From assembly GCF_006345805.1 (NCBI RefSeq), contig NC_043006.1, positions 102,486,001 through 102,550,000 on the forward strand: a DNA stretch of 64,000 nt. The letters run 5' to 3'. This stretch comes from Octopus sinensis (lineage: Eukaryota). A program made the position numbers and the translations under genes. This document shows positions 1 to 64,000 of this stretch, piece by piece. The notes under the pieces are model-generated. The model searched no databases and was not told the DNA's origin. It worked only from the letters and a program-made list of their open reading frames with translations. Position 1 is the first letter of the stretch. Every line of letters starts with the position of its first letter.

Positions 1-46
1 ATTAAATTTAATCAATAAATTAATTAGTTTATCTTTAATCTTTCAG

Positions 47-168
47 AGCGAAGTGATTTACATGGCGTGAAACCATTTTCTTATTTGGTGCTAAACCTTC
101 ACAAACCACTTGTGCCCAGTATACCAACTCTTATGACACTTCAGGAAGTCCATATGTTGTTCTCAGAG
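47..168 (+). CDS. M3A oligopeptidase A-like gene, internal exon (first in window): RSDLHGVKPFSYLVLNLHKPLVPSIPTLMTLQEVHMLFSE
   Basis: tttcag acceptor at 41-46 and GAG/gtattg donor at 169; open frame resembling the M3 segment P.LL...EV..LFHE; joins in frame with 1779. The gene continues upstream of the window. Confidence 0.9.
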
Positions 169-566
169 GTATTGACAGTTTATCTTTAACCCAGCCCTGT
201 ATTCTAATATCAGTTCATTACTCAGTTCATTTGCAGGTGCTGTCAAGGGATTGATTCATGCCAACACGGGTTAGGTGGTTTGACCAGGGCTGACAAGCTG
301 GAGAGCTGCACCAGGTTCCAGTCTGATTTGGCCTGGTTTCTACAGTTGGGTGCCCTTCCTAACACCAGCCACTTTACAGAGTGTGCTGCGTGCTTTTTAC
401 ATGCCATCATTGACCTTTCATTCAAGTGTGTGTTAGTGTGGATACAGCGTAGCTAAGAAGTTCACTTCGCAACCACGTGGTCCCACAAAATCACTTGCCT
501 CAGGTCAAACCAAATCTTGAGTGAAATTGGGTTGACAGAAACTGTGGGGAAACCCATCAAATATAT

Positions 567-638
567 TGTACCTATAATTCAGGGGTACCTATAATTCAGA
601 GGTACCTATAATTCAGGGGTACCCATAATTCAGAGGTA
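567..638. repeat. Minisatellite, ~4 x 17 bp (GGTACCTATAATTCAG[G/A])
   Basis: Directly visible tandem units. Confidence 0.9.
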
Positions 639-1097
639 CTTTTGTGTCATGCACTGTATCATGCTGATTCTGCCTAAGGATTATGTTAAGGATATACATG
701 TCTGTGGAATACTCAGCCACTCATTAATTCTATGGGTGGGTAATTCATTTGAGTGACTGAATCCTCACTGTCAAAACCAACAGAGATCCATTTACTTACT
801 TATATGTGTGGTGTGAGTTAGTTAGTTAGTTAGTTAATTATTTGGCTTAAAAAGCAAAAAGCAAGGCCATGTAGGGGAACATGGAGTTATGTACAGGGTG
901 GTGTTCATGTAAAGAGTTCAGGCCACTTGTGGTCAAGGGAGACTTTGAACCGAGTGGTCATCGGCATCTTCACTATCTCGTCTGGCAGCTTTAATCATTA
1001 ACTAAATTATCAATCAGATGTATGCTTTGCTTCCATTTTGTTTTACCCTTTTATGACTGCAACCACTGTTTATTGTGTGACAGGTAAGGGCATGTCT

Positions 1098-1318
1098 GAG
1101 GTGGTGAGCTGGCAGAAATGTTAGCACGCCGGGCGAAATGCATAGCCGTTACGTTCTGAGTTCAAATTCCGCCGAGGTCGACTTTGCCTTTCATCCTCTC
1201 GGGGTTGATAAACTAAGTACCAGTTACGCACTGGGGTCGATGTAATCGACTTAATCCCTTTGTCTGTCCTTGTTTGTCTCTTCTGTGTTTAGCCCCTTGT
1301 GGGTAGTCAAGAAATAGG
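1098..1318 (+). mobile_element. SINE, GGTGAGCTGGCAGAA family
   Basis: Same family at ~3718-3930, 15895-16090, 36146-36360 and 57755-57968 (minus), and fragments elsewhere. Confidence 0.85.
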
Positions 1319-1354
1319 TAAGGACATGTCTCCTTGGCGTCTGTCCCTCTAGGA

Positions 1355-1668
1355 CAGTGGTTCTCAACCAAACGCCATAAGATTGTGGGTCCTATAAGAT
1401 TTGTGGAGAAGGGGGTCCACACAAGAAAAATCGTAAATTGGGTCCACAGTTGTAATTTATGAGTCCATGAAAAAATTTTGCTTTAGGTGTATTCATTGCA
1501 AGAAGCAGCTACGTTTCTTTCTCTGACATTTTACATAATACAACCTACACAAGTAATTGTGTGATCAACAAAATAGGAATTTTGAAAGAAGTATCTATGA
1601 AACTAGTTTTTAAATGGCTATGGGGGTCCACCTGAATAAAATAGTAATAATCTGGTTGTGAACCACTG
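1355..1668. mobile_element. hAT-like MITE
   Basis: TIRs CAGTGGTTCTCAACC / GGTTGTGAACCACTG with subterminal GGGGTCCA motifs; TSD eroded. Confidence 0.75.
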
Positions 1669-1778
1669 CTTTGGATGGAGTTTTTAAAAAAATGGTCTTC
1701 TTCTTAGAAATGAAACTGTTTATAATGATAATGATATTTGTCATATTTCCTTGATAAATTCATTCTGTTTTATTCCAG

Positions 1779-1983
1779 TTTGGTCACGGTCTACAACAAA
1801 TGCTAACTACAGTTCCATACAGTGAGATAGCAGGTCAAAGAAATGTGGAATGGGATGCACTTCATGTCTGCTCCAGTTTCATGACCATGTGGCTATCTGA
1901 TGCACGTACCCTGAAAAGTTTAACATCTCACTATCAGACAGGTGAACCCATGCCCGATGAAATGGTGGACACACTTCTTAAAG
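1779..1983 (+). CDS. M3A oligopeptidase A-like exon: FGHGLQQMLTTVPYSEIAGQRNVEWDALHVCSSFM...HYQTGEPMP
   Basis: ttccag acceptor, G/gtaatc donor; matches oligopeptidase A motifs FGHGL..ML, VEWDAVELPSQFM and HY.TGEP.P. Confidence 0.95.
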
Positions 1984-2521
1984 GTAATCTTTATTTATAT
2001 CTTTGGTTTGTGTGTGAGAGAGGTGGGGTCTGTGGGTATTTGCATGTATAAAGGCACAATGGGTTTTAAGATGAAAATATTCAACTATTAATTTTCTCAT
2101 ACATATTGAGCTTCTTTCAATTTCCCTAACCAAACATACTCACAAAGCTTTGGTTGGCCTGGGGCTGCATTAGAAGACATCTGAGGGCTAAACTGAAAAC
2201 CATGTGGTTGTAAAGCAAACTCCTGTCTGTATTTAGTCATTTTTCCATATTTGCATGGTGGACTAATTTTAACTTTCTTTTCTCTCATTATAAATTTGAG
2301 CAGAAGCTGTCTGGGTTTTTTGCAGGTGGTTGTTATTCTTATTGTTAACCATTCAACAATGAAGTACAAACACAACCTGCTTTTGTCAGTTAAGTAAAAC
2401 TGAAGCACACTACAGTTATACACTTATGTTCATTGCCCATGAATACAACACAATAATTGTCATAAAATTTGAATTCATAACTATTTCATCAGAGCTGCAC
2501 ATTCATTCTTCCTGCTGATAT

Positions 2522-2910
2522 GGATGGAAGCACTCTGTCGGTTACGACGACGAGGGTTCCGGTTGATCCGAATCAACGGAACAGCCTACTCGTGAAATTA
2601 ACGTGTAAGTGGCTGAGCACTCCACAGACACATGTACCCTTAACGTAGTTCTCGGGGATATTCAGCGTGACACAGAGAGTGACAAGGCCGGTTCTTTGAA
2701 ATACAGGTACAACAGAAACAGGAAGTAAGAGTGAGAGAAAGTTGTGGTGAAAGAGTACAGCAGGGATCACCACCATCCCCTGCCGGAGCCTCGTGAAGCT
2801 TTTAGGTGTTTTCGCTCAATAAACACTCACAACGCCCGGTCTGGGAATCGAAACTGCGATCCTACGACTGAGAGTCCGCTGCCCTAACCACTGGGCCATT
2901 GCGCCTCCAC
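2522..2910 (-). mobile_element. Full-length tRNA-derived SINE
   Basis: A/B-box-like head GGAGGCGCAATGGCCCAGTGG...; 12-bp TSD TCCTGCTGATAT (2510-2521, 2911-2922). Confidence 0.88.
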
Positions 2911-3990
2911 TCCTGCTGATATCAATGATTAACGATACAATAGACTGCAGTGTTTTCTTTTTTGTTTTATTTGAAGCAGTGTATCATCATTTCATTTAAT
3001 TATTTTCCACGCTGGCATGGGTTGGGTGGTTTGACAGGACCTGGCAAGGTCAGAGGCCGCACCACGCTCCATTATCTGTTCTGGCATGGTTTCTATGGCT
3101 GGATGCCCTTCCTAATGCCAACCATTTTACAGAGTGTACAAAGAGTGCTTTTTACATGACACCACCATTAGTATCAATTCTGATGTGAAGAACAGGTTTT
3201 CTTGAATACAGCAAGGCATCAGGTGTCTTGGTCCTTTGTCAAGGTGCTGGGAGATGTATGGTTGTGTAAATCAATCCAGCACATGACTGGTACTTGCTTT
3301 ATTAACCATCAATTCATGGAAGTCAGACCTGACATGGGCAAGATTTGAATTCAGAATGTAATCAAAATGAGCAAGTCTGCCACTCTCCTGAATCTGTCAT
3401 CCAGCATTCTTTGTAATGATAAAGTTCAATGAATTATACAATTATATTGTGGTGGCTGTTGTTTAGCACCAGGTCTTTCCTAGTCTAACAAATCTATGAT
3501 AGAAGGCATTCCAACCAAGGCCCTCCTGCTTTTTTGTCTATCTTGCCTGGCTTTGACCATTGTACTCCTTTTTACCAAGATGGTTGGATCTAATTTCAAG
3601 GAAGTTTGAATGTTATTTCTAGCAGGTCAACATCCCCTTTTGGTTCAGATTAAGTTATATATTTTCTAGCAGTTTGTCCATTTAATTATTAATATTAATT
3701 ATATTATCTAATTAAAGCAGTGAGCTGCCAGAATCATTAGTTCACCGGGCAGAGTGCTTAGCAAATTTTCACCCCTCTTTATTTTCTGAATTTAAATTCT
3801 GCCAAGGTTGACTTTGCCTTTCATCCTTTTGGGGTCTATAAAATAAGTACCAGTTGAGTACTGTGGTCAATGTAATTGACTTAGTTCCTCCCCTGATATC
3901 CTAGCCTTGTGCCAAAATTTGAAACCAATATTAATTATTTAATTTGATTCTATTTCTGATATGGCTTTTTATAAAATTTGTCATTGTCAG

Positions 3991-4066
3991 GTCAGAAACA
4001 CATGATCGGATTTGATATGATGCGACAGCTCTACCTGAGTGCATTAGACATGGAATTATATATCAG
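3991..4066 (+). CDS. M3A oligopeptidase A-like exon: (G)QKHMIGFDMMRQLYLSALDMELYI
   Basis: tgtcag acceptor, AG/gtaagt donor; phase 1 in, phase 2 out; matches M3 RQL....DMELH. Confidence 0.92.
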
Positions 4067-5079
4067 GTAAGTACTCTGTTTCTCTGCTTATGTGGTGCAA
4101 ATCATATCAACAAAATGATGGTGCTAATGATATCAGCAAACTGACAGTGCTCATGATATCTGCCAAGTGATGGTGCCAATGTGCTAATGATATCGGCAAA
4201 CTGACCCCTACAAATCCTTCATTTCAATATTCATTTCTTTCACAGATACATGAAGGTCTATGACTTAGTGGTTAGCATGTTGCACTTGTGGTTTTGCTTC
4301 CCAGATTGAATGGTGCATTATATTCTTGAGCTAAACAATTCATTTCATCTTTCTCCAGTTCACTTAGCTGTAAACTCTGCAATAGTCTCACCCAATTCAG
4401 GGGCCACAGTCACTTGTACAAGATGGAAAACATGTAACTGGCCTCATGGTCCTCGGGCTCAGGACAATACTTACTTGCATAGACACACAGACATGAAATT
4501 GTGTGCTTAGCTTCAATTTACACCTTCTCTTCATGTCTTTAATCACATAGTGGTCTTTGCAATGATGGTTTTGGGCATGGCAATAATGGTGGTGAATGGC
4601 ATGCCTAACAAAAAAATTACTTTAAATTCTTTTAGGGGTAAGCCTTGTCTCGTGTGGCCTGCTTCTCGAGAAATGGTGTTCATGCCTGAGACAGGAAATG
4701 GGAAGTTTGTGAATTTGCTGAGATCTTGTTTTTACGTTCATCCTTTTTCAAAATCCTCAAGTTAAAGTTGGGATGTGCTTTGGAGGTGCTTTAAAGTGTC
4801 CCAGAAGTAGAGTAGTTATAGTAATTGATACCTAGAAGGACAGTAATTAGAACAAATATATCAAAAAGCAATTTCTTATATAAAGACAAGGGTCATACGT
4901 TTTGTAGGAATGGAGAGTAAGCAGTCAGTCGAAGGAAAACCAGTATATGACTGGTACTTATTTCACTAGAGATATGAAAGACAAAGCCAAACATCAGCAA
5001 AATTTGAACATCAAATGTAGTTTGAAACAGGCTTCCTGCCATCTCCACAACTCCAATATCTTCATTACCACTTGCATAA

Positions 5080-5376
5080 TCTTTATATATAAAACTGAAG
5101 TTGTGTGTGTGAGTCTGTCTCCTCCGATTTAGATTCCTAACTACTCCCACATTTTGCAGTGCATTTTAACCAAAAGTGGATATCTTATAGTCGTGATTCA
5201 TATCGAGCCCTTCTGGGTATTAGCGCGCGTCTACGATGATAAAAAAATTTACCATCATTTTTTCGCATTTTTAATGCATTTTTTGCATAAGATTATCTTA
5301 TAAGGGAAGTAACTCTGTAAAAATGCTTATATAGTTATTTCCCTTATACCCGAGCAACGCCGGGCGATACTGCTAG
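5080..5376 (+). mobile_element. Non-autonomous Helitron
   Basis: A|TC 5' end, CCCGAGCAACGCCGGG hairpin, CTAG|T 3' end; homologous to 21372-21728. Confidence 0.8.
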
Positions 5377-5448
5377 TATATCATAACTTTATCCTTTTTC
5401 ATCTCATATCAATCCTTTTTTCTCTGTTATTTTTTCATGAAATTCCAG

Positions 5449-5596
5449 CAAAGAACACTGGCATGAAGTAATGAATCGCATCTGGGATGACTACATGTTA
5501 CTACCTCTCAGTGAAGACGATGCCCATCCTTGCTCTTTCACCCATATTTTCTCTGATCAACATCCAGCCGCTTATTACTCTCATAAGTGGTCTGAA
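5449..5596 (+). CDS. M3A oligopeptidase A-like exon: KEHWHEV...CSFTHIFSDQHPAAYYSHKWSE
   Basis: ttccag acceptor, GAA/gtaagt donor; matches M3 FSHIF.GGY.AGYYSY.WAE. Confidence 0.95.
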
Positions 5597-7550
5597 GTAA
5601 GTTGCAACCTACCTTTTTTTTATTTTTTCTGATTTTTTTTTTTGACATTACATTAACTTTATTTCAATTCTTAATTTTAAAAGATGAAACAGAAAGAAAA
5701 TAAAAATAAAAAAAAATTAAAGAAAATAGATTGGGGGTGGTGGGCCACATGTCCTAGAACAAGTGGGGTACTCAGCTGCACCCCACAGTAATGACTGCAA
5801 CGGCATTACTGTGGAGAATGGGCAGTGACACCCACTGCAGTAGCCACTCCACCACGCAGGGCTCATTTCTCCAACGGGCTGCTGCCATCCCTATTTTGCA
5901 GAGGAAATCAGTAGTCTCGATGGCAAGTGGCACAAACTGATAACATCCAGCCAGGACCCTGTACTGAGTGATTTTTTTCCTCCTCCACAATATGGGTGGC
6001 AACAGCAGGGTTTTGTTTGTGGTTTCTTTTATTGGATTGTAGCTATGCTTCAAATGCCTCAAAGAGTTTTAAAAGATCAAATCTATCTCAGTACTTATTT
6101 TAAACTCTGCTCCTTATTCTGTCATTTTCTTCTGAGCTGCTAGATTACAGGGACATAAACACACATGCACAGAGCAGGCATCCATATAGTTTCTGTCGAT
6201 TCAATTAGAAAGCAGATGCTTGCCCTCCACCATGCCTGCCAACCCAGCATGACATTATCTTGCCACCTGCATCAGCTGCCACATACTTAAAGCTGTGGGA
6301 GTTGAAGATTATCTATTTCTTTCATGCCTCATTTGAATTGAAAGGCAATATGTCCATAGCCATACATGCACACGTATTTAATCTGCGTATGTACACATTA
6401 CTGGATACTCATTGACTCTTCTGAATTTATCTGTCCTGTCTTTGTCATCCTCTAGAGTGTCCAGAAATTCCCTCCCCTCATCAGCCAAGCCTAGTTAACC
6501 CTTTAGAATTCAATCCAGCCATATCCAGCCCAAATATTTTGCTCTTTTGTTAAAACTGGCCATATCTAACCTTTCTCACCTACCCTACAGTGTCATTCTA
6601 AAAATATACAAATACACCATTGAACTCTTGAAGCTGCAAGATAATGCATGATTAATTCAAAATAATGCAAATAAATAAACAATATATTTGAGAAAGAAGT
6701 CTGAATGCGAAAGGGTTTAAGTTGCTGATGACCCAACCATCCAGCAGATTGTATTGGGCTACAGGTTAATAATAATAGTGCTCGTAGTAATGTCACACTG
6801 CTATGCAAATCCTATAATTAAAGGGATATGTGGCTGTATATCTATCATCATATCTGACACAAGTGAAAAAGGTCCAAACACACCCTCCAATTTAACACCA
6901 TTGTCTGGTCTTTGTGTTTTTTTTAGGCCAGTTCAGTCCACAAGTGTTTGGAGCAGAGCTCCTGTTTCCTACAGATGTTCAGTCCAAAGATCAAGCTACA
7001 TCAATATCACCAGTGTGGGAGAGCAGCAAGCAAAGGACAAAGACATCACTCCCCTCCCCATCATTTGGTCAATTTATATGAAAAAACATAAATCTATTCA
7101 GGGATAGGAAAATCTTATCCTGGTACCTATTATTCAGCTAAAGAAGTTGAGGCAAATATATAACTGTCATGTCTAGAGTTGCAGTAGAATGCCTAGACTG
7201 AGATCTGAACTCATGACTCTTTTGTTCAGTTGTCTGATATCTAAACATCTCAGCTATTTCACTTTGGTGCAAAGTTTGGTAATAATAGCATTCCCTAATA
7301 ATAAGAGTTACCATGTTAACAGCTGGATCAATTCCAGGAGTAATTTGATTCTTTTCAAGATTTTTTGCTTCAGTTTTCACACTTTCATCATAATGCAGCA
7401 TCCACTTCCTCAGGATGGCATGGGTTGGACGGTTTGACATGGTTTGACCAGTTGGAGTATTGTGCCATGCACCAATGTCTACTTTAGGCGTGGTTTCTAT
7501 GGCTAGATTCCCTTCCTAACAGAAACTAAATTTAAATGGTCTCCTTTCAG

Positions 7551-7630
7551 ATGATAGCAGCTGACATCTTCGCTGCTTTTGAAGAAGTTGGTCTGGAACA
7601 GACAGAGCTTGTATCAGCCATTGGAAGACG
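7551..7630 (+). CDS. M3A oligopeptidase A-like exon: MIAADIFAAFEEVGLEQTELVSAIGR
   Basis: tttcag acceptor, CG/gtaagt donor; matches M3 ADAF.AFEE.GL....G.RF. Confidence 0.93.
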
Positions 7631-8491
7631 GTAAGTAACTGTGGAAGATGATCTCTTACGATTAATCTGTAAGCCATGAGTTGAGAGCTGAGTCCTGGAG
7701 GCTCCAGAAATTGAATATCATTTATAGTGATTATAGGCTTACGACACAATTTTCAAAATTCATAAAATGTTTGTTGAGATAGGGGATAAATCCTGGTGCT
7801 TTAAGGAGGGGGTCTTCTTCCTTGTTTCCATGGATTTCTTCCCCTCTTACAATTTTATGTTGTAAAACACCAGAGAACCATTTCACTCTCATTGGAATTA
7901 AATGTTATTTGTAAATGTTTGAACATTAAAATTGTTGGAAATTTACAATATGAAACTCCTTCCATCAACTGAATTTACTGACATTTAAAATCTCCTAAAT
8001 ATTTATATTACTATTTGATATTTGTTCATAATTAGATACTTTAATTACCAGGTTTAGAATTCGAGTGGGTAGGCAGACATGGACCGAACTCAAAAGCTTC
8101 CAAATACCCTTTTTCACTTAACCATTATTCCGTAAAGATTTCTGTCATGATAGAATGTCATGTTAGTTCAGATGTACTTATATATTTTTCAAAATTTATA
8201 TTTATTTATAATGTAAAGTGCTTTTGTAGTTTACATTTTTCCAAACACATTTATGTGATAAACTGTAAAAGTAGCATTGACTGCTGTCCAGAATATATCT
8301 CATCTTTTTTTTTTTTTTTACTGTGATTGATAATTTTTAATTTAAGAAAAGTTTTCTTCAAATATTTTGACTATCAGAAATTGTAAAAAAACTATATAAT
8401 AATATAGATAAAATATTTCTTTTTCAATCATTTTAGGAGAAAAACATTTATTCTTAATCTGTTGTGTCATTTTCTTTTTTGTGCCTTATTT

Positions 8492-10124
8492 AACACACTC
8501 ACTGGTAAAATTTCCACTTATTTCTTAATTTTTATTTTCTAAAATTTTCATTGCGTCTTGCAACATTTTCAGTAGTTTTGACTCTGTCCATTATTTACAC
8601 TGCGTTCCCTTTTGTTTGTTTGTGCGCATGTGTGTGAGTCATTGTGTGTGTGTGTGTTTGCATGTGTATGTATGTGTGTTTGCATGTGTATGTATATATG
8701 TATGTATGTATGTATGTGTGTGCATCTGTATGTACGTATCCTGCACATATATGTGCTTGCCTGTCTGTCTTTGTGTATTTTCTATGTATGTGTGTGTGAG
8801 TGTGTGCATGTGTTATGTAACTATGTACCATGTTTGTATGTGCATTTTGATATGCGTGGATCCATGTCTCCATATGTGTCTGTTCATATAGTCTATATAC
8901 CTATCCGTCTGTATATTGATCTTTCTGAAGGTTCGTGTATACAGGGGGAACTAGAAAGAAATTAGATAACGTTATACATAATGATACCAGTGGTACCTGC
9001 CCTAGATATAGAAACAAAGAATGGAATAGAGTACAAAGATCTTGTGACAAAGCAAACAGGGCAAACACGTAGTATAAAACCGACAAATATCAAGGAGTGA
9101 TGTTTGTAGAGGCCACAACCCATGGAGAGCTAGCCCGTAGATTTAGAAAAGCTCTGAAGGAGACCAAACTCAACATTAAGATTGTTGAAAAGCCAGGGAA
9201 CTCCGTCAGATCACAACTATGTAGGATGTACCCGTTTAAGAATACCACATGCACCAATGATAACTGCATGGTATGTAGGATTAGCCCTGGCATTAAATGT
9301 AGAACTCAAAATGTAGTTTACAGCATAAGATGCATAGAAGGTGCTTGTAAGGACATGAACATGATGTAGATAGGGGAGACATCTAGGAGCATTGCGGAAC
9401 GGATAAATGAACATCTGAGACAATATGACGAGAGAAAACAGTCCTCCATGCTCTACCAACATGTCAAAGACCACCATGGAGGTAACTTGGGTCAACTTGA
9501 CATCCGCATCTTATCCAAGCACCCAAAAGACCCAACATTAAGACAAATACAGTAGTACGTCCTTATAAATGAAACCTCCCCAATACTAAATAGGAAATAT
9601 ACACAGTAAATACCATACCTCCATACCCACAGTTTACACAGGTAGAGTAGAAGAGTTAGTGGACTGTTAGGTAGATAAATGTATGTATGTGGGTGAGTGT
9701 GTGTGTATGCCCTTTTTTTTTTATTTCTGTATGTAAGCATATATATATATATATGTAAATAAACAGATCAATATACAGACGGATAGGTATATAGACTATA
9801 TGAACAGACACATATGGAGACACGGATCCACACATATAAAGATGCACATCCATACATACAAACATGGTACATAGTTACACACACATATACAAACACATGC
9901 TCACACACACACACACACATAGAAAATACACAAACAGGCAAGCACATAAATATGCAGGATACGTACACACATACATACACACATATACGTACATGCATGC
10001 ATAGGCACACACACTGACCCATGCACACAAACAAACAAAAGGGAACGCAGTGTAAATAACGGACAGAGTCAAGACTATTGAAAAGGTTGCAAGACGCAAC
10101 GAAAGTTTTACCGGTGAGTGTGTT
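8492..10124 (+). mobile_element. Penelope-like element remnant: GIY-YIG endonuclease fragment between inverted terminal repeats
   Basis: Translation near 9097-9600: CRTQNVVYSIRC...M*IGETSRSIAERINEH...LYQHVKDHH; inverted repeats 8492-8922 / 9765-10124. Confidence 0.8.
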
Positions 10125-10324
10125 CAAATATTTTGACTATCAGAAATTGTAAAAAACTTTATATAATACGGATTAAATATTTCATTTTCAATCATTTTAG
10201 AAGAAAAACATTTATTCTTAATATGCTCTCATTATGATTATTATTATTCACTTTTTTTTTTATTTAATCCTCATAAGTGTGTTTTGGCTGAATAACTTTG
10301 TTTTGCTTTTTGAATTGTTTCCAG

Positions 10325-10436
10325 ATTTCGCGACACATTTCTTGCCCTGGGTGGCTCAATGTCAGCCAACAAGATTTTCAGAATGTTCCGTGGACGAGAT
10401 CCATCTCCAGATGTCATCAAGAGAATATGGAAATAG
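10325..10436 (+). CDS. M3A oligopeptidase A-like terminal coding exon: FRDTFLALGGSMSANKIFRMFRGRDPSPDVIKRIWK*
   Basis: ttccag acceptor in phase 2; matches M3 C-terminal FRDT.LA.GGS......F..FRGR.P; TAG at 10434-10436. Confidence 0.95.
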
Positions 10437-12255
10437 TGTCAACAAGTAGATATTTTAGATTCATAATTATTAACTTCATTTGAGTGAACTCTTTTGTAAA
10501 TACCAAAAATACCAGATTGCCATTACAGACCTCAGATCAGAAACTTTGTCTGCAAAGACATCTACCATATTTCATAAAAAGAAAGAAAAAAAATTGTGTG
10601 TAAAATACACACAGAACTGTATTAGAGAAATGCATATAATATATGCATTCTTTTTGAGAATAGGGGCCACTCATAAAGCTATAAATAATAGCTTGTAATA
10701 CCAAGTTGAAAATCCCTTTTGGAAAAAATAGTATCTTTTTTGCTATCCAAACAGGATTTTCAACCCATTATTTACACGTTCTTATTCTTACCTTAATGTA
10801 GCCCTTGAGAGGCCCTATTCCAAAAAAGAATTATTTCAGGTTTTCTTGGAAGTTTATATATGCCATTACATATATGTAATGGTACAAAGCCATAAATTTA
10901 GGATAAAGCTTAGATACATAATTGATTAATGTTGAGCAAACAGTACATGCCAAAAAAAACCCAACTTTAGCAGGATTCCTTCTCAAAAATGACCAAATCT
11001 CCTAATGACTGTTCTATATCTAGTTTTTCATCCCAATTTGATTATATTAAATATTCCATGGTTTGTCTTATTCAGTTAAGTATTGGATATCAGTCATTTA
11101 TTAGAATGTAATGACTAATGAAGTGAAAAAGCAAAATATGACCTGTGCCAAATTTAGGTAGGAAGGCTACAAGGAACTAAAAAAAAGAAATAGAGAGTAA
11201 AGAGTGCCATTTGCCATTCTACCCTCATTTTTACAAGGATGGTAGAATGGCCTTGTAGTATTTGTTCCAGCTCTTTGTGTTTTGAGTTCAAATCTCACTG
11301 AAGTCAAGATTACTTTTCATTCTTTGAGGGTCAATGGTACCATCTAATTCCATCCCCTCAAAAAAAATTCCTGGCCTTGTGTCTAACTTACAAAATCCTA
11401 TCATTTTTCTGTCTGGCTTGAGCAAGACTTGAAGGCAGTGTGTCACTGCTGGAGGCTCCGTACAAATAACATTTTGAGCTCAGTTTGGGTTAAATTTTTG
11501 GATGATTAAAATTAGAATATAGAGTATCCAGCCCCCTCTGTAAAGTTGTTGGTGTTAGGTAGGGCATCCAGCTGTAAAAACCATGCCAAAACAGACCGCT
11601 TGGTGCAGTCCTCCTCTGGCTTGCCAGCTCCTGTCAAGTCATTCCATCCATGCCAGCATGGAAAACTGATACCCACCACCTACTTTAGTTTTGAGTAAAC
11701 TTTGTACAAGCTAAAGACATACACAACCACTTATGTATAAGTGATGGGAACAGATATTGTTTCCAATTGAGGTACAAGGCAATTTTGAGGGGCAGGGTTA
11801 GCCAAATATTTCAACCCCTGGATGGATGAAAAGCTTAGTTGATCTTAGAATGTAAAGAGCTGATACAAAAACCACAAAACATTTTTCTGATACTGTAACA
11901 ATTTTACCAATTCACTGTTCTAGTGATATACATCGAAATCTTAAGTATTAAAATGTCTCTTATCTATAATTTGAATAATCCTAATTTATTAGGTGCATAA
12001 ATTAAGATAATAGCTGGTACTTTATCGCTAGAGAAGTCCCCACCCTCCCATACAAAGAAGTGTGTGCCTGTGTGGGTTTTTGTGCTGTTACATATTGTAG
12101 ATGTCTCCAGAGGTGGGTAACTTTGAGGGAGGGGGAGAAGCTAAAGGATAAAGTTTCATAAAAACAAAAACAGTTGAGTGGGGGTGGGGGGTACTAGAGA
12201 GAAATTCTTTTATCTATCAATTTGCTTTTATATATGTAAATATATATGTATGTAT

Positions 12256-12289
<34 letters not shown>

Positions 12290-15200
12290 GTATGTCTCAG
12301 GAAAAGGTTGATTGATAAAAGCAACAAAACTGAAACTTCAAAGTCACTGTCAACCTTCTCCACATATAAAATAAAATGAAATATGGTAGGTCTGCTAAAA
12401 AAAAAAAAAAAAGTTATTCAATTAATATTTATAAATAACTACATAAAAAAAAAATAAAGCTTTATGCAAACAAAGACAAATGTCCATCCATCTGCAGAAT
12501 CTTGCCTCTGTATTTTGACTTCTGCCCTTAACTCCTGCCTTTGCTCTCTCTCTCTCTCTCTCTCTCTCTGTGAAGAAAGGGAAATATAATATAATATAAG
12601 GTCATTGTAAAGAGAAAAAAAACTAAAAAAGCAAACATCTTTGTATTGTGTTGAATGAGTTTCTCATTGACTTTTGTGCAGTTATGTTTTAAGAACTGAA
12701 ATTAACCTCTTCTGATAACCTATGCATAGTACAGATATTATTTACGGCAAATGACTAGACAGTTTTTTAGGTATCCTTGTTAATTTGAGTTCTGAAATAT
12801 CTAGTTCAACATAATATGAAACTATACCTCATAAAACACACTAATGCACTGTCATGTAAGTCGACCCCAGTTATTTGGAGTATTTTTTGTAGTGAATTAG
12901 GATGTATTTCTTCCATTTCTTTTTATTAGAATATATGGTACGAGACTTAAGACAGTAGATTTTGAAATTAGAGGAAAAGAAAAATGTATATGGCAGCAAC
13001 AACTGTGATTAGTGAACAATTAAATTAATGAGTTTGTTAAAATATATCACTGATGTTTTTGTTATTGATTCGTAAAAAAAATTCAAATGTCATTTCATAT
13101 TTGGTTTCTAATTATTATTAGATAAAATAAATTGCTTCGTAAAATCATCTCAAAACTTTGTTAAGTTTAATTGTAAAGGTGGCAGAACTGTTTGCACACC
13201 TGATAAAATGCTGTTAGGCATTTTGTCTGTCTTTGTTTTGGGTTGAAATTTATCCAAGGGATCAATGTAATTGACTTCCCCTACCCCACAAAAACTGCTG
13301 GTCCTTTGTCAAAATTTGAAACCATTAAGTTTAATTATATAAACTCAGTTTTCTTGTACATCTGCATGTTTATTAGAAAGCAGATATCATCTATCATTAC
13401 TGTACTTGATATTCTACTTGGACACACACAAAAGTCAACCATGGCCATCACCTGTCACCAGTTAGGACTTAGTTGTATGTAGTAGGGTTTCTCTAATTGT
13501 TTGAGGTGCTTATGTAGTTGTAAGCAGACAAAGACACCCTGTTGGCCCTCCCACTCCAGACCCGATAGAATATCGAGGCACTGAGGGCTGGAAAGAAAGT
13601 GTGGCTCCAGTAATTTGCTGGGGCTCACTTTCAGTTAAGCAGGTTGGAGCAATGTGAAAAAGTATCTTGCTCAAGGACACAGCTCAGGAATTGAACCCAC
13701 AACTTCATCAGAGAAATGTTAAGTTATAAAAGGTGTAAAGAAAACTTGTAAGGAAAGCCCAACATTATTTTGCATGATTAAACGACAAAAGAATTTTCAA
13801 CTACAAGAGATAGAATCTCAGTTGAGCATAGTTTCATCCTTTTGAAAATATATATCTATTAAAAAAGAAGTTAATTTTGTAATTGAACTTAGATTTTTTT
13901 TAATTATTGATTGATCCACCTCTCAGAAATATTGCTGTTCATTTTAAAATAATTCTGTACGACTCTATAGTGATTCTCCAAATTGGTTCCTCTATATGTA
14001 GACAAGGAAAATTTCAGTCTTGTACTGCAAACTAATGAAATAGCAGTTTACACAATGAAATATGTGTCTATGGAACTTCAACATCTTTTTCCATAAAGTG
14101 TTGTCTACAATGTCAGAAATGTTGGCCATTCTACTTTTACCATTGGTTTCTATTTCTGGCAAGTTAACAGTTTCATTTGACCTAATACTGTATTATTTAG
14201 CTCCTTCCAATACAATAAAACTCTAGGTGGATTTTTGTGATCAAAAACCTGCCGTTCTTACTAACAAGTGATGGTTAGAGTGTATGTGGATCTAGTTTTT
14301 TATCAAAGCGTTCGAAAGAGAATATTTTTAAATGTAAAAGTCTTATTTTAATGTCCACTTTTTCATGCTTGCATAGATTGAAGCTAATTTTTTATGGCCA
14401 GATATTCTTCCTGTCAACAACCCTCACCAGTTTCCAAGTAAGATAATGTTTCCCCCTCGGCTGGGACATATTTTTATGAAAGATTAGAAATGAACACCAC
14501 CACTTGAATACATACACGTATGACAGTCTTCTTTCAGTTTCCGTCTACCAAATCAACTCACAAGGCTTTGGTCAGCCTGGTGCTGTAGCAGGAGACTTTT
14601 GTGGTTAAGAAGTTCTTAACCATACAACCTTGCCTTCAGTAACAAGTACTATATAGTTACTAATGTATCATGGTTTTGTGTTGAGTCATCATACTGCATG
14701 ATAGGGGCAAAAGTCTATTAACTTGCCAGAAATAGAAACCAATAGTAAAAGTAGAATGGCCAACATTTCTGACATTGCAATGAAATAGCAGTGTCCTTAA
14801 ACATTTTGGAGTAGTTATCGTTCCTACACCCATGACACCAGTAAAATTGGCAAGAGGATGATAGGTCTGTTACCAAATATACATTTGTTTGCACTAGAAA
14901 CATCAAATGATCAAAGACAACCCACCACTCGGTCTCTCTGACAATCAAACACTCAAATGTTAAAAATGTTTTTTTTTCTATTCATCTTTTAGCCAGGTGG
15001 AATAATAGTGCACCTATGACCCCTTATAAGGTCTCTGAAAATGATCAGAAGAAGGTATCCATACACCAAGGACCTGGCCTAAATGAGTGTTAAATTAGAT
15101 GGCAGATTATATCTGCCAATGAAGTAAGACACAGCAGGATTTTACCAGGGCATTTAGTTGAACATTCTTACAACTCTGCCAATCGACTGCCTTGGACTGG

Positions 15201-16695
15201 TACTTATTTACTGACCTCGCAAAGATGAGGGGCAAAGTTGACTTCCATAGGATTTGAACTCAATGTGGTAGGAATCAGAACAAATACTGCAAAGCATTCC
15301 AACTCATGTTCTGACGACTGTCAATTCGCCCAGCTTCTATTTAATTGTTTAGCCGACAGTAGAACTTCCAGCTGCAGAAACATTGACTGAATACAATAAA
15401 ATTATTTCATATAAATGCCAAGAAATGTTTTACTATCGACATTTATAATTTTTAGTCAGAGTCAATAAAAATTATCTCCCTTGTACTTCATTTGTTGAAT
15501 GTCCGTTCCTTCCACCACAATCCCCAAATTCGGACAGGGAGTTATTCGAAGCAAGATTTTTGACAAGATGCTCCTACTGTGATCAAATCTTAGCATTTTT
15601 TCTTTTTCTACTAAGGGATTCTGTGCTTCAGAGGTCTTTATAAGCACAGAGCCACAGGTTTATAATGCCTGGAATATAATTCACGCACAAACAACAGGCT
15701 TTCTTAATTTCTGCCCACCAAATTCCTTGAGAAACATTGCTTGGCACAAGGCTACAGGATAACATACTTAGCCAGTGTTGCACAGTAGGACTGAACCTGA
15801 AACCACATAGCTGCAAAGAAAACTTCTTAACCACACAACCATGTTTGCATCTATTCCATATTTTTAAGTGCAGCGTGTGAACAATAGTGGAGATTAGGCA
15901 GAATCGTCAGCATGTTGGGCAAATTGCGTTGTGGCACTTCATCTGTCTATGTTCTGAGTTCAATTAAATTCAACTTTGCCTTTCATCATTTCAGGGTCGA
16001 TAAAATAAGTACCAGCTGAGCAAAGGGGGTTGATGTTATCGACTTATCCTTCCCCTGAAATTGCTGGCCTTGTGCTAAAATTTGAAACCAATATGAGAAC
16101 AATAGTGTTGATTCTATAGATTCCAACAGCTCAGTCATTGGTTCATTGCATGCCTAACGGCAAGAGTGACCAGGGAGTATCTCTAAATTGATAAAGAACA
16201 AATATCACAAAGGACTTCATTTGAAGAGCATCAGTCCTTTGCTTTTCATACAAATATTTACATCTTTTGACAAATGATATTCAACAGGCAGCTACAGTTT
16301 TCCCCAACCAAATTCCACTTCTATGGTACAGGACACTTGGACCATGATCACTACAAACGTTTGAGCCAACGGCAGAGTCTATGTGGAGGTATTTGGCTAG
16401 CTAAAAACAACAGTTATATCTCACTCAAAACAAGCCATACAGTCTCAAAAATGGAAGGATACATTAGATGAGTCCAAAAAGACAGGATGGCTTTTTTCAT
16501 AGGTCAGCTTGATTGGGGCTGATATAGAACTAAACAAAAAGGACATTGTTTCCAGTGAATTTTGCATATCTTCATTTCACCTCTCATCAGGAAATTGAAA
16601 ACAGAAATGTAGACCAAAATAATAGTTACCTTTTATTTTTATTAGGAAAAATAAAAAAATGTAATGTTGCATTCCTTAGAAACACCAGTTCTTTA

Positions 16696-16863
16696 TCAAC
16701 TTGTGGCACTGATTTCTTTCAACTTATGTTTTTCAAGATTTTTTACTCGCCAACTTTCCATCTCTATTAAATTCATGGCATTAAAAGATTTACCCAAGTT
16801 CTTCAAATCATTGTTACCATTCGTTTGCCATTGTACTCGGGCACAATTCTCATCAACAGACAT
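16696..16863 (-). CDS. SAT-like gene A exon 5 (terminal): MSVDENCARVQWQTNGNNDLKNLGKSFNAMNLIEMESWRVKNLEKHKLKEISATS*
   Basis: ttgcag acceptor in phase 0; aligns with the SAT1 last exon (C....N......K...A..L...E.WR); TGA at 16696-16698; total spliced CDS 522 nt, 173 aa. Confidence 0.9.
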   Translation of the reverse strand: MSVDENCARVQWQTNGNNDLKNLGKSFNAMNLIEMESWRVKNLEKHKLKEISATS

Positions 16864-17082
16864 CTGCAATGAGGGATGGAAAAGAAAAACAAAACAAATA
16901 AAAGCTATGACTTATGAAGATTTTGTTGTTAAATAATAATGCGCACATCATGAAAAATGAGATATTTTTCATGTATTTAATGTCCATTTTTCCATGCTAC
17001 CATGGACTGGATAAGAACTTATTTCAGGTATATTTTATGCCCTGATGCTATTTGTCTTGAACTCTTACTAGTTTTTCAAGTA

Positions 17083-17592
17083 CCATAAATCTTTGAGTAT
17101 AGTCCGCCCTTGAGTATAATATGCAGGGGATTTTTAGGGGGCTGTACCTCAGAAAAACCTAAACCTTGTGCATAATACGCACTCCTTCTCTAACCTGAGT
17201 TGTGCGTAATTAAGCCAGTAGCACCTAGTCGAACAAACACTTCCGCGCAAGCGTAATACAATAATGGTGATGTTCTTAACTGTTATATGGGAATGTAAAT
17301 ATGTTTGCAAATTGTCTTTGTTACATGTTATTCTGTGTTCTGAATACTTTTATTTTAATAAATGTTGCTTACTGCAAGTTATGGATGATTCTTTTATGAC
17401 TTCATTGCTTTCAGGCTTAGCTTAAGGTATTTTCGTGCCCGACATCACAAAATGCATTGCCGGACAGCAAATAGAGATTCGGACATTGCTTAGAAGATAT
17501 TTTTCCTTTTTAACCTTGTATATAGTACGCACTAGGGATTTTGACCTTTAAATTTTGGGGAAAAAATGCGGATTGTACTCGAAGATTTACGG
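17083..17592. mobile_element. pogo/Tigger-like MITE in gene A intron 4
   Basis: TA-flanked; TIRs CCATAAATCTTTGAGTATAGTCCGC ... GCGGATTGTACTCGAAGATTTACGG. Confidence 0.8.
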
Positions 17593-18898
17593 TATCTTCT
17601 CTTTTACTTATTTCAGTCACTGGACTGCAGCCATGCTGGGGCCTTGAAGTGCTGAAGAAATTGATCAGCCCCAACTACTTTTTTTTTTTAAGCCTGATTA
17701 CTTATGCTATCAATCTCTTTTGCTGAACTGCTATCTTACAGGGATGTAAACAAACCAGCACCTGTTGTCAAACACTGATGAAGAATAAACAAACTAAAGA
17801 AACACACACAATGGGCTTCTTTTAGTTTCCATCAACCAAATCTACTTGCAAAACTTTAGTTGGCTAGGGGCCACAATAGAAACAGTTACTTGCCCAAGGG
17901 GCTGCACAGAGGCTGAACTCAAGCCACATCTGGGATCTTTTTTATCCAACAAGAACTCAAAGGAATGGAGTAACCATTCATAGCACCAACATGGAATGTA
18001 AACATCAACACCACACCATTCTGGTGGTAACAAATGAAACTGTGGAATATCAACAGTCATGTACATTTGCATGTGTGCATGCACTCACACACACACACGA
18101 GATAAGCTTCTTACAGTTTCCATTGACCAAATTCACATAAGGCATTATTTAGCTTGGAAACTATAGAAGTACACTTACTAATGACAATATTTCTATTTGA
18201 AAAAAGGAAATCTTTCCTGAAATATTATAGGATCATTAAAACAACCTATATTAAATAAAACAGTATATGCACAGCATGGGATTGAACCTAAAACCACAAT
18301 TTTGAAGCTAACTTCTTAACCACAGTCATGCCTACGTAATATATTCAGTATATCAAATTGTTATATAGACATGCCCTTGGACAAGGTTATATTACCCATT
18401 TTGTCTTTCAAAGCGCAACCTGCACACCAAAGCTCCAAGGACAAGAGAGCTTATATAAGGGTCAAGTTCCAGAGTTTTATCAAAACTACCAACCCCTTGA
18501 TATAGCGGTCACCCTTCCCCACATTATAATTTCCTTCACTCATATCAATACTTCTCCTAAAATCATTCTTCTTCAAATTTGTTCCTGCTTCTATTCCTTC
18601 CCTATCAATATTTTGTCACAATACTGTTGTTCTACACACAGAAAGGAAAAAAAAAAGGAAAAACCCACCTCTTATATTAGGTGGCTAATAACATTTTTAT
18701 TTGAAAAGGACAAATATTTCCTGAAATATTATAGAATCATTAAAACAACCTATATTAAATAAAACAGTAGCCTTTCTCATTGTTTATTTGAATTACTCAA
18801 AATTTAAAAAAATTCTTTTTTCCGAACATATCATTTAAAAACGTACTGCAATGCTTTAAGCAAATTACAATACAAAGACAAAAAATAATTCTATTTAC

Positions 18899-19059
18899 CT
18901 TGCACAGGAAATGAAAGAGATCTTCACAGATGGACTCATATTCTGGTAGTGGTAACACGTACATGTCAGTTATTTCTATAGACTTGCTTTCCCATGTGGA
19001 GTATATGTAGTGGTAGAACATATATCCGACCAGTGGCCCCGTGCTTGGTCTGTTGTCTG
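18899..19059 (-). CDS. SAT-like gene A exon 4: ADNRPSTGPLVGYMFYHYIYSTWESKSIEITDMYVLPLPEYESICEDLFHFLCK
   Basis: ttctag acceptor, AAG/gtaaat donor; 161 nt; aligns with SAT1 [26 protein letters not shown]...KNLSQ. Confidence 0.92.
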
Positions 19060-19101
19060 CTAGAAAATCACAATGACAACTCAAACAATGAGCATGCAAA
19101 T

Positions 19102-19152
<51 letters not shown>

Positions 19153-19264
19153 TACATTGCTATTATTAAAGCTACAAAAACATTAAAAAAAACTGCTACT
19201 CAGAGTTTCATGTTCCTGTTCGTCAGAGAGTTAAGATTGAGAATTTTTGCAGCTTTGCTCATCA

Positions 19265-19745
19265 TTCATCATCATCATCGTTTTGCGTCCGTTTTCCATG
19301 CTAGCATGGGTTGGACGGTTCAACTGGGGTCTGTGAAGCCAGAAGGCTGCATCAGGCCCAGTCAAATCTGGCAGTGTTTCTACGGCTGGATGCCCTTCCT
19401 AACGCCAACCACTCCGTGAGTGTAGTGGGTGCTTTTTACGTGCCACCTGCACAGGTGCCAGACAGAGCTGGCAAACGGCCACGAACGGATGGTGCTTTTT
19501 ACGTGCCACCGGCACGAGGCCAGTCGGGGCGGCGCTGGCAACGGTCGCGAAACGGAAGGTTCTCTTACATGCCACCAGCACTGGTAACACATCTGCAATT
19601 TCCATTGATCGATTTCGATTCTGATCCTCACTTGCCTCAACAGGTCTTCACAAGTAGAGTTTTGTGTCCCAAGAAGGGAAGGTATGCATACGTAGGCTGG
19701 CTCCATCCCATGTAGAAGGCCACGGGTTATGGACTCACTTGTCAC
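19265..19745 (-). mobile_element. Short element sharing the RTE LINE 3' UTR and (GAT)n tail
   Basis: Homologous to 33740-34113; shorter copies at ~3010-3170, 7395-7520, 11520-11670, 24880-25147. Confidence 0.75.
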
Positions 19746-20210
19746 ACATACGACCAAAACGCCCCCCCATCCAATGGTCGGTGCTGAGTTGTCAAACATT
19801 TAAACCAAATTTTCTCAAAACAACTTGTCCGACTGTCCCATAGACCTCCCCTTTGAGAAACGCTGATTTAACCTAAATTTGAGACACCAGCAAAATAAGA
19901 AATAAAGATAGACTTTTTTCTATTCCAAAGAAAAATGATTTTCTTCACACAAATATGCAACCGAAGTTTTTCTTGCGTACGCATAGTAATGATCACAACA
20001 GCTGATGTACTTACACATACAAATGCACGTTCCCACGGCTTTATTGATCGCATTCTCACCTGGAATCGATTTTTGTAATTTTTTCAAGACTTATACACGC
20101 CCTGATACCGTCGGTATCTACATATGAAATCTGAGCACAATTGGATGGAGGATGCCCGAGATCCTAGAAGACACACTCACAGACAGACAGAACGGATTTT
20201 ATATAATAGA
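19745..20210 (-). mobile_element. Probable non-autonomous Helitron-like insertion
   Basis: Ends TTTTATATAATAGAT after an ACAGACAGACAG tract, like the other Helitron 5' ends; absent from copy B; left boundary uncertain. Confidence 0.45.
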
Positions 20211-20797
20211 TATATTAACAGAAGCTCAGCAAAGGAATGAATGGAAAATTCACATACAAGACATGGATGGTCTCTTTCCTTGTCAGTTATTATCCAAAAA
20301 GTCTTCATAATTTCATGCCCAACAGCAAAAAGCTGTGGATGGTAAGTAAATGTTCCTTAATGCTTAATTTTGCTTCAATCAGTCTTGAATGTGAAATAAT
20401 AATAGGAAGGTAATCCAGCTGTAGAACCCTTACCAGATCAGATTGGAGCAGTGAACGCTGAGGACAATCACGAAAACAAACACGACACGTAAATGTGAAT
20501 ATACAAACACACACTTCAGCAAGACACCTTCTCCTGTCCCTCTATCATAGTTTCATATCCCTTAATTATTATACCCCACTCAATTCAGGGGTCTTGTCTT
20601 GCAGGTACATGGTGACCTCACCAGTGAAGGGGTTATAAAAAAAAAAAATAGCACCCACTACACTCTGAAGAGTGGTTGGTGTTAAGAAGGTCATCCAGTC
20701 ATAGAATCCAACACAGACACAGTCAAGTCAGCTGCCAACACAGAGAAGTTGGCTGCCGAGACAGAGACAAGACGGCAACACTGAACAAAAACCTCAC

Positions 20798-20878
20798 CTT
20801 TTGAAGGATCTTTATGATTCCATTCAGCAACGAGGATATTAGATAAGTTCTCTCCATTGAAGCAGTGGGTTTTTAGAT
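20798..20878 (-). CDS. SAT-like gene A exon 3: DLKTHCFNGENLSNILVAEWNHKDPSK
   Basis: ttctag acceptor, G/gtgagg donor; 81 nt, phase 1-1; aligns with SAT1 DLLEDGFGEHPFYHCLVAE. Confidence 0.9.
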
Positions 20879-21371
20879 CTAGAATAAAGTAGACATAAAA
20901 ATATAACCATTAGTTGGCTTGTTTCCTCTTCAACTACTGTTACAATACAAACATCATCTTCATCATCATTTAACATCTGTTATTCATGGGTTGGACAGTT
21001 TGACCACGGCTGATTTGGCATGGTTTCTATGGCTGGATGCCCTTCCTAACACCAACTACTCCAAGAATGCAATGGGTGCTTTTACGTGGCACCAGCACAG
21101 GCACCAGTTGCATGACACCAGTATCTGTCATGACTAGGATTTCACTCGGCTTTATGGGTTTGCTTCTCAAGCACAGCATATTGCCAAAAGTCTTGCTCAT
21201 TTGTCATTGCCTCCAGGAGGCCCAACGCTCGAAAGGTGCTTTCTGTGTGCCAGTTATGTGATGCTGGCATCGGCAAGATTGCCTCCATGAGGCCCAATGC
21301 TCAACAGGTGCTTTTTACATGCCACCGGCACAGGTGCTAAATAAGCTAAATAATATCTTCTTTATAAAACA

Positions 21372-21728
21372 CTAGCAGTATCGCCCGGCGTTGTAAGGGA
21401 AATAACTATATAAGCATTTTTAGAGAGTTATAGCCAAAAAATGCATTAAAAATGGAAAAAAAATGATGGTAAATTTTTTTTTAAATCGTTGACTCATCAT
21501 AGACATTTTTAGAGAGTTATATAATATCGAAAAAATGCATTAAAATGGATAAAAATGATGGTAAATTTTTTTTTAAATCGTAGACGCGCGCTAATACCCA
21601 GAAGGGCTCGATATGAATCACGACTATAAGATACCCGGTTTTGGTTACACTGCACCGCAAAATGTGGGAGTAGTTAGGAATCTAAATCGTAGGAGACAGA
21701 CACACAACTTGACTTTTATATATAAAGA
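21372..21728 (-). mobile_element. Non-autonomous Helitron, same family, only in duplication copy A
   Basis: Reverse-complement termini TC...CTAG between A and T; empty site near 55230 in copy B. Confidence 0.8.
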
Positions 21729-22375
21729 TTATGGTTCAGTTTTAGTTTCCATCCTCTGTACCTCAATACAATCTTGCAAACCTTCCACCCACCCACTTCT
21801 ACACACCTCTTGTCTTGAACTTAATTCACAGAGCTTTCTGTGTATGTGGTATATTATGAAGAACTGCAACCAGTGGTGAGAAGCAGTGAGTCATGTCTAA
21901 CCAATGCCAACATGGAAAAGGTAGACGTAAAACAGGGACCATGAGGATACATAAATCAGATGAATTTTAACAAATGGAATTAACCCTTTTGCATTTAAAC
22001 CAGCCAAAATATTCTGCATGTTTTATGTTCAAACTGACTTGATCTGGCCTCTCACACCTACCCAACAATGTCATTCGAAAAATAAGCAATCACATTATCA
22101 AAGTTTGAGATAATGATTGATTAATTCAAAACAATGAAAATAAATAAGTATTACATTTGACAGAGTAGTCTGAATGCCAAAGTGTTAAATTCAGATCACA
22201 AAGAGTCAGAAATTCATACCAGCTGATTGGTCCAAATACACCAACCTTCATGCTTTGGTGACTAATAAGCAACCAAGCAACAAAACTAAATCTTCATGTT
22301 TGTAAATGCACCAATTATTATTTCCCATTCAAGACTGACTGGAGCAAAGTTAAGCATTAAGGAACATTTACTTAC

Positions 22376-22421
22376 CATCCACAGAAGGTGGCGTTCTCTT
22401 TTCTCCAGCTTTTACTCGTTC
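22376..22421 (-). CDS. SAT-like gene A exon 2: ERVKAGEKRTPPSVD
   Basis: tattag acceptor, G/gtaagt donor; 46 nt, phase 0 to 1 like SAT1 exon 2; duplicated at 57311-57356. Confidence 0.88.
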
Positions 22422-22479
22422 CTAATATAGAAAACCAAAATATATTCTTATTATAGAACATTAGTTATACATTGAACAA

Positions 22480-22700
22480 GTATGTACATACGAGTGTGTG
22501 TGTATATGTGTATATATATAGTTAATCCAAACAAGAAAACAAAAAAAACACAGCAACGCGAGGACGTGGAACAAATAAAGTATTATTGGACGCTCAGGAA
22601 AGAAGGGTTTAACGTTTCGAGCGGAGCTCTTCGTCGGAAACATAGATGGAAAGATCCTGAGAAGGGAAGACAGAGGAAAAAAAAGGGTGAAATATAATTA
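22480..22700 (-). mobile_element. Penelope-like terminal-repeat fragment with a hammerhead-like core
   Basis: Minus strand GUUU-CCGACGA-AGAGCUCCGCUC-GAAAC-GUU-AAAC at 22607-22641; a more degenerate relative near 52860-52900. Confidence 0.5.
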
Positions 22701-23719
22701 ATTTAATAAAATTAATAAATTTCACCTAGTAGTTTTATCGGTATGGAAAAGACCATAATTGGTAAGGATTATATTAATCATAATAAAGGGTTAATTGCAA
22801 CAAGTTGCTCAAAACCACATACCGAAAATATTAGAAATAGCAGCCAAATAGGTCACCATTTCTCCTACAAGTAAAAAAGTCTCCACAAACAAACAGAATT
22901 TGCAACCCGTATATGGCAAAGAGAAAGAAAATAACAAAATCACAGCCTATTTGGATTAATTATAGACGAAAATTCGTCGCCTGTCAAGCCGGTATAGTAG
23001 GTGAGTCTTTTTTCCCCTAGCATTTCTAGATTTATAGGAAATATTATATATATATATATATATCTCAATTCAGTTTGGTTATGGACCTTGTAGTTTGCTT
23101 TGTACAGATCATCCATGGGTATTGGTTACAAGGTGCAGTTTTACAATGAAAACTGACTGTTTTAAGAGCCATCCAGGAATCCTTGAATATCCATAGAGTA
23201 TGCTGTAAAAACCCATGTAATTTACGCACTTTTTTGCAAAAACAAAAACAAACTTTAGTGTGTGTGTAAATTACATGATTAATTAGTTTCCAGAATTTTT
23301 TAGAAATTCTTTTCTGTTGAAAAATGATGTACAAATGTAAACATTCATACCAGAAGTTGACTCATTTAATGTCAGAATAGGGTTTTTTTTTACAGAAAAA
23401 ATATAATGAAGTTGACTTATTTATGCTGGATGGTAAAATGCTTACTTTTTCAGTATAAATTTACTAAATGGTTAATTACTTTTTGAAGTTTGATGTTCAT
23501 GTTGATAATCATGGTCTGGGCCATATTTTACATTGCTTGGAGTTTCTACCTATCACAATAGAGCCCAGCAATTTCCTTAAATAGATCAGTTTTTCTCCGC
23601 TTAAGAAGTCTAGCTTGTGTTTGCCTCCACGAAGCTATTGCTCATTTTCTCCATATTAAGACAATGAAATTCATCACTGCCAACATCACCTCTACCAGCT
23701 CTTACTGCATCTAATGCTG

Positions 23720-24035
23720 ACACTGCTGAAACCTCCTTTGGTCATGACTGACCATGGGATTGCACCTAGAAAGTTACCCTCCCAGGCACAAGTCTGGGCA
23801 ATGTTGCTTATGGAAGACCAGCAGTCGCCCATACATACCAGCCTGCCCTCTCCATGCCACCAGTGTTATCCAACGGAAAAGCAAAGGTCGATACAGCTTG
23901 GTACCTGTGACGTCTACAGCTGAGTGAACTGGAGCAACATGAAATAAAATGCCTTGCTCAAGAACACAATTCGAACTCACAACCTCACAATCGTAAGCTC
24001 ACTGCTCTAACCACTGAGCCATGCGCCTTCACAAC
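23720..24035 (-). mobile_element. SINE in gene A intron 1
   Basis: GAAGGCGCATGGCTCAGTGGTTAGAG tRNA-like head on the minus strand; flanking GCTGACA repeat as possible TSD. Confidence 0.75.
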
Positions 24036-27000
24036 GCTGACAACATCATAATTCATCCTTGCGCATGTAAAATCACTAACTGAATATGACTTAGCGTTCC
24101 TACAGAAACCTTCATTTACCTTATACAATGTTTAATGTTGTTTCACATTCCTGTTGAATTATGCAGTCATCTTATGTTCTCTTCGTAGGACACTTGTAAT
24201 GTTTGTATTACCAGTTCTTTTGGTATGGTAGGTTTTTGCTATTCTTGTTTATGTCTCCTCATAGACGTGAATATTCTAACAAGTTGCATCTTAAATTTCA
24301 CACCTCTCTTGTTCAATAAACACTGGATTAAACTTGTAAAGCTGTTTATCTCCTTTTGATTTTTAATGTTTATTTTAGCAGGTTACCAAACTATCAGTTT
24401 GGTCTCCCAGCTAAAACAGTAATGACAAATTTTAAAGTTTGCTTGACATTTTATAAGTGTGAAAGGGATCAAAATTTCGATACTCTGTATCAAAAAAGCA
24501 GTCAAAGGATCTCCTAGATTTCAGCTGAATATTCTTGCTAGCATGGAAAAAGGGATGAACTTGAAATCAATCCAGCAATTCATATTTGATATTCTTTCTC
24601 CATTTTCTCTCCAGTCTCTGAGAATGGCCTAGCTTTTCTTACTACGTAGCATTATATTAAAGAACCTCTAAGGTGGAAAGTTGGCGCGATTGTTTGCATG
24701 TCAGACAAAATGTTAAACAACATTTCTTCTGACTCATTACATTCCAAATTCAAATACAGCTGAGATCAACTTTACCTTTCATCCTTCAAGGGTTGATGAA
24801 ATAAAGTACCAGTTGAACAATGGGGGTCAATGAAATCAAACAAATTTGAGGCTTTATGTCAATAGCAGGAAGAATTTTGCCACCTGACTGGCTCCTGTGC
24901 TGGTGGCACGTAAAAAGTGCCATTTGAGCATGGTCGTTACCAGTGCTGCCTGACTGGCCCTCATGCTGGTGGCATGTAAAAAGCACCCACTACACTCTCA
25001 AAGTGGTTGGCATTAGGAAGGGCATCCATCTGTAGAAACCTTGCCAGATCAGATTGGAGCCTAGTGCAGCCGTCTAGCTTGCCAGTCCTCAGTCAAACTG
25101 TCCAACCCATGCCAGCATGGAAAGTGGACGTTAAACAATGATGATGATACAACCTTGTTGGTCTATCAGAGATCTAATGTTACCGTTTGTCTTTAGGAGA
25201 ATCCCTTTGCTGCAAGCACTTGGAATAGGTTTCTTCTCTGAGATTAGCACAATACACTTTGCATTGCACTGTGCCATAATTTGATACAGAGCCCAAGAGG
25301 AAAACATGAGTAAATCAATCAGGGGGCTACTCTGTTGCTGGAGCTTAATAATATCTTTTTCATCCCCCTCTACATTGTAATTCATGCAATGGCAAGTATA
25401 GGATTTTGATAGGCCCAGCTGTAGCAAGTGATTTGTAGTTGGGTTACTCATGGAGAGATTGAAGCAGTTGTTAGCATTGACCCAGCAGTCTTGGATTTCA
25501 TTCCTTTCCTCTTCACCAATCTCAGAGACCCTGCAAAAGTCATGGATTCTGCCTCTTCCTTTCACTAAGGAATACAAAATCCTCAACTAGAAAGAAGTTA
25601 AATCTTCAAATTATAGAGACCCTTAGAGAGGGAAAGAGAGAGAGAGAGAAGGCCACAGATATCGTTTTAAATACACTAAGTGCAGAAAAAAAATTGATTG
25701 GATGGTCGTAGAATTGTTTATGACTACAGGTCTGCCCTAAGTCTAAAAAAAAAAAAAAAAAAAACAATCTCAGAAAACCTATGAAGCTAAATGCTGCTAT
25801 AATTTAACCCTAAGTCAATCTTTGATCAAATCCATTTCAGCCATGACCATCCAGTCATTTTAGGACAATGTAGAATTAATGGTTCAATAAATTCTTTCCT
25901 TTCTCAAGACAGCATGGAGTAATTAGAGATTGGACTGCTATTTCTAGCAGACTGACCAATTATGCAGAGGCTCCATCATTGGTTTGTCATGAGGTTCTTA
26001 CAGAAACTAGAACATGACAAGATTCTCATAACAGAGCCTGGCATCTAGCGAACACCATCACTAAGTCATCATGACCTACTCACACAACTATCATCAGTCT
26101 CTGTAGTTAGTATTTGTCCTTAAATACTGACACAGTAAATCAGTCAACATATTCATGGCCAAAAAATGTCTACCATACTCGTCAACACCCCTCTATTCAA
26201 AATCCACCCCTATCTTCCCATTTCCTATCTTCATAACAACTACGACACTTGTTTAACGGTGCGTACTATTTTTTGCCTTAAAATTTCTCTTTCCTCTTTT
26301 AACTCAATGATTCCCACCAGTGGGGCATACACCCCACCGGTGGGGCCAAGGACGATTGTGGTAGGGCTTGGTGCTGCAGTCGCCAGGCACAAGGTTCTCA
26401 TTAAAGTGATTCCCTTTTATTTCTTTTGTCAATAATGTACTTTTTTGGGGAAAGTTATAGTGGGTCCTGGGAGAAAATAGGTTGGGAAATGCTACTCCAA
26501 CTTGATAAAAGGTCTGAGCCATAAAGTATGTATAAATGTCTCTTTCCACAGTCCAAGTATACATGTATTTTAGGATTAATATGAATTGACCGAGAGGTCA
26601 CTATTTCATAGTGTGTTGCTGTGACAAAAGAATAGAGATTCTCATAAAAAAGGAGTGGAGATGAGAATGAATAAATATAGAAGTAAGACAAAATTATTAA
26701 CACAACTTTTAACATCCCTCTTGCATGTTGGCATGGGTTTGATGAGTTTGACAAGGTTTGAAGAGTTGGGAGACTGCTTCATGATCTCACGTCTACTTTG
26801 ATATGATTTTTATAGCTGGATGCCCTTTCAAATGTCAACAACTGTGTGTGGACAGGATGTTGAATGCACTTTTGCCAAAGGACAAGAAGCTAAAGCAAAG
26901 AAGCTGAATGGACATAGAGCCAAATGGACACAAAAAAAAAAACAACATTCCTATCTACATAGTTTAATGACCAGTTCTTTAAATTTGGCACTTAAAATTT

Positions 27001-28404
27001 AATGAGTTTAAATTTTAATTTTTGTGTATCTTTCCAGCATCTGTTCAGCATTATGTCCATTTAGCTTCTTGTCCCTTGGCAAAAGTGCATTCAGTATCCT
27101 GTCCATGTACTGCCAACCACATAATAGAAGGTACTGGATATTCCCGTTTCATGACACCAGCACTAGTGAGGTTGCCATGTAACGAACTTAGTATAGAGGC
27201 AGGCAGCTCTAGGCTAGATGTTGAAAGGCTAAATCATGACAAAAGGGGCAAGAACAGGTTTCTTGCTGTAGATGAGACACATGGCTTCCTCTTAATATAT
27301 GGTGAGAATAACTGAGGCTGGAGCTGGAAAGATGAAAGAGTGAGAGGGTGGGGATAGAAGAACAGGATGTGGGGGGGGGTAGTTGGGAACAGAAATTACA
27401 AAAGTATATGGGATGGTTGGTTAATGAAATACAATGAATTAAGTTTGGTGATGAAAAAAAAATGGTGGATGAATATTTACAGGAAAAGGAATGGTTATTT
27501 TCTAATATCTAATCCTTTTGATATCAATCCTCTTGAAATTGCCCCAGGATCTTTCACCAAAATTCCATGCTAAATCCTGTTCCAAATATCAACTTAATAA
27601 TGACTAAATTATTTAAAATTTTTTTTCACCTTGATCAAAATTTATTGAAACAAAGACTATAATTTTAACAGAAATATCTTAATGAAAATGTTAGGAAACA
27701 TCTATGTTTATGTGAACCAGACATTATATCATTTGCAAGTTTGTTTGTTAAACTAGCACTCTGACAAGGGTCCCAGTTGATCTGATCAATGGAACAGTCT
27801 ACTTGTGATATTAATGTGCAAATGGCTGAGCACTCTACAGACATGGGTATCCTTAATATAGTTCTCAGGGAGATTCAGTAGAACATAATGTGACAAGGCT
27901 GGTCCTTTGAAATATGGGCACAACTCATTTTTGCCAGCTGAGTGGACTGGAGCAACACGAAAAAGCATCTTGTCTAAGAACACAATGGGAATAGAACTGA
28001 TGAACACTCAGCCACGCATAGAATGCACTATAATAAGTTTTAGCATTTGAGAAGTTTGGTTCTCACCCTCATGGGTTTAGTCCCACTACATGGCACCTTG
28101 GACATGAGACTTATACTATAGTTCTGGGCCAGAACTTGTGAATAAGAGATCCCTAACATAAAAAAAAAACAGGTAAGGGTGGGGAAAATGGAAGGGTGTG
28201 TGGCTGTAAAATAATGCCTCAATAACAAATTAATTTAACCCATGCTAACATGGAAAAACAAAAACAAAATCTATTTTGATAAGTGCTTGTAACTCAAAGT
28301 GTTTCCGATTTTGGAATGATTGAATATTTTCATTTATATAAAAATAGCAACACCATTAGCATGAGACCTCTGTGTAAACACACTTTCCCTTATACAACTT
28401 ACAG

Positions 28405-28633
28405 CAGTGGTTCTTAACCGGGGTCCATACAAGATTTTGTTGTTAAAATTGATGTGCAATAAATAGGTTATAATTCTACAATTCCCAAAATATTAAAATT
28501 TTTATACAATTCATAACATTATTTAATCATAAAAATATATGATCTTTTTTAAAACATCAAATGGCTAGAGGATCTGTCCAAGTGAAATAGGAAACAAAAG
28601 GGACCATAAGGGAAAAATGATTGTAAAACACTG
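28405..28633. mobile_element. hAT-like MITE, degenerate relative of 1355-1668
   Basis: Starts CAGTGGTTCTTAACCGGGGTCCA, ends AAAACACTG. Confidence 0.55.
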
Positions 28634-29236
28634 GTTTATACAAATATATTACTCTTTTATTCCTTCACGGTTCTGTCACTTGACTGCAGCCATGCTGGAG
28701 CACTGACCCTACAGCTTATTCTTTGTAAGCCTAGTACTTATTCTATCAGTCTATTTTGCCAAACTGCTAAGTTACATATATACATATATGGCAGGCTTCT
28801 TTCAGTTTCCATCTACCAAATCCACTCACAAGGCTTTGGTCAGCTGGAGGCTATAGTAGAAGACACTTGCCCAAGGTGCCACGTAGTGGGAATGAACTCA
28901 GAACCATGTAGTTGGGAAGTAAGTTTCTTTATTTCATCAAATTAGCCATAAAGGCTTTACATAGGACACTACAACACATGTGGGGACATATAACAATTAA
29001 AAATATACAAAAATTAAATATGATATAATGAATGACACATGAAAATGAAAAACTAGAGTTATATCGAAAGAATGCCAAATTTTGCTTAATATATTTCGCA
29101 TTGTTCATTTCTTAATAAGAAAGTTGAAAACAAAACCGCATGGGGAGGGGAAGTCACGGTTGGAACATACGTTGGAAGTTCATGTATGCAAAATGACTTC
29201 AACAGTGAAGTATTTTTCAAATTTTAAATAGTTTTT

Positions 29237-29814
29237 GGTTAATATCTAGATCCGCACCCGGTGGAAAAAATGGAAACGCAAATGTGTAACAGTATATATA
29301 TGTGTGTGTGTATATATATGTGTGTGTGTATATATGTGTGTGTGTATATATATGTGTGTGTGTATATATATGTGTGTGTGTGTATATATATGTGTGTGTG
29401 TATATATATGTGTGTGTGTGTATATATATGTGTGTGTGTATATATATATATGTGTGTATATATATGTGTGTGTGTGTGTATATATATGTGTGTGTGTGTG
29501 TATATATATGTGTGTGTATATATATGTGTGTGTATATATATGTGTGTGTATATATATGTGTGTATATATATATATGTGTGTATATATATGTGTGTGTATG
29601 TATATATGTGTATGTATGTATATATGTGTGTGTATGTATATATGTGTGTGTATGTATATATATGTGTGTGTATGTATATATATATGTGTGTGTATGTATA
29701 TATGTGTGTATGTATATATATGTGTGTGTATGTATATATATGTGTATGTATGTATATATATGTGTATGTATATATGTGTATTTTTTCCACCGGGTGCGGA
29801 TCTAGATATTAACC
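29237..29814. mobile_element. MITE with perfect 35-bp TIRs and 8-bp TSD, body mostly microsatellite (Merlin-like termini)
   Basis: GGTTAATATCTAGATCCGCACCCGGTGGAAAAAAT at 29237-29271 and its reverse complement at 29780-29814; TAGTTTTT at 29229-29236 and 29815-29822. Confidence 0.85.
29293..29779. repeat. Compound (TA)n/(TG)n microsatellite, ~490 bp
   Basis: Directly visible; source of the spurious long ORFs at 29239-29869. Confidence 0.97.
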
Positions 29815-30057
29815 TAGTTTTTTTTCTTTGGTTCGGACCGTAAAGTCGGGTGGATGAAAAGAGACGCAAAACAGGAGCTAATTAAATGTAATTAACGAAC
29901 TTAGTTTATAATTGAAAAACATTCTGCGGTTTGTAGCCGTCAGAATAAAGAAAAAAGAATACGATCCAAGATTTTGTGATATAAACATATATTTCAGCAA
30001 AAAATCATTAGCTATTAATTAAGAAATAAAAGTTCCCAAAAGACATTCAACACAAAC

Positions 30058-30123
30058 CTCGAATAACGCGATGATGAGTTGAGAGTCATCAGCTGTTGCT
30101 GGTCGCGAGACAATTACCGCCAT
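30058..30123 (-). CDS. SAT/SSAT-like GNAT gene A exon 1: MAVIVSRPATADDSQLIIALFE
   Basis: 66-nt coding exon ending GAG/gtttgt; aligns with SAT1 [22 protein letters not shown]; homologous to 59619-59687. Confidence 0.85.
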
Positions 30124-30313
30124 CCTCTTGAAATAACACGGTGTTGACAATGAACAGTCTCTTTTATTTTTTGTTCCGACCAATCAAGTCCATATAACAA
30201 TGCTATGGCCTCCGCGTAGATCAGTGAAGATACCAGATTCCCGTCCAACATTCCCATTGAAATGTTCTTAAATAAATTAACATAAGACATTCAACAGTAC
30301 TTTTATAACAGTA

Positions 30314-30696
30314 CTTATTTACTTGTATTTTGTGGCGACATTCACCCTGGGGGGTTGAGTCGGCTTCTTCTACTCGTGGAAGAAGTTTCGTGGGAATATG
30401 TGGATTTTACAAGCGGTCCCCAACAATCCCGCATGTAGAGACATCCTGTTTGCCGCAGATTGTCCCCACACGCAGGGTCAGAACGACCGAGGAGCCGTCG
30501 GTTGCCGAAGCAGACACTCCGAAGATTTTCACCAGAGCCCCGTCTGCCGGGTTGTGGCCCTAATACCACTCGGTGTCAGACCAATCCGCCTTGGGTGGCC
30601 CTACCAGGAACCGAAGTTCCCAACGGCATAGCTCTGACACTACCCGTTGCCAGCATCCCCACCACGGTGAGGAGGGGATGGACTTTGGGGGCGCCT
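30314..30696 (-). mobile_element. GC-rich retroposon insertion upstream of gene A start
   Basis: 13-bp TSD TTTTATAACAGTA (30301-30313, 30697-30709); A-rich tail on the minus strand; empty site near 59805 in gene B. Confidence 0.75.
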
Positions 30697-31087
30697 TTTA
30701 TAACAGTATCTTAAATCTGAAAATCCAGAAGTGTCAAGAAAACGTAAAAAAAAATTAAAATAAAATAATTTACTTTCAAATAAATTAGTTCTGATTCTGT
30801 AGAGAAAAATGATGATAAAATAAATTCTAAGATAGTGTGGTAAATTTTTGAATTTGCGAAACAGTAGCCTGGAGGGTTGTGCTGCTTGTGTACCAGCATT
30901 AAAAGTTTCATGTTTGCATATCATACTAGTTGCTGGTTTGTTGAATTCTAGGAGGTGCTTATTCCAAACAAAATCGATACATGATGGACATATGACAAAG
31001 GATTTCAAAGCAGATTTCCGTAGCACAGGGATAACAGTGTTTTGTCCCATATTCTTGATAAGAACATATGTTAAATTTATTTAAGAA

Positions 31088-34000
31088 CATTTTAATGGGC
31101 ATGTTGGGCGGAAATCTGGCATCTTCACTGATGAACACGGAGGCCATAGCATTGGTTCTCGGAATGATGAGGGAATTAGGCTACTGGCGTTCTGTGATGC
31201 ATGTAACCTTTTAATCTGCAACACTAAGTTCAGGAAGCCAGACAGCCACCTGATAACCTATCAATCACGGGACTCTGCTAGCCAGATTGATTTCATCCTC
31301 ACCAGACAGCGGGATGTAGGGTTGCTCTTAAATACAAAGACCCTCCCAGGTGAGGAATGCACGCCCCCACCCTGCCCCAGTATAGACTAGTCATTAGTGA
31401 CTTTCGACTTGAGACCAGGAAGATGCCTAGAAGCAGAAGAGAAGGATTTGGAAAAAGAACCCTTTGCATGGTCAGAGATTTAGGGACATACTCATCAAGA
31501 AATTTGATGAGAGGGAAGAGGAACTACAGTTCTCGGACATAGAGGGTAGCTGGAAATTCTTAAAGGGACAGCTTACTGAGTGCCACAGCCCATGTCTACA
31601 GATGGTGCAAAGTACTTTCCGGACCTAGAGTAACATGGTGGTGGAATTATACAGTAGAAAAAGCCATCAGAGCAAAGAACTAGGCATGGAAAGCCTGGAA
31701 GGGTTGGGGTAGCAGGGAACCATACAAGATAGCCAAAAGGGAGGCTGGGCGACAGGTATACATAGCCAAGGGTGAAGCAGAAAACAAGTTTGCCAATGTC
31801 CAGTGATGTGAGGACCAAAGAACTGAAGTATTCCAGATTGCAAGACAGTGTGTGAGAGAAAATTGTGATGTCACAGGAGAGAAATGTATGCGCATGGATG
31901 ATGGTGCACTTGCTTTTAATGATTTGGAAAAGGAAGAGGCTTGGAGGAGCCATTATGAAAGACTGGTGAACATGGAGAATGGGTGGGAGGAGGAGAGCCT
32001 GCCAAATGTTGATCCAGTAGAGGGACCAGCTATCCGAATAGACAGCACCCTGGTAGATAAAGCAATTATGGATATGAAGTCAGGAAAAGCCCCCCAGCCC
32101 ATCAGGAATCACCGCTGAGATGCTTAAAACATCTGGTGGTGTGGGCTTTGGCCTAATCACCTGTATTGTAAACCAGGTAGTTCATGACGGAGTCATACCC
32201 AATGACTGGCATAGCAGCACCTTAGTCAACTGCTATAAAGATAAAGGCAATGCTTTAGATAGAAATAACTACAGGGGTATCAAACTGCTGGATTAGGTGA
32301 TGAAGGTCACGGAGAGTGTCATAGCCCAACTAACTAGGGAGAGAGTCTGCTTAGATGAGATGCAGTTCGGTTTTGTGCCAGGTAGAAGCACCACTGATGC
32401 TATATTTCTGGTACGGCAACTGCAGGAGAAATACCTAGCGAAAGATAAACCCCTATATTTAGCTTTTGTGGACTTAGAGAAAACCTTTGACAGGGTCCCC
32501 CAATCCCTTATCTGGTGGGTAATGCAGAAACTGGGGATTGATGAATGGCTAATAAGGGCTGTACAGGCTCTATACAGAGATGCCGTCAATAGGGTTAGGA
32601 TTGGAAATAAGTATAGTGAAGAATTCTGGGTAGAAGTAGGGGTCCACCAAGGATCAGCGCTCAGCCTCCTCTTATTCATCATAATCCTCCAGGCAATAAC
32701 AGAGGAATTCAAGACAGGTTTCCCCTGGGAACTCCTCTATACTGATGATCTGGTCCTCATAGCAGAATCACTACTAGAACTTCAAGTTTGGAAGCAAGGT
32801 TTAGAATCGAAGGGCCTTAGAGTCAATGTTGCAAAAACCAAAGTTCTAGTAAGTAGGAATGTGAACAAATCACAAACCCTTTCAGGTAGGTGGCCCTGCT
32901 CGATCTGTAGAAAAGGTGTAGGTAGAAATTCCATAAGATGTACCCAGTGTAAGCTATGGACACATAAGAGGTGCAACAACATCAAAGGAAGATTAACTGG
33001 GAAGATAGTTTTCACGTGCAGCAGATGCACAGGGGCAATAAACACCACAGATGCTCAGAAAACAGATTCCATCACATGCCAGGGGGAGAAACTAGAAGTA
33101 GTTGATAGCTTCTGCTACCTAGCTAACCAAGTCTGTAGTGGAGTTGGATGCTCAGAGAGTGTTACCACTAAAATAAGAATAGCTTGGGCAAAGTTCAGAG
33201 TGCTTCTACCCCTACTGGTGACAAAGAGCCTCTCGCTCAGAGTGAAAGGTAGATTGTATGATGCATGTGTACGAACTGCTAGGCTTCATGGCAGTGAAAC
33301 ATGGGCCGTGACTGCTGAAGACATGCATTGGCTTGAAAGAAATGAAGGTAGCATGATCCGCTGGATGTGTAATGTCAGTGTGCACATATGACAGAGTGTA
33401 AGTGCCCTGAGAGAAATGGTAGACTTTAGAAGCACCAGATGTGGAGTGCAAGAGAGACGTTTGTGTTGGTATGGTCATGTACTGTGGATGGATGAGGAAA
33501 GAAGCCAGGGTAGAGGGAGACCCAGAAATACACGGGATGAAGTGGTGAAGCATGACCTTCGAACGTTGGGCCTCACAAAGGCAATGACAAAAGAGTGAGA
33601 CCTCTGGAGGTATGCTGTGACTGAGAAGACCCAGCAAATAAAGTGACTTCACAGCTGTAACCTACACCAGTGTCGCATAACCAGCCTACTCAAAAGTACC
33701 TTGGATTGTAGGGCAACAGGCTGTGCTTGAGGAGACCTATTGAGTCAAGTACGTCAACATCAGCAATATCAAAATCAAATCAAATGGAAATTGTAGTTGT
33801 GAGCCCCGTGCCAGTAGCATGTAAAATGCACTCTCTGGACATGACCGATGCCAGTGCCGCCTTGACTGGCTTCCGTACCGGTGGTACATAAAAATCACCG
33901 TCTTATTGTGGTCGATGCCAGCTACTCTGGCCCCTTGTGCTGGTGGCACGTAAAAAGCACCCACTACACTCTCAGAGTGGTTGGTGTTAGGAAGGGCATC

Positions 34001-34113
34001 CAGCTATAGAAACACTGCCAGATCAGATTGGGGCCTGGTACAGCCTCTTGGCTTCCCAGACCCCAGTTGAACCGTCCAACCCATGCTAGCATGGAAAACG
34101 GACGATGATGATT
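31088..34113 (+). mobile_element. 5'-truncated, decayed RTE-type LINE (APE remnant, RT, Cys-rich insert, 3' UTR with (GAT)n tail)
   Basis: FNGHVG and SQIDFILTR endonuclease motifs; ORF 32297-33391 with QFGF.PGRSTTDAIF, HQGS.LS.LLF and YTDD; several stops and frameshifts. Confidence 0.9.
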
Positions 34114-35790
34114 ATGTTTTGTTTTTATATGGAAATTCTAGAAAAGTTCAATTATTGTGAGGAGTGATCGGCTTAAGTTTTAAGCTTGTTTTTTTCATTC
34201 TCTGATAGTGAGGTTGATAAGAAATGCAGTGTTGAAATTCAAGTAATTCAAAGTAGCAATATCTTTTTCACTATCAGCTGAAGGACAAGTGTAACATCAT
34301 AGCATTTGACCTACATATGTGTGTGTGTGTGTGTGTATTTATACAAAGTAGAGGAAAATGAAAACACAAATCCTACGCAATCAACCAAATTCCTGAACAC
34401 ATAAATGAAGATATTCAATCAATGTAATTGAATATTATATATTTATATACATCAGTATAAATCATGCATGTACAGGCATAAAGATTCTCCAAGGGTATAA
34501 AGAATAAAACCAAACATACAAATCAAACCCGTGACCCTATGATCATGAGCCAAATGCCCCAAACACTAAGCCATGCGTAGAATGCAATATAATATGTTTT
34601 AGTGTTTGAGAAGCCTTAGTCTTCAACCTCATGATTTTGGGTTCAGTTCCACTACATGACATCTTCTACTATAGTTCTGGGCCAACTAAAGCCTTGTGAG
34701 TGGATCTGGTAGAGAAAAACTGAATGAAACCCATCATAGTCCTTCAAAGACCTGTAGAGTAAGAGATTCCTAGCATGAAAAATAGGTGAAAATGGCAAAA
34801 TGGCAGAGCATCTAGCTGTAAAACAATACTTTAATATTATGCCAATTTAACCCGTCCTAACATGGACAAACAAAGGTGAAATCTTCTTTGATAATCCTTT
34901 ACTCAAAATGCTTGTAATTTAAAGTGTTGCAGATTTTAGAATTATTGAAAATTTTCAATTATATAAAATGGGACACCATCAGCATGAGACACCTGTCTCA
35001 ACACTGTCCCTAATACAGTTTGTACGTATACATTATGAAGATATTTTTAATATAAAAATGTGATGCTTGTCTACTTTCACTTTAGAAAACATTAGGTTTT
35101 ACACCCAAACAACTCTACCAATTGCTCTTTCATTTTGGATTATCAACCAAATAAACCATTTACACAACATATCTTTTTTTAAACTCAAAATGCACACCTT
35201 TTATAAAGGTATGTGGTGGTGGTGGTGGTGGTGGTGGTGAGGAAACTGTTTTTCTGTGAGCTGAGCCTTTACATATTTTCCATTCGCGGCACTTCTCTCA
35301 GTTGATAAAATTTGGTGGGGTTTCTCAATTTTGGATGCAAAAAAGACTATCAACTTTTTTTTATTCTTATATCTGCTCCCAGTAACCCATCCAACTATCA
35401 ATCAGTGAAAACATCGGAGAGAGTCTTAACTATTTTTGTTTTCTCGTTAATGTTGTACATTTACATCAAAATGATTTTAATCACCATCAGCAATTTTAGT
35501 CAGTTTTGATTTTCCATGTGTTTCTGCATTGGATAGAGGTAAGGGTCCAACATTGTGTGCTTTGGAATATGAGTCATTATGTATCTTTTTCTTTTACTTG
35601 TTTCTGCCATTGGACTGTGGCCATGTTGGGGCATTGCCTTGAAGAGTTTAGTCAAATAAATTGCAGCCAGTACTTATTCTATCGGTTTCTTTTGTTGAAC
35701 AGCTAAGTTACGTGGACATACAGAAATCAAAACTGGTTATCAAGTGGGGAAGGTACGCAAACACAAAGACACCCACAGATATATACATAC

Positions 35791-35826
<36 letters not shown>

Positions 35827-36690
35827 TAAATGAAAGAATTTCCACACAAGAACTCGGAGTCTCTACCCTTGACAGGTTGCTTCAACCGTGTTTTCTGATG
35901 TGAATTTGCTACACAGGTATCGTTTAAACGAATTTTCCATGCTAGGATAATTCATTCACCTACTTATATATATATATCACATCGCATTCTTCTTTCAGTT
36001 TTTGTCTAATAAAATCCACTCAGAAAGCTTTAGTTAACCCGTGGTTATAGTAGATGACACTTTCCCTAGGTTGTTTGTTTTATGTCAGCTTTTCCTTGCT
36101 GGTATGGGTTGGACAGAGAGTTATTGCAGCAATATTTTATTGCCTAGAGGTGGTGAGCTGGCAGAAACGTTAGCATGCTGGGTGAAATGCATAGTGGTAT
36201 TTCGTCTGTCTCTACGTTCTGAGTTCAAATTCTGCTGAGGTTGGCTTTGATTTTCATCCTCTCAGGGTTAATAAATTAAGTACCAGTTGCATACTGGAGT
36301 CGATCTAATCGACTGGCCCTCTCCCCCAAAATTTCGGGCCTTGTGCCTAGAATAGAAAAGAATATTTTATTGCCAGATATCCTTTCTGTATCTCTGTTTT
36401 TGAAATAAGCAATTATTCTTTTATTCCTTGAGTCGTTGCAAAAGCAAAATGACAGAAAGTATTGTTTGCAAGAAATGTAAGTGTGACCCTTTTACTTGCA
36501 CAGTATCAAGCAAGGGACACACAGAATGTGAGCATTTATATACATCATCATCGTTTAACATCCGCTTTCCATACTGGCATGGGTTACAACCAAAAACTGT
36601 TACAAGGCATCAGTTAGTCTGTTTTTATAGTAGGAGGCATCTTCTCAAAGTGATAGTAGTATAAAAATAGGATCACATGCGGTCGTATCG

Positions 36691-37702
36691 TGTAAGAGAC
36701 ACGGTCGCACGTGGTCATATTCTTAATGATTATTTTACAGACCATATAATACATACAGCGGCAAAACACAAGTGGAATGACAACAAGATTTCTTTTTGAG
36801 ATATATACATTATTTATTTTACATATTTTACACTCATGCTTGATGTTGGAAGTTTGTAAGTGTTAGCATGTTTTTGTGTCTGTGTGTTCGTGAGGCATAA
36901 AAGGTACTGACCAGAGAAATAACATTTGGTTCACAGTTCATCTTGTTGGTATCAGCCTAGCAACAGGTAGTAGCAGATGACTTAAGGTAGTTCTTAGAAG
37001 AACTAGCACTCAGGACAGATAATTGATTTACCGTTTATGAGGTACACGGAGGGTAAGAGTTCCATATCAAGTTGTTGCGTCTCGTAGTTGAGATTAATTG
37101 AATCACTTGTTGTGCTTATCTTTCTCTTGATATGAATATACTTCCAGATGTGTTAACTGTAGCCGTTTTTCCCGTGGTGAGATTTTCACCTAACCGCTAT
37201 AGTTGAATCTGTAGTTGTCTTGTGTACAAATTAAATCTTCGATGTTTGGCGATGAGTTGTGTCTGTCGCTTGGTTTTTGCTGCGTCTTCATCATATATTC
37301 TGCTTGGTTATTTTTCTCTTGATATAATGGTGGTCGCCTGCCTTTCGAACTGGAACATGGTCGAGTATGCTCTGTGTGGTCAGAGGTCCGTTCTGAGAAG
37401 AACTAGAACCAAAGACGAACTCTGTGGTCAGAGGTTCGCCCTGAGAAGGACTTGAACCAAAGACGAACTCTGTAGTCAGAGGTTCGCCATGAGAAGGACT
37501 TGAACCAAAGACGAATATTTGTCTGAGAACCCTTCTTTATATAAGGTTTATATGGCTCAAAACGAACTTCAGAAATGGAAAGCTGTGATTGGCTGCTTGG
37601 AAACATGGCGCGAAAATAAGCGGAGGCAAATCGTGTCACGTGACAACCAGCGGTGCGAACGTAGTAGAGACCACGTGTCAGCCAATCGAATTAGTGTTTA
37701 CA
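36691..37702 (-). mobile_element. Putative solo LTR of a second family
   Basis: TGTAA...TTACA termini; CpG-rich promoter-like end with CCAAT, CACGTG and TATA motifs on the minus strand; no TSD found. Confidence 0.45.
37375..37518. repeat. Tandem repeat, 3 x 48 bp
   Basis: TGTGGTCAGAGGTTCGCCCTGAGAAGGACTTGAACCAAAGACGAACTC units at 37375, 37423 and 37471. Confidence 0.95.
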
Positions 37703-37828
37703 ACAATGTTAAACTAGCCGAAGATGTTTGTAATCTCGAACAAGATTATTCTTAATACTCTTCTCAAACAGTGAAGATAGCAATGCGTGCAACGATATTG
37801 CTACAGTAGGATAGAAACCTAATACATC

Positions 37829-38412
37829 TGTAAGAATTAGCACTTCCTTCTCAAAGCTTGGATTCGAAATCAGACCCAAGAATCATTGGTCGTAAAATAC
37901 CAATGCACAAAAAGGCGCGAAATCAGAATCTCTTTGTTCTGACAAAAAATGATGGATCGTCTCCCTTCGACCTCTGACCCGAGCAGGTCAGGCGAAGTTT
38001 AACAGGACGACCAGCGACCTACTGTACGCAATAACACTCTTGCGGTATATATCTATTTTTCTGGCTATTTGAGATGTTATAAATAGAACGGAGAAATAGG
38101 TATCTAGAGAGAACCCGAACCAACGTTTAAGAGAACGACACGCATTTATGAGGACGACGAAAGAATAATCAGAAAGGTGACTCTGTCATGCATGATTTAC
38201 ACACACGCACACACACCACCATCAACATATTCTGCTTTAATGTGTATCCTGTATTATGCATTCCTTTAATATGTATTATTTGCAACCACTATTTAATATG
38301 CATTTTGTACAAGCGATGTGTAACATTGCTTACAAATTGATGTAGTGATAATAAATCTTTAATTTATTACAAAGCACTTATGTATTTATTAATACATCCC
38401 GCATCCACTACA
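37829..38412 (+). repeat. 5' LTR (584 bp)
   Basis: TGTAAG...ACTACA; near-identical to 43117-43697; contains TATAAATA and AATAAA. Confidence 0.97.
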
Positions 38413-38414
38413 TT

Positions 38415-38423
38415 TGGTGACCC
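38415..38423 (+). promoter_or_regulatory. Primer binding site, tRNA-Trp type
   Basis: TGGTGACCC two nucleotides after the 5' LTR, complementary to the tRNA-Trp 3' end. Confidence 0.85.
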
Positions 38424-38529
38424 TCAAAACGAATCGCGCCTTCCCTGGAACCAGCTTCATCAACCGCGTCGAAGAATTACAGTTTGCACATCACCAGCAA
38501 CGAAGCAACTGAAAATTCCGACGAAAACA

Positions 38530-39405
38530 ATGAATCTCCCGGAACAAAACCCAGCGGCCAACATCGACATGGCATTCCAAGCGGCGATCTCGTTAAAAAT
38601 TCCACCATTCTGGACCCACGACCCGACATTGTGGTTTCACCATATAGAGGCACAGTTTGCCTCTCACAGAATATCGAGCGATGCGGCTCGACTTTCTCAC
38701 GTTATCAGTTCTCTGTCACCAGAAATAACGAACGTGATACGCGACCTTATCATGGCACCACCCGGTTCTGTTTCATATGAAGTTTTTAAAACCACGTTAA
38801 TAAACAGAACCTCAGAATCCCAACAAAAAAGACTTCACCAGCTTCTGATATCGGAAGAATTGGGTGACAAAACGCCGTCCCAGCTTCTTCGGAGAATGAA
38901 ACAGCTTCTCGGAGATGAGACGCTCCCAGAAAAAATCTTCAAGCAACTTTTTCTCCAGCGTCTGCCCTCCAATACCCAGGTTGTTCTCGCGTCCACCAGA
39001 GAAAACACATCCCTTGAAGAACTGGCGGAGCTAGCTGACAAAATAGCCGAAGTACCGCACAGATATCCAACGGTATCGACGGTGACGCCAGCCGCTCCCA
39101 GTACCAATCCTTTCCGTGCACAAACCAGTTCTTCAGAGATTTCGGATTTGCGTGCATTAATGACGCAGCAAGCTGCGCAAATACAAATTCTCACAGCCCA
39201 AATACAAGCCCTAAAGTTTAGTCCCCAGCGTCGAAGCACCAGCCGATCTCGACGAGATGGCAGACGGTCTCGAAGCCCCAGTGCTACCCGAAACTCACAT
39301 GACACGTGTTGGTACCACCGAACATTCGGAACACGGGCACAAAAATGTACGGTACCGTGCTCGTTTTCCTCACCCAGTTCGGGAAACGGCACAGCCAGGA
39401 ATTGA
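38530..39405 (+). CDS. gag: Gypsy Gag
   Basis: [25 protein letters not shown] and CWYH-X9-C motifs; ATG 38530 chosen as the first start after the PBS (inferred). Confidence 0.92.
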
Positions 39406-40642
39406 ACGCGACGGAAGTTCCTGGTTCGCACCCACACAGTCGCCTGTTTTTCGTTTGCGATCGTGTAACAGGCACGCGTTTCCTGGTTGACACAGGTGCG
39501 GAAGTCAGCATCATCCCAGTCTCCAACACTTCTGGAAAAAGAAAAGAGACATCAGTCTGTCTTCAGGCAGTCAACCATTCACCCATTCCAACCTACGGTG
39601 AACAGTCCCTAACATTAAACATAGGACTACGCCGCACATTTCAGTGGGTATTCGTCGTCGCTAAACTGCCGACCCCTATCTTAGGAGCCGATTTCCTGCA
39701 TCATTTCGGTCTCCTGGTAGACATAAAGAACAGACGACTTGTCGACACCACCACCAAGCTTACTGTGCGCGGTATAGCCGCTCGAATGGACACAGTCAGC
39801 CCAACTGTAATGCTTACGACAACGACTCGTCACAGTTCCATCCTGAATGATTATCCAGATGTCGCCCGGCCAGTTTTTCATAACCAGCCGATAAAGCACG
39901 ACGTTACCCACCACATCAAAACCAGCGGTCCACCTGTTGCTGCAAGGCCCAGAAGGTTACCACCTGATCGTCTCCAGGCCGTCAAGCGGGAATTCCAGCA
40001 CATGCTCGACCTCGGAATCATCCGCGTTTCCAGCAGCAACTGGTCCTCGCCGATACACTGCGTCCCAAAAAAATCATCGACCGATTGGCGGGTTTGCGGC
40101 GATTATCGATCACTGAATAAAAGCACTATCAGTGATGCCTATCCGGTGCCTTTTCTTCAGGACTTTTCGAGCTCGCTGCATGGAGCTCGCATCTTTTCAA
40201 AAATCGACCTGGTGCGAGCATACAACCAAATCCCAGTCGAACCTGCAGACATCTCAAAGACAGCAGTGACTACACCTTTCGGAATGTTTGAATTCCTGCG
40301 TATGCCTTTCGGTTTACGAAACGCGGCACAGACATTCCAAAGGTTTATCGACATGGTGACTAGAGGTTTGCCTTTCGTCTATGCCTACATAGACGACATA
40401 CTCGTGGCCAGTAACTCGGACGAAGAGCATAATCAACACCTTCACCTGCTATTCGAACGTTTACGTAAATTCGGAATTGTTATCAACCCTACTAAATGTT
40501 TGTTCGGAGTTGCTTCCCTTCATTTTCTCGGCCATATAGTCGATAAAAATGGAATTCGTCCCCTTCCCGAGAAAGTCAAGGCCATCGTGGATTTTCCACC
40601 ACCCACATCTCTCCGCAAATTAAGGGAATATCTCGGTCTAGG
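39381..40642 (+). CDS. pol: Gypsy Pol, protease and reverse transcriptase part (-1 frame relative to gag)
   Basis: [10 protein letters not shown] protease motif; RT motifs [26 protein letters not shown]. Confidence 0.95.
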
Positions 40643-42552
40643 CGAATTTCTATCGACGGTTCGTGCCCCACCTCGCTGAAATAGCGCAACCGCTCACGGA
40701 TTTGCTACGTCAGCGAACCTGCAAAAACGCAGATATAGCTCTGACCGAAGATCAACTCGTTTCTTTCGCTGCCCTGAAAAAAGCGTTATCTAGCGCTACC
40801 ATGTTGGTTTATCCAAAACCAGACGCCCCACGATGTTTACTCGTTGATGCATCCGATTCCGGAATCGGAGGTGTGCTACAACAGCTTGTTGACGGTATAT
40901 GGCAACCGTTGTCTTTCTTTTCTAAGCGGTTAAAACCCGCGGAAACCAAATACAGCACATTCAGTCGGGAATTATTGGCGGCATACCTGGCCGTTAAGCA
41001 TTTCCGTCATATGCTAGAAGGTACCAATTTTGCCATATATACCGACCACAAGCCATTAGTATACGCATTTAACACCAAACCGGATCGCCATTCGCCGAGA
41101 GAAATTCGTCACCTCGACTTCATATCGCAGTACACGACGGATATACGCCACATCAAAGGGACGACCAACGTGGCAGCCGATGCACTTTCACGTGCGCAGA
41201 TCAATGCTATCCACACCACGTCTACAATAATTGATCTGGCACGTATAGCAGCTGACCAGGAGAATGACGAAGAACTTCTAAAGCTCCGGAATTCGTCATC
41301 TCTGAAATTTCAGCATGTTCCACTACCATCATCCACAGCCCATATTTGGTGTGATATTTCCACTGGTTACCAACGCCCTTATGTACCACAGAAATATCGT
41401 CGAGAAGTTTTCTCCGCTCTACATTCTCTGTCACATCCTGGTATTCGCTCCACTCAAAAGCTAATATCGACCCGTTTTGTGTGGACCAGTATCAACAAGG
41501 ATATCAGAGAATGGACCAAGTGCTGTGTTGCGTGCCAAAAAGCGAAAATCCACCGGCACATAAAATCACCAATCGGTTCATTTTCGCAGCCCGATGCACG
41601 ATTTCAGCACGTTCACATTGATATCGTTGGACCCCTGCCACCTTCGCAGAACTATTCATATTTGCTAACTTGCGTAGATAGGTTCTCGCGATGGCCCGAA
41701 GCCTGGCCCCTATCTGATATATCAGCAGAAACGGTCGCTAAAACGCTGATATCACAATGGGTTTCGCGTTTTGGCACACCCGCAACAATTACCACCGACA
41801 GAGGACGTCAGTTCGATTCCCACCTTTTCACCGAGCTGACTCGTCTCCTCGGGTGTAAACACACCCGCACTACAGCTTACCACCCTGCAGCAAATGGCAT
41901 GGTGGAACGCTTTCACCGCCAACTCAAGGCATCTATAAAAGCAGCTCCAGACAGTTCTCACTGGTTGGAACATCTCCCTCTCATCCTCCTTGGAATTCGA
42001 TCCACGATTAAGGAAGAACTGGGATATACTCCGGCCGAACTCGTTTATGGCACAACACTCACCTTACCTGGGCAGATGATCGAACCTGTTTCACAAAACT
42101 TCCCTGACCCACAACAATATGTGCACCGATTACGAACATCCATGTCGCAAGTATCACCCTCAGGCCCCAGACAACAGAACGTCGTTTCACGTGTCCCAAA
42201 AGATATCAACACATGGACTCATGTCTTCGTGAGGAATGATGGGATACCCTCTCAACTTCGACCACCATATTCCGGGCCCTACAAGGTCATCAAAAGAGAA
42301 CCCAAGTATTTCGTCCTCGATATTGGAGGTAAACGAAATACGGTCTCGATTGATCGTTTAAAAAAAGCTTTCATCGAGGAGGACTTACATTCAGTCCCCT
42401 CTTTTCCTCAAACAGACTCGGCAACTCCAGCGAACACCACAGATGCTGCACAACCCCGACACACCAAATCAGGAAGAACAGTTCGATGGCCAGCAAGGTT
42501 TGTGCAAGTTTTTCGGGTAAGTTCTGAACTCCTAACGTATCCATCTTCCTAA
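40643..42552 (+). CDS. pol: Gypsy Pol, RNase H and integrase part (after a 1-nt frameshift)
   Basis: VDASD, RELLA, YTDHKPL, N..ADALSR; integrase HHCC, IDIVG / TDRG / VERFH and GPY motif. Confidence 0.95.
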
Positions 42553-43103
42553 TGAACACATAACTGCATCACCCACCCAGAGAAATCAAAGAACATTTGT
42601 GTACGTAAAGAAAAAAAAATGAAACACAAAACTGTCTGTATGAACTTTTACGGAACATTTCAAAATCGAACTTTGCCGATGAACATTTCTTTCATTTTTG
42701 CATGTACATATTTTTTGTTTTCTTTCAAAATGTTTGCTTTCTCATAAATATATTTTTTTGCTAACTGTATATCCACACACATTTACAAATCTTGTTCTCA
42801 TGCGTGCTATCACTCGATTCGATTTTTTTCGCCACTGAAAGATACCTTGTCTCTATTAGACCTCTAGTAGGTCGAGTAATCAATAGACGCACATCTCTTT
42901 CAACGCGCCAACATAATTCTGCCTGGGCACATATACATATTGCCCACCATATAGCACATACAAATTGTAAACCTCATCCATATTTTTATCGTTCAATGTG
43001 TAAAAAAATTTTTTTCTACATGCACACAATCAAAAAAAAAAAATAATAAAATAATAATAATAATACATTTCCAATATCGTTCGATCTCTGTGGCTTTCTC
43101 ACT

Positions 43104-43116
43104 AGAAGGGGGGTAG
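43104..43116 (+). promoter_or_regulatory. Polypurine tract
   Basis: AGAAGGGGGGTAG immediately before the 3' LTR. Confidence 0.85.
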
Positions 43117-43697
43117 TGTAAGAATTAGCACTTCCTTCTCAAAGCTTGGATTCGAAATCAGACCCAAGAATCATTGGTCGTAAATACCAATGCACAAAAA
43201 GGCGCGAAATCAGAATCTCTTTGTTCTGACAAAAAATGATGGATCGTCTCCCTTCGACCTCTGACCCGAGCAGGTCAGGCGAAGTTTAACAGGACGACCA
43301 GCGACCTACTGTACGCAATAACACTCTTGCGGTATATCTATTTTTCTGGCTATTTGAGATGTTATAAATAGAACGGAGAAATAGGTATCTAGAGAGACCC
43401 GAACCAACGTTTAAGAGAACGACACGCATTTATGAGGACGACGAAAGAATAATCAGAAAGGTGACTCTGTCATGCATGATTTACACACACACACACACAA
43501 CACCATCAACATATTCTGCTTTAATGTGTATCCTGTATTATGCATTCCTTTAATATGTATTATTTGCAACCACTATTTAATATGCATTTTGTACAAGCGA
43601 TGTGTAACATTGCTTACAAATTGATGTAGTGATAATAAATCTTTAATTTATTACAAAGCACTTATGTATTTATTAATACATCCACGCATCCACTACA
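43117..43697 (+). repeat. 3' LTR (581 bp)
   Basis: Differs from the 5' LTR by four small indels and two substitutions by my reading. Confidence 0.97.
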
Positions 43698-44488
43698 CAT
43701 CATTGCAATGCAAACTACATAACTATACAGTTATGTCTGACACAGATTTTACAAATGATTGTAGAGAACTGACAGCCAAACATCAAAGTGGAGTAAAATA
43801 CAGCATATCACAAGAAACTAGGATTGACAGTTGAAGTGTCTCATTACATCTTTTTGTATAAATATATATGTGCAGGTATGGCTGTGTGGTATGAAGTTTG
43901 CTTCCAAACCACATGGTTTTGAGTTCAGTTCCACTGTGAAAAGAGAAATAAATATAGATCTGGAAGGTTTAAGTACCCACTCATAACTTTCTTAATTTTC
44001 AGAAATTTTTTGCATAATCGTATGCATTTCTGTGTGTAAAACACAAATTTGGAAAAGTTTTCTGAAAATTCCAAAAAATAGTTATGAAGGGTTATATGGG
44101 ATGTTTATATGTATATATTTAAATTTATTAATATTAATAAAAATATACATATACTTACATTTTCAGTTCTGTTATTCCTGTTTGCATCAACATACCTTTA
44201 TATATATACTTAAAATGTTGAACAATGTTGCTCAATATATTTTGCATTGCTCATTTGTTAATAAGGGAGAGGGGAAAAAAGCTGCTTGGGAGTGTCATGG
44301 TTGGAACATATGTGTTGCAAGTTCTTCAAGCATGCAAAATGACTTGGACAGTCAAGTATTTTTCAAGTTGTCCTTTTGTTTTTTGCTTTATTTTGGTTTG
44401 GACCATAAAGTTGGAATGCCTGAAAAAGGAGTGCATTAAAAGAGATGCAATGCTCCTCAGATACGCACATATCGTCAGCAACTAAGGG

Positions 44489-44801
44489 TGGAGGCACATG
44501 GCCTAGTGTTTAGAGCAGTGGACTAGTGGTCGAGGGATCGCGGGTTCGAATCTCAGACCGGGTGATGTGTGTGTTTATGAGCGAAACACCTAAGCTCCAC
44601 GCGGCTCCAGCAGAAGGTAATGGTGAAACTTCTGCTGACTCTTTCACCACAACTTTCTCTCACTCTTTCCTCCTGCATCTTGCAGCTCACCTGCGATGGA
44701 CCGGCGTCCCGTCCAGGTAGGGAACCTATATGTCAAGAAACCGGGAAACCGGCCCTTATGAGCCAGGCATGGTTCGAGAAGGAAAAAACAACAACAAAAA
44801 A
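44489..44801 (+). mobile_element. Full-length tRNA-derived SINE
   Basis: TGGCCTAGTG...GGTTCGAATC head, (AAC)n tail, 13-bp TSD CAGCAACTAAGGG (44476-44488, 44802-44814). Confidence 0.9.
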
Positions 44802-45859
44802 CAGCAACTAAGGGACATGTTCAACTGGTTAAGGTCAAACAACTGACAAGCAAATCTGTGGTATTGAGCAGAATATTTGCTGGAGTCCATGTTTTATATC
44901 AAGACAAAACAATGTACATGATAACAGTTAAGATCAGAAGCCATGAGAGCCACTGCCTGGTACTGCATCAGGGCATTTATTACCTCTGCAGAGGTATTGT
45001 TTCAGTCATGTTTGTTTGTTTGCTTGTTTGTCCATGGAGAAAATATCTCAAGAACCACTGGATGGATTAGAATGAAACTTTCAAGGATGTTTGCCCTCGT
45101 GACTGGCACAGTCTCATTAAATTTTGGGATCAATCCAGTACCGGACAAGGATTCTGGATTAGTTTTCTTGTTTTTTTTTTACTTTATATGTATATGTAAA
45201 GTTTCACATAGTTCTCTTGTACACACATACACATATATACTCACATATTTTCAGCGTTGAATATTACCATTCCAATTCCATTGTACACACACACACACAC
45301 ACATGCGTGCATGCATGCAAGCATACCTTTCTTTTACACACACATATGCTCACACTTCAAACACCGTTTATTGGCTTTTTCACTCCTTTTGCTATTCATC
45401 TGTCACTCCTTCCTTTCTTATTCATACAACACTCTCTTTGCCATTTATCTCCTCTACCCTCACCTCTCCCTCCGGCTCTATTACACACACACACTCACAC
45501 ACATACACACAAATATATAAAAAGACAACACTCATTATTATATTAGGAGATTATACATACATTTTAACACTTTACAGTATACTTACATATATACATAATT
45601 CTATACATTGATCTAAAACAACAGGATTACTAAAGGAAGAGCGAAATTTAAGAGAAGAGAAAACCAAAAGGTCTCATGATATTCACTGAAGGATTTTATT
45701 TCAGATATTCTCATTTTAAAAATCATCCCCAGTTAATTGTTGAGAGGACATTGGTGTTACCTTGGCAGAGGTTTACACTCTCTGATTACTCTTGTTATTA
45801 TTCTTATTTATGGTTTCCATTCATTATAACTTTATTTCAGCTGCCTTGGTACCGGGCAT

Positions 45860-46560
45860 CCTCTGGAGACCAAGAGTAGCAAGGAGCACTTTTGTTTTGC
45901 TATGCATGCTAAAATTATCATTATATTCATTCTATTTTAGATGGAGAGTGCTTTCTGTAGTATGTGGGCTGGACCCATCAAGGTTATCTTTTGTAGTTCA
46001 CAGAGACTGGAGTTGCTTAATACACTTCTCAGCCCCCTTCTTTATCATTCCCAACGGACCAATTATTACTGGTATTATCATAGTACTAAGCTTCCGCATT
46101 TTTGTGATTACAATTTGTAGATCTTTTTAGTGAGAAAGCTTTACGTATTCCTCTCTTGAGACATTTTGATCTCATGAGACAGACATACCAATTAACAGAC
46201 AAGTTCCTCTCTTGTAGTCCATGATCACAATGTCTGGTCGATTGGAGTCAATTTTTATGTCTGTTTGTATTGAGAAGTTCCAAAGGATGGTGACGCCCTC
46301 GCCATTTACTACATCCTCTGGATGGTGCCTGTACCATTAATTAAAGAATTTAATTTTGTAGTTATTTACAAGCATTCCAGTGGATGAACTGCCCTAGTCT
46401 GTCATGTCTTATGAGGTACTCCTTGTTGGTGCAGTTACCTCCCTTGACTGCAGGTTTCAACAAACTGGCACTAGAGCGTGAGATTCTGACATGAGGCTTT
46501 GTGACTTTCTCTTTTGGCATCTTGATGTTGGACCGTGAAGACATAATCTAGTTGGCTTTC
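45860..46560 (-). mobile_element. R4/Dong-like LINE C-terminus (zinc-knuckle region and restriction-like endonuclease)
   Basis: EYLIRHDRLGQFIHW, NRPDIVIMD, IPVIIGPLG and LQKITLMGPAHILQKALSI*; frameshifted. Confidence 0.75.
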
Positions 46561-46799
46561 TCACGACACGCAATGACTAGCAGACAGGAGGCAATGCACA
46601 GGAGAAGATCATGGCCTCCACGCATCAAACCATTTCCATTTATCATCCAGCTTGTATATATACGTGTGGCTGACATTAAAGGCATTTAAAGTTACAGCCT
46701 TGTTTTATGTATTCTTTGCACAGTGTTCCTGTCAAATGATATTACAGCCTTCTTGAGTTATATTTAGATGGCTACACAACCAAAGCAAGATAATCATTT

Positions 46800-47390
46800 T
46801 GAGATTAAAGCACGAGCTACCAATTCAGCAGAAATGTTGACTAAAGGGATGGCCTCAGGCCAACGAGAGAACTGATCGATGCAGGTAAGGATGTAAGTGT
46901 ATCTGTCACTGCTGGGCCAAGGACCTACTAGGTCGATGTGGATTTGGTGGAAACATGTGTCAGGTCAGTTGAATCTTCCCAATCGGACACGAATATGTCA
47001 GTGGGCTTTGGAACGTTGACACTGAAGACAGGAACAAGGCGGTAATATGCTGGCGCATGTCTGGACAGAAAAAGCGAGCAGTAATAAGCTTGACCAAGGC
47101 CGCAATGCTTGGATGAGATAAAGAATGTACAGCATCAAACACAATTCGACAGTGATGGTCAGGAACCAGTGGTCTCAGAGCACCTGTTGAAAAGTTGCAA
47201 AGAATGTTTCCATCTGTTGACGATAGAGGCAAGTATTTGAATTGACAGTGTGTGTATGCAGCAGAGGAGGTGTGAACTGAATGAAGAGGTAGTTGGGGGT
47301 GAAGCTAATGTGATCAAATCTGTCACAGCAGGAGTTAATGACAAAACCAGAAGTCTTGGTAATGCGTCAACTGGGATATTTTCAGATCTT
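46800..47390 (-). mobile_element. Older Gypsy integrase fragment related to the full-length element
   Basis: RPLVPDHH.RIVFDAVHSLSHP, HIDLVGP and RWPEAIPL..IS, homologous to 41380-41760. Confidence 0.8.
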
Positions 47391-50300
47391 GAGATATGCG
47401 GATGTTGCTCGTAAATTGCAATATAAAATCCAGGTGTTTAATTTCCCTTGGCGAGTTCTTTAGGGGAAAGATTAGAAACTTATGTGATTAATATTGACTA
47501 AACAGTACATCCTAAAAATAAAAACAACTTAACTTTAGCAGGATTTCTTCTCAAAAATGGCCAAATACCTCAAGGCATTTGGCCTGGATTTGTAACAGTT
47601 GCTGCTAATCTATTATCCCCCAATGACTTAGTTGTATATCAAGTTTCTTTTCCCCAATTTGCAAATGTTTTTACATTTGATTATAGTAAATATTCTTTGG
47701 TTTGTCTCATTCAATTAAGTATTGGCTATTTAGTTCATCAATATGTAATAATTATTGGAAAGAAAAGAAAAATATGATGGCTTACTAGAGATTAACAGCA
47801 TGGCTTTAACTAGTAAGGCTACAATGAACGAAAAAACCTAAGGATGTGGAATAAAAAGTAAAGAAAAAGCTAAAGAGTAAAGAAGGTTGTTTGCCATTCT
47901 ACCATAGTTTTTACAAGATGGTGGAATGGCAGAATCAAATGAGCATCAGGAAAAAAAAAAAAAATGCCTTGCAGTATTGTTCCAGCTCTTTATGTTCTGA
48001 GTTCAAATCTCACTGAAGTCAAAATTTCTTTTCATTCTTTCTGGGTCAATAAAGTACCTGTCAAGTACCAGTGTTAATTCCATCCCTCAAAAAATTGCTG
48101 GCTTTGTGGCTAAATTACAAAAATCATATCGTTTATTACAGATTTTTTTCTGTCTGGCTTGGGCAAGAGTTGAAGGCAGCGTCTCATAGCCAATGCCCTT
48201 CCTAATGTCAACCTATTTCAGTTGCTCCCTACAACACAGGGATAATGGAAACCTATCCTAAAAACATGGGATGAATAATATTATAAGTTTGGGTTTAAAA
48301 TTGAAATATAGAGTACCCAGTGTACTCTGTAAAGTGGTTGCTGTTAGGAAGGTCTTCCAGCTTTAAAAGCCATGCCAAAACAAACGGTGGGGTTTGGTGC
48401 AGTCCTCTAGCTTGCCAGCTCCTGTCAAGCTATCAAACCCCTGCAAGCATAGGAAACTGATGATAACTGTCCCCTACTTTAGTTTTGAGTAATCTCTGTA
48501 CAAAGTTTAAACAATCAGTTATGTATAAGAGAAGTGATAGGAAATGTGCATTTACCAGTGATATATAAATATTGGTTCCAGTTGAGGCACAAAGCCATTA
48601 ATTTTGAGGCATGGGGTTAGCCAATTCTAGTGATCCCAGAGGGGCAAAAGGCAGATTTAAACTTAGACTGTAAAGAGCCGATACAAAAGCAGAAAGCATT
48701 TTTCTGATACTGCATTTATTTTATCAATCCACTGTTTTGTGTAATTGTAAATATTAAAACATAACAGGACACTTGTCTATAATTTGCATAATCATAATTT
48801 ATTCAGTATATGAATTAAGATAATAGTTGGCACTTTATTACTACTAGAAAAGTTCCCACACACCTCTATACAAGGAAGTGAGTATGTGTGGGATTTTGTA
48901 CAGTTACATATTGAAGATGTATGTTGCCAGAGTTGGGTAGGAAGAAAAGAAGGAGAAATTCCTTTATTAATTTGAATCTGCTGTTATATCTTAATCTCAG
49001 GTAAAAAATCAAGTCATCTCAGTTTCAGCTTAGCTACTGTCGATTGACAAAGGCAACTATACTGAAACTTTGAGGTCACTGTCAATTTTTTCGAAGACAA
49101 GAAAATACAGTAGTCTGTTTGAAAGGTATAGAGTTCTTCAATTAATATTTATTCTATAAATAGCTACAATTAAAAACTAAAACAATACACACACATATAA
49201 ATGTTTATCCATCCATCTACAGAATCTTGCCTGTGTATTTTTTCTTCTGCCCTTATCTCCTGCCTTTGTTCTCTGTATATGAAGAAAGGGAAATAAAATA
49301 TAGACAGCTCATTGTAAAGAAAAACAAAATGAGAAAGGAAAACCTTTTTGAATTGTGTTGAAAGAGTTTTTCTTTGACTTTTATGCAGTCATAGTTTAAG
49401 AACTGAAATTAACCCCTTCTGATAGCATATGCATAATACAGACATTATTTAAGGCAAATGGCCAGAAATTTTTTTTTTTTTTAGGTATTCCTATTAGTTT
49501 AATTGAGCTCTGAAATATCTGGTTCCGCAAAATTGATATGAAAATATCCAAAAACTATGCCTTATAAAACACACACTAATGTACTGTTATGTAAGTTGAC
49601 CCAGTTATTTGGAGTATTTTTTGTAGTGAATTAGGATGTATTTCTTCCATTTCTTTTTATTGGAATATATGGTACGAGACTTAAGACAGTAGATTTTGAA
49701 ATTAGAGGAAAAGAAAAATGTATATGGCAGCAACAACTGTGATTAGTGAACAATTAAATTAATGAGTTTGTTAAAATATATCACTGATGTTTTTGTTATT
49801 GATTCGTAAAAAAAATTCAAATGTCATTTCATATTTGGTTTCTAATTATTATTAGATAAAATAAATTGCTTCATAAAATCATTTCAAAGCTTTAAGTTCA
49901 ATTGTAAAGGTGGCAGAACCGTTATCAGGCCAAACGAAATACTGATAGGCATTTTGTCTGTTTTTATGTTTTGAGCTCAAATTTCACCAATGTCAACTTT
50001 GCCTTTCATCCTTTCAGGGTTAGTAAAATAAGTACTAGTCAAGTACTGGAGTTGATGTAATCACCCCACCCCCACCCACTTCCCCACAAAAACTGCTGGT
50101 CCTGTGCAAAAATTTGAAACCATTAAGTTTAATTATATAAACTCATTTTTCTTGTACATCTGCATGTTTATTAGGAAGCAGATACCATCCATCTTTGGTA
50201 TTCTTGATATTCTGCTTGCACACAAAAAACAATCATGGCCATCACTTGCCCCTATTTTTTCTTTTTTTTTTTGCAGTAAGAGATTCTTTGATTCAGGGGT

Positions 50301-51173
50301 CTTTGAAAGCACAGAGCCACAGGTCTTAATTTGCTCAAGCATGGAATATAAATATTAATTCACACACATACAAATATTTACACAAACAAGCTTCCTGAAC
50401 TTCTATGCACCAAATTCCTTGACAAGACATTGCTTGGCGCAGTACTAAGGGAGAATATATGGGGCCAATGTGTTGCTCAGTAGAATGGACCTGAAAACTT
50501 AACCCCAAGGCCATGCTTGCATCCATCTATTTACATATTTTATAGTGCAATATGTGAATAATAGTATTGATTGCATACAGGTTTCCAACAGGTCAGCCAC
50601 TGGTTCATTACATTCCTAATAAGAGTGACCAGGGAGTATCTTTAAATTGATATAGAGCAAATATCACAAAGGACTTCATTTGCAGAACATCAGTCCTTTG
50701 GGTTTCATACAAATATTTAGATCTTTTGACAGAATATTCAATGTGCAACTACAGTTCTCCCCAACCAAATTCCACTCAAAAGGTATTGTTCAACCCGAAA
50801 CTACAGTACAAGACACATGTACCATGACCACTATGAATGTTTGAGCCAACAAGAGAGTCTGTGTAGAGGTATTTGACTAGCTAGAAGCAACAGTTAAATC
50901 CCTCTTAAAATAAGCCATACAAAAGAAAAAAGGAAGAACACATTAGATAATATAAGTCTCTAAAAAGATACAATGACTTTTCCACAGGTCAGCTTGATTA
51001 GGGCTGATAGACAACAAGAACATTGTTTCTTGTGAATTTTAAACCTAAAATCTACATTTCATAACTGTTGTCAGAAAAATATGAAAGAAAATATAAACTG
51101 AACAAATATTAACAGTTACCGTTTATTTTTCTTTGATTTTCCTTTAGAAAAAAAGGGAACAAAGTTGCATTTC

Positions 51174-51341
51174 TTAGCAACTAGAACAAATTTTTTTCAG
51201 CTGATGCTTTTCAAGTTTCTTTGCAAGGCACTTTTCCACCTCTCTCGCATTCATGGCATTAAAATATTTGCCTAAGTTTTCCAAGTCATTGTTACCATTC
51301 GTTTTCCATTGCACTTGGACACAATTCTCATCAACAGACAT
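51174..51341 (-). CDS. SAT-like gene B exon 5 (terminal): MSVDENCVQVQWKTNGNNDLENLGKYFNAMNAREVEKCLAKKLEKHQLKKICSSC*
   Basis: ctgcag acceptor; 168 nt as in gene A; TAA at 51174-51176; total CDS 525 nt, 174 aa. Confidence 0.9.
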   Translation of the reverse strand: MSVDENCVQVQWKTNGNNDLENLGKYFNAMNAREVEKCLAKKLEKHQLKKICSSC

Positions 51342-51408
51342 CTGCAGGAAGAGAAAAGAGGAAAACACCCACAAATAAAAACTATGGTTTATAATGATTT
51401 TGCTGTTA

Positions 51409-52376
51409 CCATAAATCCTCGAGTATAATCTGCATTTTTTCCCAAAATTTAAAGGTCAAAATCCCTAGTGCGTACTTTATACGAGGTTAAAAAGGAAAAA
51501 TATTTTCTAAGCAATGTCCGAGTCTATTTGCTGTTCAGCAATGTTTATTCAGATGCATTTTGTGATGTCGAGCACGAAAATACCTTAAGCTAAGCCTGAA
51601 AGCAATGAAGTCATAAAAGAATCATCCATAACTTGCAGTAAGCAACATTTATTAAAATAAAAGTATTCAGAACACAGAATAACATGTAACAAAAACAATT
51701 TGCAGACATACTTACATTCCCATATAACAGTTAAGAACATCACCATTATTGTATTACGCTTGCGCAGAAGTGCTTGTTTGACTATGTGCTGCTGGCTTAA
51801 TTATGCATGAATTGTGCTTAATAGTTTAGTGCTAAATAGTTCATCCTGCTGTTTCTATTGACAATTTGCATTATTACCGTGGCAAAAAATAGATACTTAA
51901 TTAAATACCAGTTTTAAATGTTTGAACTACTGTGGGTCTTTACTAGGGTTTTTTATAAACGGGACTTAAACCTGTAAATTAATCTCCAATAAAACATTTT
52001 ATACATTACTTGCCCATAAAATGCCTCATAGATCTTATTCAGCTATGTTTAAACTTGAAGTTATATCATATGCTGAAGAGCATGGTAACAGGGCCGCCAG
52101 AAGAAAATTTGGTGTTGACGAAAGCAATGTCAGGTTATGGAGAAGAAATAAAGATGAAATTAAACAGATGCCAAAGATAAAGAAGTCAAGAAGGTAATAA
52201 TAAAGGACATTACCGTATACATTTTTATAAACCAAGGACGTTATATAGACCCCCTTGACTAAAGTTAGAGAAGGGGTGTGTATTATACACAAGGTTTAGA
52301 TTTTTTCAGAGGTACAGCCCCCTAAAAATCCCCTGCGTTTTATACTCAAGGGCAGACTATACTCGAGGAGTTACAG
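51409..52376. mobile_element. pogo-like internally deleted DNA transposon, same family as 17083-17592, opposite orientation
   Basis: TA-flanked TIRs; shares internal sequence with the MITE; carries a transposase N-terminal ORF. Confidence 0.85.
52021..52197 (+). CDS. 58-aa Brinker-type HTH DNA-binding domain of a pogo transposase (truncated)
   Basis: MPHRSYSAMFKLEVISYAEEHGNRAARRKFGVDESNVRLWRR matches the pogo/BrkDBD pattern; expression unknown. Confidence 0.6.
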   Translation: MPHRSYSAMFKLEVISYAEEHGNRAARRKFGVDESNVRLWRRNKDEIKQMPKIKKSRR

Positions 52377-53109
52377 TAAATAAAAATGCAGACATCATTA
52401 AAAGTAAAGTATGAGATTAATTCTTTTATTTAATGTCCATTTTTCCCTGCTACTAAGGTGTAGATGAGGACTTATGTCAGGTAAGATGACCAGATGCCGT
52501 TACTGTTTTTCAAGCATCTTATCTTTTATTTGTTTCAGTCCCCGGGCTACAACTATGCTGGGGTACAGTCTAGAAGGGCAGAAGAAATTGACCCCAATAC
52601 TTATTTTTTTTTTTAAAGCCTGATACTTATTTTATCAGTCTCCTTTGCTAAACTACTGTATTACAGCGATGTAAGCAAACCAACACTGGTTGTCAAGTGC
52701 TGGTGGGGGAGAAACAACATGAAGGCCCACATATATTCGCACACACAGCTATATATGTGTATATATATATATATATATATAGTTCAAACTTATAGAAAAT
52801 GGAAGAATAAGACAAGTATAGGAACAACAAGAAGGTGTATTAGTTTAACACTTGGGAAGAATGGAAAAGTCTTTTACGTTTTGAGTCTATGCTCTTCAAC
52901 AGAAAGGATTAAGGGTGGCAAAAAAAAAACAGAGAGAGAAATAAATGTGCAGGGTTCAACGGTCCAACATGATGAGATGACTGGAAAGCCATAACGGATG
53001 TGACAAAGGAGCATATTTAGCTCCATGTGGTCAATAAAAGCAACAGCGCAATAGGAAGTGCAAGGAATATCAATGCTGTATATGGGGATCAGACAATAAG
53101 CATAAGCCA

Positions 53110-54062
53110 GTATCAACGGTGGTTCCAGAAATTCTGAGCAGGAAACTACAGCCTAGAGGATGAGCCTCATCCTGGAAGATCTATAGAGCTTGATAAGGGT
53201 GTCCTGCAAACCCTGGTAGAACAAAATCCCATTGTAACTGTTGAGGAACTAGCACAGAAGCTTGAATTTGGTCATTCCACCATTCATTGACACTTGTGTG
53301 CCATTGGAGAAGTCAGAAAATTGTGTCAAAGGGTTCCTTGCAAACCTTCTGAGTCTAATCACATGCAGAGAGTGAATGTGTGCTCTTCTTTGCTGTCACG
53401 TCTCTGAAATGAAACTTTTGGGGACCAAATAGTGACTGGTAACAAGAAATAGGTTCTCTATAAAAGTGTGAAGTGCTGAAGACTGTGGGTAGGGAAAGGA
53501 GAAACACGGACACATCAGGCTAAAGAAGGTCTTCACCCACATAAGATGTTGTATTCTATTTGGTGGGATATGAAAAGTTTAGCCTACTTTGAACTTTTAA
53601 ATCCAAACCAAACAATAACAAAGGAGATCTACTGTGAGCAGCTTGAGTGGCTTAAGTCAGCGTTAGGAGAAAATTGATAATCTTTCAAGATGAAAGATGT
53701 TCTATCAGGATAGTGCTTGGCCACATACAGCAAGGATGACATTTCAAAGGCTGAAACGATACCCCACCTACGATATTCACTGAACATTGTCCCATCTGAT
53801 TATCATTTATTCCACAATCTTCAAAATCATTTGGATGGAAAAAGTATGAATTCTGTAGATGAGGTCAGAACAGTACTGGAGGAGTATTTTTTGTCATGGA
53901 CAAATGGATTTTCAAAAAAGGGCCTTGCAAGACTACCACATAGATGGAAGAGCATTGTAGAAAATGGAGAGTATATTTTTGATTAAAAAAGAACTTTGTT
54001 TATCTTAGTTTTGAAAAATAAAAGAATTATAAAATCCTCATTATATATGGGATGACCCAATA
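53110..54062 (+). mobile_element. Decayed mariner transposase fragment with right TIR, in gene B intron 4
   Basis: IVTGNKK, IWWD, HLRYSLNIVPSDYHLFHNLQNHL, RWKSIVENGEY (mariner YSPDLAPSDYHLF region); TIR-like GGATGACCCAATA at the end; absent from copy A. Confidence 0.88.
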
Positions 54063-54246
54063 TTATAGGATCATTAAAACAATGTATATTAAATAAAACA
54101 GTACCTTTTCTTATTGTTTGCTTACCTGAATTGCTCAAAATGAGAAGAAAAAAAAAAGAATTTTTCTCAAACATCTCATTTACACATATTGCAATCGTTT
54201 AAACAAATTACAATACAAAGAAAAAAATAAACTAAATTTGTATTAC

Positions 54247-54407
54247 CTTGCACAGGAAATGAAAGAGATCTTCACAGATGGACTCATATTCTGGTAGTGG
54301 TAACACGTACAGGTCAGTTATTCGTATAGTCATGCCTTCCCCTGAGGAGAATTGGTATTGGTAGAACATATATCCAACCAGTGGCCCCGTGCTTGGTCTG
54401 TCGTCTG
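54247..54407 (-). CDS. SAT-like gene B exon 4: ADDRPSTGPLVGYMFYQYQFSSGEGMTIRITDLYVLPLPEYESICEDLFHFLCK
   Basis: 161 nt; ttctag acceptor, AAG/gtaata donor; open frame. Confidence 0.92.
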
Positions 54408-54673
54408 CTAGAAAATCACGACAATTGTAAGAATGTGCATGTGAATATATAAACAGAAGCTCGACAAAGGAACAGATGGAAAATTCGCACACAAGACGTG
54501 GAGGTGCTCTTGTCTCATCAGTTATCATTCAAAAGGTCATTACAGTTTCACACCTTTAATGATAATATTGTTTATTTTTAGTTGTGTCAACAACAAAAAG
54601 CCGTTTGGGAATAATGAGCACACGTCAAGGACAGTAATGTAAACAAATGTGACACATGAACGTGAATATACAA

Positions 54674-54715
<42 letters not shown>

Positions 54716-55045
54716 ATGCATGCACGCACGCATGCACACACACACATGCATGCACGCACACACATTTCAGCAAGATACCTTCTCCTGTCCCTCTATCATA
54801 ATTTCATATCCCTGAGTTACATGCCAATCAGTTGAGGGGTCCTGTCTTGCAAGTACTTGGTAACCTCACCATTGCAAGGGCCACAAAAAATAGCACCCAC
54901 TACATTCTGTGAAGTGGTTGGTTTTAAGAAGTGCATCCAGTCATAGAATCCAACACAGACACAGTCAAGTTTGCTGTCAACACAGAGATGTGCCAGCTGG
55001 CCACCGAGACAGAGAGAAGAATGCAACACTGAACAAAAATCTCAC

Positions 55046-55126
55046 CTTTTGAAGGATCTTTATGATTCCATTCAGCAATGAGGATATTAGATAAGTTCTC
55101 TCCATTGAAGCAGTGGGTTTTTAGAT
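55046..55126 (-). CDS. SAT-like gene B exon 3: DLKTHCFNGENLSNILIAEWNHKDPSK
   Basis: 81 nt; one difference from gene A (V/I); intact ag/gt. Confidence 0.9.
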
Positions 55127-55899
55127 CTAGAATAAAGTAGACATAAAAATATAACCATTAGTTGGCTTGTTTCCTCTTCAACTACTGTTATAGTATGAAC
55201 GAATAAGCTAAATAATATCTTCTTTATAAAACATTAACAGTTGCAGTCTTCCTTCTCATCTCCTGTCCTCCATAAATACCTTCCACTCACCCACTTCTTC
55301 TCACGTCTTGCCTTGATGGGTGGAGGTCACCAGGACTCCTCATCTCCACTGCTTATTTCTTCAAAGCTCTAACTGATCATTCTCTTCCACTCTTACTAAA
55401 TGTGAGTAGCCATAACACTCTAAAGAACCTCCTCTGGCCACACCCAACCCACTCTCATTCTTTAACCCCTTGTTCTTTACTATAAAACTGATTCCCAACT
55501 TCTTGGGGTTCATAGTGTTGCAAGCAACAAGGTGACCTCACTAGTGCTGGTGTCATGAAAAAAAAAATGATGATGTAAAGTGGTTGGTGTTAGTAAGGTA
55601 ACAAAGACTAGTAATTTCAGTTTTCTTCTGTAGATAAAAAAGGGCGGGGGGGGGGAAACCCTCAATCAAATATCAGTCATGTCTACATAAAGTTTACTTT
55701 ACACAAAACTGAATATAAAAGCCAGGGTTTGGAGTAGTAATGCTAGCTTAAGCAGTTTCTTTCCCTGAGAAAAGGTTTTACTCAAAACTCCAGAACTGAC
55801 ATCCCTTGCCAATAAATGTACTTTTTCATTTCTGCCAACTTCATTAAATGCTAATCAGCAAAGAATATTTTAATGTACTTGATTATTTATTTTTTTGTT

Positions 55900-56470
55900 C
55901 ACTATTTGCTGGGTTTGTGGGGAGGTGCAGTGCCCATGGCCTTCAGAAGCTCACCTCAATCAGTGAGATTGATGCCATTAAGGTTCCACTTGAATCTTTG
56001 CAAGTCAACATCTGAAGATGAGACATCAGCATGAATAGAATTCCAAGAAGGCCAACATTTTGGTGTAATGATTATTACAGGACCTCCTGGAGTCGGACAA
56101 AAAAAGGGTGATGAGAGGAAAAGATGAGTAGGACAGGAACGTTTGAGTGGAGTGAAGTAGAAAGGCCACTATGATAACACTAGTAGAAGAAGCACAGAGA
56201 GGTGACAGTACATCAGTAGGCCAGAACCTGGAGTGAGTCTGTAAGTGATTTTGTGCAAATCATTCAAAATAGCCATTTTCATGATGCAGTCTAGAACGTG
56301 TGTATGTGTGTGTTGCAGCAGCACTGTCCTAGATGTGAAAGCAACACTCTACTGCAGGCCTCACCTGAGCTTTGTAGAGTGTCACTAACAGTTGGAGATT
56401 GAAGTATATTCCAGCCTTGAAGAGGCTCACTCAAACAGAACTCACACAACAAATATCAGCAGGTTTTATT
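55900..56470 (-). mobile_element. Highly decayed CR1/L2-like LINE C-terminal fragment
   Basis: TLYKAQVRP..EC.FHI* resembles LY...VRP.LEY...W; otherwise very degenerate. Confidence 0.45.
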
Positions 56471-57310
56471 TATTATCTTTTAGTCACAAGAGAAGGCAGT
56501 GTCTATGACTTGTTACAGATCCTCTGACATTGGTGAAAGGGAGGAAGGCATCTTCAAATTGAAAGCCTGGTCCATGCAACAGAATGGACTTCAATAAAAG
56601 CACCCAAGGTGCCAGGTGGCAAATGTGTAGGTCAAGGCTGGATTTGAGCTTGGAATGTCAAGCACTGCAAGGTCTTGGGTCCAACATTCTTACATTTTGG
56701 CCAATCCACTATTCCAAAAGGATGAAAGCAAAAGTAACCTCAGCCACTCTTGAACTTAATTCACAGAGCTTTCTGTGTATGTGGTAGATTATGAAGAACT
56801 GCAACCAGTGGTGAGAAGCAGTGAGACATGTCTAACCAATGCCAGCATGGAAAAGGTAGACGTAAAACAGGGGCAATGAGGATACATAAATCAGATGAAT
56901 TTTAACAAATGGAATTAACCCTTTTGCATTTAAACCAGTCCCAAATATTCTGCATGTTTTATGTTCAAACTGACTTGATCTTGCCTCTCACACCTACCCA
57001 ACAATGACATTCGAAAAATAAGCAATCACATTATCAAAGTTTGAGATAATGATTGATTAATTCAAAACAATGAAATAAATAAGTATTACATTTGACAGAG
57101 TAGTCTGAATACCAAAGTGTTAAATTCAGATCACAAAGAGTCAGAAATTCATACCAGCTGATTGGTCCAAATACACCCACCTTCATGCTTTGGTGACTAA
57201 TAAGCAACCAAACAACAAAACTAAATCTTCATGTTTGTAAATGCACCAATTATTATTTCCCATTCAAGACTGACTGGAGCAAAGTTAAGCATTAAGGAAC
57301 ATTTACTTAC

Positions 57311-57356
57311 CATCCACAGAAGGTGGCGTTCTCTTTTCTCCAGCTTTTACACGTTC
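57311..57356 (-). CDS. SAT-like gene B exon 2: ERVKAGEKRTPPSVD
   Basis: Same splice sites as gene A exon 2; one synonymous difference (CGA/CGT). Confidence 0.88.
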
Positions 57357-57701
57357 CTAATATAGAAAACCAAAATATATTCTCATTATCAAACACCAGT
57401 TAAACTCTATAATTAGAATTAATTGTAAGTTTCATATATTCTATATTATTAAGGCATCTAATTATGAAGATTACAATTTTCTTATTATAGCTTTTTTGAA
57501 CACGTCAGCACCAAAAAGATCCAATTCTTTGATCAGTTTGATTTCTCATGAACAAATAATTCCCTGTCTTTCTTTAATCACATTGGTCATTCATTGGTCA
57601 TTCTTGATCACTCAGTGCTTTTGACACCCAACATTATCACCTCGTTATCTTTCAGAGAAAAGTTAAATTCAATAATTTATTGATGCAGACATGGTTCCAA
57701 G

Positions 57702-57742
<41 letters not shown>

Positions 57743-57754
57743 CTTTATTGCCCA

Positions 57755-57968
57755 CAAGGGGCTAAACATAGAGGGGACAAACAAGGACAGACAAAGGGAT
57801 TAAGTCGATTACAACGACCCCCAGTGCGAAACTGGTACTTTATTTATCGACCCCGAAAGGATGAAAGGCAAAGTCGACCTCGGCGGAATTTGAACTCAGA
57901 ACGTAGCGGCAGACGAAATACCGCTAAGCATTTCGCCCGGCGTGCTAACGTTTCTGCCAGCTCGCCGC
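57755..57968 (-). mobile_element. SINE, GGTGAGCTGGCAGAA family, inserted within a (TA)n tract
   Basis: Reverse complement of the 1098-1318 family; CpG-retaining, so probably young. Confidence 0.88.
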
Positions 57969-57971
57969 CTT

Positions 57972-57987
57972 ATATATATATATATAT

Positions 57988-58033
<46 letters not shown>

Positions 58034-58037
58034 TACA

Positions 58038-58098
<61 letters not shown>

Positions 58099-58112
58099 CA
58101 TCTATATATATA
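57972..58112. repeat. (TA)n microsatellite
   Basis: Directly visible; similar tracts at 12230-12295, 19105-19153, 23045-23063, 35793-35823, 57707-57738. Confidence 0.95.
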
Positions 58113-58114
58113 TC

Positions 58115-58587
58115 ACCTTGACCGACCAGTCCATTGGGTGTCCATTAGACTCCGCTGGTCACAGCATGCTGTTCAGTCCTCTCTGGATCGCGCCTTTCTC
58201 ATCCACGTGATCCCAATCTTCCTCCAGAAATTGTAACTCCACCGTCGTGGAGGCCTTCCGGGTGGTTGTTTCCGCTTGTGCGGGTACCACTCGACAACTG
58301 CGCGGGTTGACCAATTATCGGTGAGCCGGGCGACGTGTCCAGCCCATCTATACTTGCTGCGTCTATACTCTGCAATGACATCCATCATGCCGGACTTCTT
58401 TCTGATGATCTCGCTACTGATGTGCTCTCTCAATGAGATACCAAGCATTGACCTTTCCATGGCTCTTTGAGCCGTTACCAATCTCTGCTCTTCATTCTTT
58501 TTGGTAGCCCATGTTTCACGACCATATAACATTGCAGGTAGAACTGCACTGTTAATGATGTTGGCACAGGTGGTCCTGTCCAACCTT
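58115..58587 (-). mobile_element. RTE-type LINE 3' fragment in gene B intron 1
   Basis: VLPAMLYG.ETW, QRAMERSMLG, KYRWAGHVAR, GRPPRRW. Confidence 0.85.
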
Positions 58588-58591
58588 ACCT

Positions 58592-58630
<39 letters not shown>

Positions 58631-58844
58631 AATGTCTTTTATCTCTTACTTGTTTCAGTCATTAGTCTATGGCCAAGCTGGGGCACCACCTTGAAATTTT
58701 TGTCAAACTAATCAGCCCCAGTAGTTATTTTATTTTTTAAGCTTGATACTTATTCTATGAATCTCTTTAGCTGAACTACTAAGTTATGGGGACGTAAACA
58801 TACCAACACCGGCTGTGAAGTAATGGTGGGTGATAAACAGAAAG

Positions 58845-58861
58845 ATACACACACACACTAC

Positions 58862-58930
<69 letters not shown>
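58845..58930. repeat. (CA)n microsatellite
   Basis: Directly visible; another at 54675-54765. Confidence 0.95.
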
Positions 58931-58933
<3 letters not shown>

Positions 58934-59618
58934 GTATGAACTCCTGTATTTAAAACACAAATTTGCAGAAATTTTCTGATAAGTTCAAAAGAAAAAGTTA
59001 TGAGTTATATGAGGTGCTTAAGCAAAAATTCCATGTGTGTATGTACACACACACACACATGCACACTACACACACACACAAAATAGTGAACAAGGGTTAC
59101 AATAATATTCAATAAATTTAATACAATTCCTCATATTTTGTTAGGTAGAGGTTAGCATTTGTTTTGAATTGTATTATTCTGAAATACTTTTTTATCAGAA
59201 ATTACATTAAATTTCACTAAATATATTTTGAGAGAGTTGACAAAAGAGAAAAAAAATCACATAGGATAGGTACAGTTGCAACATGTACATTCAAAGTTCT
59301 TCAAGCATGCAAAATGGGCAGTCAAGTATTTTTCAATATTTTTGTTTTTTGCATTATTTTGCTTTGGACTGTAAAGTTGAATGCTCAGCAAAGGAGCGCA
59401 TGAAAAGAGATGCAATGCAAGATCTGATTGTCATTTTGTTATTTGGACAACTAAAGAAATATAATATGACGAGCTCCCTTTGTTCATAATGAAAAAATGC
59501 TGCAGTTTTGGCTGTCATAATAAAGGAAATTACTCGAAGATTTTATGATACTAAGATATATTTTAGCCCCACAAATTAATTAACAACTAAAAGTTCAGTT
59601 AAAGTATTGAGCACATAC

Positions 59619-59687
59619 CTTGAATAAACCAGTAATGTGCTCACAGTCACCAGGTATTGCATACCGCGAAACAGGTACTGCTATCAT
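59619..59687 (-). CDS. SAT-like gene B exon 1: MIAVPVSRYAIPGDCEHITGLFK
   Basis: 69 nt ending AAG/gtatgt; retains SAT-like R.A...DC..I..L.K. Confidence 0.87.
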
Positions 59688-61077
59688 CTTGAAATAACAC
59701 GATGGTGATAATGAACAATCTCTTTATCTTTTGTTCTTACTAATCGAGTCTCCCCCCCACCCCATTTTTATGTTATGCTCTCCCCACCATGCACAATAAC
59801 TACCTTTCATAACAGTATCTTAAATCTGAAAATACAAACTTGTCAAAAAAATGTCCCAAAAAACTGTATTTTGAAATAATCTAGTTCTGGTTATCTAGGT
59901 TCTTATAAGAAATTTGATAATGTCATTAATGATATTCTTACCAAAAAGTAATTTGCATCATTGTAAAAAGTGATTAGAGGGCTAAAAAAACATTCTTATG
60001 CAGGTATATATAAAGAATTTGGATAATTCAAGTATGAATGACAGAGGCGAAAAGAAAGTTCTTGACTGATTAAAATTTCTCTTAGTTGGAGGAAGAAAAC
60101 AAAAAAAAAACCTAGCTGCAAGTCTGAGCTACTTTTAAAGGAAAGGGTAAATAATTTCATGAAATTAAAACTTAATTTTTACAAATATTAATTTTCACGT
60201 TTTCCAATGCTCTAACGATTCCACTAATCCATCTTTCATCCAAAACAAGGTTAAGAATCCTTTCTTACTATAGGCACAAGGCCTTAAAAATTTTGGTGTG
60301 AGGGAGGCTAGTCAATTATGTCTACATTTATTTTATTGTCCCTGGAAGAATGAAAGGTAAAGTTGATCTTGGTGGTATTTGAACTTAGAATGTGAAGCCA
60401 GAAGAAATGCTGCTAAGCATTGTAGCAGATTTAAAACCAAATCACTGAACAGCCAAGCGAAGGCCATGTTGAGTTCACTATTGTTTCACTATTGCTGGCC
60501 AATTAACTGACCAATCAGCAGTGAGCCATGATGTGCTTTGATTGTCTAGCACCTTCTAATGAGCCTTATAGAAGTGGGATATTTGGTGGTAACCTCAGAA
60601 TTTTGAGACTGTTGTTTTAACAACTTCATTCTCATTTTATCCTTTCTCCAGCTGTGCAGTTTGAAAGTTCAAATTTGCCATCGAATTTAACACAATATCT
60701 TCCTAGTTGTGACAACCCAGCCACAGATCTACACATATACCAGCTATTTTATCATAACCCCCAGAGCTGTCTCTCCCAATGTCTGTATAAATTGTTGTCT
60801 TTATTCTTCACCCCATGACCAACAGTCTTCATCCCATGACTAAAAGATTGCTGAATATGTGCAGCAGTAAATAAATCTTCTGTTAATTGTCCATGGGTGT
60901 TGTTTATCATCTTATAAGCACTTTGTTCAATGTGCTAACAAATGCTGCTATAGGCGCAGGGCCTGAAATTTTGGTAGGAGAGAGGCTTGTTGATTACATC
61001 AACCTCGTTGTTCAACTGCTATTTATTTTATCAACCCCAAAAGGATGAAAAGCAAAGAGGTATGTATGAAAGTAAAC

Positions 61078-61108
61078 AGGGAGGAGAATGAGGGAGAGAG
61101 AGAGAGAA

Positions 61109-61141
<33 letters not shown>

Positions 61142-61172
61142 AAGAGAGAGAGAGGGAGAATGAGGGAGAGAG

Positions 61173-61203
<31 letters not shown>

Positions 61204-61205
61204 AA
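61078..61205. repeat. (GA)n/(GAAA)n purine tract
   Basis: Directly visible. Confidence 0.95.
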
Positions 61206-61869
61206 TATAAATGTAAATGTAAAAGAGGGCAGAAAGAATAAATATAAAAATACAAAGGAATGTAAAAGAGGAAGATAAAGAAAAGACAGATGAAGAGGTG
61301 TGGAAAAGAAGCAGAAGAGGAAGGATGATGATAAGTAGGTAGGAAAATGTTAGGTGTGAGACATTCAACAGACAGCAGTGACAATACAGAGAGTATTTAA
61401 TGCATAAAAAAAGAGGAGAAAGTGTAAGATTTATGACTATGTAAGTGTCAGAGGGTAAAGAAGGAGAAAAAAGCAACTAGGACAATGAGGGGAAGATGGG
61501 AATCATATTAAAGTTTATGTGGCAGAAAGAAATGCTCATATAAACCCAAGAATTGATGAAAGAAAGGGAGAGAGAGAGAGAGAGAAACCTATAATTAGAT
61601 AAAGATGGTGGTTGGGAAGTGAACTGGTTTTATGTATATTAGCAGCGTGTAAGTAAGTGATCGCGATTTGGTAACTGCTGCTATCTACGCAACTGCTGTT
61701 GGTAAGAACACTCGCAATGAGATCCCACAGAGTGAACATCGACTGATGGCAGTGATAGCGGCCATGGAAGCGCCGATGGTAAGGGTGGCGGGCAGGCTTC
61801 GGGGACGGAACGGACGAGGATGCGTACAAGATGAGCAGTCAATCGGTGGGCATGAACAGCCTTAAATTT

Positions 61870-63305
61870 CTTAGAAGATGGCAATAAGTGGGATAGAACA
61901 ATGACTGAGGCTTCAGTGTCACACACCAATTTCTTTGAGAGATCTTTTTGCAATTATTCTCCTTAATTGTGAAATAGGCAATCCATTAGCATTGTGGCAC
62001 AAATATAAGAATGATTTATCAGAAGACTGCAAAAATCTAGCACAATTAAGATTCCCTGAGAGGGAAAAAGCATTCAACAATGGCACATATCATTCTTTAT
62101 TGGTTGATATTTAAGATCTACTACTTGATATTGAAGATCGATTTGTCTCAATGGGAGGAGAGGAGCTCAGCAAGTTTGGATTACATGAAACTCATTGAAA
62201 TAACATGAATAATTTCATCACTGAAGTTTTGCAAGAAACTTCATATGATATTGAGTCATTAACAAGATTCCTTGAAGAAAATGTTCTGAAACTCTTGCCA
62301 AATCAACAACTTGCATTTACAATCATTGACCAAGTGATATATAAGAGAGGAGGATTATATTTTTTAGATGCGCCACAAGGAAAATCTTTTGTTACAAATT
62401 TAGTGCTAGCCAAAGTCTGGTAGAAAAAGGAAATAGCCTTAGCTGTAGCAAGCTCTGGAATTGCTGCGACTTTGCTTCCAGGAGGTCGAACACTTCTCAC
62501 AACATTCAAGCTGCCATTCAATCTAACTTCAAATGATGAACTTGTCTGCAATATTAGTAAAAGTTCTTTTTTAGCTCAAGTTCTTTGATCATATGGGATG
62601 AAGCTACAAAGAAATTAGTAGAAGCTGTTGACAAAATGCTGCAGGATTTGCACAGAACCAATTGTTTGATGCAAGGTGTGACAGAAGTACTTTCAAGTGA
62701 TTTCACACGAATTTTGCCTGTGCTTCCCAAGGGAACAAAGGTGGATGAATTGAAAGCATGCTTGAAATCTTCTATTGTATGGAAACATATCAAGGTGTTA
62801 AAGCTTTCTGCAAATATGAGGACACAATTTGTATGGGAATCATCTGTCAGAACAATTTGCCCATACTATTTTTCAACTTGGTGAAGGAAGGCTAGGCATC
62901 AATCATGAAGGTGACTTGATTCCATAAAAAATCTGCAACTTGGTCAGCTCAGTTGAGGAATTTATTGCAAAAGTTTTCTCAAGTATAATTTCAAATTACA
63001 CAAATGTTGCTTGGTTGTGTGAAAGAGCAATCATGGCACCAAAGAAATTTTACTGTGAATAATTTAAATGAAAGATTCAAGAAACTTTTACCAGGAAACG
63101 AACATACTTACAAATTTATAGACTCTGTTGTGGATGAATTGGAAATAGTCAATTACCTGGTTGAGTTCTTAAACTCACTGTAGCCACCAGGAGCTCCTCT
63201 TCATTGCCTTCCATTGAAAATAGGTTCTCCAATTATGCTTCTGCACAACCTTCCTCAACCAAAGCTGGGCAATGCCACAAGACTTGTTGTCAAGAAATTA
63301 ATGAG
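61870..63305 (+). mobile_element. Decayed autonomous Helitron Rep/PIF1-helicase fragment
   Basis: [60 protein letters not shown]; stops and frameshifts. Confidence 0.9.
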
Positions 63306-63309
63306 AAAT

Positions 63310-64000
63310 GTCACACAGGCCACAAGCTTTCCTTGTCTCATCACCATTGTAGCACATTTTGAGAGTCCAGACTCCATCTTAATATCATTGGAAAAAATCC
63401 ACACAGACTGGACTAGGCTGCCTAGTTCTACCTTAGTTTTTGTGAATAGCTTCAGGTCGTCCATGAATAGCAAGTGGTTTAGTTTTCCCTTACCTCTTCC
63501 CAGATCATACCCCAACTTTGTTTTCTGTAGTATTACACTCAAGGGGATCATTCCCAACATGAATATCAGTGGGGACACACTGCCCCTAGAAAATTCCTCT
63601 CTTGATTTTCACCTGTTCTATTACTTGCTTCCATTCTCTGATATTTCATACTATTCCATATAAGGCTTCTCATATTCTCTGCTACTCCATACCTTTAAAT
63701 TGTTCTTATTATCCAGGAGTGTGGTATCATCATATTCTTTGTGATAGTCAACCCATGCCATGCTCAGGTTTCAATGTCTTATCTTGCAGTTCCTGATAAT
63801 CAGTTTATCAATTAAGAGCTGATCCTTCATTCCCTGGATCCCTTTTCTGCACCCTTTCTGTTCAATGGGTAGCAGCCCACTTTTTTCCCAAGTATCTGTA
63901 CAGTTCACGAGCCAAAGCACCTGACATTAGTTTCCACATTAACAGAAGGCATGTTATTGGTCTAAAGTTGGATGCAACATTTCCCCTTTCAGGATCCTTG
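63310..64000 (-). mobile_element. R4/Dong-like LINE reverse transcriptase fragment
   Basis: [13 protein letters not shown] and [12 protein letters not shown]; runs off the window end. Confidence 0.8.

What the first reader, a model, noticed from the sequence alone, without database searches (positions are those of the whole stretch)
16696..59687. Tandem pair of intact SSAT-family genes that appear catalytically dead (GNAT pseudoenzymes)
Seen: two complete spliced ORFs (173 and 174 aa) with canonical splice sites. Exon sizes are 66(69)/46/81/161/168 nt, and the intron positions and phases match my recollection of human SAT1 (66/52/84/102+41/171). In an ungapped alignment from D93 to Q115, the acetyl-CoA pyrophosphate loop R101-G-F-G-I-G106 becomes E-Y-E-S-I-C in both copies. 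E92 becomes T, and catalytic Y140 (NFYK) aligns to G (NLGK). Established: GNAT motif A (R/Q-x-x-G-x-G/A) binds CoA, Y140 is the SSAT1 general acid, and SSAT is an obligate dimer with the acceptor site between subunits. Inference: these proteins are kept for a non-catalytic role, such as amine/polyamine binding, sensing or sequestration, or as regulatory heterodimer partners of an active SSAT.
Basis: partly seen in the sequence, partly recalled or inferred. Interest (0 to 1): 0.88.

Follow-up and report, generated by a model that had tools for sequence, protein, structure and literature searches.

The report
Octopus SSAT-like genes lacking catalytic motifs
Two intact octopus genes (part of a three-gene tandem array) encode proteins with the fold of the polyamine-acetylating enzyme SSAT; they have lost every residue known to bind acetyl-CoA or catalyse transfer, yet are conserved and expressed, so they are probably non-enzymatic relatives of an enzyme whose real job is unknown.

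Summary
On the minus strand lie two complete five-exon genes, c1 (16696-30123, 173 aa) and c2 (51174-59687, 174 aa). Exon sizes are 66(69)/46/81/161/168 nt and all splice sites are AG/GT. The window is Octopus sinensis.

Both proteins are SSAT relatives by sequence (SAT2, E 4e-10) and by predicted fold (TM 0.83 to human SSAT). RGFGIG is replaced by EYESIC, E92 by T and Y140 by G. These positions are almost invariant in 73 other family members. Pfam finds no acetyltransferase domain.

The genes are not decaying:
- dN/dS is 0.24-0.53, below 1 in at least 98% of bootstrap resamples.
- Orthologues exist in O. bimaculoides, O. vulgaris and Argonauta, with related degenerate copies in cuttlefish.
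- Published O. maya RT-qPCR primers span the exon 2/3 junction.

Corrections to the finding:
- It is a triplet. A third intact copy lies just outside the window.
- The acceptor site is remodelled too, so polyamine binding is not favoured.
- RefSeq merges the array into chimeric isoforms.

"Catalytically dead" is a strong inference, not shown. The non-catalytic function is unknown. This is a new member of a known kind, the GNAT pseudoenzymes.

The parts
30058..30123 (-). c1 exon 1 (ATG; MAVIVSRPATADDSQLIIALFE), 66 nt, ends in phase 0
   Evidence: donor GTTTGT
22376..22421 (-). c1 exon 2 (ERVKAGEKRTPPSVD), 46 nt
   Evidence: AG/GTAAGT. Lies in a 655-bp tract 97% identical to c2
20798..20878 (-). 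c1 exon 3 (DLKTHCFNGENLSNILVAEWNHKDPSK), 81 nt
18899..19059 (-). c1 exon 4, 161 nt. Holds beta3-beta4, ITD (E92->T) and the degenerate motif A PLPEYESICEDL
16696..16863 (-). c1 exon 5, 168 nt including the stop. Holds degenerate motif B with NLGK (Y140->G)
59619..59687 (-). c2 exon 1 (ATG; MIAVPVSRYAIPGDCEHITGLFK), 69 nt
57311..57356 (-). c2 exon 2, 46 nt, same peptide as c1 exon 2
55046..55126 (-). c2 exon 3, 81 nt
54247..54407 (-). c2 exon 4, 161 nt (ITD; PLPEYESICEDL)
51174..51341 (-). c2 exon 5, 168 nt including the stop (NLGK; W154 also lost)
21813..22467 (-). Gene-conversion tract (97% identical to 56748-57402, against about 73-91% for the other aligned blocks). Covers exon 2 and an intronic SINE-like repeat
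43..10436 (+). 3' exons of the neighbouring thimet-oligopeptidase-like (Peptidase_M3) gene. The same neighbour lies beside the orthologues in O. bimaculoides and Argonauta (synteny anchor)

Best explanation
c1 and c2, together with c3 just outside the window, belong to a coleoid-cephalopod clade of paralogues derived from an SSAT/thialysine-acetyltransferase ancestor. They keep the SSAT-type GNAT fold but no longer work as acetyl-CoA-dependent N-acetyltransferases.

The decay looks stepwise:
1. The sister paralogue c0 and its relatives keep an R-x-x-G-x-A/S/C loop. They have already lost E92, Y140 and the WN...FY motif B.
2. Cuttlefish copies keep only Q/N/S-K-K-S/P-V-A.
3. The octopod c1/c2/c3 genes have nothing left of the loop, and carry acidic residues where the pyrophosphate of CoA should sit.

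The proteins are made (spliced mRNA in O. maya) and are kept by purifying selection, so they do something.

Inference only: they act as small cytosolic GNAT-fold binding or adaptor proteins. They probably form SSAT-like homo- or heterodimers among the array members. A remodelled, less acidic cleft would bind a partner protein or ligand other than a polyamine, rather than transfer an acetyl group.
For: - Family membership: phmmer to SAT2 4.4e-10, with full-length alignment to SAT1. AF2 pLDDT 92, pTM 0.86. Foldseek top 24 hits are all SSAT1/SSAT2/thialysine acetyltransferases or their close bacterial relative 2fe7, TM up to 0.83. Exon structure is shared with the canonical octopus SSAT and with c0.
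- Loss of function residues: among 73 family members outside the divergent groups, position 101 is R in 71 and Q in 2; G106 is G in 71; Y140 is Y in 71 and F in 2; E92 is E in 59 and D in 8. c1 and c2 have E, C, G and T at these positions. Pfam gives no hit even at E<=10.
- Published work: substituting either glycine of RGFGIG abolishes CoA binding and activity in human SSAT (Lu et al. 1996, as cited in PMC3398536). Y140F abolishes SAT1 activity (PMC7271128).
- An active paralogue exists elsewhere: a canonical SSAT with RKIGMG, VED and FYK at C10:83.93-83.95 Mb.
- Retention: dN/dS is 0.24 for c1 orthologues (95% interval 0.12-0.45), 0.48 for c2 orthologues, 0.25-0.28 against Argonauta and 0.52 for c1 against c2. 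It is below 1 in at least 98% of bootstraps. Intact orthologues occur in O. bimaculoides, O. vulgaris and Argonauta hians, with the same neighbouring gene.
- Tree: the octopod clade has SH-aLRT support 99, octopod plus cuttlefish 95, and the clade with c0-type genes added 99.
- Expression: the O. maya 'SAT2' qPCR forward primer spans the exon 2/3 junction and the reverse primer lies in exon 4. Each has 1 mismatch to the O. bimaculoides c2 CDS. The 127-bp product fits the c1-type exon 4. The transcript's BLAST E to SAT2 was only 7.5e-11, and Ct was about 30.
Against: - No biochemical test exists. GNAT P-loops bind pyrophosphate through backbone amides.
- 14 of the 73 other family members already tolerate a non-Gly residue at position 104, so the consensus is not absolute.
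- D93 and the beta4 bulge pattern are kept.
- dN/dS of about 0.5 between c1 and c2, and for the c2 orthologues, shows weak constraint. c2 has also lost W84 and W154.
- Neither exact protein is annotated in O. sinensis.
- Expression evidence comes from a congener, and the RT-qPCR difference between stages was not significant.
- The high-confidence model leans on an alignment full of canonical SSATs.
- The proposed binding/adaptor role and dimerisation are pure inference.
Confidence: 0.65

Rival explanations
1. They are still enzymes: acyltransferases that bind an acyl donor (acetyl-CoA or another thioester) in a non-canonical way and use different catalytic residues.
For: Purifying selection. 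Preserved fold, conserved D93 and beta4 bulge. Position 104 already varies in family members that otherwise keep the active-enzyme residues. P-loop contacts run through the main chain.
Against: All hallmarks are lost together: R101, G104, G106, E92 and Y140 are substituted in c1 and c2, and the W132/N133 pair of motif B is lost or not conserved across the clade. Two Glu and an Asp sit in and after the loop, where a pyrophosphate would bind. Single substitutions at these sites kill human SSAT. Pfam's acetyltransferase models do not see the proteins.
Confidence: 0.13
2. They are non-functional duplicates on their way to becoming pseudogenes, transcribed only incidentally.
For: dN/dS of about 0.5 between the two copies and for the c2 orthologues. 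At the DNA level, exons are not much better conserved than some intron blocks. c2 has lost further conserved tryptophans. Ct of about 30 in O. maya.
Against: Open frames and all splice sites are intact in three copies and in at least four species, including Argonauta at dS>1.2. dN/dS is 0.24-0.28 on the longer comparisons, with no bootstrap reaching 1. The degenerate loop itself is conserved: PLPEYESIC, PLPQYEFIC, PLPENEAIS.
Confidence: 0.1
3. The three units are one complex locus. Its real products are the chimeric or longer isoforms in RefSeq (for example 269 aa: c3 exons 1-4 + c2 exons 2-3 + c1 exons 4-5), so the clean 173/174-aa proteins are not the main products.
For: O. sinensis RefSeq LOC115216299 isoforms X1-X4, O. 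vulgaris CAI9727440/41 and the old O. bimaculoides models all join exons of different copies. Exon phases (0,1,1,0) make every such join frame-preserving. The exact c1 and c2 proteins are not in the collection.
Against: Each unit has its own ATG exon with conserved upstream sequence, its own stop, and the same five-exon plan as the single-copy paralogues. Current O. bimaculoides RefSeq annotates c2 and c3 orthologues as separate 174- and 173-aa proteins. Argonauta has single-unit genes. Near-identical exon 2 copies invite mis-joining by read mappers. A 1.6-domain GNAT would lack a complete fold.
Confidence: 0.12

Closest known systems
Human/mouse SSAT2 (SAT2, thialysine N-epsilon-acetyltransferase) and SSAT1 (SAT1)
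   Same: Best sequence matches (E 4e-10 and about 1e-6). Best structural matches (TM 0.76-0.83). Same length of about 170 aa. Homologous intron positions with the octopus canonical SSAT gene.
   Different: Motif A RG(F/Q)GIG, E92, Y140 and W132 of motif B are all replaced. The Y27/E28 acceptor segment is deleted. Only 22-25% identity. Pfam PF00583 is not detected.
PanM/PanZ of enterobacteria (a GNAT homologue that lost acetyltransferase activity)
   Same: A GNAT-fold protein that lacks the catalytic residue and works non-catalytically, by binding a partner protein (PMC3398536).
   Different: PanM keeps motif A and needs CoA/acetyl-CoA binding for its function as a sensor. The octopus proteins have lost the CoA loop as well, so a CoA-sensing role is unlikely. 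The lineage and partners are unrelated.
Antizyme inhibitor (AZIN1/2), the catalytically dead ornithine decarboxylase paralogue (from my own knowledge)
   Same: A dead paralogue of a polyamine-pathway enzyme, retained as a regulator. It sets a precedent for pseudoenzymes in this pathway.
   Different: Different fold and pathway step. Its mechanism (trapping antizyme) is established, whereas nothing is known about partners of the octopus proteins.
Annotated orthologues: O. bimaculoides XP_052826634.1 / XP_052826633.1 'thialysine N-epsilon-acetyltransferase(-like)', Argonauta hians GAB1603423.1 'diamine acetyltransferase 2-like', Acanthosepion pharaonis CAE1317262.1 'speG'
   Same: The same genes or clade (59-96% identity for the octopod orthologues; the cuttlefish copies sit in the 95-supported clade).
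   Different: They are named as enzymes by homology transfer. No record or paper found here notes the missing catalytic and cofactor residues.

Membership tests
SSAT / diamine acetyltransferase family (GNAT superfamily) | Significant sequence similarity to SSAT1/SSAT2 over the whole domain | tested here: met
   phmmer 4.4e-10 to 2bei (SAT2). Residues 1-168 align to SAT1. Nested inside a 95-sequence SSAT family tree.
SSAT / diamine acetyltransferase family (GNAT superfamily) | SSAT-type GNAT fold | tested here: met
   AF2 pLDDT 92.2, pTM 0.86. Foldseek TM 0.83 to 2g3t/2jev. Caveat: the alignment used for the model is dominated by canonical SSATs.
SSAT / diamine acetyltransferase family (GNAT superfamily) | Motif A Q/R-x-x-G-x-G/A (acetyl-CoA pyrophosphate loop) | tested here: not met
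   E-Y-E-S-I-C in c1 and c2; E-H-K-E-N-I-L in c3. Position 101 is R or Q in 73 of 73 other members, and position 106 is G or A in 72 of 73.
SSAT / diamine acetyltransferase family (GNAT superfamily) | Catalytic pair E92 (general base via water) and Y140 (general acid) | tested here: not met
   T and G in c1 and c2; T and T in c3. A-to-I editing cannot recreate them.
SSAT / diamine acetyltransferase family (GNAT superfamily) | Recognition by Pfam Acetyltransf_1 (PF00583) or related models | tested here: not met
   0 families at E<=10 for both proteins. The cuttlefish-type relative P0009 and the c0-type P0022 still hit PF00583.
SSAT / diamine acetyltransferase family (GNAT superfamily) | Acetyl-CoA binding and amine N-acetylation | not testable with these tools
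   Needs purified protein.
SSAT / diamine acetyltransferase family (GNAT superfamily) | Obligate intertwined homodimer | not testable with these tools
   Only single-chain prediction was available. The C-terminal strand region is modelled as helix or coil in the monomer.
Pseudoenzymes (catalytically inactive homologues retained for another role) | Clear homology to an active enzyme family, with an active paralogue in the same genome | tested here: met
   Canonical SSAT with RKIGMG/VED/FYK at C10:83.93-83.95 Mb.
Pseudoenzymes (catalytically inactive homologues retained for another role) | Loss of residues essential for catalysis or cofactor binding | tested here: met
   Mutagenesis precedent.
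Pseudoenzymes (catalytically inactive homologues retained for another role) | Retention by selection, and expression | tested here: met
   dN/dS 0.24-0.53, all significantly below 1. Orthologues across Octopus and Argonauta. Junction-spanning qPCR assay in O. maya. Expression in O. sinensis itself was not checked.
Pseudoenzymes (catalytically inactive homologues retained for another role) | Measured absence of catalytic activity | not testable with these tools

The most novel reading that the evidence does not exclude
The coleoid-specific c1/c2/c3 proteins are regulatory subunits of amine acetylation. By dimerising with each other or with active SSAT-type enzymes they would poison or retarget them, making an antizyme-inhibitor-like control layer on the catabolic side of polyamine/thialysine metabolism. 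The array's phase-compatible exons would additionally be used for inter-copy splicing, diversifying these subunits as the chimeric models in three species hint.
Probability: 0.1. Interest if true: 0.75.

Novelty: new member of a known kind. Interest (0 to 1): 0.5.

Why it matters
These genes are annotated, and have been interpreted in a published octopus transcriptome study, as working diamine/thialysine acetyltransferases of polyamine metabolism. The sequence evidence says they very probably cannot bind acetyl-CoA or catalyse transfer. Pathway inferences drawn from their expression are therefore unsafe.

If inactivity is confirmed, they would add an SSAT-derived lineage to the short list of GNAT pseudoenzymes. 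They also come with a natural series of intermediates, from canonical SSAT through c0-type and cuttlefish-type to octopod-type. That series shows the order in which catalytic residues and then the cofactor loop were lost. The clade is a lineage-restricted cephalopod novelty whose function is open.

Tried and rejected
- Pfam scan of both proteins: no family at E<=10. This fits motif loss, but it meant homology had to be shown through PDB phmmer and fold search.
- RNA-editing rescue, a cephalopod-specific worry: enumerating every A-to-G change in the codons shows that R101, G104, G106, Y140 and E92 cannot be regenerated. Rejected.
- Exon 2 as an exonised transposon: the 97%-identical 655-bp block contains a SINE-like repeat with thousands of genomic copies, but the exon lies outside the repeat and the full block occurs only twice. 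Read as gene conversion, not exonisation.
- Apparent absence of exon 2 in O. bimaculoides c1: the homologous tract starts directly after a run of N, so this is an assembly gap and not biology.
- Looking for the exact c1 and c2 proteins or transcript-derived copies in the 15-billion-protein collection: not present.
- Word-based homologue search with the cuttlefish domain: only one further hit. The taxa of the unnamed SRA-derived relatives (P0009, P0022, P0032, P0034, P0044, P0061, P0095) could not be identified.
- Dimer or heterodimer modelling: not possible, because the structure tool takes single native chains only.
- Literature searches for cephalopod SSAT/thialysine pseudoenzymes and for SSAT2-HIF-1 non-catalytic roles: no usable open-access source. 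The SSAT2/HIF-1 and integrin-binding precedents therefore rest on my memory only and carry no weight in the argument.
- A dN/dS baseline for the canonical octopus SSAT was not computed.


Full report
**What is in the sequence**

Motif searches and a tblastn with human SAT1 located two collinear duplicated units on the minus strand. I rebuilt both gene models by hand.

| Copy | Exons (window coordinates) | Exon sizes (nt) | Protein |
|---|---|---|---|
| c1 | 30058-30123, 22376-22421, 20798-20878, 18899-19059, 16696-16863 | 66/46/81/161/168 | 173 aa |
| c2 | 59619-59687, 57311-57356, 55046-55126, 54247-54407, 51174-51341 | 69/46/81/161/168 | 174 aa |

All eight introns are GT-AG with pyrimidine-rich acceptors.

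**Where the window comes from, and the size of the array**

The window is G000:C10:102486001-102550000 of a 2.72-Gb genome. The contig length of 105,892,736 bp is that of the Octopus sinensis record carrying XP_036362828.1.

A genome-wide search found a third unit, c3, just beyond the window end. It lies at C10:102558646-102569018 on the minus strand. It has the same five-exon plan (72/46/81/155/168 nt), is intact and encodes 173 aa. The array is therefore c3-c2-c1, a triplet rather than a pair.

Two more family genes lie far away on the same chromosome:
- A canonical SSAT at 83.93-83.95 Mb, with R-K-I-G-M-G, V-E-D and F-Y-K.
- An intermediate paralogue, c0, at about 49.28-49.30 Mb. It has R-N-Q-G-I-C, V-D-D and Cys in place of Y140, and is also an intact five-exon gene.

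**Are they SSAT relatives?**

Yes.
- phmmer against all PDB sequences gives SAT2 (2bei) at 4.4e-10. Mouse and human SAT1 come in at about 1e-6, with an alignment over residues 1-168.
- An AlphaFold2 model of c1 has mean pLDDT 92 and pTM 0.86.
- Its 24 best PDB fold matches are all SSAT1, SSAT2 or thialysine acetyltransferases, or their close bacterial relative 2fe7. TM reaches 0.83 at 22-25% identity.
- The exon 3/4 and 4/5 boundaries coincide with those of the canonical octopus gene and of c0.
- Pfam does not recognise either protein at all, even at E<=10.

**The missing residues**

The HMMER alignment and a 95-sequence MAFFT alignment agree on these replacements:
- R101-G-F-G-I-G106 aligns with E-Y-E-S-I-C.
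- L-E92-D aligns with I-T-D.
- N-F-Y140-K aligns with N-L-G-K.

I tabulated the same columns in the 73 family members that lie outside the divergent groups.

| SAT1 position | 73 other family members | c1 / c2 |
|---|---|---|
| R101 | R in 71, Q in 2 | E |
| G106 | G in 71 | C |
| Y140 | Y in 71, F in 2 | G |
| N133 | N in 72 | N (not conserved across the clade) |
| E92 | E in 59, D in 8 | T |
| G104 | G in 59 | S |

- W132 of motif B (WN..A..FYK..GA) is gone. N133 aligns to N in c1/c2 but is not conserved across the clade.
- The alpha1-alpha2 segment that carries Y27 and E28 on the acceptor side is two residues shorter and has turned basic (ERVKAGEKRTPPSV).
- c2 has additionally lost W84 and W154.

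Published work supports the functional weight of these sites. Substituting either glycine of RGFGIG abolishes CoA binding and activity in human SSAT (Lu et al. 1996, as cited in PMC3398536). Y140F abolishes SAT1 activity (PMC7271128).

Cephalopods recode mRNAs heavily, so I checked whether A-to-I editing could restore any of these residues. It cannot. The S, C and G codons contain no A, E can only become G, and T can only become A.

**Are the genes alive?**

Selection. The table lists pairwise dN/dS (Nei-Gojobori, with bootstrap 95% intervals where computed).

| Comparison | dN/dS | 95% interval |
|---|---|---|
| c1, O. sinensis vs O. bimaculoides (156 codons) | 0.24 | 0.12-0.45 |
| c2 orthologues | 0.48 | 0.27-0.92 |
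| c1 or c2 vs the Argonauta hians gene (dS > 1.2) | 0.25-0.28 | – |
| c1 vs c2 | 0.52 | – |
| c1 or c2 vs c3 | about 0.5 | – |

Bootstraps reach 1 in at most 1.7% of replicates. This is real purifying selection, but only moderate.

Conservation. The degenerate loop itself is conserved: PLPEYESIC, PLPQYEFIC and PLPENEAIS. The orthologues in O. bimaculoides and Argonauta sit next to the same convergently oriented Peptidase_M3 (thimet-oligopeptidase-like) gene. The 3' exons of that gene occupy window 43-10436.

Phylogeny. A maximum-likelihood tree (quick search, SH-aLRT support only, motif columns not removed) gives:
- an octopod c1/c2/c3 clade with support 99;
- within it, the c3 versus c1/2 split predates Argonauta;
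- a clade with the tandem cuttlefish copies and an unnamed transcript, support 95;
- a larger clade that adds the c0-type genes, support 99.

Read along this tree, the catalytic residues and motif B were lost first, because c0-type genes still keep an R..G.A/S/C loop. The CoA loop was lost later. It is partly gone in cuttlefish (N/S-K-K-S-V-A, Q-K-K-P-V-A) and fully gone in octopods.

Expression. A published O. maya oviducal-gland study validated a Trinity transcript called "diamine acetyltransferase 2" by RT-qPCR (PMC8976471).
- Its forward primer spans the exon 2/3 junction of this gene type, and its reverse primer lies in exon 4.
- Each primer has one mismatch to the O. bimaculoides c2 CDS.
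- Neither primer matches contiguous genomic DNA.
- The stated 127-bp product is what the c1-type exon 4 predicts, since that exon is 3 nt shorter in O. bimaculoides.
- The transcript's best SwissProt hit was SAT2 at only 7.5e-11, as expected for this divergent clade. Ct values were around 30.
- RNA-seq showed higher expression in mated females. The qPCR difference was not significant.

In addition, relatives of the cuttlefish type and c0 type occur as intronless 1.4-1.9-kb contigs in SRA-derived assemblies, that is, as transcripts. One of them occurs in 112 data blocks.

**Annotation state and an oddity**

The exact c1 and c2 proteins are not in the protein collection. O. sinensis RefSeq merges the array into one locus, LOC115216299. 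Its isoforms X1-X4 join c3 exons 1-4 to c2 exons 2-3(4) and c1 exons 4(5)-5. O. vulgaris models join the c2 exon 1 to c1 exons. An old O. bimaculoides model does likewise. Current O. bimaculoides RefSeq has separate 174-aa (c2) and 173-aa (c3) proteins.

All units share exon phases, so any such join stays in frame. I cannot tell whether these are real read-through products or artefacts. Mis-joining is plausible, because exon 2 and its surroundings are 97% identical between c1 and c2 over 655 bp. That block is a gene-conversion tract which also holds a SINE-like repeat. The incomplete O. bimaculoides c1 model is explained by an assembly gap over exon 2.

**Interpretation**

Shown here:
- SSAT ancestry and fold.
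- Loss of all cofactor-loop and catalytic hallmarks.
- An active paralogue elsewhere in the genome.
- Purifying selection and conservation across octopods.
- Spliced mRNA in a congener.

Inferred:
- The proteins cannot bind acetyl-CoA or transfer acetyl groups.
- They therefore serve a non-catalytic role.

The acceptor side has also been remodelled and has lost several acidic or aromatic polyamine-site residues. Heterodimerisation with the canonical SSAT is untested.

Rivals are residual or novel enzymatic activity, slow pseudogenisation, and a complex chimeric locus. None is excluded. Their weights are given in the rival explanations section.

**Comparison with what is known**

- The closest relatives are SSAT2 and SSAT1. 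The proteins fail the functional membership criteria (motif A, E92/Y140, the Pfam model) while meeting the evolutionary and structural ones.
- Functionally, the nearest precedent is PanM/PanZ, a GNAT that lost catalysis. PanM still needs CoA binding, which these proteins have probably lost.
- Within polyamine metabolism, the dead ODC paralogue antizyme inhibitor is the conceptual precedent. That comparison rests on my own knowledge.
- I found no paper noting that the cephalopod "thialysine/diamine acetyltransferase-like" genes lack the catalytic machinery.
- The O. maya study treated its transcript as a polyamine-metabolism enzyme.

**Verdict**

This is a new member of a known kind, a lineage-restricted GNAT pseudoenzyme family with visible intermediates. 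It is moderately interesting, and biochemical confirmation is still needed.

Noticed in passing
outside the window: G000:C10:102558646-102569018 (-), i.e. 8.6-19 kb beyond the window end (loci L023-L024): Third intact array member c3 (173 aa, exons 72/46/81/155/168). Its loop is even more degenerate (SAVSEHKENILRSL), with T for E92 and T for Y140, but the GW..FK C-terminal strand is kept. Orthologues exist in O. bimaculoides (XP_052826633.1) and Argonauta.
   Followed up: yes
window 16696-59687 plus c3; RefSeq LOC115216299 isoforms X1-X4: Annotated isoforms in O. sinensis, O. vulgaris and old O. bimaculoides models join exons of different array copies (for example c3 ex1-4 + c2 ex2-3 + c1 ex4-5). 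Identical exon phases keep all such joins in frame. Whether this is real read-through splicing or an annotation artefact is undecided.
   Followed up: partly
window 21813-22467 vs 56748-57402: A 655-bp block, 97% identical between c1 and c2 where the other aligned blocks are about 73-91%, covers exon 2. It looks like a recent gene-conversion tract. Its middle (about 21977-22192) is a SINE-like repeat with thousands of copies at about 80% identity genome-wide.
   Followed up: yes
G000:C10:49277738-49295753 (+) (loci L027-L031): Paralogue c0, an intact five-exon gene with motif A R-N-Q-G-I-C, V-D-D for L-E-D, Cys for Y140 and a very acidic exon 2 (EEDDDEDLK). It is an apparent intermediate between active SSAT and the c1-c3 type. 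The Argonauta orthologue is GAB1601238.1.
   Followed up: partly
window 38341-42552 (+): Three long overlapping ORFs of an LTR retrotransposon (DUF7041 gag-like, aspartyl protease, RT, RNase H, integrase) sit in the 21-kb spacer between c1 and c2, the most G+C-rich part of the window. The sequence was neither extracted nor assembled.
   Followed up: partly
window 32297-33391 (+): A 364-aa open frame with a reverse-transcriptase domain followed by a PHD-type zinc finger: a non-LTR retroelement fragment.
   Followed up: no
window 63184-63663 (+): An open frame with a Pif1 helicase 2B-domain match, possibly a Helitron-type remnant upstream of c2.
   Followed up: no
window 43-10436 (+): 3' exons of a thimet-oligopeptidase-like (Peptidase_M3) gene, convergent with c1. 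They are 72-89% identical at protein level to Argonauta, and the same neighbour is present in O. bimaculoides and Argonauta.
   Followed up: partly
window 17203-17594 vs 51407-51807: A 400-bp segment in intron 4 of both copies is 91.6% identical but in opposite orientation. This is either a small inversion or independent insertions of the same element.
   Followed up: no
window 29217-29881; also 57970-58116 and 58845-58930: Long simple or low-complexity repeat tracts, open in all six frames, lie in intron 1 of c1 and c2.
   Followed up: no
proteins P0034/P0044 and P0061/P0095 (SRA-derived contigs, organisms unknown): Two further small lineages in the SSAT family survey also lack E92 and Y140. 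One pair also lacks R101. Similar decay may have happened more than once.
   Followed up: no
L041 6350-6359 and 9191-9764; L039 1257-2248 (O. bimaculoides CM046609.1): Assembly gaps in the O. bimaculoides array. One hides c1 exon 2 and explains the truncated RefSeq protein XP_014783682.2 (96 aa).
   Followed up: yes

Follow-up and report, generated by a model that had tools for sequence, protein, structure and literature searches.

Pseudoenzyme paralogs are known to regulate or replace the active enzyme, as with the antizyme inhibitor, an inactive ODC homologue of the polyamine pathway. Tandem paralogs, such as the primate red/green opsins and RHD/RHCE, are homogenised by gene conversion while small islands of divergence survive. 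For SAT1, docking and MD on PDB 2b58 indicated that Y78, Y90, D82, W84, W154, T80 and L88 form the lining of the spermine site, which lies at the interface of the dimer (bioRxiv 10.1101/2024.10.18.618978). In Octopus maya, an RT-qPCR study of the oviducal gland reported a 'diamine acetyltransferase 2' transcript to be up in mated females (PMC8976471). Here we describe a locus of Octopus sinensis that can be compared with each of these systems, and our best reading of it is asymmetric divergence of a fast, dispensable copy, B, at a hairpin conserved in the other copies.

The analysed stretch of DNA, referred to as the window, comprises 64,000 nucleotides of O. sinensis contig NC_043006.1, and its positions 6696-64000 are identical to 86323-29019 of the O. 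sinensis CM016868.1 locus (L004), in reverse. The locus carries a tandem trio of SAT1/SAT2-like copies, referred to as A, B and C and lying in the order C-B-A, with five coding exons apiece and canonical splice sites throughout all 3 complete five-exon units. Unit C is complete and is found upstream (L004 10001-20373), beyond the window. O. sinensis and O. bimaculoides have the order C-B-A in common, with a convergent Peptidase_M3 gene next in line, and Argonauta has one A-like gene, which adjoins Peptidase_M3. The exons of A and B were placed with the proteins of O. bimaculoides and Argonauta hians; a tblastx comparison of the A copy with the B copy did not reveal exons 2 and 3. The protein encoded by A has 173 aa and that encoded by B has 174 aa. 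The features of the two copies within the window are:

30058-30123, minus strand: A exon 1 (MAVIVSRPATADDSQLIIALFE)
22376-22421, minus strand: A exon 2
20798-20878, minus strand: A exon 3
18899-19059, minus strand: A exon 4, with the hairpin HYIYSTWESKSIE at 18974-19012
16696-16863, minus strand: A exon 5 and stop codon, with the E-x-W motif (MESW) retained
59619-59687, minus strand: B exon 1 (MIAVPVSRYAIPGDCEHITGLFK)
57311-57356, minus strand: B exon 2, within a block of 659 bp (56748-57405) sharing 97% identity with A 21813-22470
55046-55126, minus strand: B exon 3, one base off A exon 3
54247-54407, minus strand: B exon 4, the feature under study, with an AG acceptor and a GT donor
54247-54311, minus strand: 3' part of B exon 4, a 65-nt run identical to A that covers the degenerate P-loop half and is read as a conversion tract
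54322-54360, minus strand: B hairpin island, 39 nt (QYQFSSGEGMTIR), with 11 replacement and 0 silent differences from A
54361-54407, minus strand: 5' part of B exon 4, homogenised with A, with a tandem tagCAG acceptor
51174-51341, minus strand: B exon 5 and stop codon, unconverted and anciently diverged, with Cys at the SAT1 W154 equivalent

Exon 4 of B, which is open over its 161 nt in frame 2 of the minus strand, translates to DDRPSTGPLVGYMFYQYQFSSGEGMTIRITDLYVLPLPEYESICEDLFHFLCK (residues 66-119) and covers beta3, the hairpin turn, beta4, the degenerate P-loop and the start of helix alpha3, the secondary structure being that of the AF2 model. It is identical to exon 4 of O. sinensis isoform X2 (P0006), and the Ala at the tandem tagCAG acceptor is missing in isoform X3. 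With 5 coding exons per copy, the label 'exon 4' given in the earlier note is right. In NCBI, LOC115216299 merges C, B and A of O. sinensis, and its isoforms are chimeric. Copies A and B have nearly or fully the same sequence in exons 2 and 3 and over the first 22 nt of exon 5, so that short reads are unable to assign the junctions, and we read the chimeric isoforms as artefacts. Exact protein look-ups for A, B, P0009 and P0011 returned no records, and a literature search found no paper naming these loci.

Copies A, B and C descend from the SAT1 (spermidine/spermine) or SAT2 (thialysine) N-acetyltransferase. A phmmer search against PDB sequences gave SAT2/thialysine acetyltransferase (2bei) with E=4e-10 and SAT1 with about 1e-6, while tblastn with human SAT1, a query sequence confirmed by its own Pfam match, missed exon 4 because the relationship is too distant for BLAST. 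The AF2 models of A and B (pLDDT 86 and 85, respectively) showed the SSAT topology with a GNAT alpha/beta fold, and their top Foldseek matches were SSAT and SSAT2 (TM 0.69-0.79). SAT2/SAT1 of the GNAT superfamily are the closest relatives of A and B in both sequence and structure, and they share the hairpin motif Y-S-T-W with copy A. In fold and hairpin, the model of B agrees with that of A, and it does not discriminate between the explanations considered below.

Unlike SAT1/SAT2, A and B lack the R-x-x-G-x-G motif, have Gly in place of Tyr140 and Thr in place of Glu92, and escape detection by the Pfam GNAT models. No Pfam match was obtained for A or B even at E<=10, nor for C (P0016) or the Argonauta protein (P0003), whereas the controls P0038, P0045, P0070 and human SAT1 matched PF00583 (Acetyltransf_1) at 1e-14 to 1e-18. 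The motif A pyrophosphate loop after beta4 (Q/R-x-x-G-x-G/A) is replaced in A and B by E-Y-E-S-I-C, with the P-loop substitutions R104E and G107S at family columns that hold Arg in 78 and Gly in 66 of the 89 representatives. The catalytic Tyr (SAT1 Y140) has changed to Gly (Y142G, in a column with Tyr in 71/89) and the catalytic Glu (SAT1 E92) to Thr (E95T, Glu in 70/89); the SAT1 D93 equivalent is kept. Like SAT1/SAT2, A retains the equivalents of D93 and W154, and its acceptor residues W87, K90, E154 and W156 are all kept. O. sinensis B, unlike SAT1/SAT2, is additionally devoid of both tryptophans, as it has G87, M90 and C156, and O. bimaculoides B has W87 but C156. At position 87, Trp is found in 74 and Gly in none of the 89 relatives (W87G); position 90, Met in O. 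sinensis B, is K/R in 78/89 (K/R90M); and the second Trp, kept in 84/89, is changed in B of both species (W156C). Thus, the loss of the W84 equivalent that had been ascribed to B holds for O. sinensis, while O. bimaculoides B retains this Trp (QYIFSTWEGMTIQ).

Judged from these motifs, acetyl-CoA binding and catalysis have most likely been lost in A, B and C, which would make them pseudoenzymes. This is in line with the earlier proposal of proteins that no longer catalyse, given the degenerate P-loop, the degenerate catalytic residues and the missing Pfam match. Like pseudoenzymes of the antizyme inhibitor type, A and B keep the enzyme fold and have lost catalytic and cofactor residues, and A retains substrate-side residues; unlike them, the SAT-like family here is cephalopod-only. 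The family with the weakened P-loop spans coleoid cephalopods and is confined to cephalopods, and the detectable GNAT signature was lost only in its octopod members, as the decapod relatives (Sepia P0015, P0017 and P0034) still match PF00583.

The only other copy of B exon 4 within the window is A 18899-19059, and the two exons align without gaps at 91.3% identity with 14 mismatches, of which 13 are replacements, in 11 codons, and one is silent (Val GTC/GTT). A stretch of 13 codons, HYIYSTWESKSIE in A and QYQFSSGEGMTIR in B, accounts for 11 differences in 9 codons with none silent, and nt 97-161 of the exon (65 nt, B 54247-54311) are identical in both copies. The counts given in the earlier note, namely 14 differences with 1 silent, 11 of them in 9 codons without a silent one, and an identical P-loop half, are therefore exact. 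The clustering of the differences exceeds chance, both for 11 of 14 falling within one 39-nt window (permutation p=0.0003) and for an identical run of at least 65 nt (p=0.007).

In the AF2 models, the 13 codons (A residues 81-93) run from the last part of beta3 through the T-W-E turn into the first part of beta4, and the HMMER alignment places this hairpin at SAT1 78-90. A and B differ at 5 of the 6 pocket-equivalent positions (Y78, T80, D82, W84, L88 and Y90), so the changed sites do not face away from the pocket. That the hotspot lies at the acceptor-binding hairpin, as had been predicted, is borne out by the beta3-turn-beta4 placement in the model and by the alignment to the spermine-site residues of SAT1, and the statement that the SAT1 segment with D82 and W84 lines the polyamine channel agrees with the 2b58 docking and MD study. 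The changed sites show no clear enrichment in pocket positions, with 5/6 changed vs 4/7 elsewhere in the hairpin.

The excess of replacements was not significant against neutrality. The probability of 0 silent changes among 11 is 0.047-0.073, varying with the assumed transition bias and for a window picked post hoc, and that of 0 silent among 10-11 changes in the hairpin, a window chosen for its extreme look, is 0.047-0.092. Over the whole exon, at most 1 silent change of 14 has a probability of 0.08-0.15. A dN/dS above 1 in the hairpin is thus not significant (p ~0.05-0.09 in a post hoc window).

The silent sites, with dS and omega obtained by Nei-Gojobori counting, carry the trace of gene conversion. 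Exon 5 gave an A-B dS of 0.72 for O. sinensis and of 1.05 for O. bimaculoides (omega 0.15-0.25), which shows that the A/B duplication is old. In exon 4, this dS is 0.031 and 0.095, respectively, and the orthologue dS for this exon is 0.25 (A) and 0.20 (B); orthologue dS ranges over 0.15-0.27, and the introns differ by 0.07-0.10 between the species. Exon 4 has 1 silent difference where 15 are expected from exon 5 (p=4e-8), and within the 65-nt identical run none of 15.7 silent sites differs (p=5e-5 vs the exon-5 rate).

Site patterns among four taxa, namely A and B of O. sinensis and of O. bimaculoides, group exon 5 by paralog at 23 sites vs by species at 2. In exon 4, sites 6, 50, 58, 72, 76 and 78 group by paralog, all but one of them in the hairpin, and sites 4, 20, 23, 27 and 143 group by species, all of them outside it (paralog- vs species-grouping 5:0 in the hairpin and 1:5 in the flanks, Fisher p=0.015). 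At the silent sites 20, 23 and 27, the two copies of O. sinensis read G, G and C, as against A, A and T in O. vulgaris and in each copy of O. bimaculoides; these derived states, common to A and B, were therefore passed from one copy to the other within the O. sinensis lineage. Site 143 behaves likewise, being O. sinensis-derived and present in A and B. Six sites within the 65-nt run are found in O. bimaculoides B only and are absent from O. sinensis B. Exon 3 has 7 private sites in O. bimaculoides B and 0 in O. sinensis B, which points to a probable conversion of exon 3 of O. sinensis B by A. The 659-bp block around exon 2 is 97% identical between A and B, with an intron-2 divergence of 0.022, and the neighbouring introns differ by 16-19%.

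Interparalog conversion is thus shown in exons 2 and 3 and on both sides of the hairpin in exon 4; gaps make up most of the four-way alignment of the introns around exon 4, on which the tract ends within the introns are not placeable. Because conversion reset the silent sites, the 13:1 ratio of replacement to silent differences is no measurement of dN/dS. Gene-conversion boundaries, which the earlier note had raised against its own reading, apply to most of the pattern, as the silent sites are homogenised and the flanks group by species. As in the opsins and RHD/RHCE, the exons of A and B are closer than their introns, the silent sites of the paralogs are closer than those of the orthologue, species-derived substitutions are shared by the two copies while a short functional segment stays paralog-specific, and the homogenised block doubles as a substrate for unequal crossover. 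Unlike in those systems, the island is conserved in one copy (A) only, and any selection for its retention is putative.

With Argonauta as the outgroup, which had moderate support in the exon-5 tree, the replacements in the hairpin were assigned as follows:

B stem, before the sinensis/bimaculoides split: H16Q, Y19F, K25M, S26T and E28Q
A stem: G24S
O. sinensis B only: I18Q (2 nt), T21S, W22G and Q28R

The base changes found only in O. sinensis B are at sites 54, 55, 63, 66 and 85. In total, 9 of the 10 polarisable hairpin changes fall on B (B-unique 9, A-unique 1, p=0.02), and the relative-rate count in exon 5 gave 18 B-unique and 6 A-unique changes (p=0.02), with a B stem ~3 times longer in the exon-5 tree. 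Throughout the unconverted gene, the rate of B is about three times that of A, so B is fast in general and not only in the hairpin, and the bias towards B in the hairpin (9:1) is not obviously beyond its gene-wide bias (18:6).

The hairpin of A is identical in the O. vulgaris unit and is matched at 12/13 positions in O. bimaculoides A, at 11/13 in Argonauta and at 6/13 in human SAT2. Between Octopus and Argonauta, both the A-type hairpin and the C-type hairpin have stayed conserved, which suggests that the hairpin may be a paralog-specific functional determinant and not a free loop. The B hairpin differs at 4/13 positions between O. sinensis and O. bimaculoides, which have the sole two B orthologues. 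In exon 5, omega of B is 0.30 and significantly below 1 (p=0.018), so B is not a dead gene.

In O. vulgaris, we identified C and one hybrid unit, at which exons 1-2 of B are joined to exons 3-5 of A. The O. vulgaris locus (L005) is colinear with that of O. sinensis through C and B exons 1-2 and switches to A inside the homogenised exon-2 block, with 108 B-diagnostic sites before L005 33563 and 73 A-diagnostic sites after 34202. About 34 kb, equivalent to window ~22470-56749, are missing, and B exons 3-5 and A exon 1 were removed with them. Such a deletion is the expected product of an unequal crossover between the converted blocks. As the 3' half of B is deleted in O. vulgaris, it is dispensable; the deletion, covered in a single assembly, may be polymorphic.

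The account that we favour, with a probability of roughly 0.55 as a whole, combines conversion with relaxed constraint in a semi-redundant, fast copy of a pseudoenzyme family. The octopod genes derived from SAT1/SAT2 keep the GNAT fold but no longer have the pyrophosphate loop for acetyl-CoA or the catalytic Glu and Tyr. Short conversion tracts homogenised exons 2 and 3 and the flanks of exon 4 again and again, erasing silent and replacement differences alike, and the locally divergent hairpin tip (beta3-beta4, much of the SAT1 acceptor channel) escaped overwriting. Because conversion homogenised the surrounding exons and the exon 4 flanks, the hairpin mimics a dN far above dS. Nearly all of the island changes were made by the B lineage, with 5 replacements before the species split and 5 base changes in O. 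sinensis alone, and both family-invariant tryptophans have been replaced in O. sinensis B. The ancestral acceptor site would thereby have come under relaxed constraint, or have been lost, in the semi-redundant B, with A preserving the ancestral hairpin. Relaxation is most likely since B is fast gene-wide, both tryptophans are replaced and its 3' half is dispensable. In this account the counts, homology, loss of motifs, conversion, polarity and deletion are observations, and relaxation in place of adaptation is, like the loss of catalysis, an inference. The diversifying selection on ligand specificity that the earlier note had put forward gives way here, since conversion explains most of the pattern, the changes are one-sided (9:1) and the exon is gone in O. 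vulgaris.

Adaptive retuning of B is a live minority hypothesis. It is possible, at odds that we consider well short of even, that after homogenisation positive selection retuned the acceptor hairpin of B in a non-catalytic binding protein and that selection shields the island from conversion. All 11 hairpin differences are replacements, with 0 silent differences at 7.7 silent sites where ~3.6 would be expected had the hairpin never been converted (p=0.007), so that it would have been homogenised at some time and would then have received replacements only, as positive selection predicts; however, the probability of 0 silent among 10-11 changes is 0.047-0.092 in a window chosen after seeing the data. 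The tip of O. sinensis B has 5 changes in 39 nt vs the 1.4-1.95 that the intron rate predicts (p=0.016-0.048, uncorrected for the choice of the window), a rate ~2.5-3.5 times that of the introns. Changes at 5/6 of the pocket-equivalent positions also speak for retuning, but with 4/7 changed at non-pocket positions there is no clear enrichment. The conservation of the A-type and C-type hairpins across octopods and the purifying selection on B elsewhere (exon 5 omega 0.30) fit a functional change in B; on the other hand, the hairpin bias (9:1) has the same sign as that of exon 5 (18:6), and the replacements delete invariant binding residues (W87G, K/R90M and W156C) with no swap among plausible binders. 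Moreover, the B hairpin is not conserved between the two Octopus species (4/13 differ) and the exon is absent from O. vulgaris. The island does persist between converted flanks, but a divergent patch can mechanically block conversion or heteroduplex extension without selection.

It is improbable that the O. sinensis-specific cluster (sites 54, 55, 63 and 66 within 13 nt, together with 85) arose by one or two multinucleotide mutations or a templated patch that was fixed by drift; the excess in rate would in that case have a mutational and not a selective origin. Two of the changes are adjacent, four lie within 13 nt, all are on one short branch, and 3/5 are toward paralog C (CAA-TTC vs the CAC-TTC of C, and CGA at codon 28). 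However, no donor sequence is present in the 86-kb locus, where a donor search with the O. sinensis B hairpin found only the hairpin itself and its orthologue; the matches to C are non-contiguous and at chance level (3/5 at p=1/3, p ~0.2); and the five older B-stem replacements, common with O. bimaculoides, are left unexplained. Conversion of the B hairpin from paralog C was rejected on the same 3/5 non-contiguous, chance-level matches.

That A and B are alternative exon sets of one transcription unit (LOC115216299), with exons 4A and 4B as mutually exclusive hairpin variants on a shared scaffold, has little to commend it, for although O. sinensis isoforms X1 and X2 differ solely in exon 4A vs 4B with the same exon 5A, and B exon 1 is connected to A exons in gene models of O. 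vulgaris and in older ones of O. bimaculoides, every unit comes with an ATG exon and a stop exon of its own and with canonical splice sites, conserved in O. bimaculoides where a clean B-only model exists (P0002), chimeric models are expectable from the near-identical exons 2, 3 and exon 5 start, and the O. vulgaris 'hybrid' is a genomic deletion and no splicing product.

Under the favoured account of conversion and relaxation, the locus illustrates that counts of replacement vs silent differences in tandem paralogs can mimic positive selection once conversion resets the silent sites, and that codon tests on such paralogs require recombination-aware partitions and orthologues. It also brings out an unstudied octopod family of SAT-like pseudoenzymes, presently annotated as 'thialysine N-epsilon-acetyltransferase'. 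By analogy with pseudoenzyme paralogs, and given that the acceptor site of the SAT1 dimer spans the subunits, a dead SAT paralog could bind ligand or heterodimerise. Should A still bind polyamines but leave them unacetylated, it would join the antizyme inhibitor as the second regulator of pseudoenzyme type in polyamine biology.

More speculatively, and in our view unlikely as a whole, the octopod dead-SAT family, small and hitherto undescribed, would use the hairpin as a paralog-specific determinant of ligand or partner, its members being amine/polyamine binders or heterodimeric regulators of the active enzyme in reproductive tissue, with B adaptively retuned and shielded from conversion by selection. 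In mated females of O. maya, the oviducal gland apparently up-regulates one member of the A/B family, as the primers of the RT-qPCR study (PMC8976471) match, in this family, the junction of exons 2 and 3 and the 5' part of exon 4. Each primer has one mismatch vs O. bimaculoides B, and A and B are indistinguishable by them. The amplicon expected from these primers is 130 nt, or the published 127 nt if the downstream CAG acceptor is used.

The NCBI gene LOC115216299 of O. sinensis was found to merge three complete tandem genes, C, B and A (SAT1/SAT2-like predicted pseudoenzymes, C lying outside the window), and its isoforms X1–X4 are chimeric. Every isoform starts with C exon 1, and B exon 1, B exon 5 and A exon 1 are used by none of the four. 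The only difference between X1 and X2 is the use of exon 4A or exon 4B, with exon 5A being present in both. In O. bimaculoides, the NCBI annotation of A is only a 96-aa partial protein because the assembly is interrupted by a stretch of Ns at about L003 6350, where exon 2 is expected. Features are listed below (window positions unless prefixed; L003, L004 and L005 are the stretches from O. bimaculoides, O. sinensis CM016868.1 and O. vulgaris, respectively).

16696 to beyond 64000 (L004 10001-76323): LOC115216299
about 1-10436 (L004 82583-86323), plus strand: 3′ part of a Peptidase_M3/TOP_N gene
21813-22470 (A) and 56748-57405 (B): exon-2 block
about 22470-56749: segment lost in O. vulgaris; junction at L005 33569-34162
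30058-30123: A exon 1; O. bimaculoides counterpart at L003 2555-2620
54405-54410 (B) and 19057-19062 (A), minus strand: exon 4 tandem acceptor
exon 2/3 junction and 5′ part of exon 4: O. maya primer sites
17203-17594 and 51407-51807: inverted intron-4 block
37829-38412 and 43117-43697: direct repeat pair
54666-54765, 29292-29781 and 57971-58113: microsatellite and AT/TA-rich arrays

A and B showed 97% identity over a 659-bp block spanning exon 2, with the adjacent introns being 16–19% different or unalignable; this block is a recent conversion tract between the two genes. In the O. vulgaris assembly, about 34 kb is deleted, at which B exons 1–2 are joined to A exons 3–5. The crossover lies within the same 97%-identical block, and the deletion is an apparent product of unequal crossover, through which both B's hairpin-encoding exon and A exon 1 were lost. 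The latter exon, found in no annotated model, is fast-evolving, with pN 0.15 and pS 0.28 between O. sinensis and O. bimaculoides, and the conserved D-C-E-H motif has been lost from it in O. sinensis. A exon 1 may thus represent a first exon in decay.

A and B both carry a tandem acceptor, tagCAG, at exon 4, and the Ala codon at this acceptor is absent from isoform X3. A mutation has removed the first AG in O. bimaculoides A (TTG, L003 9963), leaving the downstream CAG as the only usable acceptor. Use of the downstream CAG is also consistent with the published O. maya amplicon size of 127 (PMC8976471). The qPCR primers in that study, designated as diamine acetyltransferase 2 and applied to the oviducal gland, target the A/B family; the transcript was reported to be up-regulated there in mated females (PMC8976471).

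Decapod relatives (P0015, P0017 and P0034, from Sepia and transcriptome assemblies) still matched Pfam GNAT models, with one of them, P0034, retaining an R-N-K-G-I-A loop, whereas the Pfam signal was absent from all octopod members (Argonauta P0003, the C protein P0016, and A and B of the window). Judging from these sequence matches, full degeneration of the GNAT signature seems to be specific to octopods.

The Peptidase_M3/TOP_N gene, which is thimet oligopeptidase- or neurolysin-like, is convergent with A; in O. bimaculoides and Argonauta, too, it adjoins the A-type gene. Within intron 4, A and B share a 400-bp block at 91% identity, inverted between the copies. A long (CA/TG)n microsatellite lies immediately upstream of B exon 4, and AT/TA-rich tandem arrays are common to the upstream regions of A and B. 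The region between A and B includes a segment of higher GC content with two direct repeats, each about 585 bp long, which are 5.3 kb apart and share 98.8% identity; the pair resembles the LTRs of a retrotransposon that inserted recently.
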